A stretch of DNA of 64,000 nt from an uncultured Gemmatimonadales bacterium (GTDB lineage: Bacteria; Gemmatimonadota; Gemmatimonadetes; Gemmatimonadales; Gemmatimonadaceae), in the NCBI GenBank assembly GCA_963851265.1, contig CAWKNZ010000002.1, forward strand, positions 1,632,001 through 1,696,000. Reading direction: 5' to 3'. Below the pieces are notes generated by a model. That model was not told where the DNA came from, did no database searches, and was given only the letters and a program-made list of their open reading frames with translations. The translations under genes were made by a program, and so were the position numbers. Shown in pieces: positions 1-64,000 of this stretch (the stretch's first letter is position 1; every line of letters begins with the position of its first letter).

Positions 1-2
1 GC

Positions 3-896
3 GCCGCGTTCTACGTGGAGCGGCCGGGCGCGGGGCTCGGCGCCCTCCGCCAGCTCGGCGGGAAGGAGCTGTCGTTCAACAACCTGCTCGACCTCGACGG
101 CGCGCTGCTCGCGTGTGAGCCGTTCGTCGCCGACGCGGCAGCCGACGGGTCGGCGTGCTGTGCGATCGTGAAGCACACGACACCCTGCGGCCTCGCCGTG
201 GGGGCGACGGCGCGTGAGGCGTACGACAAGGCGCTCGCCGCCGACCCGACGAGCGCGTTCGGGTCGGTGATCGCGTTCACGGTGCCCGTCGACGACGAAA
301 CCGCGGGCGTGCTCTCGCAACTCTTCGTCGAGTGCGTGGTCGCCCCCGCGTTCTCCGACGGCGCCATCGAACTGCTCGGCCGCAAGAAAAATTTGCGGGT
401 CCTCGCCGGCCGCGTCGCGCCCGACCCGCGTGAGCTGGACCTGAAGCGCGTACGGGGCGGCTTCGTGGTGCAGGACCGTCAGCCGCTACCGGTGGTCGGC
501 GACGCGTGGCGCGTCGTCACGCAGCGCGCGCCGGAGTCCAGGGAACTCGACGATCTGCGCTTCGCGTGGCGCGCCGTGAGGAGCGTGAAATCCAACGCGA
601 TCGTGTTCGCGCGCGGGGGGATGACGCTCGGCATCGGCGCGGGGCAGATGTCGCGGGTGGACGCGGCGTTCGTCGCCGCGCACAAGGCCCGCGAGGCGGG
701 GCACGACGCGTCGGGCTCGGTGCTTGGCTCGGACGCATTCTTCCCGTTTCGCGACGGCGTGGACCAGGCGGCCGCGGCCGGGGTACGCGCGATCGTGCAG
801 CCCGGCGGGTCGGTGCGAGACGCCGAGGTGATCGCCGCGGCCGACGAGCATGGGATCGCGATGGTCTTCACGGGCCAGCGGCTGTTCCGGCATTGA
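3..896 (+). CDS. purH: Bifunctional AICAR transformylase/IMP cyclohydrolase, C-terminal part (5' end lies outside the window)
   Basis: Motifs GKELSFNNLLD, IVKHTTPCG, KSNAIV, GIGAGQMSRVD, SDAFFPFRDG, QPGGSVRD, FTGQRLFRH. Confidence 0.97.
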   Translation, partial: AAFYVERPGAGLGALRQLGGKELSFNNLLDLDGALLACEPFVADAAADGSACCAIVKHTTPCGLAVGATAREAYDKALAADPTSAFGSVIAFTVPVDDETAGVLSQLFVECVVAPAFSDGAIELLGRKKNLRVLAGRVAPDPRELDLKRVRGGFVVQDRQPLPVVGDAWRVVTQRAPESRELDDLRFAWRAVRSVKSNAIVFARGGMTLGIGAGQMSRVDAAFVAAHKAREAGHDASGSVLGSDAFFPFRDGVDQAAAAGVRAIVQPGGSVRDAEVIAAADEHGIAMVFTGQRLFRH

Positions 897-1024
897 TACG
901 CCACTGAGTCGGTCGCTTCGCGCGGCGCGACAGTCTAGAGTCAACCCTTGTAACCATCGGCTGGTGTCGAACGATGACGCCGGCCCGCCATACTGTTGGG
1001 CTACTCACGCCCGTCCCTTCCCTG

Positions 1025-3442
1025 ATGTCCGCTGCAGCTCTCAGACCCGACGCGGTCCCCACCGCGGCCCGCGCCGCCGCCGCGCCCGCGGTCGAGGCCG
1101 ATCTCGACTACACGCCGTCGTACAAGGCCGCCGGCCTGACGTCGCTCGGCGTCTTCGCGCTATACCTGCTCACACTCGCGCCGTCGACGGGCATGTGGGA
1201 CGCGAGCGAGTACATCGCGGCCGCGTACGTGCTCGGCATTCCGCACCCGCCCGGCAACCCGTTCTTCGTGCTGATCGGGCGCGTGATGTCGATCCTGCCG
1301 ATCGCCCCGAACGTCGCGATGCGGATCAACGTGCTCGCCGCGCTCTGCTCGGCCGTGGCCGCCGGCGTGTGGTTCCTCGTCACCGAGCGGGTGCTCGTCA
1401 GCTGGCTCACGCGCCGCTGGCTGCGCATCACGGGCGCCGTGCTCGCGGCGCTGATCGGCGCGACGTCGTTCACGGTGTGGAACCAGAGCGTCGTGAACGA
1501 GAAGGTCTACACCGTCTCGCTCGCGTTCTTCGCGCTCGTCTCGTGGCTCATCGTCCGCTGGTGCGACGACCCGGACAGCCCCAGGGCCAACCGCCTGCTC
1601 CTGCTCGCGGCGTACCTCATTGGGCTGGGTTACGCGAACCACCCGGCCGGCTTCCTCGTCGCGCCCGCGGTCGCGGCCGGCGTGTTCCTCCGCAAGCCGA
1701 CCACGCTGCTCAACTGGCGGTTGCTGATCAAGGGCGCGCTCTGCTTCGCGCTCGGCCTCACGCCGTTCATCTACCAGCCGATCCGCGCCGCGCAGTTCCC
1801 GGCCCTCAACGAGGGTGAGCCCACCGCGTGCACGACCAGGCTCGAGGTGTCGTGCACGTTCAACCACGTGACGCTCGACCGGTTCATGGCCAACGTGAAT
1901 CGCGAGCAGTACGGCAAGCCGGACCTCAGCGAACGGCAGGCGCCGTTCACGGCGCAGGTCGGCATGTGGTGGCTGTACTTCAAGTGGCAGTGGCTGCGCG
2001 ACGCGCACGGCGAGCATCAGCCGCTGCAGAGCGCGCTCGCGGTGCTCTTCCTCGCCCTGGGCATGATCGGCGGGTGGGTGCACTTCAAGCGCGACCGACA
2101 ATCGTTCTGGTTCTTCGGGCCGCTCGTGTTTTCGGTGACGCTCGCGCTCATCTACTACATGAACTTCAAGTACGGCGCGTCCCAGTCGCCCGAGCTGACC
2201 GACGTGCCGCGGGAAGTGCGCGACCGCGACTATTTCTACCTCTGGAGCTTCAGCACGTGGGGCGTGTGGGCCGCGCTCGGGCTGGTGTGGGTGTGGGAGT
2301 CCGTCGCGTCGCTCCTGGGCACCGAGAGCGTGCGCCTGGGCCGGCAGACGATCGATCAGCCGCGCGAGCGCTCGTGGATCGGCGCGTCACCCGTGCTCGC
2401 GCTCGCGGTGATCCCGCTCGCCGGCAACTGGCACCAGGCGTCGCGCGCGGGACACCGCGACACGGCCGCGTTCGCGCGCGACCTGCTCAACTCGGTCGAG
2501 CCGTATGGCATTCTCGTCACGGCCGGCGACAACGACACGTTCCCGCTGTGGTACGCGCAGGAGGTGGAGGGCGTCCGACGCGACGTGATCGTCGCCTGCA
2601 CCTCGCTCCTCAACACCGACTGGTACGTGCGCCAGATGGTACGCCGCCCGGTCTACACGTACGACGCGGCCAAGGGCCCCGCGATCTACCGCGGCCGCGA
2701 CTGGCCCAAGCCGACCGGGCCCCTGCTCAACATGACGATGGCGGAGCTCGACGCGATCCCGCTCGGCGTGAACCTCGATCGGCCACAAACCTTCGTGAAG
2801 GCCCTCGGGACCGACACCCTGCGTGCGACGATCTCGCAGCCGCAGCTGCTGCGGCAGGACCTGCTGGTGCTGTACCTCATTCGCGACGCGTGGCCCAGGC
2901 GGCCGATGTACATCAGTCGCACGTCTGGCTCGTATGGTCAGGAGCTCGGGCTCAACAACTACCTTCTGAGTCAGGGCCTCGCCCGCAAGCTGCTGCCGAC
3001 CACGCCGGCGACGGGGCGTGACACGCTGCTGGTGCAGGGCGAAGGTTACGTGGACCTCGCGCGCAGCGTGGCGCTGTGGAACTCGTTCGAGGGTCCGCCC
3101 GCGCTCATCAAGCGAGGCGACTGGGTCGACATGCCGAGCGTCGGCATCCCCAACCTCTACACGCTCACCGGGCTGATGCTGTCGGAAGCGCTCGAGCATA
3201 CGGGGCGCACGCAGGAGGCGCGGCGCGTCTACACGACGGCCGAGGAGGTCGCGCAGGCGACGCACCAGACGCGCGAGTTCGGGCTCGACCAGCGGCCCGC
3301 GCCCGGCGCGGCCGCGGGAGACAACCCGCTGCAGAGTCTCGTCGCCCCCGATTCGGCCGCGATGCCCGGCGCGCGCCCCGGCGGTGCACGGGCCCGATCC
3401 GCGACCCCGGCCGGAAGCCCCGGTGCGCCCCATCCCCGCTGA
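1025..3442 (+). CDS. DUF2723-family multi-pass membrane protein (GT-C-like putative glycosyltransferase)
   Basis: N-terminal YLLTLAPS..WDASEY...LGIPHPPGNPFF signature, many TM helices, GDNDTFPLWYAQEVEG motif; start could instead be 974. Confidence 0.85.
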   Translation: MSAAALRPDAVPTAARAAAAPAVEADLDYTPSYKAAGLTSLGVFALYLLTLAPSTGMWDASEYIAAAYVLGIPHPPGNPFFVLIGRVMSILPIAPNVAMRINVLAALCSAVAAGVWFLVTERVLVSWLTRRWLRITGAVLAALIGATSFTVWNQSVVNEKVYTVSLAFFALVSWLIVRWCDDPDSPRANRLLLLAAYLIGLGYANHPAGFLVAPAVAAGVFLRKPTTLLNWRLLIKGALCFALGLTPFIYQPIRAAQFPALNEGEPTACTTRLEVSCTFNHVTLDRFMANVNREQYGKPDLSERQAPFTAQVGMWWLYFKWQWLRDAHGEHQPLQSALAVLFLALGMIGGWVHFKRDRQSFWFFGPLVFSVTLALIYYMNFKYGASQSPELTDVPREVRDRDYFYLWSFSTWGVWAALGLVWVWESVASLLGTESVRLGRQTIDQPRERSWIGASPVLALAVIPLAGNWHQASRAGHRDTAAFARDLLNSVEPYGILVTAGDNDTFPLWYAQEVEGVRRDVIVACTSLLNTDWYVRQMVRRPVYTYDAAKGPAIYRGRDWPKPTGPLLNMTMAELDAIPLGVNLDRPQTFVKALGTDTLRATISQPQLLRQDLLVLYLIRDAWPRRPMYISRTSGSYGQELGLNNYLLSQGLARKLLPTTPATGRDTLLVQGEGYVDLARSVALWNSFEGPPALIKRGDWVDMPSVGIPNLYTLTGLMLSEALEHTGRTQEARRVYTTAEEVAQATHQTREFGLDQRPAPGAAAGDNPLQSLVAPDSAAMPGARPGGARARSATPAGSPGAPHPR

Positions 3443-3490
3443 TACGCCCGTTGTGCGCTAGTCGCTACGAATTGACCCGCATCGCGCCGG

Positions 3491-3530
3491 CGGCGCACCG
3501 AACGTTCGTGTTCGGTGCGCCGTTTGCGTT
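3491..3530 (+). terminator. Rho-independent terminator candidate downstream of the DUF2723 gene
   Basis: 13-bp perfect stem CGGCGCACCGAAC/GTTCGGTGCGCCG, 6-nt loop, followed by TTTGCGTT. Confidence 0.6.
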
Positions 3531-3592
3531 ACCGTTGCCGCGTTCCGATGCCACGCCGCGGCTCGGGCACACGCTCAACATGCGGAGGACCG

Positions 3593-4057
3593 ATGCCCGA
3601 ACGTCACGACCCCGACCGGCTGGCGAATCCATCTGGCGACGCGCCGGGCTCATCCGACCGCCCGGAGCGGCGCCGGCGGCGCGTGCTCGGCAGCGACGCC
3701 AACCCGCGAATCGCCGCCGCGCAGCACGTCGCGAGGCACCGACTCGAACCGTTTCAGCGTGCGCTCGCGGGGCTGGCCGTCTCGGTGTTCGGCGCGGAGG
3801 CGACGGTGGTCGCGCACCTGCGGGCCGACGGGCGGCGTCAACGACTCACGTTCGTCGTCGACGCCGCGGACCCGCACGCGACCGTGGACTACGCCCAGTT
3901 CCTCCCGCGTGAGCAGGCGTTCTGGACCGCGTACGCCCAACTGCAGAAACCCGACCTGCCGTTCGCGGTCGCGATCCGCCCCGCCCGCGGCTGGTGCCGC
4001 AGCGAGGCGCTCGCGCCGCTCTTCGCCTATTTGCCGACGAGCGACGAAGTGATGTGA
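3593..4057 (+). CDS. Hypothetical protein
   Basis: GGAGGA RBS before ATG 3593; GC3-rich codon usage; no recognised domain. Confidence 0.7.
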   Translation: MPERHDPDRLANPSGDAPGSSDRPERRRRRVLGSDANPRIAAAQHVARHRLEPFQRALAGLAVSVFGAEATVVAHLRADGRRQRLTFVVDAADPHATVDYAQFLPREQAFWTAYAQLQKPDLPFAVAIRPARGWCRSEALAPLFAYLPTSDEVM

Positions 4058-4088
4058 GGTCGCCCCCCCTGGCGGCCGCGCGCACGCG

Positions 4089-5621
4089 TCACCGGAGCGC
4101 TCGCGCCGTCACGGGCTGCGTGGTGCCGACCAGCCGCTGCACGGTACCGTTGCGCACGACGCGGAAGATGGGAGGCAGCGCCACGTCGGTGAACGCGTCG
4201 ACGGGCGTGCGCTCCGCCACCGGACCGAGCACCGCGGCGAGGTCGGCCGCCGACGGCGGCAGCAGCGGCTCCGACGCGGCAACGTTCACCGCGTACCCGA
4301 GGTCTGCCAAGCTGAGCACAGTGAGGCGAGACGCGGGATGCGTGGTGGCCTTCGCCAGGTATCCGACCATCAACTCCGAGCGGAAAACCGCCGACCGCCA
4401 GTGAGAGCCGGCCGTCCCGGGCCCGCCGGTGTTCTCGACGGGCACGCCGGCGCGGTCCTGCGTGAACCCCAACGCCGCGCTCCCGCCCTCGCCGAGCGGA
4501 CCGGTGTACTGCGGGTCGAGGGTGCCCTCGTTGACGAGATAGCCGCGCACGCCGCCCACGTTCCAGAGCGTGCCGATCCCGAGCACGTGTCCCATCTCGT
4601 GGCGGATGACGTCGTATGCCGTTCCGGCGGCGACGAGGCCGGCGAAATCCGCGGAGTCGAAACGCATCGAGCCCACGAGCGTTAGGCCACGCCCCTGCGT
4701 GACCGGGTCGCTCCGCAGGACGCATGGACCCGCCGCGCCGAGGATCGCGCCCTTTCCGTCGATGCTGTCGACGCGGAACAGGATCGTGACGCCCGTCGAC
4801 GCGGCGAGCTTCACCTCGGGCGTCGAGTCGGCGCACGACCCGGCGGGCAGGGCAAGGTCGGCCGCGGGCAGGGCCGCCGTGATCACCGACTGCCAGAACG
4901 CGGCCGCGCGGGTAAACTCGGCCGCGTAGCGCGGGTCGACGGCGCCGACCTGGACGAGGTTGATGATGAACGCGCCCTGCGTGACCGGCGCGACCGCGAC
5001 GGGCAGCGTCGTGCTGACGCCCCGGCCGCGGAAGGTGGCGCGCACGGCAATCTGCGTTCCGCCCGCGGTGCCGGCCGTGAGCGCGTTCCCGCTCACGCTC
5101 GCGATGCCCGTGTTGTCGCTCGCGTACGCGACGGGGTAGCTGATCCGGTTGCCGGATGCGTCGTACACGGCCACGGACAGGGCGACCTGTTCGCCGGGCG
5201 AGGCGTCGACGCGTGTCGGGAGCACGCGGACCGTCGCGGCCGGGGCGAGCGACACGAGGCTCGGCGTGGCGAGGGTGAGCGGTGTCGTCCCCGGCACGTC
5301 CGTCGCACGCGCGGTGACGACCACGGGCCCCGCACCGACGAATCGCACGACGCCAGCGGCGCTGACACGCGCGACCGTCGTGTCGGAACTCGCGTAGGTG
5401 AGCGTCCCGACAGTCCCGGCCCGCCCCGACGCGTCGGTGAGGGTCGCGCCGAGCGCGACACTGTCGCCGACGATGGCCGAATCGGGCTGCGTCGCGAAGG
5501 CGATCCGCGTGGGGACGATCACGAGCGGCGCAGGCGTTCCCTCGCCGCCGCCGCACGCAGCGCCCGCGAGGGCCACGGCGGCGAGCAAGACGGCGCGAGA
5601 GCGGATGACCGATGGTCGCAT
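4089..5621 (-). CDS. Lipoprotein with Ig-like (Big_2) repeats and a leishmanolysin-like (M8-type) zinc metallopeptidase domain
   Basis: Signal peptide ending GAAC, two YASSD/YASDN Ig-like repeats, HEMGHVLGIG (HExxH), GTAGSHW and SELM motifs. Confidence 0.8.
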   Translation of the reverse strand: MRPSVIRSRAVLLAAVALAGAACGGGEGTPAPLVIVPTRIAFATQPDSAIVGDSVALGATLTDASGRAGTVGTLTYASSDTTVARVSAAGVVRFVGAGPVVVTARATDVPGTTPLTLATPSLVSLAPAATVRVLPTRVDASPGEQVALSVAVYDASGNRISYPVAYASDNTGIASVSGNALTAGTAGGTQIAVRATFRGRGVSTTLPVAVAPVTQGAFIINLVQVGAVDPRYAAEFTRAAAFWQSVITAALPAADLALPAGSCADSTPEVKLAASTGVTILFRVDSIDGKGAILGAAGPCVLRSDPVTQGRGLTLVGSMRFDSADFAGLVAAGTAYDVIRHEMGHVLGIGTLWNVGGVRGYLVNEGTLDPQYTGPLGEGGSAALGFTQDRAGVPVENTGGPGTAGSHWRSAVFRSELMVGYLAKATTHPASRLTVLSLADLGYAVNVAASEPLLPPSAADLAAVLGPVAERTPVDAFTDVALPPIFRVVRNGTVQRLVGTTQPVTARALR

Positions 5622-5714
5622 GCTGCGCGATGGGCGACGGAGAAGCCGCGCAGGCCGTCGGTGGCCGGCGCGTGTGGGCGGAAGGTCGGACCTGGTAGTA
5701 GTTTTTGAAAGGCC

Positions 5715-5797
5715 GGAGGGCTGGCAGAATGGCTATTGCAACGGTCTTGAAAACCGTCGTCCGCGAGGACTTGTGGGTTCGAATCCCACGCCCTCCT
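5715..5797 (+). tRNA. tRNA-Ser(TGA)
   Basis: Acceptor stem GGAGGGC/GCCCTCC, anticodon arm ACGGT-CTTGAAA-ACCGT, long variable arm GTCC-GCGA-GGAC, GGTTCGAATCC; CCA not encoded. Confidence 0.95.
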
Positions 5798-6101
5798 CTT
5801 CGCCAAGTCGCTGTCACAGTGCGAGTTGCCGTCGTGTCCCACGACCTGCGCGGTCCGCGCGGACGCGGCGTCGCTCGATGGCGCCGACGAGACGGTGCGG
5901 GTCGCCGACCGCCTCGGGTCGCAGCAAGTTCGCCACGACGGACGCGTTAGGGCTCGCTCTGCGCGAGTGCGACGCGCGCCGTCGCGCCGCTCCACGACGA
6001 GCGCGGCGTGCGGCGGTTCGCGAGGCGCGCCGAGCTGCGTGAGCGGCCGTTCCGCAGGACCCGTGCGGACGCGCGGGTGGCGGGGCGCGCCGCTGAACGC
6101 G

Positions 6102-6272
6102 TTAGGCCGTCGTCGTCCTGCGGCGACGGGCCACGCCGGCCAGACCGAGCAGCCCCGTCCCGAGCAGCGCCCAGGTCGCTGGCTCTGGGGTCACCGTGCC
6201 CGGTGTGTACTGAAGATCGTCGTACGTGTAATACGGGACGTCCGACATCAGGTCGACGCGGCTGATGCCGGC
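6102..6272 (-). pseudogene. PEP-CTERM sorting-domain tail, probably a truncated remnant
   Basis: Frame ends VTPEPATWALLGTGLLGLAGVARRRRTTTA*; upstream in-frame sequence lacks a signal peptide and looks non-coding. Confidence 0.65.
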
Positions 6273-6684
6273 CTCGTCCTCGCCCGACGGTCGCTGCGCC
6301 TTCCACTTCGGCGGCCATTCCGAGGTCGTACGTGGCGCGGTGCGAGTCGGGTCGGTCCCGGAGTTGGGCTGAGCGGACGTTTGCCGTCGCGCGCTCACGA
6401 ACGCGTACGCGCCGCGATCGTCCGCTGCCCGCCTCTCGATCGTGGCGCGTGCGTCCGGTTTCAGTCGCGTCCTGGAACGCTGGTCGATCCTGGCCGTGGA
6501 CGTCCCGTAGACTACGTCGCGTCCCCAGTTCATCACGACCGCACGAGGCCGATGAGCGAAGAGTCGGGCGCCGCGCGCGAGGGCGGCATTGCTCCGGGCA
6601 CCGGCCGTGACCGGCTCGCCGGCTGATTGCGAAATCTTTGTGCGCGACGTACTGTCACCACCTACGCCTCGATCCGCCGACCAC

Positions 6685-7119
6685 ATGCGATGCATTGCCC
6701 GCTCGACCACGCTGTTCGCGGGCATCGCCGCCGGCGCGGCCGCGCTCACGATCGGTTGCGGCAGCAGCGACGCGACCAGCCCGCAACGTCAGTTTCCGGG
6801 TATCTACGCGTTGCGCACGGTGAACGGACAGCCGATGCCGTACGTCGCCCAGGACTCGGCCGGAACCAGCTCGCTCACGTCGGACGTGTACACGTTCAGC
6901 AGCGACGGCACGTTCACCCAGCGGGTCGTCGGCAGCTACGCGCCGTCCGGCGGAACGGTGGAAGATCGGTCGTTCGACGACTCGGGACGGTGGACGCTCG
7001 TGGGCACGTCGGTCACCCTCACGTTCAACTCTGACGGAGGCGGCGCGCGAGGTACGGTCTCGGGTGGCAATACGATCACGTTCGCCTTCGGGTCGATCAC
7101 GGCGATCTACCGGAAGTGA
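6685..7119 (+). CDS. Small beta-rich lipoprotein (lipocalin-like)
   Basis: Signal peptide with LTIGC lipobox; GIYALRTVNGQPMP and GRWTLVGTSVTL strands. Confidence 0.7.
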   Translation: MRCIARSTTLFAGIAAGAAALTIGCGSSDATSPQRQFPGIYALRTVNGQPMPYVAQDSAGTSSLTSDVYTFSSDGTFTQRVVGSYAPSGGTVEDRSFDDSGRWTLVGTSVTLTFNSDGGGARGTVSGGNTITFAFGSITAIYRK

Positions 7120-7235
7120 GGCGCGGCGCGGCGCGTTCGCGTGTCGCGCCCGGGTTGCTCGCCGACGGCCGCCGGATTAGCGTAGTGCAGTCGAGCCGGC
7201 CCGGTCCGCCGGGTGTGGCGCGGCACACAGCTCGT

Positions 7236-7324
7236 GGAGGGGTGGCCGAGAGGCTGAAGGCACCGGTTTGCTAAACCGGCATAGTGGGAAACTGCTATCG
7301 AGGGTTCGAATCCCTCCCTCTCCG
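7236..7324 (+). tRNA. tRNA-Ser(GCT)
   Basis: GGAGGGG/CCTCTCC acceptor stem, anticodon arm CCGGT-TTGCTAA-ACCGG, long variable arm, GGTTCGAATCC. Confidence 0.96.
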
Positions 7325-7328
7325 TCTT

Positions 7329-7359
7329 GCGGGCCCGCCGGTCGCTCCGGCGGGCCCGC
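7329..7359 (+). terminator. GC-rich hairpin after tRNA-Ser(GCT) (terminator or processing signal)
   Basis: 13-bp perfect stem GCGGGCCCGCCGG/CCGGCGGGCCCGC with 5-nt loop; no clear U tract. Confidence 0.5.
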
Positions 7360-7431
7360 TGTGCGTTCGGGCCGACCCGGTGAAGCGCCGACGTCCGCGG
7401 CGCGCCCGAGTTCGCCTCTCACTGCCGCTCC

Positions 7432-8910
7432 ATGTCCGAGATCGAGACCCCGCCCCGTCTGCGCTTCGCGCCCTCGCCGACCGGCTACCTCCACGTCGGC
7501 GGCGCGCGCACCGCGCTGTTCAACTGGCTGTGGGCGAAGCACACCGGCGGGCAGTTCCTGCTTCGCATCGAGGACACCGACAAGGCGCGCAGCACCGACG
7601 AGAGCACGCGCGCGATCTTCGACGGACTGCGCTGGCTCGGCCTCGACTGGGACGAGGAGGTCGTGTACCAGGGCGCGAACCTCGAGCGCCACCGGCGCGA
7701 CGCCGACCGCCTCGTCGCGAGCGGCGCGGCGTACCGCGACTTCATGCCGCAGGAGGAGCTGCAGAAGCGACGCGCCGACGCGGAGGCGCGCGGGGAAGCG
7801 TTCCGCTTCCGACGCGAGTGGGCCGAACTGCCGCGCGACGAGGCGGAGCGCCGCGCGAGCGCCGGAGAGCCGCACGTGATCCGATTCCGCGCGCCGCTCG
7901 ACGGGGAGACCGCGTGGGACGACCTCGTGCACGGGCGCATCGCGTTCCCGAACAAGGACATCGAGGATTTCGTCGTCCTGCGTTCCGACCGCACGCCGAT
8001 CTACAACATGGCGGTGGTGAGCGACGACGTCGCGATGGAAATCACGCTCGTCATGCGCGGCGACGACCACATCTCCAACACCCCCAAGCAGATCCTGCTC
8101 TACCACGCGTTAGGCGCCGCGCTACCCCGCTTCGCGCACCTCCCGATGATCCACGGCACCGACGGGAAGAAACTGTCGAAGCGCCACGGGGCGACGGCGG
8201 TCGGCGACTACCAGTACCGCGGGATCCTGCCGCAGGCGATGCTCAATTTCCTCGCGCTGCTGGGCTGGAGCCCGGGCGGCGACCGCGAGGTGTTGACCGT
8301 GGCGGAGCTCGTCGAGCTGTTCACGCCCGACGGGCTGTTGCGCAAGGCGTCGGTGTTCGACCCGCAGAAGCTCGAGTGGATGAACGGGCAGCACCTGTCG
8401 CTGCTTCCGCTCGCGGAGCTCGCGCCGCGCGTGACCCCGGCGCTTGTCGCGGCCGGACTCGCGACCGAGGCCGACCTCGCCGCGCGCGGCGCGTGGTACG
8501 ACGCGCTCCTCGACCAGCTGCGCGTGCGCGCGCGGACGATCGACGACATCGTGCGCCAGGCGACGCCGTACCTGCGCGACGAGATCACCTACGACCCCGA
8601 TGCCGTCGCCAAGCAGTGGCTCAGGGATCCCGCGACGGCCCGGACGCTGCTCGCCGACGCGCGCAGCGCACTCGCCGAACTCGCGGAGTGGACGCCGGGC
8701 GCGATGGAACCCGCACTGCGCGCGGCGGCCGAGGCACGCGGGCTCGCGGCGGGCAAGTTGTTCCAACCGCTCCGCGTCGCTCTGACGGGTCTCACGGTCA
8801 GCCCGGGGATCTTCGACGTGCTCGAACTGCTTGGGCGCGAGCGTGCGCTCGCGCGCATCGACGCGGCCCTGGTGCGCATCGACGCGGAGGCTCCGGCGGC
8901 CGAGCGTTGA
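7432..8910 (+). CDS. gltX: Glutamate--tRNA ligase
   Basis: RFAPSPTGYLHVGGARTAL (HIGH-type), LRIEDTD, KKLSKRHG (KMSKS-type). Confidence 0.97.
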   Translation: MSEIETPPRLRFAPSPTGYLHVGGARTALFNWLWAKHTGGQFLLRIEDTDKARSTDESTRAIFDGLRWLGLDWDEEVVYQGANLERHRRDADRLVASGAAYRDFMPQEELQKRRADAEARGEAFRFRREWAELPRDEAERRASAGEPHVIRFRAPLDGETAWDDLVHGRIAFPNKDIEDFVVLRSDRTPIYNMAVVSDDVAMEITLVMRGDDHISNTPKQILLYHALGAALPRFAHLPMIHGTDGKKLSKRHGATAVGDYQYRGILPQAMLNFLALLGWSPGGDREVLTVAELVELFTPDGLLRKASVFDPQKLEWMNGQHLSLLPLAELAPRVTPALVAAGLATEADLAARGAWYDALLDQLRVRARTIDDIVRQATPYLRDEITYDPDAVAKQWLRDPATARTLLADARSALAELAEWTPGAMEPALRAAAEARGLAAGKLFQPLRVALTGLTVSPGIFDVLELLGRERALARIDAALVRIDAEAPAAER

Positions 8911-8919
8911 CGTTCGCTC

Positions 8920-8948
8920 TTGCCGACCGGCCTCAGCGTTCGTATACT
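8920..8948 (+). promoter_or_regulatory. Sigma70-type promoter for lexA
   Basis: TTGCCG (8920-8925), 17-nt spacer, TATACT (8943-8948). Confidence 0.65.
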
Positions 8949-9028
8949 CGCGCCGTATGGGCCGCCGGGCGCCCAGCACCGCGCGATGCGCGCCGCGGGC
9001 CTGGTCGCCTCCTTTCTCGGAGATCGCG

Positions 9029-9676
9029 ATGGCGGATCCCCTCACGCCGATCGAGCGTAAGGTTTACCAGTACCTGATCGACTTCCTGGCGGAGAACACC
9101 TACCAGCCGAGCATTCGCGAGATCGGCTCGCGGTTCCGCATCAAGTCGACCAAGACGGTCTCCGACCTGCTTCACTCGCTCACCGATAAGGGATATATCG
9201 AGCGAGACCCGGCCCGCTCACGCGGCGTCCGGATCCTCGGGCACCAGGGCCCGTCGGGGATCCAGCCCCTGCCCTACTACGGGCGAATCCACGCTGGCGA
9301 GCCCGCGCTGCGCCCCGAGCACAAGATGGGCGCGCTCAGCTTCGACCGGCGCTTCATCGCGAGCGACGACACGTTCGTGCTGCGTGTGATGGGGGACAGC
9401 ATGATCGGCCGCGGGATTCACGACGGGGACTACGTGCTCGTCACGCCGGCAAAGCAGTTCGCGGACGGCGATATCGTCGCCGCGCGCATCGGCGAGGACG
9501 CGACCATCAAGTCGTACGAGAAGCTCGTCGACGGAATCGTCCTGCATCCGGCGAACCCGGCCGACCGCGAGATTCGCCTCCGTCCGACCGACGACTACAG
9601 CCTGCTCGGCACGGTGACGGGGGTGTTCCGCCCGTCCATCGATCGCACCGCTTTCGACGGCGCCATCAGTACCTGA
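9029..9676 (+). CDS. lexA: SOS repressor LexA
   Basis: N-terminal wHTH (YQPSIREIG), Ala-Gly cleavage site (GRIHAGEP), catalytic Ser (GDSM) and Lys (ATIK); GGAGA RBS. Confidence 0.93.
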   Translation: MADPLTPIERKVYQYLIDFLAENTYQPSIREIGSRFRIKSTKTVSDLLHSLTDKGYIERDPARSRGVRILGHQGPSGIQPLPYYGRIHAGEPALRPEHKMGALSFDRRFIASDDTFVLRVMGDSMIGRGIHDGDYVLVTPAKQFADGDIVAARIGEDATIKSYEKLVDGIVLHPANPADREIRLRPTDDYSLLGTVTGVFRPSIDRTAFDGAIST

Positions 9677-9701
9677 GTTACCCGACCTTCTGGATCCGAC
9701 G

Positions 9702-9733
9702 CGACGGGCCGGCGCTTGTGCGCCGGCCCGTCG
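9702..9733. terminator. Hairpin between convergent genes (probable bidirectional terminator)
   Basis: 14-bp perfect stem CGACGGGCCGGCGC/GCGCCGGCCCGTCG, 4-nt loop. Confidence 0.65.
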
Positions 9734-9758
9734 TGTTGTGAGGGAGGTTCCGCGGCGG

Positions 9759-10697
9759 TCAGCGGTCGTGCGACCCGTCCGGCGCCGACGACTGATCGCC
9801 GGCCTCGGCCATCAGCTGGGCCGCGCGGCGCCGTTCGGCCAGGCGCTCGTTGCGCTCGCGATCCTTGCGCGCACGGATCTCTTTGACGGCCCCACGAAAA
9901 TCGTCCTCGTTCATCGACCGCTGGGCGTTGTCGAGGATCTCTTGGTGGATGTTCCCGAGCCTGCGCGCCTCGATGGCCGCTACCGGGTTACCGCGCAGGT
10001 TCTGCTGGAACTTGCTGGAGAGCAGCGCGAGCACCGCGTTCGGAACGGAGATCTTCCCGAGGTGGATGGAGTGGTCGTCCATGCCCCACGTGCCGCCAGG
10101 GCCCTTGAACGTCCAATCACCCGGCTTGCGCTTCCCGGCCGCCATCTCCTGCGCGGCGATGATCGAGTCGCGCGCCGCGCCGAACGTCTGCGTCAGCACG
10201 CTGTCGACGCGCTGCTTTGCGGTCTTTGGCTCGGTGGCGAGCGTACCCGGGCGCGTCCAGAGGGCCGGGTCGCGGTACTCGGGCTGGATGCCGACGCCCT
10301 CGCCGCCCTTACCCACGACCGCGCCAGTTCCGCCCGTCGCTTCGGTGGCCGGCCCGCGGGTGATCGGCGGCAACACGCTCGGCACCGCACGCGGCGCGAT
10401 AAGCGGATGCGACCGGGTCGGCGTCGCGCTGAGCGGACGGCCGTCGCCACCGCTGCGGCCAGGCGACGACGGCCCCTGAGCGCGCGGCGCCTGCACGAAT
10501 GCGATGTGCTCCTGCGGCGAGGGCGCGACGTGCCGCCGAGCGTCCGTCCAGTGATAGCCGAGGGTCAGCGCCTCGAAGAAGGCGCCGATCACGAACACGT
10601 TGACGCCGACCGACGCGACGAGGGCCGCGCCGGGGCGCTTGCGCCGCGCTCCCGTCACATCGGAGGACGAACCGGTTCCCCGCTGGAGCGACAACAT
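9759..10697 (-). CDS. Hypothetical single-pass membrane protein
   Basis: One N-terminal TM segment, Pro/Gly-rich linker, charged helical C-terminus; coding-like GC3. Confidence 0.75.
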   Translation of the reverse strand: MLSLQRGTGSSSDVTGARRKRPGAALVASVGVNVFVIGAFFEALTLGYHWTDARRHVAPSPQEHIAFVQAPRAQGPSSPGRSGGDGRPLSATPTRSHPLIAPRAVPSVLPPITRGPATEATGGTGAVVGKGGEGVGIQPEYRDPALWTRPGTLATEPKTAKQRVDSVLTQTFGAARDSIIAAQEMAAGKRKPGDWTFKGPGGTWGMDDHSIHLGKISVPNAVLALLSSKFQQNLRGNPVAAIEARRLGNIHQEILDNAQRSMNEDDFRGAVKEIRARKDRERNERLAERRRAAQLMAEAGDQSSAPDGSHDR

Positions 10698-10749
10698 GGC
10701 GGACGGCTACCCCGCGGTGAGATGAAAGGATCCCGACGTGCGCGGCATG

Positions 10750-11385
10750 TCAGCCCGCCGCGGCGACGACGGGATTGCTTACGGTGCTATGACCGACCAC
10801 CTCAACCTCGACGACGTCACCGGGCGAGAGCCGCCCAACGCCGGACGGGGTTCCGGTCGCGATCACGTCACCCGGTTCGAGCGTCATCACCTGCGAGATA
10901 TACGCGACGAGCATCGGAATCGCGAACGCCATCTGCGACGCCGTCGCGCGCTGCCGCTCGGCGCCGTTCAGCCGGGTGACTACCGTCAAGGAGGCCAGGT
11001 CCGCCGGGGTCGGTGACTCGGGGCCGATCGGACAGAAGGTGTCGTACCCCTTCGCACGCAGCCACTGCGGTTCGGACTTCTGCAGGTCGCGCGCGCTCAC
11101 GTCGTTGAGCGCGACCACGCCACGGATGGCGCGCACGGCGGTCGCCTCGTCCACGCGCCGCACGCGGGTGCCGATGACGAGCCCGATCTCTCCTTCGAAG
11201 TCGACGTGCGTGCTGTCCCGCTCGGACGGCAGCTCGATCGCGACGCCGCCCGCGATCACGCTCGACGGAGGCTTGAGGAAGAGCAGCGGGCGTTCGGGCA
11301 CGTCGTTGCCGAGTTCGCGGGCGTGCTCGAGGTAGTTGCGCCCCACGCAAACGATCTTGCCGGGACGGGTGGGTGAAGCGGACAT
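10750..11385 (-). CDS. Fumarylacetoacetate hydrolase family protein
   Basis: KIVCVGRNYLEH, FLKPPSS, DFEGE, NDVSARD, KGYDTF, TLEPGDVIATGTPSGVG. Confidence 0.95.
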   Translation of the reverse strand: MSASPTRPGKIVCVGRNYLEHARELGNDVPERPLLFLKPPSSVIAGGVAIELPSERDSTHVDFEGEIGLVIGTRVRRVDEATAVRAIRGVVALNDVSARDLQKSEPQWLRAKGYDTFCPIGPESPTPADLASLTVVTRLNGAERQRATASQMAFAIPMLVAYISQVMTLEPGDVIATGTPSGVGRLSPGDVVEVEVVGHSTVSNPVVAAAG

Positions 11386-11600
11386 GACGGAGTGCGAGGG
11401 GCTGACGACGACACGCCGCGGCGCGACCGAGCGTTTACCGCGGCGACGTAGGTGCGAAGAATACGCGGACGCCGACCCTCAGGCGCGCCCGCGTGCTTGG
11501 TGGACACCGTCCGCCGCGGGTACCCCGCGCCCTGCGTCACCCCAGAGCACGGTCCGCTCGTCGATTCCGCGCGGCGTCCCGCGCGGGCGCGACGCCCAGG

Positions 11601-14231
11601 TCACTCGGCGTCCTCGGCCGGCACCCGCCCGCGGTAGAACGCCTCGACGCTCGGCAGCGCTCGCGCCCACGGCGCGACGACGCGCGCGGCGGGCGGAAGG
11701 CTCGCGAGCAGGTCGCGGCCGTACCCCTTGGTGACCGCGCGCGAGTCGGAGAGCACCACCACCCCGCGGTCGGCCGCGGTGCGGACGAGCCGGCCGAATC
11801 CCTGCTTCAGCCGTAACGCGGCGTGCGGGATCATGTAGTCGCGGAAGCTGTCCCCACCCCGTGCCTCGATCGCCTCACAGTGGGCCGCAGTCACCGGCTC
11901 GCTCGGGACGCGGAACGGGAGCTTCGCGATGACCATCGCGCGCAGGGCGTCGCCGGGCACGTCGACTCCTTCCCAGAACGTGGCGGTGCCCAACAACACC
12001 GCCCGCCCACTCTCGCGGAACCGGCGGAGCAGCGCGTCACGCCCGTCCTCGCCGTGGACGAGCAGCGGCCAGCGCCGGTCGGCGCCGCGCGCGCGCAATT
12101 CGTCGGCGGCCGCGCGCACGTCCTTGTGACTCGTGAACAGGATGAACGCGCCGCCGTCGCTCGCCGCGCACAGGTCGAGCGTGTGGCGCACCACGGCGAG
12201 CAGGTGCCGTCCCGCGTCGACGTTGGGCGCGGGCGTGTCGCTCGGCACGACGAGCAGCGCCTGGCGGGGATAGTCGAACGGCGACGGGAGCGCGGCCGTG
12301 CGCGGAACGAAGTCCGGGCGCGTGAGGCCGAGCCGGCCGGCGAGGAAGGCGAACGCGTCGTCGGCCGGCGCCCCACGCACGTCGGCCGCTCGCGGCGGCA
12401 GCTCGCCCGGGCCGCCGCCCCCGCGCGCGTCACCGCGCGCGTCACCGCCGCGCGGCCGGGTCGCGAGCGTCGCACTCGTGAGCACCGCGGTCTCGACGCG
12501 TTTGAACAGGTCCTCGCGTAGAATGGGCGCGAGGTCGAGCGGCACGCTCGACACGACGACGTTCCGCTCCTTGCCGCGCAGCTCGACCCACCGTACGGTC
12601 GCGTCGCGGTCGGCCGCCTTCGGCTTGAGCGCGCGGCCTAGCCCGTCACCCGCCGCCTGCAGCCGCTTGGCAACGGCGCGCACCTCGCCCAACAGCGGCG
12701 CGAGGGCCTCGAGCTTGCGCTCGTCCGTCTCGAGCCGCTCGCGCACGAGACGCAGTCCGTCGTGCAGCAACTCGACTTCGGTCAACAACTCGTCGAGCGC
12801 GTTGGACAACCCGCCCTGCCACACCGGGTCGCGCGCGAACGCCTCGGTGAGGCGCACCACCGGCTGGCCCTGCTGCTCGCACCAGGTCTGCAGCAGGTCG
12901 AAGACGAGGTCGGCCCGGTCGCGCGCCGCGTGGGCCGACGGAACGAGCCGCGACTGCACCAGCTCGAGACTCGCGACGCTGAGCAGGTCGGTGGACGCGG
13001 CCAGCTTGGCGACAAGCGCGGAGAGCAGCCCCTTGCCCTTGCGGTCGAGCCGCCCGAACGCGCGCTGCAGGGCGCGGCGCGTCACCGCGGTCCCGAGGTG
13101 CGCGGCGGCCGCGTCTTCGAGGTGGTGCCCCTCGTCCACGACCAGACGCTTGTAGGCGGGGAGCACGGCCGCGTCGTCCCAGTTGCCCGTCGTGCGCCGC
13201 ACGGCGACGTCGCTCAGCAGCAGATGGTGGTTGACGACGATCACGTCCGCCTGCGCCGCCTCGCGCCGCGCCTTGAACAGGAAGCACTGCTCGAAGTGCG
13301 GGCAACGGGTGCGCGTGCAGAGGTCGGGCTCGGCCGAGACCTCGTCCCAGACCTCGGGGCGGGGCGGCGTCGGCAGGTCGGCGAGCGACCCGTCGCCCGT
13401 GCGCCCCGCCCACGCCGCGAGCGCGCCTAACTCCTGGCGCATCCCCGCTTCGAACAGCGCCGCGCCGCCGAGCATCGCCTGGTCCATGCGCGACAGGCAG
13501 AGGTAGTTGCGCCACCCCTTGAGCAGCGCGTAGCGGACCGGCTGGTCGGTGAGCGCGTCGGCGAGAAAGGGCAGGTCCTTGCCGACGAGTTGCTCCTGCA
13601 GCGCGATCGTGGCGGTCGAGACGACCGTGCGCTCGCCCGCAGCCGCCGCCCACCGGAGCGCCGGGACGAGGTAGCCCATCGACTTGCCGACGCCCGTCCC
13701 GGCCTCGAGCAGGCCGACGCCGCCGTCGTTGTAGAGTGCGGTCACCGCGTCGGCGAGGGCGCGCTGGCCGGGTCGGTCCTCGTACTGCCGCATGTGGGCG
13801 GCGATGAGACCGTCGGGGCCGAGGTCGTGCGCCACCGCGTCGGGGTCGAGCGCGGCCTGCGCGGCGCGCGGCACCTCGACGACGACGTACAGTTCCGACG
13901 CGTCGTTGTCGACGATGCCGAAGCCGACGCCGTTGCCGTAGATGCGCGAGGCGACGTCCATGTCGGGACCCGACGGCTCGAGAATGCCGCTCGGGTGATT
14001 GTGGACGAGCATCTCGCCGCGCTCCGCGAACCCCGGCAGGGCGAGGACGCTCCGGACGTCGCCGCGCGCGACCACACGCGCCGTGCGCACGACGCCGCCG
14101 TCGTCGACGGTGCACGCAAAGCACACCTCACGCCCGCCGGCAAGCCGGATCGCGGCGCGCATGGCGGCCGCGACCGGCCGGCTCAGGCGGCCGTCGGTCG
14201 AGAGCGGGAGTGGAGACGTCGAGAGGACCAC
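11601..14231 (-). CDS. DinG/YoaA-family Fe-S helicase with N-terminal JAB/MPN domain
   Basis: EAGTGVGKS (Walker A), four-Cys cluster (YLC..LCTRTRCPHFEQC), DEGHH, FWEGVD, QGFGRLVR; N-terminal HNHPSG..PS..D; start approximate. Confidence 0.9.
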   Translation of the reverse strand: MVLSTSPLPLSTDGRLSRPVAAAMRAAIRLAGGREVCFACTVDDGGVVRTARVVARGDVRSVLALPGFAERGEMLVHNHPSGILEPSGPDMDVASRIYGNGVGFGIVDNDASELYVVVEVPRAAQAALDPDAVAHDLGPDGLIAAHMRQYEDRPGQRALADAVTALYNDGGVGLLEAGTGVGKSMGYLVPALRWAAAAGERTVVSTATIALQEQLVGKDLPFLADALTDQPVRYALLKGWRNYLCLSRMDQAMLGGAALFEAGMRQELGALAAWAGRTGDGSLADLPTPPRPEVWDEVSAEPDLCTRTRCPHFEQCFLFKARREAAQADVIVVNHHLLLSDVAVRRTTGNWDDAAVLPAYKRLVVDEGHHLEDAAAAHLGTAVTRRALQRAFGRLDRKGKGLLSALVAKLAASTDLLSVASLELVQSRLVPSAHAARDRADLVFDLLQTWCEQQGQPVVRLTEAFARDPVWQGGLSNALDELLTEVELLHDGLRLVRERLETDERKLEALAPLLGEVRAVAKRLQAAGDGLGRALKPKAADRDATVRWVELRGKERNVVVSSVPLDLAPILREDLFKRVETAVLTSATLATRPRGGDARGDARGGGGPGELPPRAADVRGAPADDAFAFLAGRLGLTRPDFVPRTAALPSPFDYPRQALLVVPSDTPAPNVDAGRHLLAVVRHTLDLCAASDGGAFILFTSHKDVRAAADELRARGADRRWPLLVHGEDGRDALLRRFRESGRAVLLGTATFWEGVDVPGDALRAMVIAKLPFRVPSEPVTAAHCEAIEARGGDSFRDYMIPHAALRLKQGFGRLVRTAADRGVVVLSDSRAVTKGYGRDLLASLPPAARVVAPWARALPSVEAFYRGRVPAEDAE

Positions 14232-14337
14232 GTGATCGGGGGTTCGGGCCCCAAGATACACCGAAACCCCGACCCGGACGTGCGATGGTGTGGCGAGCGC
14301 GACGCGGGCACGATGCACGCATTCGCGCGCCGTGCCC

Positions 14338-16461
14338 ATGTCCGCCCTCCTCAGCCGAACGCGCGACCGCCTGATCGCCGCCGACCCCGGACTCTTGCGC
14401 CTTCGCGGCGCGCTGCGCGCGGTCCTCGGCGCGGCTCTGTCCGCGGTGTGCATCGCCCTGGCCGCGCACTCGTTCGGACAGCGCCCGATGTTCGGGTTCG
14501 TCGGGATGCTCATCGCGATGGTGCTCGGCATCGCGGTGAACGATCCAGAGCCTGCACAGCAGCGCGTGTCGCTGGCACTCGCCGTCCTCGCCGCCGCCAC
14601 GTCCGTCACGCTCGGCACCCTCAGCGCGGACGTCGAGTGGCTGCAGCTCGCGCTCTTCTGCGCGGTGGTGTTCTTCGCGACCATCGTCCGGCGGTTGGGC
14701 CCACGCGGGCTCGCGGTCGGATTCCCGGCGTTCCTGGCGTACTTCTTCACGCTGTTCGTGAAGGGGCGCGCGGAGGAGTTGCCCTGGATGCTCGGCGCGA
14801 TCGCGATCGGGGCCGCGTCGGCCTACGTGATCCGGTTCTGGGTCGTACGGTTCGCGCCCGACCGCGTGCTCGCGAACGGCGTCCGCGCGGTCCGCGCGCG
14901 CGTCGATCTCCTCTTGGCGGACGTGGCCGCGGTGCTTGGCGACGCGGATGCGTCGGATCGTCGCTGGCGGTCGCTGCTCCGGGCTTCCGGGCAGCTGAAC
15001 GACCTCACGGTCGCACTCGCCCCGGCGGCCGGAATTCCAAAGCCCGGCGAGGAGCCGAGCACGTCCGGCGGGTGGGCGGCGGCCCTCCTCGAGGCGGAAC
15101 TGGCGGTCGAGACGCTCCTCCATGCATTCCGCGAGCTGTCGACGGGCGGCGCCACGGCGGTCGTGCGCGGCCATCTTGGCGCGACGGCGACCGCGCTGCG
15201 CGCGTACATCGACACCGGGAGCGACGCGGCACGCGGCGCCGCGCTCGACGCGCTCGCGCTCGCTTCGGCGGCGGCGCCCGACGATACCAAGATGCCCAAC
15301 GCCGATCGCACCGCGCGGGCGCGCGCGTGGCGGGAAGCCACGTACGCCGTCCACGTGCTCACGCGCGGCCGGAGCTGGACCACGCCGCCCGGCAGCTGGT
15401 CGACGCTCACACCACCGGTCTCCGCCGGGATCGCGGCGGGCGCGCCGTCCGACTGGTCGACCGCCCTACGCCTCGCGGTGCAGGCGACGCTCGCCGCGGC
15501 GGCGGCGATCGCCGCCGGGCGCCTGCTCTCGCCGACACGATGGTACTGGGCGGTGATCGCGGCGTTCGTCGTGTTCGTGCGCGGAACGACCGTCGGCGAG
15601 TCGCTCGCGCGCGCGTGGCAGCGCGTCCTCGGCACGGTGGCCGGCGTGGGCGTGGGGCTCGCGATCGCCCACGCGGTCGGCCACCACGTGCCCGTCGCGA
15701 TTGCCATCGCGTTCGTCGCGCTGTTCGTCGCCTACTACTTCCTGCAGGTCGCGTACGGCACGATGATCACGTGCTTCACGATCGCGCTCGCGTTGCTCTA
15801 CGACGCGCTCGGCAGACCCGTCTCGGGTCTCCTCCTGCTCCGGCTCACGGAGACCCTCGCGGGTGCCGCGGTTGGCGCCGCCGTGGCCCTGCTCGTGCTC
15901 CCGCACCAGAGCGGCGAGAAGCTGCGCGCGCTCACGGCCGTCCTCGTTCGCGCGGCTGAAGCGCCCGTGTCGCGGGCCACCGGCGATGCGGTCTTCGAGC
16001 CGAACACGGTGCTCGCCGACGTGCGGACGGTCGATCGCGCGCTCGCGCCGATCCGCGCGACCGTACGCCCGCTGTGGCAGCCGAGTTCGCCGATCGAGCG
16101 CCCCGGCCCGATTCGGACCGCGTACCTCGCGGCGGCCGTCGCGTACGCCGTGCGCCGGCTCGGCCACGCCGCGTCACAGCGTCGCGCTCCGACGGACGGC
16201 ACCACGACGCAGGACTGCAGCACTCCACTTGACGCGGATCTGCTCGCCGCGGTCGGCGGCCGACTCGCGCGCGCGTGCCGCGAGGTCGCCGAAGGCCTTC
16301 AGCACGGTCACGCCGTCGCGCTCACCCCCGCGACGGAGGACGTCGCCCGCCTGCGGGGCGCGTGTGACGTCGGTTCCCCCGACGCCCCGGGATCCCGCGT
16401 CGTCGACGCGCTGGACGACCTCGACGCCGCGCTTCGCGCGCTCGCGACGTCGGTCGCCTGA
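14338..16461 (+). CDS. FUSC-family (aromatic acid exporter-like) membrane protein
   Basis: Two hydrophobic blocks; DPGLLRLR start; RWYWAVIAAFVV...RAWQRVLGT...RLTETLAG motifs. Confidence 0.85.
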   Translation: MSALLSRTRDRLIAADPGLLRLRGALRAVLGAALSAVCIALAAHSFGQRPMFGFVGMLIAMVLGIAVNDPEPAQQRVSLALAVLAAATSVTLGTLSADVEWLQLALFCAVVFFATIVRRLGPRGLAVGFPAFLAYFFTLFVKGRAEELPWMLGAIAIGAASAYVIRFWVVRFAPDRVLANGVRAVRARVDLLLADVAAVLGDADASDRRWRSLLRASGQLNDLTVALAPAAGIPKPGEEPSTSGGWAAALLEAELAVETLLHAFRELSTGGATAVVRGHLGATATALRAYIDTGSDAARGAALDALALASAAAPDDTKMPNADRTARARAWREATYAVHVLTRGRSWTTPPGSWSTLTPPVSAGIAAGAPSDWSTALRLAVQATLAAAAAIAAGRLLSPTRWYWAVIAAFVVFVRGTTVGESLARAWQRVLGTVAGVGVGLAIAHAVGHHVPVAIAIAFVALFVAYYFLQVAYGTMITCFTIALALLYDALGRPVSGLLLLRLTETLAGAAVGAAVALLVLPHQSGEKLRALTAVLVRAAEAPVSRATGDAVFEPNTVLADVRTVDRALAPIRATVRPLWQPSSPIERPGPIRTAYLAAAVAYAVRRLGHAASQRRAPTDGTTTQDCSTPLDADLLAAVGGRLARACREVAEGLQHGHAVALTPATEDVARLRGACDVGSPDAPGSRVVDALDDLDAALRALATSVA

Positions 16462-16465
16462 CGGG

Positions 16466-17743
16466 TCAGGTTTTCCGCGGCTTCTTCTTCGCGGCCGGGA
16501 ACAGGACGTTGTTGAGGATCAACCGGTAACCGGGCGAATCCGGGTGCAGCGCGAGGTCCGTCGGCGGCGAGCCGATCGCGTGCTGCGGGTCCTCGGGGTC
16601 GTGCCCGCCGAGGTACGTCCACGCGCCCTTGCCGTAGTCGCCATGGATGTACTTGACCCACGGCGCGCCGTCCTCGGTGGCGAGCACCGTCACGCCGGGC
16701 TTCACGGTCGCCTTCGTGAACGACGTGGTCACGCCGTAGAAGTCGGGGATGCTCGTGCGGTGGTCCTGCACGAGCATCGACGGGACCGGGTCGAATTTGG
16801 CGGAGAACGCGAACAGCTGGAACGTGCCTAACGGCTGGCGCCGCCCCGGCACGTTCACCTGGTGTCCGTCGATGTCGGAGAGCGCCGTGACGTACGGCGG
16901 CGCGAGGTGGGCGTTCTGAAACGCGAACGAGCGCGCCCACAGCATCTTGCGGTCCGCGTCGGGGTCGGGCGGCGGCCCGCCCGCCGCGATCCCGGCGAAG
17001 TTGACCGACTCGCCTGCGATCGCGAGGTCGAGCGACTCGGTCGCGCCGCACATCGCGAACAGGAAACCGCCGTTCTCGACGTAGGTGCGGATCCGCTCGG
17101 CGACCGCCTTCTTGAGCGCCGGGACCGACGCATAGCCGTGGCGCGCGGCGGCCTCCACCAGCACCGCGTGCTGCTCGCGGTACCAGGGCGCGGCCGAGTA
17201 GGTCAGCGCGAGCTTGTTCTGCTGGCCCGTGAAGTCCTCGTGGAAGAGGTGCACCCACTCGTACTTGCCTAGGGCGCCGGCGAGCACGTCGTCGTCCCAG
17301 ACCTTCTCGAACGGAATGCCGGCGTACGTGAGCGCGAGCGTGACCGCGTCGTCCCACGGCTGGCCGCCGGGCGGCGTGTAGATCGCGACGCGTGGCGCCT
17401 TCTCGAGCGGCACGGCGTCCATGTTCCCGCCGGACATCTCGCGCCGCACGTCGGCGACCTGGACGGCGTCCTCGGGCTCGACGCTCACGCCGGCGAGCGC
17501 GGCCCGGCGCCGCAGCTCCGGCAGGTCGGGGACGAAGAACGCACCGCCCCGGTAGTTCAGCAGCCACTCGGCCTTCTGGCCGTCCTTGAGCACGCCGTAG
17601 ACGAGGCCGTAGGCGCGCAGGTGGTTGCGCTGCCCGTCGTCCATCGGGACGAGGAGCGTCTGCGCGCGGGCCGCGGGCGCGACGAGCGGCGCGAAGGCGA
17701 GGGCGGCCGCGGCGAGTGCGCGGCGTGGGCGGGACGACGTCAT
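16466..17743 (-). CDS. Secreted conserved protein with class-I glutamine-amidotransferase-like fold (family often auto-annotated 'asparagine synthetase B')
   Basis: Signal peptide; LVPMD..QRNHLRAYG, WLLNYRGG, QPWDDAVTLALTYA, GGFLFAMC, GHDPED, SPGYRLILNNVLFPAA. Confidence 0.7.
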   Translation of the reverse strand: MTSSRPRRALAAAALAFAPLVAPAARAQTLLVPMDDGQRNHLRAYGLVYGVLKDGQKAEWLLNYRGGAFFVPDLPELRRRAALAGVSVEPEDAVQVADVRREMSGGNMDAVPLEKAPRVAIYTPPGGQPWDDAVTLALTYAGIPFEKVWDDDVLAGALGKYEWVHLFHEDFTGQQNKLALTYSAAPWYREQHAVLVEAAARHGYASVPALKKAVAERIRTYVENGGFLFAMCGATESLDLAIAGESVNFAGIAAGGPPPDPDADRKMLWARSFAFQNAHLAPPYVTALSDIDGHQVNVPGRRQPLGTFQLFAFSAKFDPVPSMLVQDHRTSIPDFYGVTTSFTKATVKPGVTVLATEDGAPWVKYIHGDYGKGAWTYLGGHDPEDPQHAIGSPPTDLALHPDSPGYRLILNNVLFPAAKKKPRKT

Positions 17744-17746
17744 GCG

Positions 17747-19729
17747 TTAGGCGCTGCCGAGGCGGTCGAGCTCGCGGCGCGCGATCGGGACGAGCGCGCT
17801 GTCCGGGTAGCCCATGATCAGGTGTTCGAAGTGCGAGCGGGCCGCGGTTCGGTCGCCGGCCGCGAGCAGTGACCGGGCCCACGCGAGTTCGGCGGCGGGC
17901 GCTTCGGGCGCGTCGGCCGCGTCGGCGAGGATCTGCCGCCAGAGGGCGGCCGCGCGCGCGCGGTCGCCGGCGCCGCTCGCGACGTCGGCGGCCGCAGCCA
18001 TCAGCGGCGCGCGCACGTCGGGGAGCGCGCGGGCCGCGCGCTCGAGCGCCGCCACCGATCCCGGCGCGTCGCCCCGTGCCGCGGCGAGCAACGCGTCGCC
18101 GAGGCCAGGGGCGGAGTCGGCGCGCGTGCGCGCGAGCACGGCGCGCGCAGCGGCGCGCACGTCAGCGAGCAGCCCGCCGCGCGGGTCGAGTGCGGGGGGC
18201 GAGTGGGCAAAGTTCGCCCGCGCGCCGCGCAGGTTGCCGGTCGCGAGCGCGAGCCACCCTGCCGCCTCGCCGCTGTCGGCGCCGACGCGGCGCAGCGCCG
18301 CGGCCGCGCGCGGCACGTCCCCGCGCGCGATCCAGGCCGCCGCGAGCGCGTCGGCCGCGGCGTTCGCGACGGCGCTGCCGGGTGCGCTCCCGGCGGCACC
18401 GGCGGCGGCGCTTCGCGCCGGGATTGGCATCTCGGCGGCGACGCGCTCCGCCTCGTCGACGCGGCCGAGCGCGGCGAGCGCCTGGACGCGGAGTAAGCGG
18501 AGCGGGGCGGCCGTCGAGTCACGCGACTCGGCGCCCGCGCGCTCGCGGTCGAGGAGCGCGAGCGCGCGCGCCGGGTCGCCGCCCTGCAAGGCGTCGTCCG
18601 CGGCCCGGGTGAACGCCTCGTGGGCATCGCCGCTCCCCCGCGGGCTGGCGTCGAGCACGCGCGCCCATGCATCCGCCGCGGTGCGGCGCGCGCCGCTCGC
18701 GTCCAGTTCGGCCGCGACGATCCGCCACAGGTCGCGAGATTCCGTGCTCAAGGGCAGCGCCGTTGCGAGCGCCCACGCCGCACTCGGCCGGTGCCACGCG
18801 ACGAGGAGCGCGGCCGCGGCGCGCCGGGCAGCCGCGTCGCGCTCGATCGGCGGCGTAGACGGCGCACCCGCCGGGGATGACCCGGTCGCCGCCGCGTTCG
18901 ACTGGGCGATGCCGGTCGCCGCGAGCGCGCCGACGACGGCGTCGCGCACCGTGTCGGGCGCGGGCCGGAGGGCGTACACGGCAGCGTCGGCGTACACCGC
19001 GTCGTCGGTGAGCACGTCGCGCCAGGTCCGCGCCGCATCCACCCACGCTCCGTCCGCGACCAGCGCGCGCGCGCGCGACGGCCGCAGGGCGCTTCTCGCC
19101 TCGCGCGAGAGCGGCGCGTGGTCGGCGTCGGCGAGGACGCTGTCGGCCGCCGCGCGCCGCGTCGCGTCGAGCAGCAGACGGAGGTACTCCAGATACGGTC
19201 CGGCGTCGGCCGGCGACGAGCGCCGCCATAGGTCGTACGAGGCGCGCGCCTGGGCGTCGCGCCCCATCATGGCGAGGGTGCGCAGGGCGATCGAGTGCGC
19301 GACCGGGTCGGCCGGGTGCTGGCGTAACACGTCCGCGGCGAGCGCGAGCGACGAGTCGGGGTGCCCCTCGTCGCTCCACAGCCGTTCGAGCCCGAGCAGC
19401 GCGGCGTCGCGGGAATCCGCATCGCGCGCCGTGTCGGCGAGGGCGAGCGCACGACGGAACGCCGCGACCGCCTCGCGCGGTCGAGACGTTTCGAGGTCGA
19501 ACGCGCGTGCGAGCGCGAGCGGGGCCGTCGCGGGAAGCGCCAGGGCCGACCGCGCCGGCGCGCCCGCCGCGGGTGCCGACGTCGGCGGGGCGGGCGAGGT
19601 CTTCGCGGCCCCGGCGGGCGCCTGCGCCGCGCCGGCGCGCGGCGTTAGGCCGACGGCGGCCGCGGCGGCCAGGCACGCGGCGGCCGAGAGCGCGAGCGCC
19701 CCGGCGCGGCGCCGACGATTCGGGGTCAC
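17747..19729 (-). CDS. Secreted Ala-rich TPR-like protein
   Basis: GTG overlaps upstream stop; signal peptide; helical repeats; C-terminal HFEHLIMGYPDSALVPIARREL. Confidence 0.7.
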   Translation of the reverse strand: MTPNRRRRAGALALSAAACLAAAAAVGLTPRAGAAQAPAGAAKTSPAPPTSAPAAGAPARSALALPATAPLALARAFDLETSRPREAVAAFRRALALADTARDADSRDAALLGLERLWSDEGHPDSSLALAADVLRQHPADPVAHSIALRTLAMMGRDAQARASYDLWRRSSPADAGPYLEYLRLLLDATRRAAADSVLADADHAPLSREARSALRPSRARALVADGAWVDAARTWRDVLTDDAVYADAAVYALRPAPDTVRDAVVGALAATGIAQSNAAATGSSPAGAPSTPPIERDAAARRAAAALLVAWHRPSAAWALATALPLSTESRDLWRIVAAELDASGARRTAADAWARVLDASPRGSGDAHEAFTRAADDALQGGDPARALALLDRERAGAESRDSTAAPLRLLRVQALAALGRVDEAERVAAEMPIPARSAAAGAAGSAPGSAVANAAADALAAAWIARGDVPRAAAALRRVGADSGEAAGWLALATGNLRGARANFAHSPPALDPRGGLLADVRAAARAVLARTRADSAPGLGDALLAAARGDAPGSVAALERAARALPDVRAPLMAAAADVASGAGDRARAAALWRQILADAADAPEAPAAELAWARSLLAAGDRTAARSHFEHLIMGYPDSALVPIARRELDRLGSA

Positions 19730-22700
19730 GGTGCGGCGTTCAGGCGCCGGAAGTACTCGAGGACGAGCCGGCGCTCCTCGGGCGGCAGCGTGCGCAGCTC
19801 GTTCCACGTCGGCGGCGCGACTCGCGTGGCGGATCGGCCACGGGTGGCCCCGTCGGCCGGCGCGCCGTCCCCCACCGTCACCCCCGCGCGCGCCTGGCGC
19901 GGTCCCTGGTCGTCCTGCTCGTCGCGTTCGAGCGACTGCCCGGCCTCAAGGAGTTTGCGGTAGAGCTGCTGCTGGCGGGCGAGCGTCGCCGCATCGCGCG
20001 CCGCGCCGCCGGCGGCTTCGCGGTCAAGCGCAGCGGCGAGTGTACGCGCTTCGCGCGCGAGTTCGTCGCTGCGGCCGCTCGGGTCGCCGTCGCCCAGCTG
20101 TTCGAGCCGGTCCGCGATGGCGCGCTGCTGGTCGGCAAGGCGACGCGCGCCATCGCGACCGCCGCTCCCCTGGCCGGGTACGCGGGCGGCGCCCTGCCCT
20201 TCCCCGGGCTTGGCGCCCCGCCCCGTCTTGCCCTCCGCGCCCGCGCTCCCCGAACCGGGCTGGGGCAGGCCGAGCGACTGCGCGTTGAGCCGGGCCTGTT
20301 GTCCCGCGGCGGCCCGGAACTCGGCGAGCACGTCCTCGGCTCCGGCCGCGCTCGCCGCGTCGCGCACCCGCGCGCGGTCGCGCACGAGGGCCCCCGCGGC
20401 GCGCGCGAGCGCGTCCTGTGCGTCGGCCATCGCCGCGTCGGGATTCCGCCCGCCGCCGCGCGGCGCCCCGCCGCGCCCGAGCTCGCCGCCCGGCGTGCTG
20501 CCGCTCGGCGATCCGCCGCCACTCGGCGAGGCGCCAGACGCCGAGCCGCTCGGGGGTTCGCCGCCGGGAGACCCGCCGCCGGGTTGACCGCCCTGCGCGC
20601 CCCCCTGACGCTCGAGCGCGCGCGCCGCAGCGCCAACTTGCTGGCGCGCCTCGTCCATCGCGCGCCGCGTGCGCTCCGAAAGCAGCGCCGAGGTGCGCCC
20701 CGCCTGCGCGAGCCGGCGCGCGGTCTGCTCCACGCCGTCGCGCACGGCGGCCTCTGCGCTCCGCGCGCCAGCCGGGTCGGCGCCCGACCTCGCCGCCTCG
20801 CGCACCGCGGCCTGCTCGCGCGCGAGCTGCGCGGTCTCGCTCGCCGCGCGGTCGAGTTCCGCGCCTAACGCGGTCTTCCACGCATCGATCTGCGCCGCGC
20901 GCCCCTTTGCCAGCGCGTCCGCCGCCGCGCGCATCTCCGCCGACGCGGCCTGCGCGGACGCCTCCGCCCCGCCGTCGCCGCCGTCCTGGGCGCCGGACGG
21001 ACTCGCGCCGGACTGGTTCGCCCCAGGCTGATTCGAGCCAGGCTGATTCGAGCCAGGCTGACTCGCGCCCTTCGGCGCGCCGGACGCTTTCGCCGACGCC
21101 TGTGCGGCCGCACGCTGCATCGCCTGCGCCGACCTGGCCGCGTGGGAGTTGGCCTGCGCCGCCGCGGTCGCGCCCGCCGCGGCCTGCTCGCGGTTCAGCC
21201 GCGCGCGAAGCGAGTCGATCGCGTCGCGCACCGCGGTCGCGCGCGCGGCGGTCTGCGCCGGCGACTCGCCGGCAGTGCGCTCGGCGCGCGAGGCGGCCGA
21301 CTCCTGCCCGGCGCGCGGGACCGCACGCGCCTCGGCGGCCGCGACCTCGCGCGCCTCGTCACCCAACGTCTGCATCGCGCCCTCGAGCGCGGCGCGGCGT
21401 AGCACGTCGGCGGTGCGCTCCAGCCGCTCACGCAGCGCGCGCTGCGCTTCGGCCAACTGCTCCAACGTTTCGCGCGTCTGCGACGCGCTCATCCCGGCGC
21501 CGCCCTGCGCCATCGCGCCGAGCTTCGCTTCGAGTTCGGGGGTGAGCGCCTCGCGCAACATGCGGCGCGCGTCGGCCAGCTGCCGCGCGAGCGCCGTGTC
21601 GAGCGCGCCCGCCTGCTGCAGGCGCCGCTCGAGCGCCTCGGTCTGCGCGCGCGCGGCCGCCACCGTCGACGCGAGCTGCCGCTGTTGGGCGGCGAGGGCG
21701 CGCGCGCGCTCGGCCGCCTCGTAGCCTAACGGAGCACCCGCGGCGTTCGGCGGCGACCCCGCGGCGGCCTCGCCGCGCGCGGCCGCCGCACGCTCCGCGT
21801 CCGATCCGGCCGCGCGACTCGTCGGCGAGCTGCCCGCGGCGCCCGCGAACGCGCGGCTCCGCGCGGCCTCGGCCGTCCGCTGCTGCAGGTCGCGGGCGGC
21901 GGTGAGCGCGGCCGCGACGCCGGCGAGCGCGGAATCGCTCGTCGCCCGCGCCGCCGTGCGGAGCGCGGTCACGGTCGGTGCGGACAGCACGAGCGGCGCA
22001 CTCCAGCCGCGCTGCGCCCACGGCGACGCGTCGACGGCCTCGACGCGCACGACCGCCGTCTCGCCGGGGCCGATCCCGAGGCGCGCGGGGTCGACGGTGG
22101 CCGTGCCGCTCCACGCGGCGGTGATTCCCGCACCCGCGGCGAGCAGCACCGCCGGCGCGCCGGCGGCGGCCTCACGCCCGTCGGCCCCACGCCGCAACAC
22201 GTGCAGCCGCACGGAGGCGAGGCCGTGGTCGTCGCTCGCGGTGACCGCGACGGCCACGGGCGACGCGCCGTCGTACGCCGCCGTGCGCAGTGCGGCGGCA
22301 GCGACCGGCGCCGCGTCGGGCACCGCGACGACGACGAACGGCTCCGGAACGTCGACGGGGCCGCCGTCGCGTGCGACCGCGTCCCACGCGAGACGCACCG
22401 CACCGCCCGGCGTCCAGCGCACCGCGAGCGAGTCGCCATCGCGGGCCGCCGCGTACGCCGCGCCGCCGGCGACGAGCGCCGCGCGCGCGAGCGGCGCGGA
22501 CGCGTGCGCCCGCAGTTCGAGCACCGTCCCGCGCGGCACGCGCACCGTGTCGGACGGCGGAAGCTCCGCGTCGGGCACGCCGAGGTACACGGGGTAGACC
22601 GCGTGCAGCCGTACGCCGCCGACGAAGGCGCGGTCGTCGACCGCGACCCGGAGCGTGTCGGTGCGCGCGCGCCCATCGGTGGCCACCGCGGCGAGGTCCG

Positions 22701-23475
22701 CGTCGAGCGCGCCGATCGCGAACGCCGCGCGCCCGCGGGCGTCGGGCACCGCCTCGCGCGTCTCCCACCCGCGCCCCGCGACGCGCCACGCGAGCGCGAC
22801 GCGGCGGCGCCCCGGGGCGTCGAGCGTCAGCTGCACCGCGCGCCCGCGCGCGGTACGCGCGGGCGCGCCGACGAAGTGCAGCGGGGCGAGCAGCGTTCCG
22901 CGCGCCGCGTCCACCGGGTGCGCGAGCGCGGCCGCGCCGTCGTCCCACCGGCGCGCGCTCGCGACGAGCAGCGCGACCCCCGCGGCGAGGGCGACGCCGC
23001 CGCCGGCCGCGCCGCGAGCGAGTTCGCGCCGCCACGCCGGCGCGAGCGCGTCGGCGCGCGGCGAGAGCGCGGGCGCGAGCTGCGCCGCCGCGAACGCGCC
23101 CATCGTCCCGGCCCCGCCGACCTCGAGCGCGACGCGGAGCGCGCCCGCGCGGAGCGCGCGCTCGGCCTCCACGTGCCGCACCACCGCGTCGCGCGCGGTC
23201 GCGCGGCGCACCCGGCGCGCGGCCGCGGCCGCCCCCGCGGCGCCGAACGCGCCTAACGTCACCCAGCACAGGGCGGGCGCGGCCGCCGGCCCCGAGAGCC
23301 AGCGCCCGTCGCCGAGCGCCCAGACCGCGCCGGCTGCGACCACGGCCACGCCGGCGCCCGCGGCACCCACGCCGGCGACGCGCGCCAGGCGCACCGCGCC
23401 GGCACGCTCGCGCGCGACGCGGTCGGCCAGCGGCTCGGCCGCGATCGGGAGGAGTGGCCCGACGGCGGTGCTCAT
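19726..23475 (-). CDS. Large membrane-anchored coiled-coil protein (DUF4175-like)
   Basis: N-terminal TM segments, beta-rich middle with ASDDHGL, long coiled coils, C-terminal LPPEERRLVLEYFRRL; ATGA overlap with upstream gene. Confidence 0.7.
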   Translation of the reverse strand: MSTAVGPLLPIAAEPLADRVARERAGAVRLARVAGVGAAGAGVAVVAAGAVWALGDGRWLSGPAAAPALCWVTLGAFGAAGAAAAARRVRRATARDAVVRHVEAERALRAGALRVALEVGGAGTMGAFAAAQLAPALSPRADALAPAWRRELARGAAGGGVALAAGVALLVASARRWDDGAAALAHPVDAARGTLLAPLHFVGAPARTARGRAVQLTLDAPGRRRVALAWRVAGRGWETREAVPDARGRAAFAIGALDADLAAVATDGRARTDTLRVAVDDRAFVGGVRLHAVYPVYLGVPDAELPPSDTVRVPRGTVLELRAHASAPLARAALVAGGAAYAAARDGDSLAVRWTPGGAVRLAWDAVARDGGPVDVPEPFVVVAVPDAAPVAAAALRTAAYDGASPVAVAVTASDDHGLASVRLHVLRRGADGREAAAGAPAVLLAAGAGITAAWSGTATVDPARLGIGPGETAVVRVEAVDASPWAQRGWSAPLVLSAPTVTALRTAARATSDSALAGVAAALTAARDLQQRTAEAARSRAFAGAAGSSPTSRAAGSDAERAAAARGEAAAGSPPNAAGAPLGYEAAERARALAAQQRQLASTVAAARAQTEALERRLQQAGALDTALARQLADARRMLREALTPELEAKLGAMAQGGAGMSASQTRETLEQLAEAQRALRERLERTADVLRRAALEGAMQTLGDEAREVAAAEARAVPRAGQESAASRAERTAGESPAQTAARATAVRDAIDSLRARLNREQAAAGATAAAQANSHAARSAQAMQRAAAQASAKASGAPKGASQPGSNQPGSNQPGANQSGASPSGAQDGGDGGAEASAQAASAEMRAAADALAKGRAAQIDAWKTALGAELDRAASETAQLAREQAAVREAARSGADPAGARSAEAAVRDGVEQTARRLAQAGRTSALLSERTRRAMDEARQQVGAAARALERQGGAQGGQPGGGSPGGEPPSGSASGASPSGGGSPSGSTPGGELGRGGAPRGGGRNPDAAMADAQDALARAAGALVRDRARVRDAASAAGAEDVLAEFRAAAGQQARLNAQSLGLPQPGSGSAGAEGKTGRGAKPGEGQGAARVPGQGSGGRDGARRLADQQRAIADRLEQLGDGDPSGRSDELAREARTLAAALDREAAGGAARDAATLARQQQLYRKLLEAGQSLERDEQDDQGPRQARAGVTVGDGAPADGATRGRSATRVAPPTWNELRTLPPEERRLVLEYFRRLNAAP
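21023..21067. repeat. Three copies of an in-frame 15-bp tandem repeat (QPGSN-type peptide)
   Basis: CCAGGCTGATTCGAG x2 plus CCAGGCTGACTCGCG. Confidence 0.85.
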
Positions 23476-24185
23476 CCCGATCGCGCCGTCACGGCATACA
23501 CGAACAGGTTCACCCCCATGCGCAGCGCCTGCTCGTGCAGGGCCGGCGGGTCGCCCGGATACGTGCCCACGTTCTCCCAGCCGTTGCCGAGGTCGCACTC
23601 GACCGTGTAGAACACCGCCAGCCGGTCGCCGACGAAGATGCCGTACCCGCGAGCCGGCTTGCCGTCGTGCTCGTGGATCTTGGGCAGGCCGCGCGGGAAG
23701 TCGTAGACGAGGTGGTAGATCGGGTGCGTGCGCGGCACCTCGACGAGCGGACGGTCGGGAAAGACGCGCGCGATCTCGCGGCGGAAGCTCGCGTCCATGC
23801 CGTAGTTGTCGTCGGCGTGCAGGAATCCGCCCCGCAACAGGTACTCGCGCAGCCGCGCGACGTCGCCCGGGCTGAATTTCACCTCGCCGTGCCCGGTCAT
23901 GTGCAGGTACGGGTAGTCCCACAGGCGGTCGTCGTCGAGACGCACGCGCGCCTCGGCCGGCGCGGGGCGCAGCGTCGTGCGCTCACGCACGGCGGCGAGC
24001 AGGTTGGGCAGACTCGACGGGTTGGCGTACCAGTCTCCGCCGCCGTCGTACTGCAGGCGCGCGATCGTGAGGGGGGGCGGTGACACCGAGCGCAGCGCGG
24101 CCGGCGGCGTGGCCGACGCGCCCGCATACAGCGCGGCACCGGCGAGCACCACGCCGCGCGCGCGCCGGCCCGCGGCCGCACCCAC
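23472..24185 (-). CDS. DUF4159-domain protein
   Basis: IARLQYDGGGDWYANPSSLPNL, YPYLHMTGHG, GGFLHADDNYG, PKIHEHDG, DLGNGWE, ALRMGVN; start approximate. Confidence 0.85.
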   Translation of the reverse strand: MGAAAGRRARGVVLAGAALYAGASATPPAALRSVSPPPLTIARLQYDGGGDWYANPSSLPNLLAAVRERTTLRPAPAEARVRLDDDRLWDYPYLHMTGHGEVKFSPGDVARLREYLLRGGFLHADDNYGMDASFRREIARVFPDRPLVEVPRTHPIYHLVYDFPRGLPKIHEHDGKPARGYGIFVGDRLAVFYTVECDLGNGWENVGTYPGDPPALHEQALRMGVNLFVYAVTARSG

Positions 24186-24189
24186 CTGC

Positions 24190-25104
24190 CTAACGCTCGC
24201 CCACGCCCGCCGCCGACCGATCGACCCCACGATCCTCCCCGCGTTCTTCCTGCGTGATCCGGTACGCCGCATTCCGCCCGATGCCGAACGCCTCCGCCAA
24301 CGCCTGCGCCGCGGCGCGGGGCGGCGTGCCGCCCGTGAGGAGCGCGCGCGCCCGCTCCCGCACCGCCGCCTCGTCGATCGCGTCGTGCGCGGCGGTCGCG
24401 GGGCGCCCCGCGACTACCAGCACGACCTCGCCGCGCGGCGCGGTGGTGCCGTGATACGCCGCGAGTTCGCCGAGCGTTCCCCGCCGGATCTCCTCGTACT
24501 GTTTGGTCAGCTCGCGGGCGACCGCGGCCGGGCGATCCGCGCCGCAGGCCTCCGCGAGGTCCGCGAGGGTGTCGGGCACCCGGCCCGGCGCCTCGTACAC
24601 GATGGTGGTGTACGGCGACGCGGCGATCGCGGCGAGGTCTGCCGTCCGTTCGCGCCCCCGTCGCGCGAGGAACCCGAAGAACGTGAACCGCTCGGCGTCG
24701 AGCCCGCTCGCCACGAGCGCGGCGAGCAACGCCGACGCGCCCGGCAGCGGCACGACGGCCACGCCACCGGCGATTGCGGCCGCGACGAGCCGCGCGCCGG
24801 GGTCCGACAGGAGGGGCGTGCCCGCATCCGAGACGAGCGCGAACGTCTCGCCGGCGACCAGCCGCGCGACGAGTCCCTCGCTTCGGCGCGCTTCGTTGTG
24901 CTCGTGCACCGACAACGTCGGCGCGCGGGAGCCCAGGTGGTCGAGCAGGCGTCGCGAGTGTCGCGTGTCCTCGCACAGTACCGCGTCGGCCGTCCGCAAC
25001 ACCTCGGCCGCGCGCGCCGTGATGTCGCCGAGGTTGCCGATCGGCGTCGAGACGAGGAAGAGCGTGCCTCGCGCGGTGGCGCCGGGTGGCGCGGTGCCCG
25101 ACAT
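24190..25104 (-). CDS. rsmI: 16S rRNA C1402 2'-O-methyltransferase
   Basis: LFLVSTPIGNLGDIT, CEDTR, VSDAGTPLLSDPG, ARELTKQYEE. Confidence 0.96.
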   Translation of the reverse strand: MSGTAPPGATARGTLFLVSTPIGNLGDITARAAEVLRTADAVLCEDTRHSRRLLDHLGSRAPTLSVHEHNEARRSEGLVARLVAGETFALVSDAGTPLLSDPGARLVAAAIAGGVAVVPLPGASALLAALVASGLDAERFTFFGFLARRGRERTADLAAIAASPYTTIVYEAPGRVPDTLADLAEACGADRPAAVARELTKQYEEIRRGTLGELAAYHGTTAPRGEVVLVVAGRPATAAHDAIDEAAVRERARALLTGGTPPRAAAQALAEAFGIGRNAAYRITQEERGEDRGVDRSAAGVGER

Positions 25105-25228
25105 ACCCTCGCAACATACGCGACCGCGCGGGCCGAAATGCAGCGAGGGCGGGGCGGCCCGGTGCGCGAACGCACCGGACTGCCCCGCCCTCGCACCCGC
25201 GCCACGACCGCGGGCGGGAGACTCGGCC

Positions 25229-25555
25229 TTACGCCGCGTGCTGCTTGAACTTCGCTTCGAGCGCCGACTTGGGCACCGCGCCGACGACCGTGTCGACCAC
25301 TTTTCCGCCCTTGAAGAACAGGATCTGCGGGATCGACCGGATGTTGAACTTCATCGCCGTCTGCTGATTGCTGTCGACGTCGAGCTTGAGCACCTTCGCC
25401 TTGCCGTCGTATTCCTGGGCGAGCTGGTCGACGACCGGCGAGATCATGCGGCACGGCCCGCACCACGTCGCCCAGAAGTCGACGACGGTGAGTCCGTCGT
25501 GCTGCTCGACTTCGCTCTGGAAGTCGGCGTCGGTCACTGCGTTCACGTTCGCCAT
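25229..25555 (-). CDS. trxA: Thioredoxin
   Basis: VDFWATWCGPC, IRSIP; GAGGA RBS. Confidence 0.96.
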   Translation of the reverse strand: MANVNAVTDADFQSEVEQHDGLTVVDFWATWCGPCRMISPVVDQLAQEYDGKAKVLKLDVDSNQQTAMKFNIRSIPQILFFKGGKVVDTVVGAVPKSALEAKFKQHAA

Positions 25556-25651
25556 GCTGTTCCTCGCAGGCCCACGTCGGCCTGCCGTCGTCGGGGGCCT
25601 CGCGGCCCGGTGACTTACCTTGAGTGCGACCACGCGCCCGTTTCGACGCCC

Positions 25652-26140
25652 ATGACCGCTCCGAATCCTACGTCTGATACCCCGCCGCCCGCGGCAAGTG
25701 CGCCCGCGGCCGACGTCACAGAAAAAAACACGAACCCGCCGGCCGCGCGCGGCACGCGCATCGCGCACGTCGGCATCGCCGTCGAGAGCCTCGCGGGGAT
25801 TGTGCCCCTGTACCGCGACGTGCTCGGAATGTCCGAGGTGCCGCTCGACGACGCCGACGGCGCCCGCATCGCGGCCGTGGCCGCCGGCGAGTCGCTCGTC
25901 GAGCTGCTGGAGCCGGCCGAGCCCGGATCGCCGATCGGCAAGTTCATCGCCAGGCGCGGGCCCGGGATTCATCACGTCTGCTTCGCCGTCGACGACCTCG
26001 ACGCGGCACTCGCACGCTGCCGCGCCGCCGGCGTCCGCCTCGTCGACGAGGTGCCGCGGCTCGGCGCAGAAGGCAAGCGCATCGCGTTCCTCCACCCGAG
26101 CGCGACCGGGGGCGTGCTGGTCGAACTGAGCGAGCACTGA
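25652..26140 (+). CDS. mce: Methylmalonyl-CoA epimerase (VOC family)
   Basis: IAHVGIAV, SPIGKFIARRGPGIHHVCFAV, GAEGKRIAFLHP..TGGVLVEL. Confidence 0.9.
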   Translation: MTAPNPTSDTPPPAASAPAADVTEKNTNPPAARGTRIAHVGIAVESLAGIVPLYRDVLGMSEVPLDDADGARIAAVAAGESLVELLEPAEPGSPIGKFIARRGPGIHHVCFAVDDLDAALARCRAAGVRLVDEVPRLGAEGKRIAFLHPSATGGVLVELSEH

Positions 26141-26153
26141 ACGAGACTGGCGC

Positions 26154-26183
26154 GGCGGGTGCGCGGCCGAGCCCGCACCCGCC
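26154..26183. terminator. Hairpin between convergent genes
   Basis: 10-bp stem GGCGGGTGCG/CGCACCCGCC. Confidence 0.45.
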
Positions 26184-26206
26184 CTGTCGTCTCGCCTCAC
26201 TTCACC

Positions 26207-26716
26207 TCACCGCGGGCGGCAGAGGTCGCTCACCGCGTCGATGTCGAACGCCTGCACGAACCACCGGTTGCCCGGCCCCGATACCACGGTGAAGCGCGTC
26301 TGCCGCACGAGCTCGCGCTGGCGCAACTCGACCGTCACCGTGCGGTCACCCGTCGAGCCGATGCCGGGGACGTCGCCGAGCACGCGGGCGGAGTCGTGGG
26401 CGAGATAGCAGGCGAGGGCGATCATCCGCTTCTCGACGTCGGGCGCCGGATCGCGCACCGTCGTGGGCCCGGCGCGCGTGCCGAAGTACCCGCTCATCGT
26501 CCGCGCGTCCGCGGTCTGCGCCCCGCGGAGGAATCCCTCGACGGCGATCGTACTCGTCGCCCCACCCGGTCCGGCCGCGGGGGCGGCGACTGGCTGCGGT
26601 GAGGGGCGCGGCGGCGTACTCGAGCAGGCCGCGATGGTCGCGCTCGCGAAGACGACCGCGGCAGCAGTCACCCCGGTGGATCGGACGAGTATGTTTCCCA
26701 ACGTGTGCCCGGGCAT
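26207..26716 (-). CDS. Hypothetical lipoprotein
   Basis: Hydrophobic leader ending IAAC, compact domain with two further Cys; start uncertain. Confidence 0.7.
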
Positions 26717-26851
26717 GAGGTCGGGCGCGCGCCCCGGCCGGACGCACGACGCGGCGCGCAAGCTAGCGCGCCGCACCGGGCCGGTGCGGCGCCGACCGAC
26801 GCCCGGCGCCCGCCCGTTCCGCGCTTTCATCCGCCACCCGTCGCCTCGCGC

Positions 26852-27646
26852 ATGTCCGACGCACAGCCCCAACGGCCCGCCCCGCTGCCGTACCAGCGGC
26901 TGTACGTCAACATCGATCACGTCGCGACACTCCGGCAGGCGCGCCGCGGCGACGAGCCCGACCCGGTGGCCGCCGCGCGGGTGTGTGAGGACGCCGGCGC
27001 GGACGGGATTACGGTGCACCTGCGCGAGGACCGGCGTCACATCCAAGACGACGACGTCGAACGCCTGGCGCCCGTGGTGCGCACCGTGCTCAATCTCGAG
27101 ATGGCGGCGACCGACGAGATGGTCGCGCTCGCCCTGCGTCTGCGGCCGCACCAGGTGACGATCGTGCCGGAACGACGCGAGGAAGTGACGACCGAAGGCG
27201 GGCTCGACGTGCGACGCGGCGGCGACCGCCTCGCGCGCCACGTCGCGACGCTCGTCGACGCCGGGGTGCGCACGAGCCTGTTCATCGCGCCGGACGATGA
27301 CACGGTGCGCGCGACGGCCGACCTCGGAGTCGCCGCCGTCGAATTGCACACCGGCCCGTACGCCCACGCGCCGCAGGACCCCGCCACCCGAAATGCGCTC
27401 GCGGCCGCGTCGTCGCTCGCGGCGTCGCGCGGGCTGGCGGTGCACGCGGGACACGGACTCACGGCCGACAACGTCGGCCCGGTCGCGGTGATCGCCGAAG
27501 TCGAGGAGCTGAACATCGGGCACTCGATCGTGAGCCGTGCCGTCTTCGTCGGGCTCGCCGAGAGCGTGCGGGCCGTGCGCGCCGCGATGGACAGGGCCCG
27601 CGCCGGCGCGCCGACCGCCGGTTTCGAGGCGTTGCACCGGGGATGA
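26852..27646 (+). CDS. pdxJ: Pyridoxine 5'-phosphate synthase
   Basis: [61 protein letters not shown]. Confidence 0.97.
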
Positions 27647-28434
27647 CGCACGGCGCCCCGCCCGAGCCCGGGACCGACGCCCGCGTGGTGCCGATCCGCA
27701 CCCTCGCCTACGACGGCGACACCGCGTTCGTCGTCGAGCGTGCGAGCGACCCGCCGGCGACGGCCGCCGGGCGGTTCCGCGCGGCGTCGGCGCCGGTGGC
27801 CGCCCGCGTGGCCGAACAGCTGCGCGTCGCGCGCGACCTGCTCGCGACGCCGGGTCTCGACGCCGGTGCGCGCGCGGCCGTCGGCCGCGGCCTGCGCGCG
27901 GCGGTCGCCGAGTTGCGCGAGTTGGCGGAGAGCTACGACGTCGCCCCCGTGGCCGACGTCTGCCGCGCGCGCGAGGGCGGCGCGGAATCGCTCGATCCGC
28001 GCGCGGTCGCCGGTCTCGAACACGTCGCCCACGGCCTGCTCGACGCGATGGCGGCGGCTCCGGCACGCGACACGCCCGAGGCGCCCGACGCCGCGCCCGA
28101 CGCACTCGTGCCGCCCGACGCCGCGCCGCGGTCCGCCCCGGCGTTCCGGCCGCCGACCGGGCCCGCGCTCGTCGAACTGCTCGAGCACGGCATCACCGGA
28201 CTCGAGAAGTGGCCGGGCACGCCGCTCGACATGCCGGCCGTTCCGGCGCACCCCGCCGCGCCGGCCGCCGACGCGATCGTGTCGATCGAGGCGCTCTGCT
28301 ATCGGGGGCGCGCCGCGCTCGACCGCGCGCGCGAGGTTCGCGACGTGCTCCGATCGGCGCCGGGCGGCGGCGCACCCGACCCGGAACTCCTCGCCGAGCT
28401 GTTCGACCTGCTCGACCTCGCCGCGACGGACTGA
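27643..28434 (+). CDS. Hypothetical protein
   Basis: ATGA overlap with pdxJ; internal repeat [11 protein letters not shown] / [11 protein letters not shown]; coding-like GC3. Confidence 0.75.
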
Positions 28435-28440
28435 CCCGAC

Positions 28441-29454
28441 GTGCGGCTCGACTGGAAGGCGGGGCTGGGCATCGCGCTGAGCGCGGTGCTCCTGTGGTGG
28501 ACCCTTCACGACATCGACTTCGCGGTGGTGTTGGACGTGCTGCGCGCGTCCAACCCGTGGCTCTGGCTCGCGTCGACCGTCGCGGCGACGCTCATCTTCC
28601 CGGTTCGCGCGCGCCGCTGGCGCACGATCCTCGACCCCGTCGTGCCGGCGCTGCCCTTCCGCCCGCTCTGGCGCGCGACCGCCGTCGGCATGATGGTGAA
28701 CAACGTCGCGCCCGCGCGCGCCGGCGAGATCGCGCGCGTCGCCACGCTCGTCCGCGAGCGCCCGGACGTGCCGTTCACCGCGGCCCTCGCCTCGCTCGCC
28801 GTCGACCGCGCGTTCGACGCGATCGTCCTGCTGCTGCTGCTCTTCGTCGCGCCGCTCGACCCGGCCTTCCCGCGCGGCGTGCGCCTCTACGGCCAGTCGG
28901 TCCCCGCGCTCGCGTTGGGCACGACGGTGCTCACCGTCGTCCTGATCGCCGGCCTGTACGCGCTGGTCATGGCGCCGGACGGCTTCGCGCGCCTGCTGGC
29001 GCGCGCCACGCGCCGGCTCGCGCCGCGCTGGGAGGCGCGCGGGACGGCGGCGGTGCGCAGCTTCGCCGACGGCCTCGGCGTCCTGCGCGACCCGCGGCGG
29101 TTCGCGGCGGTGTTCGCGTGGAGCCTCGCGCACTGGCTGCTCTGCGCGTGGTCGGTGTGGGTGGGGTTCCGCGCGGTGGGGATCACCGCCCCGTTCTCCG
29201 CCGCGCTCTTCCTCAACAGCCTGCTCAGCGTCGCCTCGGCCGTCCCCGCGTCGCCGGGCTTCTTCGGCCTGTTCGAGAGCGTGTCGCGCGTGGGCCTGGC
29301 CGTCTACGGCGTGCCGGCCGCACTCGCCGTGAGCTGGGCGTTAGGCTACCACGTGCTCACGTTCATTCCGATCACCGTGCTCGGCTTCGTCCACCTCGCG
29401 CAACTCGGCCTCACGCTCCACCAGGTCGCGGACGCCGCGGGGTCCCCCGCGTGA
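28441..29454 (+). CDS. Lysylphosphatidylglycerol-synthase TM / UPF0104 flippase-like membrane protein
   Basis: RARRWRTIL, NNVAPARAGE, DRAFD, PASPGFFGLFE; multiple TM helices. Confidence 0.85.
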   Translation: MRLDWKAGLGIALSAVLLWWTLHDIDFAVVLDVLRASNPWLWLASTVAATLIFPVRARRWRTILDPVVPALPFRPLWRATAVGMMVNNVAPARAGEIARVATLVRERPDVPFTAALASLAVDRAFDAIVLLLLLFVAPLDPAFPRGVRLYGQSVPALALGTTVLTVVLIAGLYALVMAPDGFARLLARATRRLAPRWEARGTAAVRSFADGLGVLRDPRRFAAVFAWSLAHWLLCAWSVWVGFRAVGITAPFSAALFLNSLLSVASAVPASPGFFGLFESVSRVGLAVYGVPAALAVSWALGYHVLTFIPITVLGFVHLAQLGLTLHQVADAAGSPA

Positions 29455-30491
29455 GCGCGCCCCTCCCGGCGAGCACGTCGGGCGCGACGGTCGCGCGCGT
29501 GCGCGCGCAGGCGAAGGCCAACCTGTTCCTGCGCATCCTGGCGCGTGAGGACGGCGGCTACCATCAGCTCGAGACGCTCTTCCAGCGGCTCGACATCGCC
29601 GACGACGTGCGCGTGCGCGTCGGGCCCGCCGTTCGCGGGCGGACGTTAGACGCCGCCGGCGCGGAGGCCGACGCGCTCGGCCCGGTCGAGCGCAACCTCG
29701 CGTGGCGCGCGGCGGTCGCCTTCGCCGACCACACCGGCTGGCCCGACGCGTTCGCGATCGAGTTGACCAAGGCGATCCCCGTCGGCGGCGGACTGGGCGG
29801 TGGCAGCACGGACGCGGGAGCGGTCCTCCGCTGCCTCAACGCGCTCGCGCCGGACCCCCTGCACGCGAGCGATCTGCTCGCGATCGCCGGCGGGCTCGGC
29901 GCGGACGTGCCATTCCTGACCACCGGGGCCCCGCTCGCGCTCGCCTGGGGGCGCGGCGACCGGATGCTCGCGCTCCCCGCACTGCCGGTACGCCGCGTCC
30001 ACCTGGCCGTGTTCGCCGAAGGCGTCGCCACGCCGGCCGCGTTCGCCGCGCTCGCCGCCATCCGCGCGACGCGGCCATCTCCGGTGCGCCCGATCCTCTG
30101 GAGCGCCGACCGACTCGCGCGGTGGGACGACGTCGCGCTCGTCGCCGTGAACGACTTCGAGGACGCGATCTTTTCACAGCGCGAGGACATCGCGAGCGTC
30201 CGCACGTTGTTCGGTGAGGTCGCGCGCGAGGTCGAACAGCGCAACCTGTCGCCGGACGACGAGGGCGACGCCTTCACGGACGAGCCTGCCATCGACGTCG
30301 AGGCCGGGGACACGACCCCGATCGCGCTCATGACCGGATCCGGCGCGACCGTCATCCTGCTCACGCCGCTGGCCGGGGTGACCGTCGGGCTCGAGGTGAA
30401 CGCGCCGCCCGGGAGCGTCGGCGTACCGGCGATCCGGGTGGTCGAGACGCGCACCGCGGACCGCGTTGCCGCCGTGCTCGTCGACGAATAG
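29451..30491 (+). CDS. ispE: 4-diphosphocytidyl-2C-methyl-D-erythritol kinase
   Basis: AKANLFLRIL..DGGYHQLETLF, IPVGGGLGGGSTDA, GADVPF, NDFE, MTGSGAT; lies before tRNA-Gln and prs. Confidence 0.93.
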   Translation: MSAPLPASTSGATVARVRAQAKANLFLRILAREDGGYHQLETLFQRLDIADDVRVRVGPAVRGRTLDAAGAEADALGPVERNLAWRAAVAFADHTGWPDAFAIELTKAIPVGGGLGGGSTDAGAVLRCLNALAPDPLHASDLLAIAGGLGADVPFLTTGAPLALAWGRGDRMLALPALPVRRVHLAVFAEGVATPAAFAALAAIRATRPSPVRPILWSADRLARWDDVALVAVNDFEDAIFSQREDIASVRTLFGEVAREVEQRNLSPDDEGDAFTDEPAIDVEAGDTTPIALMTGSGATVILLTPLAGVTVGLEVNAPPGSVGVPAIRVVETRTADRVAAVLVDE

Positions 30492-30504
30492 GTTGCTCGG
30501 CGCT

Positions 30505-30575
30505 TGCCCCGTCGTTCAACGGCAGGACCCTGCACTTTGGATGCAGTGATCGTGGTTCGAATCCACGCGGGGCAA
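30505..30575 (+). tRNA. tRNA-Gln(TTG)
   Basis: TGCCCCG/CGGGGCA acceptor stem, anticodon arm CTGCA-CTTTGGA-TGCAG, GGTTCGAATCC; canonical ispE-tRNAGln-prs position. Confidence 0.96.
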
Positions 30576-30638
30576 TTTCCCCGAGATCCGGCGCGCGAGG
30601 ATCCTCCCGCCGTCGGCCTCGATGCCGGTGAGTGACGC

Positions 30639-31655
30639 ATGGGTCCCCAGGTCCTACCGAATCGCGTGATGCCGCCGCACGCTGCGTCGCAATCCGCCAC
30701 GCGCGACGGCAGCTCGGGCGCGAATCACGCCTTCAAGCTCATCGCGGGGATGGGCAACCGCGCCCTCGCCGAAGAGATCGCGCGCTGTCTCGGCGTCGAG
30801 CTCTGCAAGCTGACGTGTACGCGGTTCGCCGACGGCGAGATCTTCGTCCGCATCGACGAGAACATCCGCGGGATGGACGTGTTCGTGATACAGCCCACGA
30901 ACCCGCCCGCCGACACGATCATGGAGCTGCTGCTCATCGTCGACGCCGCGCGGCGCGCGAGCGCGGCGCGCATCACGGTCGTTATGCCGTACTACGGCTA
31001 CTCGCGGCAGGACCGCAAGGACCAGCCGCGGGTCGCGATCGGCGCGAAGCTCGTCGCCAACATGATCCAGACCGCGGGCGCGGACCGCGTGCTCGGCATC
31101 GACTTTCACCAGCATCAGCTGCAGGGATTCTTCGACATCCCCGTCGACCACCTGTACGCGAAGCCGGTGCTCGTGAACCACTACCGCCGCAAACGCCTCA
31201 CCGACCTCGTCGTCGTCGCGCCCGACGTCGGCGCGGCCAAGATGGCGCGCGGCTTCGCGAAGCAACTCGACGCCGGGTTCGCGATCATGGACAAACGTCG
31301 CCCCAAGGCGAACGTCGCCGAAGTGCTGAACGTGATCGGCGAGGTCGACGGGCGCCCGTGCCTCATCGTCGACGACATGATCGACACGGCGGGGACGGTG
31401 AGCGAGGCCGCGCGCGCGCTCATCAAGCGCGGCGCGCGCGAGGTTTACGTGTGCGCGACGCACGCGCTCCTCTCGGGCCCGGCCCGCGAGCGCTTGAGCG
31501 AGGCACCGATCGCCGAGGTGACGGTGACCGATACGATCGCGATCCCGCCCGAGCGCCGCTTCGACAAGCTGCAGATCCTCTCGGTCGGCGAGCTGCTCGC
31601 GAAGGCGATCCGCTTCACGCACAGCGACCAGTCCGTCAGCAGTTTGTTCGAGTAG
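30639..31655 (+). CDS. prs: Ribose-phosphate pyrophosphokinase
   Basis: FADGE, PYYGYSRQDRK, APDVG, DKRR, IVDDMIDTAGT; start may be a few codons downstream. Confidence 0.97.
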   Translation: MGPQVLPNRVMPPHAASQSATRDGSSGANHAFKLIAGMGNRALAEEIARCLGVELCKLTCTRFADGEIFVRIDENIRGMDVFVIQPTNPPADTIMELLLIVDAARRASAARITVVMPYYGYSRQDRKDQPRVAIGAKLVANMIQTAGADRVLGIDFHQHQLQGFFDIPVDHLYAKPVLVNHYRRKRLTDLVVVAPDVGAAKMARGFAKQLDAGFAIMDKRRPKANVAEVLNVIGEVDGRPCLIVDDMIDTAGTVSEAARALIKRGAREVYVCATHALLSGPARERLSEAPIAEVTVTDTIAIPPERRFDKLQILSVGELLAKAIRFTHSDQSVSSLFE

Positions 31656-31671
31656 CCCGATCGGTTACAAT
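31643..31671 (+). promoter_or_regulatory. Candidate sigma70 promoter for rplY
   Basis: TACAAT at 31666-31671 with TTTGTT/TTGTTC 16-17 nt upstream. Confidence 0.4.
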
Positions 31672-31772
31672 ACGCGGCTGCGGGTGAGAGGCGGTCGACG
31701 GCAATCCGGTGCTGCGGCTGAGGGTAGCCCGCGGTACGTCAACTGCTTCCGGATTAAGAGTCTTTCCGACCC

Positions 31773-32408
31773 ATGGCCACCGCTTCCCTGAGCGCCGAGC
31801 TCCGTAACGAGACCGGCAAGGGCGTGGCGCGCAAGCTCCGCGCTGCCGGTCGCGTCCCCGCCGTCGTGTACGGCCACGCCCGCGCGGCCCAGTCGCTCTC
31901 GGTCAACGCCCGTGACCTCGGCCGCCTGCTCGACCAGTTCTCGGCGGCGAGCACCGTCGTCGAACTCGGCCTCGACGGCGGCATGACGCGCACCCTGATT
32001 CGCGAGGTGCAGCGCCACCCGGTCGACCGATCGCTCGTCCACGTCGACTTTCAGGAACTCGTCGCGGGCGAGCGCGTGACGGTTCGCGTCCCGCTGGTCT
32101 TCATCGGCACCCCCGAAGGCGTGCGCTCCGAGGGCGGCCTGCTCGAGGAGCAGCTGCGCGACATCGAAGTCTCGGCCGACCCGTCGAGCATCCCCGACCA
32201 CATCGACGTCGACGTGAGCGGCCTCACGCTGGGCCACCCCCTGCACGTGCGTGACCTCACGCTGCCGACAGGGATCACGGTGATCACCGAGGCCGATGCC
32301 ACGGTCGTGATGGTCACGGCGGCGCGCGTCGAGGAGCCCGATCCCGCCGCGGCGGCGGACGCGGCCGGCGCCCCCGAGGTGCTGCGGGCCAAGAAGGCCG
32401 ACGAGTAA
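31773..32408 (+). CDS. rplY: 50S ribosomal protein L25/Ctc
   Basis: GKGVARKLRAAGRVPAVVYG, REVQRHP, HVDF, C-terminal Ctc extension. Confidence 0.96.
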   Translation: MATASLSAELRNETGKGVARKLRAAGRVPAVVYGHARAAQSLSVNARDLGRLLDQFSAASTVVELGLDGGMTRTLIREVQRHPVDRSLVHVDFQELVAGERVTVRVPLVFIGTPEGVRSEGGLLEEQLRDIEVSADPSSIPDHIDVDVSGLTLGHPLHVRDLTLPTGITVITEADATVVMVTAARVEEPDPAAAADAAGAPEVLRAKKADE

Positions 32409-32423
32409 GCCGAGTCTCGCGGC

Positions 32424-33008
32424 TTGAAGGTCATCCTCGGCCTCGGCAACCCCGGCGAGGAGTACCGCGAGACGCGACACAACGTCGGCTGGGTGGTGCT
32501 CGACCACCTGGCCGACGTTTGGCGTTTCGACGCGTGGCGCCGGGACGGCGACAGCCTCGTCACGTCGGGGCTCGTGGGCACGACCAAGGTGCGGCTGCTC
32601 AAGCCGCAGACGTACTACAACGCGAGTGGGCACGCGCTCACGCCCTTCCTCCGCCGTCCGTTCTGGGCGCCGCAGACGGACCTGCTCGTGGCCTGCGACG
32701 ACGTCGCGATCCCGGTCGGCACGTACCGGCTGCGCCCGCAGGGGAGCGCCGGCGGCAGCAACGGGCTCAAGTCGATCGAGCGTACGTTAGGCCACCAGCA
32801 CTACCCGCGCCTCCGCGTCGGCACCAAACCGGCCGACGAGCGGCGGGAAGTCGGCAACCTCGTCGACTTCGTACTCTCGCCGTTCGACGCGATCGAGCGA
32901 AAGGAGATCGCGGACCTCATGCCGCGCCTCACCGACGCGGTCGAGCTGTGGCTGCGCGACGGGATCGTCGCGGCGATGAACAAGCACAACGGTAAACAGT
33001 CGGCCTGA
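32424..33008 (+). CDS. pth: Peptidyl-tRNA hydrolase
   Basis: GLGNPG.EY..TRHNVG, LLKPQTY, GSAGGSNGLKSI; TTG start. Confidence 0.94.
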   Translation: MKVILGLGNPGEEYRETRHNVGWVVLDHLADVWRFDAWRRDGDSLVTSGLVGTTKVRLLKPQTYYNASGHALTPFLRRPFWAPQTDLLVACDDVAIPVGTYRLRPQGSAGGSNGLKSIERTLGHQHYPRLRVGTKPADERREVGNLVDFVLSPFDAIERKEIADLMPRLTDAVELWLRDGIVAAMNKHNGKQSA

Positions 33009-33031
33009 CGCCGGCCTCACGCAAGGACAGC

Positions 33032-34132
33032 ATGCTCCGCATCGGCATCGTCGGCCTGCCCAACGTGGGCAAGTCCACGCTCTTCAACGCGCTCACCTCG
33101 GCCGGCGTCCTCGCCGCCAACTACCCGTTCGCGACCAAGGACCCGAACGTCGGCCGGGTGAACGTCCCCGACCGCCGCCTCGACGTCCTGGCCGGCGTGG
33201 TCTCGCCGCAGCGCACCGTGCCGGCCGCGGTCGAGTTCGTCGATATCGCGGGGCTCGTGAAGGGCGCGTCGCAGGGCGAGGGGCTCGGCAACCAGTTCCT
33301 CGCCAACATCCGCGAGACCGACGCGATCGTGCACGTCGTGCGCTGCTTTGACGACGACGACGTGCTGCACGTGATGGGCTCGGTCGACCCCGCGCGCGAC
33401 CGCGAGACGATCGAATTCGAGCTCGCGCTCGCGGACCTGAGCGTCGTCGAGAAGCGGCTCGACCGCGCGCGCCGTGCGGCCAAGACCGGCGACAAGGACG
33501 CGCAGACCGAGGCGGGCGCCCTGGACCGGGCGCACGCATACCTGAAGGACGGCCGCGCGCTCTTCGAGGCGCACCTCGGCGCCGACGACCTCGCGCTGCT
33601 GCAGCCCCTCTCGCTGCTGACGACGAAGCCGATCCTGTACGCGGCCAACGTGACCGACGCGGAGTTGACGGGCGACGAGGGGCCGCACCTCACGGCGCTG
33701 CGGGCCGCCGTCGCGGCCGGCGGCGAGGTGGCCGAGGTGGTGCCATTCTCGGCGAAGATCGAGAGTGAACTGGCCGAGCTGCCCGAGGCGGACCGTGGCG
33801 AGTTCCTCGCGTCGTTAGGCCTGGAGAGCGCGGGGCTCGACCGCCTGATTCAGGCGGGGTACCGGCTGCTCGGGCTGCAGACGTACTTCACGGCGGGCGA
33901 GCAGGAGGTGCGCGCGTGGACCATCCACCGCGGCGACACCGCGCCGAAGGCGGCGGGCGTGATTCACACCGATTTCGAGCGCGGGTTCATCAAGGCCGAC
34001 ACGGTCGCGTACGGAGAGTTCGTGGCCAACGCCGGGTGGAAGGGAGCGCGGGAGAAGGGCGTGGTGCGGAGCGAGGGGAAGGAGTACGTCGTGCAGGACG
34101 GGGACGTGATGCTGTTCAAGTTCAACGTGTGA
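33032..34132 (+). CDS. ychF: Ribosome-binding ATPase YchF
   Basis: GIVGLPNVGKST, ANYPF, DIAGLVKGAS.GEGLGNQFL, IHTDFERGFI, EGKEYVVQDGDV. Confidence 0.97.
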   Translation: MLRIGIVGLPNVGKSTLFNALTSAGVLAANYPFATKDPNVGRVNVPDRRLDVLAGVVSPQRTVPAAVEFVDIAGLVKGASQGEGLGNQFLANIRETDAIVHVVRCFDDDDVLHVMGSVDPARDRETIEFELALADLSVVEKRLDRARRAAKTGDKDAQTEAGALDRAHAYLKDGRALFEAHLGADDLALLQPLSLLTTKPILYAANVTDAELTGDEGPHLTALRAAVAAGGEVAEVVPFSAKIESELAELPEADRGEFLASLGLESAGLDRLIQAGYRLLGLQTYFTAGEQEVRAWTIHRGDTAPKAAGVIHTDFERGFIKADTVAYGEFVANAGWKGAREKGVVRSEGKEYVVQDGDVMLFKFNV

Positions 34133-34249
34133 GCCCCTGCCCTACCCGGCAGCGGGTGCCGCGCTGCAAGGCGCACGGCCACGGATTGCCGGGGAGCGGG
34201 TGAGAAAGTGCCTTGGATAGCCGGTGTCGCGGACACGAATTGGACACAG

Positions 34250-34567
34250 TCAGCCACGCCGGGATCGCGCCAGTGCCGTAGCCTGGGCCGCCGCGACCAG
34301 GTCCCGCGCCCGGGTCACCACGTCGTGCGCGGTCGCGACGAGGATCCCGCTTCGGACCTGAGCGGCGCGCATCGCCGCCGCGGCAGCCAGCACGGAAGGC
34401 GCGGGGCGGGCGCGGGGCGGGCGCGGGGCGGGCGCGGGGCGGGCGCGGGGCGGGCGCGGGGCGGGCGCGGGGCGGGCGCGGGGCGGGCGCGGGGCGGGCG
34501 CGGGGCGGGCGCGGGGCGGGCGCGGGGCGGGCGCGGGGCGGGCGCGGGGTTCGTCAGCGTCGGACAT
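34250..34567 (-). CDS. Small helical protein A with an 11-bp VNTR near its 5' end (currently in frame)
   Basis: MSDADE-(repeat)-SVLAAAAAMRAAQVRSGILVATAHDVVTRARDLV; similar to the neighbouring ORF. Confidence 0.5.
   Translation of the reverse strand: MSDADEPRARPAPAPRPPRARPAPAPRPPRARPAPAPRPPRARPAPAPRPPRARPAPSVLAAAAAMRAAQVRSGILVATAHDVVTRARDLVAAAQATALARSRRG
34398..34549. repeat. Perfect 11-bp tandem repeat (GGGCGCGGGGC), about 13.8 units
   Basis: 152 bp with exact period 11, containing only G and C. Confidence 0.97.
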
Positions 34568-34602
34568 GCCGTGTGGCGCCGTATAAACCGTGCCCGGGCG
34601 CG

Positions 34603-34829
34603 TTAGCCGCGCACCCGGCCCGCGCCCAAGGTGTCGTGCTGCCGCCTGGGGACACGTGGCCCGGACGCGGGCCAGGACGTCTCGCGCAGCTCTCGCGACC
34701 GCGCCACGACGTCGCGCGCATCGGCAACGATGATCGCACTGCGGGCTCGCGCGGCGGACGCCGCGGCGGTCGCCGCAAGCCCGAGCTGCGACGTCGCGCG
34801 CAGGTCGGGGGCAGGTCGGGGGCAGGCAT
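34603..34829 (-). pseudogene. Small helical protein B, paralog of A, frameshifted by an 11-bp duplication
   Basis: ATG-(CCTGCCCCCGA)x2; deleting one unit gives a 71-aa ORF MPAPDLRATSQLGLAATAAASAARARSAIIVADARDVVARSREL... Confidence 0.5.
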
Positions 34830-34945
34830 AAACGTTGGTACGGAACGATTCGTGCCGCGGCGATCCCGGGAGGCGGCCTGCTCGGTGAGCGACGCCGCGA
34901 CTACGGTGCGGAATGCCCCGCCGCGTGGTCGCGGCGGTCACCGGC

Positions 34946-35230
34946 ATGCGCCGCCCCACGCCGGATGATGTCGCCGAGCTCGCCGCCCTCGCCGAACGGC
35001 TCGGCCGCCCACTGAATGACGCCGCGCGGGCGTTCCTCGCCGCCGAGCAGCGTGCGTTCGGCATCGGATACGACGGCCGGCTCTGACTGAACGAGACGAC
35101 GGCGGTCACGACGTACGAGCGCACGCAATTGCACGCGGCGCTCCGGCACGCGGAGCGCGTCCCGCGGGCGCCCGCCGAGGTGCCGGGCCGCTTGACGGGG
35201 TGCCTCCTCCCGCGGCTCCCGGGGGTAAGT
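34946..35230 (+). pseudogene. ORF with in-frame TGA (35084-35086); N-terminus resembles SMI1/KNR4 (SUKH) proteins
   Basis: MRRPTPDDVAELAALAERLGRPLNDAARAFLA...YDGRL*LNETTAVTTYER continues with coding-like codons; end approximate. Confidence 0.4.
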
Positions 35231-35353
35231 CGACCGGGACGCCGGCCGCGCGGCCGACGACGCGACCGTATCCATACAACGCCGTTGTACAGCGCGGCCG
35301 CTCACGCGCGCATCAACCGGAGGCGTCGACGACTACTCAACGGCTGGACCATC

Positions 35354-35635
35354 TTACGCCGATGTACACCGGGTGGAGGCACTCGACAAACTCGCCGTGC
35401 TGGTCTCCGTGGCTGGCAGGAAGCCCATCGCGGCAGGGTGAAGAGAGTCCACCCACGGTCCCGATATCGATCTTGGGGCATCCACGCGCGATTTCGTGGC
35501 GTTCTCAGGGGTGCCCTTCTCCGCGTCGGTTACCGCGTCGTGGCTCTCTCGCGGCGGTTCCAGGAAGAGGAACCACGGGACCACCACGAGGAGAGCGGCA
35601 AGGCACACGTACAGGTCGACCAGACGGCGGGGCAT
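35354..35635 (-). CDS. Hypothetical small membrane-anchored protein, possibly a fragment
   Basis: N-terminal hydrophobic LYVCLAALLVVVPWFLFL; atypical codon usage. Confidence 0.35.
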   Translation of the reverse strand: MPRRLVDLYVCLAALLVVVPWFLFLEPPRESHDAVTDAEKGTPENATKSRVDAPRSISGPWVDSLHPAAMGFLPATETSTASLSSASTRCTSA

Positions 35636-36160
35636 GGGCGGGGCTCGACGGGGAGGGAGGGCTACCGGTGTGCCGCACTAGCGCAAGCCGGCGGCCCGCC
35701 GTCGCCGCGCTGCGCCCCGGGTCCGTAACCACCGATCGGAGCACGACTTCCGGCGTGGGATCGTGAACGGCGCAGCCGAGACCGCGCGGGCGCGCGGGGC
35801 GCGGACGCTACAGGCGCGAGCGCACGGTGAGGTCGCGAGTCCACACGTCATCGGCAGCGGCGGCGCCCCGTACACGCCGGCGCCTGGCAGAGTCCACCCA
35901 CACGCGTCCGCGCGTAGCAGCGGGGCGCCTCGCGGGCGCGCTGCGGGGCCACCGCACGTTGGGCGGGTGCCTGCGCTACGGCGCACGCGTGGCGCGCAAT
36001 CAGCGCGGCCACGATCAGTCGCGCTCCCATCCGATCCGGGTGCATGCGGTCACGCTGCTCGAGGAACACGCGGTGCAGTCGCACGGCGCGCATCACGCGC
36101 TGAGCGACGATCTCCGTCCGCTGCGCGCGGATCACCGCGCGTTCCAGCAATAATCCTTGC

Positions 36161-36625
36161 GTGCCTACAGCCTTGGCGGTCCGCTTCGCCCACGGGGCGC
36201 CGGTCGCGGCGGACGGCGCGCGCCTCACACGCGTGCGAGCGGCCACCCGGCTCGTGTGCGCGGCGTCCGTGATCGTGGTCGCGATCGCGGACGCGTGCGG
36301 AACCTCCGACGCGGTCGCGCCGGCGCCGGCGTCCGTGGCCGGCAGCTACAAGCGCCGGACGATCAACGGCCACGCGCTCCCGGTGCCGCTGCCGCGGCTC
36401 GGGACCGGCCCGTCCGCGACGGTCATGGCCGACTCGCTCGTGCGCAGGCCCGACACGTCCTACACGCGCGTGATAACGGTTCGCGCCACAGACGGAGCTC
36501 GTATCGGTTCGGCACGAACGGTCGGTGGCAGCTGCACGGCGATTCCGTCACCGTGGGGACGCTGTTGACATCGAACGGGGCGTTGGCAGGACCTGGAGCG
36601 ACCCCAGGGACGTATGCTGCTGGGC
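36161..36625 (+). pseudogene. Frameshifted lipocalin-like lipoprotein, paralog of 6685-7119
   Basis: ACGTSD..GSYKRRTINGHALP in one frame, GRWQLHGDSVTV in another; shift near 36495; ends approximate. Confidence 0.6.
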
Positions 36626-37090
36626 GGCGAGCACCACGACATGCGCTCAGTCGTCCCTTCCGCGGACATTGCTGGCAGCAACATCGTTGTTCACTACGCG
36701 ATCCTGAATCGAGGTACGCGTACGGAGGTGGTCAGCGACGCCAACCTCGTCTTCCGAACTCTGCCGCCTTACGGTGAGACGTTTCGGGCGACGGCGAAAG
36801 TGAGCCGCCTCTCCGTACAGCCTGACGCTGACGCCGGAGGCGGCGCGACGGCCGAACTGTTCTTCGTGTCCGCCGCGCCGGCCGCGTTTCTCGCGAATGA
36901 GCGAGTGCGGGGCGTTGATGCACTGCTGCAACTCGCCGCGACACCGCGGACGAACGCCCGCGAGGTTACACCTACGGAGTTGCGGGTCGCGCACATCGAC
37001 TTCCAGAGCGGCACGCCGAAGTCGGAGTTTGGATACGCGTTGTTCGGCAACGACTTAGCGTACACTCGCACGTTCAAGCTCAACGTGTGA
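36614..37090 (+). CDS. Hypothetical protein whose C-terminus (FKLNV*) comes from the ychF-derived direct repeat
   Basis: Open frame with lower GC and atypical codons; ends within the 22-bp repeat. Confidence 0.45.
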   Translation: MLLGGEHHDMRSVVPSADIAGSNIVVHYAILNRGTRTEVVSDANLVFRTLPPYGETFRATAKVSRLSVQPDADAGGGATAELFFVSAAPAAFLANERVRGVDALLQLAATPRTNAREVTPTELRVAHIDFQSGTPKSEFGYALFGNDLAYTRTFKLNV

Positions 37091-37206
37091 GCCGCGACGC
37101 GCGGACGCGGCCGTTACATCGAGCGACCTCCCCGCGTCGTGCTGATGCCCAGAATCCACGCGCCGAAGTCTGTGCCGCCGCGTCTTTCGCCCCGTCGAAC
37201 GTCCCG

Positions 37207-37413
37207 ATGCGATTTCCTCTCCGTCTGCCGCTCGTCCGCACCGTCCGCCGTCGCGTCGCGTCGTTCGCGCGCGACGAAGCCGGCGCGACCATGGCCGAGT
37301 ACACGCTTCTGGTCGCCGTGATCGCGCTCGTCGCGATCGCAGGCGCGAAGACGCTCGGGACCAATCTCTCGGCCAAGTACTCGAGCGAAGGGGCGCGCGT
37401 CGCCACTCCGTAG
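37207..37413 (+). CDS. Flp-family type IVb pilin
   Basis: RDEAG|ATMAEYTLLVAVIALVAI prepilin cleavage site and Flp EY motif. Confidence 0.88.
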   Translation: MRFPLRLPLVRTVRRRVASFARDEAGATMAEYTLLVAVIALVAIAGAKTLGTNLSAKYSSEGARVATP

Positions 37414-37486
37414 CGGCCGGTCGCGCCGGCCGCGTGCGGGGGCGCAGGTCCGGCAACGTCGTCGCGGCGTGACGTGCTCACGTCAG

Positions 37487-38014
37487 TCACGACGGTCCGT
37501 GCCGCCCGCCGCGTTGCACGGGCCGAGGATCCCAGCGTCGCGTTTCGAGCGCGGCCGGATCGGCGACCACGTCCGCACCGTCGAACCACTCCGCCGCGTC
37601 TTCCGGCACGCGCACCAAGTCGACCGGAGCGCGCCGCGTCACGCCGGCCAGCGCGTCGTCGACGAGTGCCGCGAAGTGGTGGAGGCTGACGTTCCATTTC
37701 GAGAACACGAAGTGCGTGTCCGGGTAGTCGCGCAGCAAGCGGCCTAACTTCTCGCGCGACGTCACGCCGCACTCGCCCCAGAACGTCACGCCGCGGCCCG
37801 TGTCGTCGAGCGCGTAGAGGTCCGGCTTGAACCGGCTCGGGAAGGGCAGCGCCTGCTCCACGCGCAGTTCCGGGTAGCGCGGCAGGTAGAGCGTCCAGAG
37901 CAGCGCCTTCTGGACCACGTGCTCCCCGCTCTCTTCCGGGCGCTTGACGAGCACGAGCGTGCGCCCGCGCGCGCGAACCGTCAGCTTGCGGCGGAGGCGG
38001 TCGGCGGGCGGCAT
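37487..38014 (-). CDS. YaeQ-like protein (PD-(D/E)XK-like fold)
   Basis: LVKRPEES.EHV..KAL, KPDL, FWGECG..SREKL motifs. Confidence 0.6.
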   Translation of the reverse strand: MPPADRLRRKLTVRARGRTLVLVKRPEESGEHVVQKALLWTLYLPRYPELRVEQALPFPSRFKPDLYALDDTGRGVTFWGECGVTSREKLGRLLRDYPDTHFVFSKWNVSLHHFAALVDDALAGVTRRAPVDLVRVPEDAAEWFDGADVVADPAALETRRWDPRPVQRGGRHGPS

Positions 38015-38074
38015 GCCCGGCGCGCGTTGCAGCCGGCGTGCCCGTCGGCGGCTGCGACGCCGCCCTGCCACTCG

Positions 38075-39244
38075 CTACGCCATGCGGTGCGGAACGAACC
38101 GGCTCGTGTTCGTGGTGATCGGGCCGTCGGCCTCGCGGATCCCGACGCCTGCCGCCTCGCCGTGGACGACCCATGAGCCGAACACCGGGGTTCGACCATC
38201 GAACCGCGGCAGCGGCGCGATCGCCTGGTAGACGTAGCCTTCCGCACCGTACGCCCCGCCCGACCGCGCGATCTCGTCGCCGAACATCACGAGCGACACG
38301 TTCGCCCCCTCGCGCGAGAGCAGCGGCTTGCGCACGTACGCGTCCAGGAGCGCCTCGTCGAAGTAGGCGGGCAGCAGGTTGGGGTGGTCCGGGAACAGCT
38401 CCCACAGAATCGGCAGGATGCCCTTGTTGCTCAGGACGAGCTTCCAGGGGGGTTCGATCCAGCGCGTCCCATCGGCGGACGCGACGAGGTGGGCGCCGAA
38501 CGTCTCGCGCACCATCCACTCCCACGGGTACAGTTTGAACGCCGTTTCGATGGGCCCGTCGTCGCCGTCGACGAACTGCCCCCGCGCGGCGTCCCAGCCG
38601 ATCTCGGACACGAGTAGCTCGCGCGTCGCGACTCCGGCCTGCTCGGCCGTGTCGCGCAGGTACGCGACCGTTGCCGCGTCCTCGACGTCGTCGGCCGAGG
38701 CGAAGTGTACGGGGCCGCCCGCGCCGACGTTAGGCAGCCGCGGCGCGGCGAGGACGCGCGGCCAGGCGGCGACGAGGCGCTCGTGGATCGAGTTGAACTG
38801 GTCGCCCGACGGATCGACGTCCTGCAGCCAGTACCACTGTGCGACCGACGCCTCGACGAGCGCGGTCGGCGTGTCCGCGTTGTACTCGAGCAGGCGCGGA
38901 GGGGAGCGCCCGTCGTACGCGAGATCGAAGCGTCCGTAGAGGGTGGGCTCGGGCACGCCGGCCGCGCCGGCTCGCCAGCTCCGCTCCACGAGGGGCGCGG
39001 CCGCAGGCGGGATCGCCAGCTCCGCCCACCGCCGTTCGGCGATCACGTGGCTGACGGCCGCGAGGCAGAGGCGGTGCAGTTCGTTCGTCGCCGTCTCGAG
39101 CACGTCGACTTCAGCCGGATCGAGCACGTACGACGCGCGCTCGTCCCAGTACGGCTCGCCGTCGGCGCCCGTGTGGTGCGGCAAGCCGACCGACGCCACG
39201 CGCGCCTGCCAGTCCGCGCGCGGGGCGTGCGTTAGGCGCCGCAC
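38075..39244 (-). CDS. Glutathionylspermidine synthase family ATP-grasp protein (YgiC/YjfC-like)
   Basis: YWDE, LYGRFDL, LLEYNADTPT, QFNSIHE, FKLYPWEW, IEPPWK..LSNKG, KPLLSREGAN. Confidence 0.93.
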   Translation of the reverse strand: MRRLTHAPRADWQARVASVGLPHHTGADGEPYWDERASYVLDPAEVDVLETATNELHRLCLAAVSHVIAERRWAELAIPPAAAPLVERSWRAGAAGVPEPTLYGRFDLAYDGRSPPRLLEYNADTPTALVEASVAQWYWLQDVDPSGDQFNSIHERLVAAWPRVLAAPRLPNVGAGGPVHFASADDVEDAATVAYLRDTAEQAGVATRELLVSEIGWDAARGQFVDGDDGPIETAFKLYPWEWMVRETFGAHLVASADGTRWIEPPWKLVLSNKGILPILWELFPDHPNLLPAYFDEALLDAYVRKPLLSREGANVSLVMFGDEIARSGGAYGAEGYVYQAIAPLPRFDGRTPVFGSWVVHGEAAGVGIREADGPITTNTSRFVPHRMA

Positions 39245-39314
39245 GCGGTGCGTCCCACCGCGAGGTGCGCCCTCACCACATGCGCCGCCGCGCGGCGGAT
39301 CACCCTCGGGCGCG

Positions 39315-39869
39315 TCACCCGCCGGACCCGTGCGCCGCGCCGGTCGCGCCGAAGCCGCCGCGGCTGATCCCGCTGCGTGCCGCGCTCCCCGGCGACCCCG
39401 CGCCGCGCCCGAAAAACGCGCGCGCCCGCGCGCCGAGCGACGTGTACCCCGCCGGCGACCGGTACGACGTCCCGGCGTGCGGCTCGAAGCTGCCGGCGCT
39501 CGCCAGGCCGCTCGCGACTCGCCCGCCGTAGTACCAGAGAAACGGCGCGCCGTATCCGGAACCGTAGCCCGGCCCGTAGCCGCGCCTATCGCCGGACGTC
39601 GCGACGCCGCCGTGAGACGCGCCCGCGTCGCTCGACGCGCCGAATTCACCCGACGAGCCCGGGGCGCCGAACGCGCCGGTCCGCCCGCCGTTCGTCGCGG
39701 CCCGGGCGCGGTCGCAGAGCGAGTCGGCAACGACGCGGTTGGTGCCGCGTTGCACGCAATGCAGCGCGTCGGCCGGAGCGTCTGCCCGGCTGCACGCGGC
39801 CGCGCCACCGACCGTGGCCGACGACGCCGAGGCGACGAGGGTGAGGCGTACCGCCTGCGAACGCTTCAT
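39315..39869 (-). CDS. YgiB/DUF1190-like Gly-rich lipoprotein, partner of the GSP-synthase-like gene
   Basis: MKRSQAVRLTL..C leader, two further Cys, C-terminal SRGGFGATG; typical position upstream of a ygiC-like gene. Confidence 0.7.
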   Translation of the reverse strand: MKRSQAVRLTLVASASSATVGGAAACSRADAPADALHCVQRGTNRVVADSLCDRARAATNGGRTGAFGAPGSSGEFGASSDAGASHGGVATSGDRRGYGPGYGSGYGAPFLWYYGGRVASGLASAGSFEPHAGTSYRSPAGYTSLGARARAFFGRGAGSPGSAARSGISRGGFGATGAAHGSGG

Positions 39870-40130
39870 CGCGCCAACGCTACGCCGCGCGCGCGGTTCG
39901 CACCAGACCGCCCGTGGCGCGCTCGCACCCCGGCCAATTGCCGTAACCCTCGGCCAGTATTAGCTTTGCGCCCTCTTCGTGACGCGCGCACCGACGCGCG
40001 CCTTTTCGAAGTCCCCCTTCTTCCGCGCCGGCAACCCGCGGAGGACGGCGTTTCTCCGGTCCGCCCGCGCCCGCGCGCCCTGCACGGGATGCGTACGGCG
40101 GACCCCGACCAAAGGGAGGGTTTGCCAACC

Positions 40131-40505
40131 GTGCCCACCAAGGCCACGCGTACGTACGAGGCGGTCTACATCTTCGACTCTGCGCTCGAAGACACCGCCA
40201 TCAACGAGAAGCTCGACCGCTTTCACGGCCTGCTGAGCGCCGCCGGCGACATCAGTGTCGAGCACTGGGGCCGCCGCCAGCTGGCCTACGCCATCAAGAA
40301 GCGCGAGAACGGCTACTACGCCATCGCCCGTTTCGACCTGGCGAACGTGAACGTGCTGCCCGAGTTCGAGCGCGCGCTCAAGCTCGACGATGGCGTCCTC
40401 CGCTACCTCATCTCGCTCCACGAGCGGGAGCTCGGCGCCCCGCCGATGTCCGAGGAAGAGATGGCGCGCCGGAAGGCCAACGAAGACGACGACGACGAGG
40501 AGTAG
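40131..40505 (+). CDS. rpsF: 30S ribosomal protein S6
   Basis: RTYEAVYI, WGRRQLAYAIKK..GYY, acidic tail; GGGAGG RBS (TTG 40122 is an alternative start). Confidence 0.95.
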   Translation: MPTKATRTYEAVYIFDSALEDTAINEKLDRFHGLLSAAGDISVEHWGRRQLAYAIKKRENGYYAIARFDLANVNVLPEFERALKLDDGVLRYLISLHERELGAPPMSEEEMARRKANEDDDDEE

Positions 40506-40508
40506 AGC

Positions 40509-40730
40509 ATGCGCCGCCAACGGAAGTCCGATCCGCTCGCCGAAGCCCGCATCAGGTTCGTCGACTACAAGGATGATCGTCTCCTCTCGCGCTTCATCGG
40601 CGAGACGGGCAAGCTGCTGCCGAGTCGCCTGACCGGCGTCACGGCGCGCCACCAGCGTCAGATCGCGAAGGCCATCAAGAAGGCGCGCTACCTCGCCCTG
40701 ATCCCTTACACGAAGGGGTCGCAGGGCTGA
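40509..40730 (+). CDS. rpsR: 30S ribosomal protein S18
   Basis: VDYKD..LL.RFI.E.GKLLP.RLTG....[17 protein letters not shown]. Confidence 0.96.
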
Positions 40731-40746
40731 CCGTGGCGGCGCGGTC

Positions 40747-41856
40747 GTGACGGCGGGCGCGGGGGTCGGACCGATCGACTCGCAGCGCAGCGACGCGCGC
40801 GGTTGGATCGCGCCGCTCGCCGCGCTCGCCGGCGCGCTCGCCGTCGCGGCCGCACCGCTCTGGCCGACCTCGCTCGCGCCCGCGGCGGCGCTCGTCGGGA
40901 CGCTGTTCCCGGTCGAGCAAACGATGCTCCTCGTGGTGCCGGCCGTGGCCGCGTGTGCGCTGCTGGCCTGGCTCGGCGGCGGACGCGCGTGGGTCGCGGC
41001 GGCATGGGTCGCGCTCGCGTGCTGGGTCGTCACCCGCCCGCTGCCCGACGGCATCGAGGGCTACGCCGCGCTCGCGCGCGGGTGGGCCCTGCTGCTCGCC
41101 GGGAGCTTCGGCGCGGTGGGCGTGGTCTCGGGCGCGCGGGCCGCATTCCTGCCGCGCGCCCTCACGGCCGTGGCGGTCGCGGCGGCCGTCGCCATGCTCG
41201 CGGCCGCGCGCACGGGCGGCGTCTCGCACGTGACCGAGGTCGTGCGCGCGGAAGCGCAGCGGCGCGGTGACGTCGCGCTCGACCAGTGGGCGGAGCGGAC
41301 GTCGGGTGCGGCGTGGAGCGCGACCGCGCGTCGCGCGCCCGCGGCCGCCGCGCGCGCCGGTGACGCGGAGGACGCGCTCCGCGCACTCCCGGCGAGCGCC
41401 GTCGCGATCGCGCCGGCGCTCGTCGCCGTCGAGTCGCTCGGCGCGCTCGCGCTCGCCTGGGCGCTCTACCACCGGCTCGCGCGCTCGCGGGTCGGGCCCG
41501 CGCTCGTGCCGCTCGCCGCGTTCCGGTTCAACGACCAACTCATCTGGGGGCTCGTCGCCGGCGCGGCGCTCGTCGCGGTTCCGACGCTCGCGGCGCTGCG
41601 ACTCGCCGGGCTCAACCTGCTCGTTTTTTTCGGCGCCCTGTACGCGCTCCGCGGCCTGGCGGTGTGTCGCTGGGCACTCGGCCGCCGCGGCATCGAACTG
41701 CCACTCGGCGCCGGCGTCGCGCTCGGCTTCGCGTTTCCGCTCCTCGGCGGCGTGCTCGCGGCGGTCGTCACGGCCGCCGCACTCGCGCTCGGGCTCGGCG
41801 ACTCGTGGGGCGACTGGCGGACACGCGCCTGGCGCACTCGCCGCCGTCCGGCGTAA
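40747..41856 (+). CDS. DUF2232/YybS-like membrane protein
   Basis: Multi-TM protein between rpsR and rplI; FRFNDQLIWG, GLGDSWGDWR. Confidence 0.75.
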   Translation: MTAGAGVGPIDSQRSDARGWIAPLAALAGALAVAAAPLWPTSLAPAAALVGTLFPVEQTMLLVVPAVAACALLAWLGGGRAWVAAAWVALACWVVTRPLPDGIEGYAALARGWALLLAGSFGAVGVVSGARAAFLPRALTAVAVAAAVAMLAAARTGGVSHVTEVVRAEAQRRGDVALDQWAERTSGAAWSATARRAPAAAARAGDAEDALRALPASAVAIAPALVAVESLGALALAWALYHRLARSRVGPALVPLAAFRFNDQLIWGLVAGAALVAVPTLAALRLAGLNLLVFFGALYALRGLAVCRWALGRRGIELPLGAGVALGFAFPLLGGVLAAVVTAAALALGLGDSWGDWRTRAWRTRRRPA

Positions 41857-41880
41857 CGCTCATACTCTCTGGAGGTCTTT

Positions 41881-42324
41881 GTGGAAGTCATTCTTCGTCA
41901 AGCGGTCGACAGCCTGGGGCACCCCGGCGACGTCGTGACCGTGTCAAACGGCTACGCGCGCAACTACCTGCTCCCGCGCGGCGTCGCGTTCCCCGCCACC
42001 GAGGGGAACAAGAAGCGGATTCAGCAGGAGAAGGCTCGCCTCGAGGCGGCCGAGACGTCGCGTCGCGAGTCGGCACAGCAGCTGGCCGACCGGCTGGCCG
42101 AGGTGTCGATCACCTTCGCGGCGCGCGTCGGTGAGGAGGGCAAGCTCTTTGGCTCGGTGACGGCCGCCGACATCGCGCAGCAGCTCGAGGCTCAGGGCCA
42201 TCACGTGGAGCGGCGCATGATCGACCTCCACGACCCCATCCGGGCGCTGGGTGTGTACCGAGTGCCGATCCGCCTGCACGCGGACGTGCGTCCCGAGATC
42301 AAGGTCTGGGTCATCAAGCAGTAG
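41881..42324 (+). CDS. rplI: 50S ribosomal protein L9
   Basis: MEVIL....LG..GDVV.V..GYARNYLLP, GKLFGSVT; GGAGG RBS. Confidence 0.97.
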   Translation: MEVILRQAVDSLGHPGDVVTVSNGYARNYLLPRGVAFPATEGNKKRIQQEKARLEAAETSRRESAQQLADRLAEVSITFAARVGEEGKLFGSVTAADIAQQLEAQGHHVERRMIDLHDPIRALGVYRVPIRLHADVRPEIKVWVIKQ

Positions 42325-42484
42325 ACGTGCGCGCGCCCGCGGTGCGGCCGCGTCCGTCCGAACGTTTGCCGAAACACGGCGCGCGTGCCCGGGGTAGTAA
42401 CCGGGTGCGCGTGCTTCTCGGTGCTACCCGGCACCGGGGTGCCCGCGATTCCGTTCGTCGTCCCCACAGCCCGACGCCGCCCTG

Positions 42485-42868
42485 ATGGCCAACACCGATT
42501 CTCCCGCTCCCGAAACGATCGCCCGCCGCGCGGCCCAACTCGCGCTCGACATGAAGGCCGACGACGTCATCCTGCTCGACCTCAAGGGCGTCACCGACAT
42601 GACCGATTACTTCGTGATCGCGAGCGGGACGTCGGACACGCACGTGCGCGCCACCGCCGAGCACATCGCCGAGCAGCTGAAGAAGGAGGGCGCGGCGGTG
42701 AACCACGTCGAGGGACTGCCGCAAGGGCGATGGGCGCTGATGGATTTCGTCGACGTGGTGGTGCACGTGTTCCACCCGACGCTCCGCCAGTTCTACCAGC
42801 TCGAGCGGCTCTGGGGCGACGCGCGCGCCATTCCCGTAGGCGCGCCGGCCGCGGTCGCCGCGTCCTGA
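42485..42868 (+). CDS. rsfS: Ribosome silencing factor
   Basis: DMKADDVILLD, TDYFVIASG, WALMDFVDVVVHVF, RQFYQLERLWGDA. Confidence 0.95.
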   Translation: MANTDSPAPETIARRAAQLALDMKADDVILLDLKGVTDMTDYFVIASGTSDTHVRATAEHIAEQLKKEGAAVNHVEGLPQGRWALMDFVDVVVHVFHPTLRQFYQLERLWGDARAIPVGAPAAVAAS

Positions 42869-43002
42869 CCGCGCGACGCGCGGGCGGCTGACGACGCGTC
42901 CACCGCCCGCGCGCCGGGGACGCGACGCCTCCCCGGCGACGTTCCGCACGCACCACACCGCACGTCACCACTGCCGCACCCGGCCGCTATGCGCGCCGCC
43001 GG

Positions 43003-44727
43003 GTGCGGCGTAGTTTCTCCGCCGTGCCCGCCTCCGCCCGCTCCCCCCTCCCCCGCCGCACGCCCGCGCGCGTCCGCGCGACCGCGCGTCCGTTAGGCGC
43101 TGCGGCCGTGCTGCTCGCCGCCGTGCCGCTCGCGGCCGCGTGTGGGCGCGAGCGCGCGCTCGGCGACGCGCGCGCGGGCGGCGCGGTGGGACGCGGCACC
43201 GACGCCGTCGTGCTGCGCGCGCCGCGCGATGGCGGGCGGATGACCGCCGCGGTCTATCCGCGCCTGGACACGGTGGTGTGGCGGTCGGCCGACGCGTTGC
43301 CGGCCCTCGGCCGCGTGCTCGCCTTCGACCCGTCCGCGGGCCAGCTGGCCGCCGTGGACGCGCGCGGCGTTCCGACGCGCGTCGACCTCCGCCTCGGGAC
43401 GGCGCGCGCCCTCGGGCGCGCCCCGCTCGGCGCCGTGACGGCCGACGGCGGGTCGTTCTTCGGGCTCGACCGCGACGGGGCCGTCACGCGCCTAACGGAC
43501 GCCGGCGGGTCGTGGCGCGTGCGGCTCGCCGAGGTGCCGCAAGCGCTGTACGCGCGCCGCGACGGGTCGGTGCTCGCGGCGGCGGCGCGCGGCGGCGCGG
43601 GGCGCGTGTGGTTGCTGCGGCCGCCCGCCGCGGCGGCGGCCGAGTCGGCCGCCGTGCCCGGCGCGACGGAGCCGATCGTCACCGGCGCGACGGACGGCGT
43701 CTATTTCGCGGCGGGAGACGAGATCCTCGGCGTGCGCGGACGCGGGCTCCGGCCGGTCGCCGCGGTCTCGTTAGGCTCGGCCGTGCGGCGCGCCGTCGCG
43801 ACGCCGAGCGGCGACCGGCTGTACGTGCTCACGGCGCGCGGCGGCGAGGTGCGGGTCGTGGACCGCTACGCCGAGCGCGTGGCGGCGACGATTGCGCTCC
43901 CGGCCGACGCGCGCGACCTGCGCATGGATCCGCTCGGCCGCTACCTCGTCGTGCGTCCCGCGCGCGGCGATTCGGCGTGGGTGGTCGCCGTCGGCACCGA
44001 CCGCGTCGTCGGCGCGACGCGCTCCGACTGGCGCGACGATCTGCCGCTCGTGCTGCCCGACGGCGCGGTCGCTTCGGCCGTCGGCCCGGACGTGGCCATC
44101 GTCGACGGCGAGACGCTGCGCACGCGGCAGACGGTCGCCAACGGCGCGGCCGACGTGTGGCACGTGGTGCTGTGGAACGGGTTCCGCCCGCGCGCCGGCG
44201 CTCCGGCCCGGCCGGCGCCGGTGCACGACGAGACGCCGGACACGGCGCCGGAGAGCGCGCCGCCCGACACCGCCGGCCCCGCGCCCGACACCGCCGCGCC
44301 TCGTCGCGCCGACAGCACGCGCACGCCGCCCGATACTGGCGCGCCCCCGGCCACGCACGCCGCCGTCGCTGCCGCGACCACGCCGGTCAAGTACGTGCCG
44401 GCCGTGCGCGCGCAGCGCGCGCCCCAGACGGCGGTGCAGGTTTCGGACGGCGAGGTCGCCTCGCGCCCCACCACTGCGGGGCCCACGGCGGCGCGCGGGT
44501 ACACCGTGCAGTTCGCGGCGGCCCCCACCGAGCGTGAGGCGCTCGCGACCTTACGCCGCCTGGCCCTGCCCACGCCGGGCGGCCGAGTCGTGCCGCGAAC
44601 CGTCGACGGCAAGACGGTCTACCGGGTGGTCGCCGGGCCGTTCGCGACGCGCGCCGAAGCGGAGCGCGTGCGCCGCGCGGCGGGCGCGGCCGGTGCCGCG
44701 GCCTGGATTTACGGAGGCGCGCCGTGA
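43003..44727 (+). CDS. Lipoprotein with beta-propeller-like region, Pro-rich linker and C-terminal SPOR domain
   Basis: LAAAC lipobox; ATPSGDRLYV and MDPLGRYLVV blades; YTVQFAA...YRVVAGPFATRAEA; start uncertain. Confidence 0.75.
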   Translation: MRRSFSAVPASARSPLPRRTPARVRATARPLGAAAVLLAAVPLAAACGRERALGDARAGGAVGRGTDAVVLRAPRDGGRMTAAVYPRLDTVVWRSADALPALGRVLAFDPSAGQLAAVDARGVPTRVDLRLGTARALGRAPLGAVTADGGSFFGLDRDGAVTRLTDAGGSWRVRLAEVPQALYARRDGSVLAAAARGGAGRVWLLRPPAAAAAESAAVPGATEPIVTGATDGVYFAAGDEILGVRGRGLRPVAAVSLGSAVRRAVATPSGDRLYVLTARGGEVRVVDRYAERVAATIALPADARDLRMDPLGRYLVVRPARGDSAWVVAVGTDRVVGATRSDWRDDLPLVLPDGAVASAVGPDVAIVDGETLRTRQTVANGAADVWHVVLWNGFRPRAGAPARPAPVHDETPDTAPESAPPDTAGPAPDTAAPRRADSTRTPPDTGAPPATHAAVAAATTPVKYVPAVRAQRAPQTAVQVSDGEVASRPTTAGPTAARGYTVQFAAAPTEREALATLRRLALPTPGGRVVPRTVDGKTVYRVVAGPFATRAEAERVRRAAGAAGAAAWIYGGAP

Positions 44728-46223
44728 CCGCGCGATCGCCTTCGCCGGCCGCCTCGCCGTGGTACGAGGAGGGACTGCGTGCCGGCGCCGCGCTCGACCG
44801 CGTCGCGTCGGTGCTCGTCGCGGGCCGCGACGGCGAGGCCGCCGCGTGGGTCGCGCTCGGCCTCGCGCGAGCTCAGGCCGACCATCGGCGCGTCGCGGTC
44901 GCCGACCTCGTCGGCGACGCCGAGGCGCTCGTGGTGCCCGGTGCGGACGTCGACGAGGCGGGGATCGCGGACAGCCTGACGTACGGCGTCTCGCTCAACA
45001 AGATCGCGCGCGCCGTCGACGATTCGGACCAACTGTTCGTCCTGCCGAGCGGGAGCGAGCCCGTCGCCACCGAAGCGATCATCGCGAGCGACCGGTGGGG
45101 ACGACTGGCGAGCGGGTTCCGCGAAGTGGGCGCGTTACTCGTCCTCGCGACGCGTGCCGACGCGCCCGGCATCGAGACGCTCGCCGCCCGCGTCGACGGC
45201 GTGGTCATTGCGGGCGATCTAGGCGGCGCACTTCCGAACCTCGCGCCGCCGCTCGCCGTGGTGGCGCTACCAGCGTCGGCGCGCCGGGCACGTTTCGGAC
45301 GGCCGCGCCTTACGCCCGACACGCCGCACGCGGCCGCGGAGCTGGCGACGGAAGGGACAGGCGCCCCGACGACAGCCGTCCCCGCGCCGATCGCCGGCGC
45401 CGAAGCGGGGCGCCGAACGGCGTCGGGAGCAGGCGGCGACATCGTCCTGCTCGAGCCTGAGCCGGCGCGACGCGGCGCGTTCGCGAATCCGCGCACCAGG
45501 GTCGCCGTGCTCGGCCTCGCCGCACTGACCATCGCCGGCGCGGCCGCGCTCTGGTTGCTGCCGCATCGGCTCGATACGGGCGCGCGACCCGGACCGGACG
45601 CGGCCGCGGCGCGGCGACCCCACGGCGCAATCCGGCCCACGGCCGCACCTGCCGAGAGCGCGCACGCGCCGGGACCGCACCCGGCAGCGGCAACCACCGC
45701 CGACAACACGCCACTCGGTCGCTTGACGGTCGGGAACCCCGCCGATTCGGCCGCGGCCGCGGTGTACGCGGTCTACGTCGTCGGATCCAACACCCCCGAC
45801 GGAGCGTCGGTGGACTGGCGCGTCGACCGGACGCCGCCGGTGCTCGCGCTCACGCCCGTCCTGCAGGACGGGGAGCCGTCGTACCGCCTGATCGTGGGCG
45901 CGTACCGGACGCGGGCCCAGGCCGATTCGCTCCTCCACGACCTGCAGCGCCGCGGCGTGCTCGGCGAGGAATCGGGGCGCGTCGTGCGCGCGCCGTACGC
46001 CCTCCTCGTGGAGGCGCGCCTGCCCGCCGCAGAAGCCGCGCGCCGCGTGCAGGCCCTCGCCGCGCGCGGAGTCCCCACGTACCCGCTCTCGCGCGGCGAC
46101 GGCACCGTCGCGCTCTACGCGGGGGCGTTCGAGACGCCCGAGGAGGCCGCGTACCTGGCGCGCACCGCGCGTGCGGCGGGCGTGTCGACCACGCTCGTGT
46201 ATCGCACCGGCTCGGCGCTCTGA
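44724..46223 (+). CDS. Bitopic membrane protein with degenerate MinD/Wzc-like cytoplasmic domain and two SPOR-like repeats
   Basis: RRVAVADL, LFVLPSG; one TM; YRLIVGAYRTRAQA and LYAGAFETPEEA. Confidence 0.65.
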   Translation: MTARSPSPAASPWYEEGLRAGAALDRVASVLVAGRDGEAAAWVALGLARAQADHRRVAVADLVGDAEALVVPGADVDEAGIADSLTYGVSLNKIARAVDDSDQLFVLPSGSEPVATEAIIASDRWGRLASGFREVGALLVLATRADAPGIETLAARVDGVVIAGDLGGALPNLAPPLAVVALPASARRARFGRPRLTPDTPHAAAELATEGTGAPTTAVPAPIAGAEAGRRTASGAGGDIVLLEPEPARRGAFANPRTRVAVLGLAALTIAGAAALWLLPHRLDTGARPGPDAAAARRPHGAIRPTAAPAESAHAPGPHPAAATTADNTPLGRLTVGNPADSAAAAVYAVYVVGSNTPDGASVDWRVDRTPPVLALTPVLQDGEPSYRLIVGAYRTRAQADSLLHDLQRRGVLGEESGRVVRAPYALLVEARLPAAEAARRVQALAARGVPTYPLSRGDGTVALYAGAFETPEEAAYLARTARAAGVSTTLVYRTGSAL

Positions 46224-49200
46224 TGCGGCTCACGAAGCTGGAGCTGCACGGCTTCAAGTCGTTCGCGGACCACACGACGCTGCGCTTCGACGCCGGGGCG
46301 ACGGCCGTGGTCGGGCCGAACGGGTGCGGCAAGTCGAACGTGAGCGACGCGATCCGGTGGGTGTTGGGCGAGCAGCGCGCGCGCATGCTCCGCGGCGGCT
46401 CGATGACCGAGGTCATATTCCAGGGCTCGTCCGCGCGTCGGCCGGTGAACGTGGCCGAGGTGTCGCTGCACTTCGACAACAGCGAGGGCGTGCTGCCGGT
46501 CCCATTCCGCGAGGTCGTCATCACGCGACGGCTCTCGCGCTCTGGCGACAGCGACTACTTCCTGAACCGCGCGCCGTGCCGGCTGCGCGACGTGCAGGAC
46601 CTCGTCCGCGGCACCGGGTTGGGCGCGGACAGCGGCGTGGTGATCGAGAGCAAGATGATCGACGCGCTGCTCTCCGACCGCCCGGACGACCGTCGCGAGC
46701 TGTTCGAGGAGGCCGCGGGCGTGGGGCTCTACCGCGACCGCCGCCGCTCCACCGAGCGCCGGCTCGACGAGACGGCGCAGGACCTCTCGCGCCTCGACGA
46801 CCTCGTGAACGAGGTGGCGAGCCAGACGCGCGCGCTCGCGCGGCAACGTAAGCGCGCCGAGCGGCACGCCGAGCTGACGGCGCGTCGATTCGCGTTGGAG
46901 CTGACGCTCGCCGCGCGCGAGATGCTCGGGTGGCGCGACGAACTGCACGCGCTCGACGCGCGTCTCGCGGAGTTGCAGCTGCTGAGCCCGCAGGTCGCCG
47001 CGCAGCTCGCCGAGGCCGAGCGCACGCGCGAGACCGCGGCGGGCGCGCGCGCGGCGGCGGACGCGATGCGCCACGAGCTCTCGCGCATCACGGGATCGGC
47101 GCGCCAGGCCGTGCTCACGTTGCGAGGCGAACTGGCGGTGGCCGACGAGCGGCAGCGCAACGCCTCGTCGCGCCGGGCGCGGGCCGAGGAGGAGCGGCAG
47201 CAGGGGCAGGCCGCGGGCGAGCGGACGGCGGCCGAACGCGCGCATGCGGCCGCCGATCGGGCCCAGGCGGAGCGCGCAGTGGCCGACGCGGCCGCGGCGC
47301 TCGAGGAGCGCGTCGCGGTCGAAGACGAGACGCGCCGCGTAGTGGCTGCCACGCGCCAGCGGGCCGAACAGGCGGACCGGCAGGCACGCGACCTGCGCGA
47401 GCAGGCGCGCCGCCTCGAGATCGACCGCGACGCGGCCGTACGCGAGCAGCAGGAGACGGCGGCGCGCCTCGCCTCGCTCGACCGCGACCTCTCGGCCGCG
47501 CGCGAGCGGCTCGCCGTCGTACGCCGTGACGCGGAGCATGCCGCGCGTGCCGTCGCACTCGCCCGCGAGGAGGCGCTCGTCGCCCAGCAGGCCGTGGACG
47601 AGGCGCGCCAGGGTGTCCGCGCGGCGCGCGAGGCGGACGCCGGCGCGCGGGCCGAGCTGGCGCGCGCGGAGCAGGAGCACACCGCGTTAGGCGCCCGCGC
47701 GCACGCGCTCGAGGCGCTCGAGCGCGACCGGGTCGGGCTCGCCCCGGCCGCCGCGCGGCTGCTCAAGGAGCGGGCGCGATTCGGCGACGGTGCGGTGCTC
47801 GGGCCGCTGTCGGACTTCCTCGACGCCGACGCCGACGCGGCGGCCGACGTCGAACGGTTTCTCGGAGCGAACCTCTACGCGGTCGTCGTGCGCGACCGGG
47901 CCGCGGCCGACGCGGTGCGCGCGTGGCACGCCGCGGCCAACCCGGGACCGCTATTGCTGCTCCCGGCCGACGCGGCAGGCGCGCGCCCGTCCGACGCGGG
48001 CGCTGCGTCGGCGGCCGGCGGGCTCGCGGAGCGCGTGCGCGCCGGCGGCGACGCGGCCGGGTGGGCGCGCGTGCTGCTCGGCGGCGTCGAGTCGTTAGGC
48101 GGTGGCGCGTTCGCCGACGCGCGCGGCGCGGTGCTGCTGCCCGGCGCGGCGGTCGGGCCGGGCACGCTGCGTCGCCGCGCCGAACTGGCGGAGCTGCGCA
48201 CGCAGCTCGACGCGCTCGAGGCGGTGCGGGAGCGCGCGCGCGCGGCCGTCGTAGCCGCGCGCTCCGCGCTGGCCGACGCGGAGCGCGAGCAGGCCTCGGC
48301 CGCCGAGACGCTCACCGTCGCCCAGCAGGACGCGCGGCGCGCCGACGACGTCGCGGCGGACCTCGCGCGCCGGCAGCACCGCGCGGAGCGCGAACTCGCC
48401 GACGCCGAGCACCTCGTCGGCCGGCTCGGCGCGCGGATGGAGGAGCTGCGCGCGCGCGCGGCGCAGCTCACCGAGCGCGCGACTTCGGCGGTCGAGCAGG
48501 CGGCGCAGCGCGACGCGGACTCGGGCGAGGCCCGCGCGGCGCTCGGCGAGGCCGAACACGCCCTGGAAGCAGCGCGCGAGGAGCGCACCGTGTGGCAGGT
48601 CGAGCAGGCGCAGTCGCAGGCGCGCCTGCAGTCGGCCGCGGACCGGGAACGCCGGCTCGCGGGCGAGGTGGCGCAGGCCGCCGCGCGCGTCGAGCAGATC
48701 ACCCGCGAGCTGCTCACGCTCGACTCCGCCGACGGCGAGCTGGCCCAGCACGCGGCCGAATGGCGCGTCACGCTCGACGCGCGCGAGGCGGAGCTGGGGG
48801 ATGCGGAATCGCGGCTGGCCGAGGCCGAGGAGGCACTCGCCGCGACGACGCACGCGGTGAACGACGCGGCGGAGTCGCTCGACGCGATTCGCCGCGACAG
48901 CACCCGACTCGCCGACGAGATGCACGCGGCCGCGCTGCGCCACACGCAGCTGGCCGGGCGGCGCGACGCCCTGCGCAGCCGGTTGGAGACCGAGTGGCGC
49001 CGGCCACTCGACGAGCTGATCGCGCGCCACGAATCGGTCGAGGGCGAACCCGAGGCGCTCGCGCGCGAGCTCGGCGAGGTGCGCTCGCAGCTCGAGCAAC
49101 TGGGGGTGGTGAACCCGCTCGCGGTCGAGGAACACGAGGAGGAAGTGCGACGGCTCGACTTCCTCACCGGGCAGCGGGCGGACCTGCAGCAGGCCCGGGT

Positions 49201-49777
49201 GTCGCTCCAGCAGGCGATCCGCGAAATCGACACGACCGCGCGCGAGCTGTTCCTCGCCACGTTCGCGCAGACGCGCGAGAACTTCCGGCAAATCTTCCAG
49301 ACACTATTCGGCGGCGGCGAGTGCGACCTGCGGCTGGAGGACCCGTCGCGCCCCCTCGACTGCGACATCGAGGTGCACGCGAGCCCGCGCGGCAAGCGCA
49401 CGCAGCGCATTCATCTACTCTCGAGCGGGGAGCGCGCGCTCGTCGCGCTGTCGCTGCTCTTCGGGATCTTCCTCACGAAGCCGAGCCCGTTCTGCCTGCT
49501 CGACGAGGTCGACGCGCCGCTCGACGACCAGAACGTCGGGCGCTTCGTGCGCATGCTCAACCAGTTCAAGCGCAACACGCAGTTCATCGTCATCACGCAC
49601 AACCCGCGCACCACCACCGAGGCGGCCGACGCGGTGTACGGCGTGACGATGCAGGAGCCCGGCGTGAGTTCGGTCGTGAGCGTGCGGCTGCGCGGCGGCC
49701 CCACCGTCGACGCGGACGCAGCCGACGCGACGCGAGACGACGCGGCGTCGCGCGCGCTCGCGCTGGCGGGAGACTGA
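46223..49777 (+). CDS. smc: Chromosome partition protein SMC
   Basis: GFKSFA, VGPNGCGKSN, long coiled coils with hinge, LSSGE, LDEVDAPLD, VITH. Confidence 0.96.
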   Translation: MRLTKLELHGFKSFADHTTLRFDAGATAVVGPNGCGKSNVSDAIRWVLGEQRARMLRGGSMTEVIFQGSSARRPVNVAEVSLHFDNSEGVLPVPFREVVITRRLSRSGDSDYFLNRAPCRLRDVQDLVRGTGLGADSGVVIESKMIDALLSDRPDDRRELFEEAAGVGLYRDRRRSTERRLDETAQDLSRLDDLVNEVASQTRALARQRKRAERHAELTARRFALELTLAAREMLGWRDELHALDARLAELQLLSPQVAAQLAEAERTRETAAGARAAADAMRHELSRITGSARQAVLTLRGELAVADERQRNASSRRARAEEERQQGQAAGERTAAERAHAAADRAQAERAVADAAAALEERVAVEDETRRVVAATRQRAEQADRQARDLREQARRLEIDRDAAVREQQETAARLASLDRDLSAARERLAVVRRDAEHAARAVALAREEALVAQQAVDEARQGVRAAREADAGARAELARAEQEHTALGARAHALEALERDRVGLAPAAARLLKERARFGDGAVLGPLSDFLDADADAAADVERFLGANLYAVVVRDRAAADAVRAWHAAANPGPLLLLPADAAGARPSDAGAASAAGGLAERVRAGGDAAGWARVLLGGVESLGGGAFADARGAVLLPGAAVGPGTLRRRAELAELRTQLDALEAVRERARAAVVAARSALADAEREQASAAETLTVAQQDARRADDVAADLARRQHRAERELADAEHLVGRLGARMEELRARAAQLTERATSAVEQAAQRDADSGEARAALGEAEHALEAAREERTVWQVEQAQSQARLQSAADRERRLAGEVAQAAARVEQITRELLTLDSADGELAQHAAEWRVTLDAREAELGDAESRLAEAEEALAATTHAVNDAAESLDAIRRDSTRLADEMHAAALRHTQLAGRRDALRSRLETEWRRPLDELIARHESVEGEPEALARELGEVRSQLEQLGVVNPLAVEEHEEEVRRLDFLTGQRADLQQARVSLQQAIREIDTTARELFLATFAQTRENFRQIFQTLFGGGECDLRLEDPSRPLDCDIEVHASPRGKRTQRIHLLSSGERALVALSLLFGIFLTKPSPFCLLDEVDAPLDDQNVGRFVRMLNQFKRNTQFIVITHNPRTTTEAADAVYGVTMQEPGVSSVVSVRLRGGPTVDADAADATRDDAASRALALAGD

Positions 49778-49779
49778 CC

Positions 49780-50574
49780 GTGGCAGGCGCGTTCGCGATT
49801 CGCCTGACGACGATCGGCACCGGTACGGTCCCGCCTTCGGCCACCCGCGTCAATCCCGGGCATCTCGTCGAAGCGGGCGCCGTGCGGCTGCTCATGGATT
49901 GCGGCAGCGGCGTCGTGCACCGGATGGCGACGCTCGGCGTCGACTGGGCCTCGATCACGCACGTCGCGCTCACGCACTTCGACCAAGACCACACGAGCGA
50001 CGTGGCCGCGCTGTTCATCGCCTGGCGGTACGGGCAGCTGCCGCCGCGCGCGGCCCCGGTGGTGGTGCTGGGACCGGTCGGCACGCGCGGGCTGCTCGAC
50101 CGCCTCGCGGCGGCGCTCTGGGCGACGCTGCTCACGCCCGGGTTCCCGGTCGAGGTGGTCGAGCTGGCGGCGGGCGCGACGCACGTTCTCGGCGACGGCG
50201 TCGTGCTCTCGACGCGCGCGGTCACGCACCAGCCGGAGAGCATCGCCTACGCGGTCGAGCACGCGGGGCGCCGCGTGGTCTACACCGGCGACACCGCGCC
50301 CGACCCGACGTTAGGCGCCTGGGCGCGCGGCGAGGGCGGGTGCGACGTGCTCCTCACGGAATGTTCGCTCCCCGAGACGATGGCCGTGCCGTCGCACCTG
50401 ACGCCCGAGAGCGTGGGCGACCTCGCCGCTGCGGCCGACCCGGGGCTGCTGGTGCTGGCGCACCTGTACCCGCCCGTGGAGGCGCTCGACCTGCCCGCGA
50501 TAATCGGCGGGCGATGGCGGGGACGCGTGGTGGTGGCGCACGACGGCTGGTCGGTGGAGTTGCCGCCGCGGTAA
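49780..50574 (+). CDS. Metallo-beta-lactamase-fold hydrolase (RNase Z/AtsA-like)
   Basis: GTGT, LMDCGSG, THFDQDHTSD, YTGDT, HLTP, LAHLYP. Confidence 0.85.
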   Translation: MAGAFAIRLTTIGTGTVPPSATRVNPGHLVEAGAVRLLMDCGSGVVHRMATLGVDWASITHVALTHFDQDHTSDVAALFIAWRYGQLPPRAAPVVVLGPVGTRGLLDRLAAALWATLLTPGFPVEVVELAAGATHVLGDGVVLSTRAVTHQPESIAYAVEHAGRRVVYTGDTAPDPTLGAWARGEGGCDVLLTECSLPETMAVPSHLTPESVGDLAAAADPGLLVLAHLYPPVEALDLPAIIGGRWRGRVVVAHDGWSVELPPR

Positions 50575-50661
50575 TCGCCGCGCCGGGAACGGCGCGCCGG
50601 TGCCGACGCCTTGCCGGGTCCGACGGTTGCACTGATCTCGTTCCATTCCTGAGGAGTACAC

Positions 50662-51714
50662 ATGCTAGTGGTCATGCAGGCCGACGCCACGCCGAGTCAG
50701 ATCGAAGGCGTCTGCGACGCGATTCGCGAGATGGGCTTCGAGCCGCTGCCGATGCCGGGCGCTCAGCGCACCGCCGTCGGACTCATCGGCAACGACGGGC
50801 AGGTGGACGGGTCGCACATCTCGGCAATGGGCGGCGTGGCGCAGGTGCTGTACGTGTCGAAGCCGTACAAGCAGGTCTCGCGCGAGTGGAAGCCCGAGAG
50901 CTCCGTCATCGAGATCGCACCCGGCGTGCGGTTCGGCGCGGGCGAGGTGCCCGTGATCGCCGGGCCGTGCTCGGTCGAGAACGAGCGCCAGATCATCGCC
51001 TCGGCGCACGCGGTCCGCGACGCGGGCGCGGTCGCGCTGCGTGGCGGCGCGTTCAAGCCGCGCTCGTCGCCGTACAGCTTCCAGGGGCTCGGCCGCGAGG
51101 GGCTCGTGCTGCTCGCGAAGGCGCGCGAGGAGACCGGCCTCGCGATCGTCACCGAGGCGCTCGACGAGGAGGGCGCGCACCAGGTCGCCGAGTTCGCCGA
51201 TCTGGTCCAGATCGGCGCGCGCAACATGCAGAACTTCTCGCTCCTGCGGCTCGTGGGCCGGCTCGGCAAGCCGGTGCTGCTCAAGCGCGGCATGGCCGCG
51301 ACCATCCAGGAGCTGCTGCTCGCGGCGGAGTACGTCCTCGCGGCAGGCAACCCCAACGTGATTCTCTGCGAGCGCGGCGTGCGCGGGTTCGATCCGGCCA
51401 CGCGCAACATCTTCGACGTGAGCGCGGTGCCGCTCGTGCACAAGCTGTCGCACCTGCCCATCGTCGCCGACCCCAGCCACGGCGTGGGCGTGCGCGAGTA
51501 CGTGCCGGCGATGGCGCGCGCGGCGGTGGCGGCCGGTGCCGACGGACTGATCATCGAGGTGCACCCGAACCCCGACCGCGCGCTGTCCGACGGCGCGCAG
51601 TCGCTCTACCCCGACCAGTTCGCGAAGCTGATGCGCGAGGTGGACGCCATCGCGCGGGCGATCGGGCGCGAGATCGCCGCGCCGACCGGAACGGGGGTGG
51701 CGGCGGCGGGGTAG
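50662..51714 (+). CDS. aroF: DAHP synthase (class I-beta, N-terminal regulatory domain)
   Basis: [65 protein letters not shown]. Confidence 0.95.
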
Positions 51715-51722
51715 ATCGTGGC

Positions 51723-52436
51723 ATGACATCGTCATTCGGATTCACCCGCGGCGCGTTGCCCGCGGGCCTGCTCGCCGCCGCTGCGCTCGCGGCGGGCCTA
51801 ACGGCATCGCCGGCCGGCGCGCAGGACCCGGCGTCGGCCGCGATCGACCGCGCCGCGCAGGCGTTCCGCGCGGCGCGCACCATCCACGCGACGTTCGAGC
51901 AGACGCTCAGCAATCCCGCGACGGGTACGACGAACACCACGTCGGGCGACCTCTCGCTCGCGCAGCCCAACCGCGTCGCGCTCCGCTTCAACAACGCGGG
52001 CGGCGATCGCGTGATCGTCGACGGCCGCACCGCGTGGGTGTACCTGCCGAGTGCGGCGCCCGGGCAGGTGATGAAGCTGCCCGCCCGCAGCACCGGCATC
52101 TCGGGCGTCGAGAGCGTGAGCGAGCTGCTGGCCTCGCCCCGCTCGAGGTACACCGTCGCCGATGGGGGCGCCGCAACGGTCGGCGGCCGGGCGACGCGCG
52201 TGGTCGTGCTCACGCCGAAGGCCGACGGCCAGCCCGTGACGAAGGCGCGCGTGTGGGTGGACGACCAGGACGGCGCCGTGCGCCAGATGGAACTGACCGA
52301 CGCGAACGGGCTGGTCCGCTCGCTGCGCATGACGACGTGGGAGCCCAATGCGAAGCTCGCGCCGTCGACGTTCACGTTCGAGGTCCCGAGCGGGGTTCGC
52401 GTCGTCGATCGGGCGCCGGCGCCGACCGGCCGCTGA
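51723..52436 (+). CDS. lolA: Outer-membrane lipoprotein carrier LolA-like protein
   Basis: Signal peptide; ATFEQT, G....QPNR, IVDGRTAWVYLP...QV, FTFEVPSGVRVVD. Confidence 0.8.
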   Translation: MTSSFGFTRGALPAGLLAAAALAAGLTASPAGAQDPASAAIDRAAQAFRAARTIHATFEQTLSNPATGTTNTTSGDLSLAQPNRVALRFNNAGGDRVIVDGRTAWVYLPSAAPGQVMKLPARSTGISGVESVSELLASPRSRYTVADGGAATVGGRATRVVVLTPKADGQPVTKARVWVDDQDGAVRQMELTDANGLVRSLRMTTWEPNAKLAPSTFTFEVPSGVRVVDRAPAPTGR

Positions 52437-52449
52437 CCCGCGTTCGGCG

Positions 52450-53346
52450 TTAGGCTGGGTCCGAACCGTCCGCCGAGCCACGGCGCGGTCGAGCTTCGGG
52501 CCGCTCGAGCATCGAGGCGATGACGTCTAGACCGCGTCGCGGCGGCGCGCCCGATTCCCGGGCGACATCGACGGTCGCACGCGCGAGCGCGCGGTAGAGT
52601 GCGTCGGCGTCGGCGTCCGCGGTGAGTGCCGCGAGGTGGCGTGCGACGGTCGCGGCGTCGCCGCGCGCGACCGGGCCGGTGAGCGCGGCGGCGGGATCCA
52701 TCGCGGCGCCGACGTTCGCCGCCGCCGACGCGAGCAGCCCGCGTACAGCACCGCGCGCGCCCTCGCGCTCGACCCCCGCAGCCGCGAACAGCCGCTCGGC
52801 GGTCGCGGCGAGTACTACGGGAAAGTTCGACGCGAACACGGCGGCCGCGTGATAGACCGCGCGCGCATCGGGCGCGTCCGGGATCGTGAGGGTGCGCGCC
52901 GCGATGCGGTCCGCCAAGCGACGCCCCATCGTCACCGCCGCCGCGTCGCCGCCGAGCCCGATCCAGACGCCGCGCAGGCGCTCGGCCCCGGAGTTCGGGT
53001 CAGCGAGCGGCACGAGGGGGTGGAACGTACCGACCCCGGCGACGCGGCCGCGAAGGACGGCATCCGACGCGTCGGGCGCGCGGGCGCCGCTCAGCTGCAA
53101 CACCACCGCATGCGGCCCCGGCCCCGCGCGGGTGTGCGCGGCAGCCGCGAGCTCCTCGAAGACGCCAGTCACGGCCGCATCGGGCACCGCGACGATCACC
53201 ACGTCGACGACACCGACCACCGTGGGCAGCGGGCGGTCGCGCCCCCAGGTTCCCAGCACCGGCACGGACGCCGCCTCGAGCGCTGCCGCGAGCGAGCGTC
53301 CGGCCTTCCCCGCCCCGACCACGCACGCGCTCGGCGCGTCCGGCAT
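52450..53346 (-). CDS. Rossmann-like plus DUF2520 oxidoreductase (PanG-like)
   Basis: VVGAGKAG, AVPD, LSGA, FHPL, YHAAAVFASNF, LTGPVARGD..TV..HL. Confidence 0.85.
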   Translation of the reverse strand: MPDAPSACVVGAGKAGRSLAAALEAASVPVLGTWGRDRPLPTVVGVVDVVIVAVPDAAVTGVFEELAAAAHTRAGPGPHAVVLQLSGARAPDASDAVLRGRVAGVGTFHPLVPLADPNSGAERLRGVWIGLGGDAAAVTMGRRLADRIAARTLTIPDAPDARAVYHAAAVFASNFPVVLAATAERLFAAAGVEREGARGAVRGLLASAAANVGAAMDPAAALTGPVARGDAATVARHLAALTADADADALYRALARATVDVARESGAPPRRGLDVIASMLERPEARPRRGSADGSDPA

Positions 53347-53384
53347 CCCGCCGCGCCGCACGCGCGTCGCCCGGCGCGTACGGC

Positions 53385-55103
53385 CTAACGCGTCGCCGGG
53401 TGCGCGGCCGAGTCGGCCGCGGCACGTGCGCGCGCCACGCTGTCCGCCCGAGCCGCCGCCGTCGCACGCCCGAGCAGTTGCGCGGGCGAGGTCGCGCCGG
53501 CGGCCAGCCCACGCGCGGTGCGGAGGGCGACGTCGTCGACGGCGCGGCGCTGGAACTCCGCGTCGGGGCCGAACACGGTGCGCGCGACCTCGTACCCGAT
53601 CTGCCGGTCGACGAGCGAACGGGCCGCGTCGAACGTCGCACGGGTCATCACGACGTGGCGCGCCGCGAGCCCGCGCCAGACCGCGTCGCGCGAGGCCGGC
53701 GTGACCGCGAAGCCCGGATGCGCGGCAAGCGCGCGCGCGCCCGGGCTCGCCGCGTACTCCGCGACCGCGTCGCGGAACGCGGTCACCTGCCGGCCGAGCG
53801 CGCGGACGAACGCCAACTCGGCCGGGGCGGCGGCGGTGTCGCCGGCCACGACGTCTGGCGCGATGCCGCCGGCGCCGAACACCGTCCGTCCGCCGTCGGT
53901 GTGGAAACGCGGGCGGTGCGCGCCGGCGTTGTCGGGGCTGCTCCCCGGCGCGTCGTCCTCCGCGGCCACCTCGTCCGGCGTGGCGAGCGGGCGGCTGATG
54001 GAGCGCCCGGACGGCGTGTACCAGAGCGCGGTCGTCAGCTTCAACGCACCCCCGCCCGCAACGGGGAAGACGTTCTGCTTGCTCCCCTTCCCGTACGTGG
54101 GCGTGCCGACGACGGCCGCGCGGTCGTGGTCCTGGAGCGCGCCGACGACGATCTCCGCCGCGCTCGCGGTGCCGCCGTCGACGAGCACGACGAGCGGGAG
54201 CCCGGCGTACTGCGCCGGAAGCGAGTCGACGTAGCGGTGCTCGTCGTCGGGCGTGCGGCCGGCCGTGCGCACGACGAGTTGGCCGGGGGCGAGGAACAGG
54301 TCGGCCACCCCCACGCCCTGGTCGATCGATCCACCGGGATTGCCGCGCAGATCGAACACGACCGACGTCGCGCCTAACGCGTGCAGCGAGTCGATCGCCT
54401 GGCGCACCTCCCCGGCCGACGCCGCGGTGAACGCGGCGAGATCGAGGTAGCCGACGCCGTCGCCGAGGAGGGCGACGCGGCGCACCGAGCGGAGCCGGAC
54501 CTCCTCGCGCGTGACCGTGACCGGGATGCGGCCTTCGATCCCCGGCCGCTCGACGACGAACCGCACGGGCGTGTTGGGCGCGCCGCGCAGACGCTTGGTC
54601 GCCTCTTCGGCGGTGAGTCCGTGCGTTGGATCGCCGGCGATCTCGACGATCCGGTCGCCCGCGCGCACCCCCGCCCGCTCACCCGGCGACCCGGGCACCG
54701 GATTCACCACCGTGACGACGCCGTCGCGCACGTCGAGCCGCAGGCCGACGCCGGCGTAGGTGCCCGCGGCGGTCTCGGTCAGTCTCCGCAGGCGCTCGGG
54801 GGTGAGGAGCGCGCTGTTGGGATCGCCGAGTTCGCGTACGAGCCCCACGGCGGCCTGGTCCCGCAGACGTTCGGGCGCGATCGAGTCGACGTACTCGCGC
54901 GCGACGCGGCGGCTCACCTCGTCGAACAGGTGCGCGCCGGCCGCGGTGCTGGGCCCCTGCCCCTGCACACCGCGCCCGACGAGCCACGCCCCCGCGACGA
55001 CGGCCGCGGACAGCGCGGCGAGGACGACCACGGGTTTCGGATGCACGCGCACGCGGGGGGTGGTGGACGGAGCGGAAGGACGCGCCTCGGGACCGGGGCG
55101 CAC
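53385..55103 (-). CDS. Carboxyl-terminal processing protease (S41, PDZ)
   Basis: LGDPNS, GVGL (PDZ), DLRGNPGG, TASAAEIV, TYGKGS, LKLTTALWYTPSGRSI, GGIAPD. Confidence 0.93.
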   Translation of the reverse strand: MRPGPEARPSAPSTTPRVRVHPKPVVVLAALSAAVVAGAWLVGRGVQGQGPSTAAGAHLFDEVSRRVAREYVDSIAPERLRDQAAVGLVRELGDPNSALLTPERLRRLTETAAGTYAGVGLRLDVRDGVVTVVNPVPGSPGERAGVRAGDRIVEIAGDPTHGLTAEEATKRLRGAPNTPVRFVVERPGIEGRIPVTVTREEVRLRSVRRVALLGDGVGYLDLAAFTAASAGEVRQAIDSLHALGATSVVFDLRGNPGGSIDQGVGVADLFLAPGQLVVRTAGRTPDDEHRYVDSLPAQYAGLPLVVLVDGGTASAAEIVVGALQDHDRAAVVGTPTYGKGSKQNVFPVAGGGALKLTTALWYTPSGRSISRPLATPDEVAAEDDAPGSSPDNAGAHRPRFHTDGGRTVFGAGGIAPDVVAGDTAAAPAELAFVRALGRQVTAFRDAVAEYAASPGARALAAHPGFAVTPASRDAVWRGLAARHVVMTRATFDAARSLVDRQIGYEVARTVFGPDAEFQRRAVDDVALRTARGLAAGATSPAQLLGRATAAARADSVARARAAADSAAHPATR

Positions 55104-55792
55104 TACTGAGACTCGACGAGGGCGCGGAATGTTTCGGCGTCGGCCCAGCGCGCGGCGACCGCGGCGTCCGCGAGTGCGGCGGCGACCCGGCCTGCCACCG
55201 CGTCGGGCGTGCCCTCCGCGTCGACGAGCGTGACCGGGCCCACCTCGGGGTGCGCGGCCTGCCACGCCGGATCGGCGGCGCGCCCGAATGCGTCCGCGAC
55301 CCGCGCGTGGAACGCCGCGCCCGCCTGCTCCAGCCGGTCGGGGGCTCCGCGCGCCGCAACGCGTGCCGCGCTCGTCGCGGGGGCGCAGGTCAGGAGCAGC
55401 GTGAGGTCGGGCACGAGGCCGTTCGTCGCGAGCGCGTTTGCCGCGCGCACGCCGCGCGCGTCGAGGCCGCGCCCGGCAATCTGGTACGCGTAGGTGGAGA
55501 GGAAGAAGCGGTCGAGAATGACCACGCGCCCGGCCGCCAGATCGGCCACGACGCGCGCGACGAGCTGCGCGCGCGCGGCCATGAACAGGAGCGCCTCGGC
55601 CCGCGCGTCGATCTCCGCCGCGGGGTCGAGCAGGAGCGCGCGTACGCGCTCGCCGAGCATGGTCGCTCCCGGTTCGCGGTACGTCGCCACGTCGGCCCCA
55701 GCCGCGCCGCACGCGGCCGCGAGCCGGGCCACCTGCGTCGACTTGCCCACGCCCTCGGCGCCCTCGAAGACGACGAGGTGCCCGGGCGGCAT
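55103..55792 (-). CDS. tmk: Thymidylate kinase
   Basis: FEGAEGVGKSTQ, REPG, LLFMAARAQ, LDRF..ST.AYQ..GRG, PDLT, DRLE. Confidence 0.95.
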   Translation of the reverse strand: MPPGHLVVFEGAEGVGKSTQVARLAAACGAAGADVATYREPGATMLGERVRALLLDPAAEIDARAEALLFMAARAQLVARVVADLAAGRVVILDRFFLSTYAYQIAGRGLDARGVRAANALATNGLVPDLTLLLTCAPATSAARVAARGAPDRLEQAGAAFHARVADAFGRAADPAWQAAHPEVGPVTLVDAEGTPDAVAGRVAAALADAAVAARWADAETFRALVESQ

Positions 55793-55806
55793 CGCGACGC
55801 CCGCGC

Positions 55807-56160
55807 TCAGGTGAGCGTGATGATCGGGCTCGCCGCGCCCTTCCGGATCCCTTCGGAGATCCACTCGTTCACGCGGGCCATGAGTTTGTCGAAGTTGTCC
55901 TGCGCGGAGACGTAGCGCTGGTAGGTCCCGTTGGTCTGCACCTGCGAGAGCAGCTCGTCGAGCCGGCGCTCCATCTCGTCGGTGGGGTTCTCGCCGCGTT
56001 CGAGCAGGCGCTGCGCGTCCACGCGCAGCTGCTCCATCTCGCGCAGGGCGGCAACAGCCGTGCGGTCCTCGTTCAGCGCGTCGCTCGAGCGCTTCACGGC
56101 CTTGTACTCCTCACTCTGGCCGATCTGACGGCCGAGCTCATTGGCTTTTTCCTGGATCAT
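55807..56160 (-). CDS. YlbF/YmcA (Com_YlbF) family protein
   Basis: IQEKANELGRQI..SEEY, helical, Y..AQ..F.KLM..VNE.I. Confidence 0.8.
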   Translation of the reverse strand: MIQEKANELGRQIGQSEEYKAVKRSSDALNEDRTAVAALREMEQLRVDAQRLLERGENPTDEMERRLDELLSQVQTNGTYQRYVSAQDNFDKLMARVNEWISEGIRKGAASPIITLT

Positions 56161-56178
56161 CCCCGTAATAAAGGGACC

Positions 56179-57073
56179 TCAGCGCCGAGCCGCGAGCACG
56201 AACCGCTCGCGTCCCGCGAGGTCGAGGCGCACGGCCACGTCGGCGTAGCGAGCGTCGCTCGACACCAGCTCGGCCGCGATGCCCGCGCGTCGCGCGTCGA
56301 CCTCGAGAGCCAGCAGCCCGCCCGGCGCGAGGAGGGCGGGTGCGTCGCGGACGATCGCCGCGATCGCGGCCATTCCGTCCGCGCCGGCGAACAGGGCGAG
56401 CGCGGGCTCCCAGTCGCGCACGCCGGCCGGCAGCGCGGCCGCCTCGTGGTACGCGATGTACGGAGGATTGCTCACCACCGCCCGCAACTGCCCGCGCATG
56501 TCGTCGACCGGGGCGAGGAACGCGCCGTGGCGGAACTCGACTGCCGCACGCAGCGCCGGGCCCAGGTGCGCCGCGTTGGCGCGCGCCACTTCCAGCGCGT
56601 CGGTCGACACGTCGGTGCCGATCACGCGCTCGAACGCGCCCTCACTCGCGAGCGCGAGCGCGATCGCCCCCGACCCGGTGCCGACGTCCACGACGATGCC
56701 GCCGGGAGCGTCCGCGAGGCGCCCGAGCACCTCGTCGACGAGCACCTCGGTCTCCTGCCGCGGAATGAGCACGCGCTCGTCCACGTCGAGCGTGAGGTGG
56801 CGGAAAGCCGCGCGCCCGACCGCGTACGCGAACGGCGCCCCGCGGGCGCGCCGCTCGGCCGCCGCGTGCGCGGCCGCGACGAGCGCAGGTTCGGCGGGCT
56901 CGGCGGCCCGGAGCGTAGGCCAGAAGCGCGGCTGGTCGGCGAGCGCGGCGACGAGGTCGCGCGCCTCCGCGCGCGACTCGGCCAGCCCCGCGTGCGCGAG
57001 GATCGGCGAGAGCGCGTCGACGAGCCCGCCCACCGTCGTGGCGCGCGTGGAGGCCACCGTCCCTCCCGCGCGG

Positions 57074-57081
<8 letters not shown>
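56179..57081 (-). CDS. prmC: Release factor glutamine methyltransferase
   Basis: VLIPRQETE, DVGTGSGAIA, SNPPY, EPALAL, DLAGRER. Confidence 0.95.
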
Positions 57082-58156
<1,075 letters not shown>

Positions 58157-58329
58157 GCGAGCGCCCAATCTAGCCGGCTCAGGAGCGTGCCACCGCCGCC
58201 GAACGCCGCCGAGCCATGCGGCAGACGCGCGACGATCGCGTGACCTGCCGCACATGGCCGAGGGACGCTGGACCGCGGGAGAACGCGTGTGGCTTGACGG
58301 CCGTGCGGTCGGTGGCGCACCGTTCCGCC

Positions 58330-59220
58330 ATGTCGAGCATCCCTGCGCCCACGCCCCATCCACGCGTGGCCGAGTTCCTCGGTTACGTCCCGATCCTGCA
58401 ACGCCTCGCGCCCGAGGAGCGGCGCGCGCTCGCCGCGCTCGTCCGGGAGCAGCGGGTCCCGCGCGGCGGCCTCATCGTACGTCAGGGCGATCCGGGCGAC
58501 GCGCTCTACATCGTGCGCTCGGGCATGGTGAAGGTCGCGGTCGTGGGCGATGACGGACGCGAGGTGATCCTCGGCACGCTCGGGCCCACGGCGCACTTCG
58601 GCGAACTCGCGCTCGTCGACGGGCAACCGCGGTCGGCGCACGTGCTCGCGATGGAGCCGACCGCGCTGTACGTGCTGCGACGCGACGATTTCCGGCGGCA
58701 GGTGGAGCAGATGCCGCGCGTGGCGTGGGCGCTGCTCGAGGAGATCTCGCGCCGGCTGCGCGAGGCCGACGCCAAGATCGCGGGGCTCGTCCTGCTCGAC
58801 GTCCCCGGGCGGGTCGCGCGCCTCGTCCTCGACCGCGCGTCGGGGACGCCGGGCGTCGTGGAGCGTGCTCCCACGCACGAGGTGATCGCACAGATGATCG
58901 GCGCGAGCCGCGAGACGGTGTCGCGCGCGATGAAGGAACTGCAGGGCGCTGGTCTGCTGCGCATGGAACGCCGCCTGATCGCGATCCTCGACCGCGAGGG
59001 ACTCGAGCGGCGCGCGGCGCCGGGCGCCGGCGCGCGCGCGAAGGCGGAACGCGCGGCGGCCGACGACGCGGCGAACGACGCGACCGAGCAGCACACGGGC
59101 GAGCACGAGGCGGTCGGCGACGATGCTGCCGGCCACGACGCGGGCGGCCCCGACGCGATGGACGCCGCCGCCTCGCGCGACGCCGGGGGCGACGCGCCGG
59201 CGGTGGTCGCCGCGGGGTGA
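58330..59220 (+). CDS. Crp/Fnr-family transcriptional regulator
   Basis: cNMP-binding FGELAL...PRSA; HTH THEVIAQMIGASRETVSR; acidic low-complexity tail. Confidence 0.93.
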   Translation: MSSIPAPTPHPRVAEFLGYVPILQRLAPEERRALAALVREQRVPRGGLIVRQGDPGDALYIVRSGMVKVAVVGDDGREVILGTLGPTAHFGELALVDGQPRSAHVLAMEPTALYVLRRDDFRRQVEQMPRVAWALLEEISRRLREADAKIAGLVLLDVPGRVARLVLDRASGTPGVVERAPTHEVIAQMIGASRETVSRAMKELQGAGLLRMERRLIAILDREGLERRAAPGAGARAKAERAAADDAANDATEQHTGEHEAVGDDAAGHDAGGPDAMDAAASRDAGGDAPAVVAAG

Positions 59221-60092
59221 GCGCAGGCGGCAGTCTCGCGCTCGTCTGCTGGGGGGTTCGCGGCTCGGTTCCGGCGCCGGGTCCGGCGACCGCGCGATAC
59301 GGGGGAAACACGCCGTGCGCCGAAATCCGCGCGGCCGACGGGCGGTTGCTGCTGCTCGACGCGGGCACCGGAATGCGGCCGTTAGGCGCGGCCTGGGGCC
59401 CCGGGCCCGACGTCCCGGACGCGGAGATCGACGTGCTCGTCTCGCACGCGCACGGCGACCACCTGCACGGCCTCGGCTTCTTCGCGCCGTTCGTCGCCGG
59501 GCAGGCCCGCCTCACGCTCCACACCGCGCTGGGACAGGTCGCGGCGATCGAGGCGGGCGTGCGCGCGATCCTGGCCCCGCCGCTCTTCCCCACCATCGAC
59601 GGGCTGCTCGCGCGCGTGCACGTGCGGGGCCTCGATCCCGACGCGACGACCACCGTCGCCGGCTTCGACGTGCGCGCGCTCGAAGCGGCACACCCGGGAG
59701 GAGCCGCCGGCTTCCGTGTCACCGACCCGGACGGGGGTGGCTCGCTGGTGTACCTCCCGGACAACGAACTCGCCGCGGTCGAGACGTTGGGCGGCGGCCG
59801 CGGCGCGCTGCTCGCCGCGATCGCGGACGCCGACCTGCTGATCCACGACGCGACGTACCTGCCGGCCGAGTTGACGAGACATCGGGGGTGGGGGCACTCG
59901 TCGTACGCGGAGGCCGTGCGGCTCGCGTCGGACGCGGCGATCGGGAAGCTCTTGCTGCATCACCACCATCCGTCGCGGGACGACGACGGGGTGGATCGAC
60001 TGCTGCGGGTGGCGAGAGGCCTGGGGGAGGCGGCGCGGCCGGGGGTGGAGGTGGGCGCGGCGACGGAAGGGGAGGTGGTGCGGGTCGCCTGA
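59217..60092 (+). CDS. MBL-fold metallo-hydrolase (putative cyclic-nucleotide phosphodiesterase)
   Basis: WGVRGSVP.PG....RYGGNTPC, DAGTG, SHAHGDH, HPG, HDATY, WGHS, HHHP; GTGA overlap with the crp-like gene. Confidence 0.85.
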   Translation: MSAGGSLALVCWGVRGSVPAPGPATARYGGNTPCAEIRAADGRLLLLDAGTGMRPLGAAWGPGPDVPDAEIDVLVSHAHGDHLHGLGFFAPFVAGQARLTLHTALGQVAAIEAGVRAILAPPLFPTIDGLLARVHVRGLDPDATTTVAGFDVRALEAAHPGGAAGFRVTDPDGGGSLVYLPDNELAAVETLGGGRGALLAAIADADLLIHDATYLPAELTRHRGWGHSSYAEAVRLASDAAIGKLLLHHHHPSRDDDGVDRLLRVARGLGEAARPGVEVGAATEGEVVRVA

Positions 60093-60126
60093 CCCGTTCC
60101 GCGTCTGCGGCTGCGGGCGGGATGCC

Positions 60127-61707
60127 TCAGGCGGGCCCCCAGCCCCCCCCGCCCGGCGTTTCGATCCTCACCACCTCCCCCGCGCGCACCTCCACCCGGC
60201 ACTTCGCGGACAGCGCCGTTTCGCCTAACGCGTTCCGCCCGGTCATCCCGTCCGCGCCGCCGCTTGCCCCCCGCGGCGCCCGCGCCCGCCGCTCGGTGAG
60301 GAGGGTGACCGTACAGGGTGCGAGCGCCCGGTACTCCCGCACGATCCCGTCGCCACCGGCGTGCCGCCCCGCACCGCCCGACCCCTCGCGCACCGCGTAG
60401 CGCTCGACGCGCAGCGGGTAGGCCCGCTCGAGCGCCTCGACCGGCGTGTTGAGCGTGTTACTCATCCCCACGTGCACCCCGGTGGGCCCCGGCCCGCGCG
60501 ACGACGCGCCCTGCCCTCCGCCTAACGTCTCGTAGAACGTCCACGCGCCCCCGCCCGACTCGCCGCCGAAGGTCACGTTGTTCATCGTCCCCTGCCCCTG
60601 GGCGGCCACGTCGAGCCCGGCGGCGGCGAGCGCGGCGAAGATCACGTCGGTGAGTCGCTGCGACATCTCGACGTTCCCCGCCGCGACCGCCGCCCCGCGC
60701 GGCGCGTCCGCCGCGCACCCCGCCGGCACCGTGAGGACGACGGCGCGCCCGACCCCGTCGTTGGTCGGGACGTCGTCGTCGACGAGAGTGCGGACGGCGA
60801 ACACCCCCGCCGCGCGCGCGACCGCTCGCGGGCAGTTCACGTTGCCCCGCACGCGCGGCGACGTGCCCGCGAGGTCCACGTGCAGGCGCCCGTCGCGCAC
60901 CTCGACCGCCGCGCGCACGGGCACGGGCGCGTCGCTCACGCCGTCGCCCTCGAGCGCGTCGTCGGCCACGCCGCGTGCACCCTCGTACCGGGCGAGGCGC
61001 GCGCGCGTGCGCCGTTCCGCGTAGTCGAGCAGTGCTGCGCAGGCCGCGCGCACGCGTGCGCCGCCCTCCCGCGCCCACAGCGCGCGCCACGCGTCGCGCC
61101 CCGCGGCACAGGCCGCGAGCTGCGCGCGCAGGTCGCCGCGGCGCTCCTCGGGCGTGCGGACGTTGGCGAGCACGATCGCGAGTACGTCGGCGTCGGGCGT
61201 GCCCGGCGGATCCGCCTCGGCGCGCACGAGGCGAACCGGCGGCAGCACCAACCCTTCCTGGACGAGCTCCGTCGCGCCCTGCGGCATGCTTCCGGGACTC
61301 ATCCCGCCGACGTCGGCGTGGTGAGCGCGAACGGCCGCAAAGCCGATCAACCGCTCCGCGTCGTCCGGATCGGCGATCACCTCGACGAGCGTGAGGTCGG
61401 GCAGGTGCGACCCACCGGCGAGCGGGTCGTTGAGCAGGAACACGTCGCCCGGGCGCGGGCCGCGCGCGCGCACGGCCGCGACCGCCTCGGGCATCGCGCC
61501 CAGGTGGACGGGGATGTGCGCCGCCTGGGCGACCATCGCGCCGTCCGCGTCAAACAGGGCCGACGACGCGTCGCGCCGCTCGCGGATGTTGGGCGAGAGC
61601 GCCGTGCGTACGAGCAGCGCGCCCATCTCCTCCGCGATCATCGCGAGCGCGTGCCCCCACACCGGGAGGGCGAGCGCGTCGATCGTCTCGTGCCGCTCGG
61701 AATTCAT
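60127..61707 (-). CDS. Hydantoinase B/5-oxoprolinase subunit
   Basis: RTALSPNIRERRD.S, HIPVHLG, NDP..GGSHLPD, HHADVGG..PGSM, QGTMNN, YET.GGG, NTPVE, ETPGGGGWG. Confidence 0.95.
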   Translation of the reverse strand: MNSERHETIDALALPVWGHALAMIAEEMGALLVRTALSPNIRERRDASSALFDADGAMVAQAAHIPVHLGAMPEAVAAVRARGPRPGDVFLLNDPLAGGSHLPDLTLVEVIADPDDAERLIGFAAVRAHHADVGGMSPGSMPQGATELVQEGLVLPPVRLVRAEADPPGTPDADVLAIVLANVRTPEERRGDLRAQLAACAAGRDAWRALWAREGGARVRAACAALLDYAERRTRARLARYEGARGVADDALEGDGVSDAPVPVRAAVEVRDGRLHVDLAGTSPRVRGNVNCPRAVARAAGVFAVRTLVDDDVPTNDGVGRAVVLTVPAGCAADAPRGAAVAAGNVEMSQRLTDVIFAALAAAGLDVAAQGQGTMNNVTFGGESGGGAWTFYETLGGGQGASSRGPGPTGVHVGMSNTLNTPVEALERAYPLRVERYAVREGSGGAGRHAGGDGIVREYRALAPCTVTLLTERRARAPRGASGGADGMTGRNALGETALSAKCRVEVRAGEVVRIETPGGGGWGPA

Positions 61708-61717
61708 CGCGCCTCCG

Positions 61718-63667
61718 TCAGAGTGCCTCGACCCACCAGCCGCCGACGTCGAGCGCGCGCGCCGCCCACCCCGGAGCCACGTACAGCGTCGCGTCGGCGA
61801 GGGCGATCGCGGCAGGTCCGTGTACCACGTCGCCGGGCCGGGTGCGCGCGTCGTCTACCGCGCCCCCTGCGGCGCCCCCGTCTCCGAACACGCGACGCGC
61901 GAACACGGGCGACGCGCCCGGCGTGACGGCTGCGTGCCGCAGGCTCACCACCTCGGCCGCGCGCTCGAGCGTGAACCCGGCGCGCCGCGCGTGCGCCGCC
62001 GCGAACCGCGCGGCCAGCGCCGCGCCGTCGTCGCCGTCGTGCACGGGCACGTCGAGCTCCGCGCCCTGCCCCACGTAGCGGACGCGCGCCCACGTGCGGC
62101 GCTCGGCGCCGCCCCCCGCCGCGGCGGCGGCACGCGCGACGAGACCGCCTAACGCGTCGGCCGGCAGTGCGTCGGCGAACCGCGCGACCCCGACGAGCGC
62201 CTCGCGGCGGTCAGGCGCCGCGGCGAGCCCGACCGCGCTCAGCACCCCCGCGTGCGGCGGCACGAGCACGCGCGTCACGCCGAGCCGCTCGGCGAGCGCG
62301 CAGGCGTGCAGCGGCCCGCCGCCACCGAACGCCACGAGGACCAGTCCGCGCGGGTCGACGCCGCGTTCGACGCTCACGCGCCGCAGCGCACGCGCCATCT
62401 CCGCGTCCGCGGCGGCGACGATGCCCTCCGCGACCGCGCGCACCCGCGCGTCGGGCGCGGCGCGTCCGTCGAGCCGTTCTGCGACGCCCGCCACCGCGGC
62501 GTGCGCGCGCGCGGCGTCGATCGCGACGTTGCCGCTCAGGCGCGACGGCGCGAGGCGGCCGAGGACGACGTGCGCGTCGGTGACGGTCGCGTCCGTGCCG
62601 CCGCGTCCGAACGCCGCGGGCCCCGGCACCGCGCCCGCGCTCCGCGGTCCGACGCGCAGCGCGCCGCCGTCGTCCACCCACGCCACGCTCCCGCCGCCGG
62701 CCGACACCGTGTCGACGAGCACGCGCGGCAGCGCGATCGGCACGCCCGCGACCACGCCGCCCGCCTCGACGAGCGGCTCGCCGTCGAGCACGAGGCCGAC
62801 GTCGGCACTCGTCCCGCCGACGTCGAGCGTGAGCGCGTCGCGCACGCCTAACGCCGCGAGCACCGCGGCCGCGCCGGCCACGCCTCCGGCCGGGCCGGAG
62901 AGCGCGAGCGCCGCCGCGCGCTCCGCGGCCTCGTCGGCGCGCAGCACGCCACCGCCCGACGTCATCACGCCCGGCGCCGGGTACCCCGCGCCGCGCAGTC
63001 GCTCGCCGAGCCGGCGGAGGTAGTGCGCCACGCGCGGGCGCGCGTACGCTTCGGCCGCGGTCGTCGCCGCACGCTCGTACTCGCGCGGCTCCGGGTAGAC
63101 GGTCGATGAGCGCACGACGGGCACCCCGGACGGCAACGCCGCCTCGAGCGCGGCCGCGAGCGCGCGCTCGTGCGCGTCGTGCGCGTACGCGTGCAGCAGC
63201 ACGACCGCGACCGCCTCGGGCGAGCGCCCGCGCACAGCCTCGACGGTCGCGGCGACCGCGGCGGCGTCGAGCGCGCGGACGACCCCGTCCGGGCCCATCC
63301 GCTCCGCCACGCCCACCGCGTCGTCCGCGGCGACCAGCGGCGGCGGGTGGTGGGCGGTGAGGTCGTACAGGCGGGCGCGGTCCTGGCGCCGCAGGCGCAG
63401 CACGTCGGTGTGCCCCGCGGTCGCGCACAGCACCACCCGCGCGCCCGTCCGCTCCAGCAGGAGGTTGGTCACGACCGTGGTGCCGTGCACGACGCGGCCG
63501 ACGCTGGCTGGCGCGAGGCCCGACGCGCCCAACGCATCGAGCACCCCCTCGCTCTGGTCGGCCGGGCGCGTCAGCACCTTCGCGGTCGAGACGCGCCCGT
63601 CGGGCGCGATCGCCGCGAGGTCGGTGAAGGTGCCGCCGACGTCGATCCCGACCGCGACGCCGGTCAC
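61718..63667 (-). CDS. Hydantoinase A/5-oxoprolinase subunit
   Basis: GIDVGGTFTD, HGTT, SGPAGG, DVGGTS, AGGGS, GPRSAGA.PGPA, FGGGGPLHA. Confidence 0.95.
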   Translation of the reverse strand: MTGVAVGIDVGGTFTDLAAIAPDGRVSTAKVLTRPADQSEGVLDALGASGLAPASVGRVVHGTTVVTNLLLERTGARVVLCATAGHTDVLRLRRQDRARLYDLTAHHPPPLVAADDAVGVAERMGPDGVVRALDAAAVAATVEAVRGRSPEAVAVVLLHAYAHDAHERALAAALEAALPSGVPVVRSSTVYPEPREYERAATTAAEAYARPRVAHYLRRLGERLRGAGYPAPGVMTSGGGVLRADEAAERAAALALSGPAGGVAGAAAVLAALGVRDALTLDVGGTSADVGLVLDGEPLVEAGGVVAGVPIALPRVLVDTVSAGGGSVAWVDDGGALRVGPRSAGAVPGPAAFGRGGTDATVTDAHVVLGRLAPSRLSGNVAIDAARAHAAVAGVAERLDGRAAPDARVRAVAEGIVAAADAEMARALRRVSVERGVDPRGLVLVAFGGGGPLHACALAERLGVTRVLVPPHAGVLSAVGLAAAPDRREALVGVARFADALPADALGGLVARAAAAAGGGAERRTWARVRYVGQGAELDVPVHDGDDGAALAARFAAAHARRAGFTLERAAEVVSLRHAAVTPGASPVFARRVFGDGGAAGGAVDDARTRPGDVVHGPAAIALADATLYVAPGWAARALDVGGWWVEAL

Positions 63668-64000
63668 GCGCGCCGGCCCGGGACGGCGGCCGTCGCCTGG
63701 CGCGCGGCCCACGCGAGCGCCGCGGCGAGCGCGACGTTGGCGGGCAGGAGCATCGCGAACAGCTCGCCGCTCCGCTGCCCCACGCCGGGGACGAGGACGA
63801 GAATCGCCCCGAGCACGGTCATCGCCGCGAGCGCCCACGCCGCTCCGGCCGCGCGCGCGCCCCACCGAGCCGCCGCCGGGCCGCGCCGCGCGGCGAGCGC
63901 GCCGACGACGAGCGCGAGCACGATGAAGCCGAGCGTGTTGGCGGCGAGCAGGTTCCAGTTACGCCCCATGTAGGGTGCGTGCTTCGTCACGGTGCCCGCC
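63664..64000 (-). CDS. Membrane protein, C-terminal part (5' end outside window)
   Basis: Three hydrophobic segments after NWNLLAAN; GTGA overlap with hydantoinase A start. Confidence 0.65.
   Translation of the reverse strand, partial: AGTVTKHAPYMGRNWNLLAANTLGFIVLALVVGALAARRGPAAARWGARAAGAAWALAAMTVLGAILVLVPGVGQRSGELFAMLLPANVALAAALAWAARQATAAVPGRRA

Follow-up and report, generated by a model that had tools for sequence, protein, structure and literature searches.

A hyper-abundant, strand-symmetric octamer in Gemmatimonadaceae chromosomes with features resembling a DNA uptake signal

The chromosome of an uncultured member of the Gemmatimonadaceae (G000, 4.6 Mb) contains 1396 copies of the non-palindromic octamer CGTTAGGC, the reverse complement of which is GCCTAACG. 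The best reading of the data is that some force acting on double-stranded DNA, over a few hundred bases at a time and irrespective of orientation, keeps the word far above mutational equilibrium. We favour, with a probability of about 45%, a drive on DNA fragments that resembles an uptake signal. Directly observed are the excess of the word, its codon cost, the symmetry of its orientations, its conservation in congeners, the interference of copies at short range, its patchy occurrence in relatives, and a transformation tool-kit in the genome. On this reading the biased step would be uptake or transfer, and the reader of the word would be a protein receptor.

The window, which is the whole stretch of 64,000 nucleotides that was analysed, contains 31 exact copies of CGTTAGGC between positions 4680 and 62853, seventeen on the + strand and fourteen on the − strand, exactly as counted in the first-pass annotation of this DNA. 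The G+C content of the window is 0.71–0.80. In 100 dinucleotide-preserving shuffles the mean number of copies was 1.10 (sd 1.02, largest 4), and none of the shuffles reached 31. The excess in the window is therefore about 28-fold; the excess claimed previously was real, but its size had been put too low, at about 15-fold. Sequence matching also recovered the heptamers previously listed at 13425 and 37742 (both AGTTAGGC, − strand) and the four one-mismatch variants at 5945 (CGTTAGGG), 29644 (CGTTAGAC), 34601 (CGTTAGCC), and 41851 (CGTTACGC). The 51 one-mismatch matches in the window are not enriched as a whole: shuffles average 50.7 matches with at most one mismatch, the window has 82, and the 31 exact copies account for the difference.

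In a genome-wide k-mer count, CGTTAGGC is by far the most over-represented 8-mer, with 50–58 copies expected from order-2 and order-3 Markov models (z 190 and 175). The 1396 copies, 708 forward and 688 reverse, are spread over all twelve contigs at a density of one per 3.3 kb, and the word is hyper-abundant in other genomes as well, so it is not an artefact confined to this window or assembly. The heptamer GTTAGGC occurs 1762 times in G000. The genome-wide consensus is YGTTAGGCV, with GTTAGGC as the core, usually preceded by C. In dispersed copies, the base before the core is C in.75–.79 and T in.14–.15, and the base after it is G in.51–.54, A in.22–.26, C in.17–.19, and T in.05. Copies in spacers have the same flanks as those elsewhere, with no wider consensus and no flanking AT tracts. 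Few copies form inverted pairs in terminator-like hairpins. The host genome is that of a soil bacterium.

The word is written into ordinary genes at the DNA level, about a thousand times, contrary to the codon habits of the host. It is carried by 785 of the 4727 [APST]-Leu-Gly sites and by 170 of the 798 x-Pro-Asn-[VADEG] sites, whereas a codon-aware null predicts 16.3 and 8.9, respectively; the enrichment thus persists after codon usage is taken into account. The word contains 785 of the 1294 TTA codons of the genome. TTA makes up 27.3% of the 2878 leucine codons in the context nCG_GGC, compared with 1.0% of 130887 overall, and CCT makes up 26.3% of the 646 proline codons in the context G_AACG, compared with 2.2% of 81571 overall. 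The occupancy is thus equal in the sense (TTA) and antisense (CCT) orientations, which indicates a process acting on duplex DNA and not on RNA or protein. The word also supplies stop codons, 92 of 435 TAA and 75 of 750 TAG genome-wide. Occupancy climbs from 0.13 to 0.36 across the quartiles of gene GC3, so that native-looking genes are richer in words. The finding that 78% of genic copies are co-directional with their gene is due to which peptides can accommodate the word. The supply of stop codons, the 78% gene direction, and the identity with an integron core described below had all been missed in the first-pass annotation.

The copies in the window illustrate these contexts, and Pfam confirmed the previously named host genes gltX, pth, ychF, smc (two copies), prfA, S41 protease, and hydantoinases A and B. 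Sense copies on the + strand lie in gltX (8108..8115, nCG-TTA-GGC), a gene of the LPG synthase TM family (29339..29346; gene 28441–29454), pth (32785..32792), ychF (33813..33820), a SPOR-domain gene (43769..43776; gene 43108–44727(+)), smc (47685..47692 and 48093..48100), a metallo-beta-lactamase-fold gene (50309..50316; gene 49780–50574), and gene 59346–60092 (59380..59387). Those on the − strand lie in gene 16466–17743(−) (16826..16833, nCG-TTA-GGC), in the gene 19726–23475(−) encoding 1249 residues (20863..20870, 21724..21731, and 23251..23258), and in the genes for S41 protease (54372..54379; gene 53385–55031(−)), prfA (57671..57678), hydantoinase B (60223..60230 and 60520..60527), and hydantoinase A (62147..62154 and 62846..62853). 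Antisense copies on the + strand are read as nGC-CTA-ACG in gene 4089–5588(−) (4680..4687), gene 17747–19729(−) (19643..19650), and gene 38075–39244(−) (39230..39237), the last of which also contains a copy read as G-CCT-AAC-G (38728..38735, +). On the − strand, antisense copies are located in the SPOR-domain gene (43490..43497) and in a lolA-like gene (51796..51803; gene 51756–52436(+)). The TTA of the word provides the TAA stop of genes 17747–19729(−) and 52450–53361(−) (17745..17752 and 52448..52455, both +), and its TAG provides the stop of gene 24190–25104(−) and of the S41 protease gene (24188..24195 and 53383..53390, both −). Two + strand copies are in spacers, at 6100..6107 and, ahead of the SPOR-domain gene, at 43091..43098.

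Runs of copies on one strand track the orientation of genes. Co-orientation of the word with the locally dominant gene direction is weak: in genes that follow the dominant direction, occupancy is 0.29 (sense type) and 0.17 (antisense type), and the sense type also leads in genes that run against the local majority (0.22 vs 0.17). With gene orientation used as a proxy for the origin and terminus, no Chi- or KOPS-type or replichore polarity beyond gene orientation was found, which agrees with the earlier description of the word as strand-unbiased, unlike Chi and KOPS.

Copies of the word are conserved among congeners. Seven of the fourteen sense-phase copies are identical in four congeners, compared with 701 of 9318 same-phase 8-mers and none of twelve matched CG-Leu-GGC sites; conservation is about 7-fold above background. 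The copies at 33813 in ychF, 43769 in the SPOR-domain gene, and 47685 in smc are retained in all four congeners, whereas those at 39230 and 43490 are private to G000. Among 28 sites aligned in all four species, eleven are private to one species. Among one-off states at orthologous places, a transition in the wobble position of TTA is the commonest (6 of 16). At the 48093 copy of smc, G004 has the one-off TTG form. Most private gains, which occur also in G001 and G002, are two changes away from the sister state (CTC to TTA). In smc the word falls on poorly conserved residues and alters them; other genera have Leu-Glu, Leu-Gln, or Leu-Ser at the 47685 site. This placement agrees with the abstract of PMC2817400 on uptake sequences. 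A word-poor block surrounds gidA-parA-parB-mnmE in three congeners, with no copies in 45 kb, two in 36.2 kb, and one in 27.4 kb. This desert is not general, since words lie directly at parB in genomes G012 and G299.

Neighbouring copies repel one another at short range (within about 300–750 bp) in any orientation. Relative to a codon-aware null with GC3 strata, pairs of copies in G000 had ratios of 0.07 at 0–100 bp, 0.12 at 100–200 bp, 0.33 at 200–300 bp, 0.69 at 300–500 bp, 0.73 at 500–750 bp, and about 1 farther out. In each of the three bins below 300 bp, none of the 300 shuffles was as low as observed, and 60 control 8-mers with similar numbers of copies gave no value as low in any of these bins. 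Pairs of a TTA-type and a CCT-type copy numbered 0, 3, and 5, compared with 10.4, 12.0, and 11.7 expected. The interference was replicated in a second lineage, G012 (341 kb), where the ratios were 0.30 and 0.45 in the bins below 200 bp. Even spacing is described for USS in a part of PMC1939737; the short-range interference between copies is new here, and its length is a figure that any mechanism has to account for. Also new are the conservation in congeners, the patchiness in the phylum, the finding that richness is not tracked by Vsr, IntI, ComEC, or a minor pilin, and the match of the word and its flanks to the attC core.

Word-rich genomes are patchily distributed in the phylum (12 of 301), even inside one genus. 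At least fourteen genera have this 8-mer in hyper-abundance; all rich genera use the identical word, and no lineage dialects were found. Six word-poor relatives, sampled over 20–200 kb each, had no other hyper-abundant 8-mer. Close relatives can differ completely, as G288 has no words in 46 kb and G235 has 59 in 35 kb. The G000 genome encodes a set of DNA import and processing genes, including DprA, ComEA-like HHH_3 genes, one of which adjoins pilus ATPases, two secretins, pilins, and a four-gene minor-pilin-like operon. In Neisseria, the DUS receptor is the minor pilin ComP. Homologues of the 330-residue member of the G000 operon are present in the word-rich genomes G235, G292, and G008 and also in the word-poor G288 and G006, and ComEC is found in 31 of 31 relatives, including word-poor ones. 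None of the import and processing genes separates rich from poor genomes, and gene content therefore fails to explain richness. The on/off contrasts between sisters (G235 and G292 vs G288; G008 vs G006) offer a direct comparative route to the reader. The literature searched yielded no report of natural transformation in Gemmatimonadota and, in accord with the first-pass annotation, no description of the word for this lineage.

Based on these observations, a mechanism for maintenance of the word can be proposed. DNA fragments bearing the word would be preferentially taken up or otherwise transmitted, and homologous recombination would then install them in the chromosome. Because such fragments would enter preferentially and recombine, a mutation that makes the word would spread, and one that breaks it would be replaced. 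One word per fragment would be enough, so a second word nearby would gain nothing and decay. The preference itself is proposed by analogy with DUS of Neisseriaceae and USS of Pasteurellaceae, which are likewise short non-palindromic words with one to several thousand copies in both orientations, in genes and spacers, in genomes with a transformation tool-kit. Uptake sequences share with the word a lack of orientation bias round the chromosome and a spacing more even than chance, according to a part of PMC1939737, and a location at poorly conserved residues and absence from some gene blocks, according to the abstract of PMC2817400. The Gemmatimonadota word differs in belonging to another phylum, in its length of 7–9 bp without AT tracts, in the scarcity of inverted pairs in terminator-like hairpins, and in its lack of dialects.

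Several observations do not sit easily with an uptake-like drive. The search for a receptor gave none. A co-evolving receptor and word should drift, yet at least fourteen genera use the identical 8-mer. The interference range of 200–750 bp is short for uptake fragments, and the 45-kb desert of core genes round gidA-parAB, nearly free of words in three congeners, is not predicted. The word uses the rarest codons, whereas known uptake sequences favour reading frames with preferred codons, as stated in the abstract of PMC2817400. Finally, the exact identity of the word with the attC core, flanks included, becomes a coincidence.

This identity suggests an integron-linked reader, which may be IntI or another protein that recognises R boxes of attC or attI sites, with the words being solo R boxes that it multiplied or kept. 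The R box consensus of integrons is GTTRRRY, and the crossover in the attC/attI core takes place in GTT. In cassette arrays of word-poor relatives from the same order, attC sites of about 95–100 nt are bounded by GCCTAAC and GTTAGGC. The R' boxes of 35 attC sites, which come from four arrays in two genomes (G021 and G019) and are non-independent, have all seven letters of the core. Of these sites, 34 have C immediately before the R' box and 33 have T at the equivalent position of the R'' box; the R' box is followed by G in 21, A in 8, C in 4, and T in 2, matching the flank preferences of dispersed copies. An external, pan-bacterial convention would explain why many genera have an identical word, and IntI is widespread in the order, exceeding the curated cut-off in 18 of 31 genomes. 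However, the presence of IntI is no guide to richness: many poor genomes, including G288, have a copy that looks intact, and among the rich genomes it is split, broken, or not found in G000, G001, G012, G002, G008, and G018, of which G001 and G002 nevertheless gain words privately. More than 99% of the G000 copies are solo words in conserved reading frames, without a partner box, hairpin, or cassette. Compared with 1762 heptamers, there are only about five attC-like hairpins (C6:1591; C10:188935, 194557, 202949, and 203673). Depletion of pairs is strongest below 100 bp, where, we reason, looping by a two-site recombinase is hardest. Cassette insertion into genomes requires GWT alone, according to a part of bioRxiv 10.1101/2022.09.11.507474. 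We therefore consider an integron-linked reader unlikely. It is a little less probable still that the reader shares the R-box specificity, so that the universal cassette-recombination core would tag the entire chromosome of word-rich Gemmatimonadaceae.

The word could alternatively be the binding site of a chromosomal protein with a nucleoid-organising, loading, or protective role, with ordinary selection keeping each copy to serve a neighbourhood of a few hundred bases. Short-range redundancy would follow if a bound site covers its surroundings, the copies are conserved above background, and the gidA-parA-parB-mnmE desert of three congeners recalls site classes excluded from one domain of the chromosome. 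Selection at each site would, however, need to be strong enough to overcome the use of rare codons and altered amino acids at about 1400 places, close relatives such as G288 (46 kb sampled) are wordless, G012 and G299 have words at parB itself, and no candidate protein was found. A chromosomal binding site is thus also an unlikely explanation.

A repair or methylation bias with sequence specificity, as in very-short-patch repair or HIP1, would convert near-matches to the word site by site. HIP1 of cyanobacteria is, according to a part of PMC5861425, a hyper-abundant octamer in genes, over-represented 15- to 300-fold and without an accepted function; an abundance contrary to codon use resembles it, and a transition at the TTA wobble is the commonest one-off state. 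HIP1 is palindromic, whereas CGTTAGGC is not. Vsr (PF03852) was found in none of ten word-rich genomes and in three of 21 word-poor ones, most private gains require two changes, and a site-autonomous bias does not predict that neighbouring copies interfere. The earlier proposal of a protein-recognised, actively maintained signature holds as a dispersed, strand-symmetric, and actively maintained DNA signature, whereas its repair or methylation variant is weakened and in our judgement quite improbable.

With one copy every 3.3 kb, the word is about as dense as Chi. A polar signal like the octamers Chi or KOPS, read by RecBCD/AddAB or FtsK, is nevertheless very improbable when gene orientation serves as the proxy for replication, despite this density and the weak co-orientation with dominant gene direction, because occupancy is alike both ways, strand runs follow gene orientation, and the sense type remains commoner in opposed genes.

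Hyper-abundant genome words are rare, and DUS, USS, and HIP1 drove decades of research on how self DNA is told from foreign DNA. The word described here would be the first of its kind in Gemmatimonadota, a common yet little-studied soil phylum. If the R-box reading were true, DNA exchange by uptake or recombination of short fragments would be coupled to the traffic of integron cassettes, and ordinary genes would be ready-flanked by cassette boundaries, which bears on where gene cassettes come from, an unsolved question. If not due to chance, the match between the word and the integron core may link two fields.

The octamer CGTTAGGC, referred to below as the word, is present in the window in 31 exact copies, 17 on the forward and 14 on the reverse strand, all at the positions given in the first-pass annotation, whereas dinucleotide-preserving shuffles of the window contained 1.10 copies on average and 4 at most. 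The two extra copies of the core heptamer GTTAGGC and the four one-mismatch variants reported with them are also present, and Pfam confirms the host genes named as gltX, pth, ychF, smc, prfA, S41 protease, and hydantoinases A/B. Matches with at most one mismatch number 82 in the window compared with a shuffle mean of 50.7; the surplus corresponds to the 31 exact copies, and the one-mismatch variants, taken together, show no enrichment over the shuffles. The word is not confined to the window; such confinement had been raised as a sign of an artefact. The 4.60-Mb assembly containing it (genome G000, window at C2:1632001-1696000; 12 contigs, 73% G+C) carries 1396 copies, one per 3.3 kb, on every contig, and other genomes are rich in the word too. 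The genome-wide excess persists against Markov models of orders 0, 1, 2, and 3, which predict 145, 82, 50, and 58 copies. Under orders 2 and 3, the word is by a wide margin the most over-represented 8-mer of the genome, and the 8-mers ranked next are its own overlapping pieces. The core GTTAGGC occurs 1762 times. The preceding base is mostly C (79%) or T (14%), and the following base is G (54%), A (22%), C (19%), or T (5%). The 268 copies entirely within spacers have the same flank preferences, and no wider consensus was seen around them.

Two thresholds define a word-rich genome: a density of at least 100 copies per Mb and a word count no less than double that of the reversed-word control. 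Ten of 31 close relatives are rich: all five species of the genus of G000 (727–2415 copies), G012 (62.5% G+C; 6360 copies, or one per 0.8 kb), G008, G017, G018, and G030. In the remaining close relatives, the word is less frequent than its reversed control. A phylum-wide sample of 301 genomes, each with a completeness of at least 80%, contains 12 rich ones. These comprise 10 of 71 in the family of the window and 2 of 125 in its sister family, both of genus g72, with 0 of 105 in ten further families. The four unpublished genomes, G011 (counted among the 31 and in the SMC tree described below) and G078, G117, and G198 (with G011 among the 301), are all word-poor, and no conclusion depends on them. 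Richness varies within genus g42, where G235 and G292 have about 4000 copies each, whereas G288 has 66 against a control of 190. Syntenic DNA with 70–74% nucleotide identity contains 59 heptamers in 34.8 kb of G235 and none in 46.4 kb of G288. In the SMC tree of 27 relatives, the rich lineages are not grouped into a single clade, although the tree does not resolve the base of the family; the sister of G008 (164 copies per Mb) is G006 (7 per Mb), with an SH-aLRT support value of 95. Lineage-specific dialects of the word were also considered and rejected. An order-2 Markov scan of six poor relatives (200 kb each of G006 and G015, 100 kb of G016, 60 kb of G014, 40 kb of G010, and 20 kb of G009, the smaller samples being weak) yielded only codon-type words with z of 7–20, and no other hyper-abundant 8-mer was found in these samples.

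The genes of G000 were delineated with our simple codon-likelihood caller (3737 genes, 88% coding), which is not a curated annotation. The word is read in the sense frame as nCG-TTA-GGC in 785 of the 1396 copies and, on the antisense strand in the same wobble phase, as G-CCT-AAC-G in 170; nGC-CTA-ACG accounts for 61, C-GTT-AGG-C for 22, and 358 copies are outside called genes. Because 167 of the 358 overlap a called stop codon (92 of 435 TAA stops as GCC-TAA-CG and 75 of 750 TAG stops as CGT-TAG-GC), about 191 copies (14%) are located in spacer, which makes up 12% of the DNA. The enrichment also holds under the codon-aware null put forward in the first pass, with 785 copies at 4727 [APST]-Leu-Gly sites against 16.3 expected, 170 at 798 x-Pro-Asn-[VADEG] sites against 8.9, 61 at 1882 [SGRC]-Leu-Thr sites against 5.0, and 22 at 3068 x-Val-Arg-[LPHQR] sites against 0.42. 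Of the 1294 TTA codons in G000, 785 belong to a copy of the word. Where the flanking letters are those of the word, the share of TTA among the 2878 Leu codons is 27.3%, compared with 1.0% overall, and that of CCT among the 646 Pro codons is 26.3%, compared with 2.2%. This equal occupancy on both strands indicates that the 78% sense bias of genic copies is due to which peptides accommodate the word, and that double-stranded DNA, rather than RNA or protein, is what the force acts on. The position of the word along genes is flat, and its occupancy rises with the GC3 quartile of the gene from 0.13 to 0.36. Genome-wide, 17–21% of compatible sites are occupied in the phase whose wobble base is A, and about ten times fewer (0.7–3.2%) in the second open phase (CTA-ACG, GTT-AGG). 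The second phase is relatively commoner in G012, with 86 against 169 copies and 310 unclear when phase is assigned by local G+C periodicity.

Gaps between copies in G000 are approximately exponential, with short gaps under-represented. Occupancy was reshuffled among the 3524 compatible main-phase sites within GC3 quartiles, and all pairs were counted. Only 2 pairs were observed at 0–100 bp against 27.1 expected (ratio 0.07), 3 against 25.9 at 100–200 bp (0.12), 9 against 26.9 at 200–300 bp (0.33), 36 against 51.8 at 300–500 bp (0.69), and 44 against 60.2 at 500–750 bp (0.73), and the ratio was about 1.0 beyond 750 bp. None of 300 shuffles was as low as the observation in any of the three bins below 300 bp. 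The interference is not an effect of rare-codon clustering, since TTA-type and CCT-type copies, which have no codon in common and opposite orientations, also repel each other (0 pairs against 10.4 expected at 0–150 bp, 3 against 12.0 at 150–300 bp, and 5 against 11.7 at 300–500 bp). Sixty random 8-mers with 1200–1700 copies each had median ratios of 1.07–1.19 below 300 bp, and in each of the three bins all of them had a higher ratio than the word. The independent lineage G012 contains 490 heptamers in 341 kb (1.44 per kb), and its pair ratios relative to uniform placement are 0.30 at 0–100 bp, 0.45 at 100–200 bp, and about 1 farther apart, so that the range of interference is shorter at the higher word density. 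Interference is not predicted by a site-autonomous bias; it is predicted if one word serves a segment of a few hundred bases.

The window was aligned to syntenic DNA of the congeners G001, G002, and G004, with 78–84% nucleotide identity. The four species have 56 word sites, 28 of them aligned in all four; of these 28, 7 carry the word in every species, 11 carry it in a single species (private copies), and 10 are intermediate. Opposite private copies, the sister species usually have CGCTCGGC, two changes away, and 6 of 16 one-change-away states are A-to-G at the TTA wobble base. Word copies are conserved well above background: 7 of the 14 copies in sense phase in G000 are unchanged across the four species, compared with 701 of 9318 same-phase 8-mers and 0 of 12 matched CG-Leu-GGC sites with another Leu codon. 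The smc copy at 47685 is common to the four congeners, and other genera have Leu-Glu, Leu-Gln, or Leu-Ser there. All four smc copies of G012 are private, three at sites with other amino acids in other genera. The changed residues indicate a force strong enough to alter poorly conserved positions of the protein.

The largest word-free stretch of G000 spans 45 kb outside the window (C1:182875-227962, L126–L128); with exponential spacing, about 0.0013 gaps of this length would be expected. The stretch is not an island, since its G+C is typical and its genes include gidA/mnmG, parA, parB, mnmE, and further core genes. The aligned congener DNA is also nearly word-free, with 2 words in 36.2 kb of G004 and 1 in 27.4 kb of G001, whereas 12.2 kb and 13.4 kb of aligned flanking DNA contain 10 and 6 words. 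A general exclusion zone at parB is rejected because G012 and G299 bear words right at this gene; the desert is conserved only inside the genus.

The best explanation of the word is a molecular drive acting on DNA fragments, to which we assign a probability of 0.45. Such a drive was proposed for uptake sequences (PMC1939737, PMC2817400). An integron-linked factor reading the word is an unlikely alternative, favored by the match of the word and its flanks to the attC sites of the lineage's own integrons. In poor genomes, same-strand runs of the word 500–650 bp apart are cassette arrays, each cassette ending in an attC site of about 95–100 nt bounded by GCCTAAC and GTTAGGC, and IntI genes adjoin two of the arrays. 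Large chromosomal arrays were observed at G021:C95:1-24000, G021:C80:1-7600, G019:C3:1-9000, and G019:C26:1-4718 (L097–L100, L102). Their attC sites are very uniform, and in G021:C80 the cassettes and the integrase fragment share one strand. Two arrays account for 34 of the 65 copies of G021. The 35 attC sites examined, all from four arrays in two genomes, are not independent. C precedes the R' box in 34 of them, and T occupies the equivalent position of the R'' box in 33; the R' box is followed by G in 21, A in 8, C in 4, and T in 2. The order of preference is the same as in dispersed copies. The identity of the word across many genera calls for an anchor, for which the universal R box is one candidate. 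Against an integron-linked reader, IntI is split by about 2 kb in G000 and broken in G001 and G012, and it appears intact in the rich G235, G292, G299, and G159 as well as in the poor G288. It was not found in the rich G002, G008, and G018. As a tracker of richness, IntI was rejected, since 18 of 31 relatives, among them both rich and poor genomes, have it above the curated cut-off. G000 itself has just about five attC-like hairpins. Its integrase is split on one strand into model positions 2–265 (C6:5244-6044) and 260–313 (C6:3005-3166; locus C6:2951-6044, L123), with an attC-like site nearby at C6:1591-1708. A 15-kb region at C10:188935-203792 (L125) is probably a small cassette array; it contains four attC-like hairpins of 97–121 nt with GCCTAAC and GTTAGGC at their ends, and no integrase was found beside them. 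A reading of the dispersed words as attG sites was also rejected, since integrase-driven insertion into genomes requires only GWT (bioRxiv 10.1101/2022.09.11.507474). The core sequence is absent from the main text of PMC4670013.

That the word is a chromosomal binding site under selection appears similarly doubtful. A repair or methylation bias is less probable still, and Vsr was rejected as a driver because it was detected in none of 10 rich genomes and in three poor ones. The polarity of the word is far from that of Chi or KOPS. Same-strand runs track gene orientation in G000. Genes agreeing with the locally dominant direction have occupancies of 0.29 for the sense and 0.17 for the antisense type, and opposing genes 0.22 and 0.17, the latter from just 21 of 95 and 3 of 18 sites; the weak trend recurs in strand-resolved bins of two long contigs. 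Local gene direction is a mere proxy for replication direction, because the G+C skew is too weak to place origin and terminus. A Chi- or KOPS-type signal is most improbable, given a weak co-orientation with local gene direction only. The remaining probability falls to explanations that we have not thought of.

Returning to a drive on DNA fragments, the first pass proposed a check for co-occurrence of the word with competence genes. ComEC is present in 31 of 31 relatives, rich and poor, and homologues of a 330-aa minor pilin, rejected as a discriminator, likewise occur in both; none of Vsr, IntI, ComEC, and the minor pilin separates rich from poor genomes. A small YlbF/YmcA-family gene (PF06133, 'control of competence regulator ComK') is located in the window at 55810-56160 on the reverse strand, between tmk and a prmC-like methyltransferase gene with prfA just past it; the family name is suggestive only. 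A literature search on over-represented octamers, uptake sequences, or natural competence in Gemmatimonadota returned no description for the phylum. New here are the test showing equal occupancy, the interference and the controls run for it, the control for conservation, the distribution over the phylum and within a genus, the lack of tracking by Vsr, IntI, ComEC, and the pilin, the match of attC flanks, and the word-poor gidA-parAB block. G000 carries DprA, ComEA-like genes, two secretins, pilus ATPases, two major-pilin-like genes, and a four-gene minor-pilin-like operon. One ComEA-like HHH_3 gene directly adjoins two pilus-type ATPase genes at C7:759936-763025, a candidate DNA-uptake locus. 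The presence of this tool-kit in G000 makes transformation mechanistically possible.
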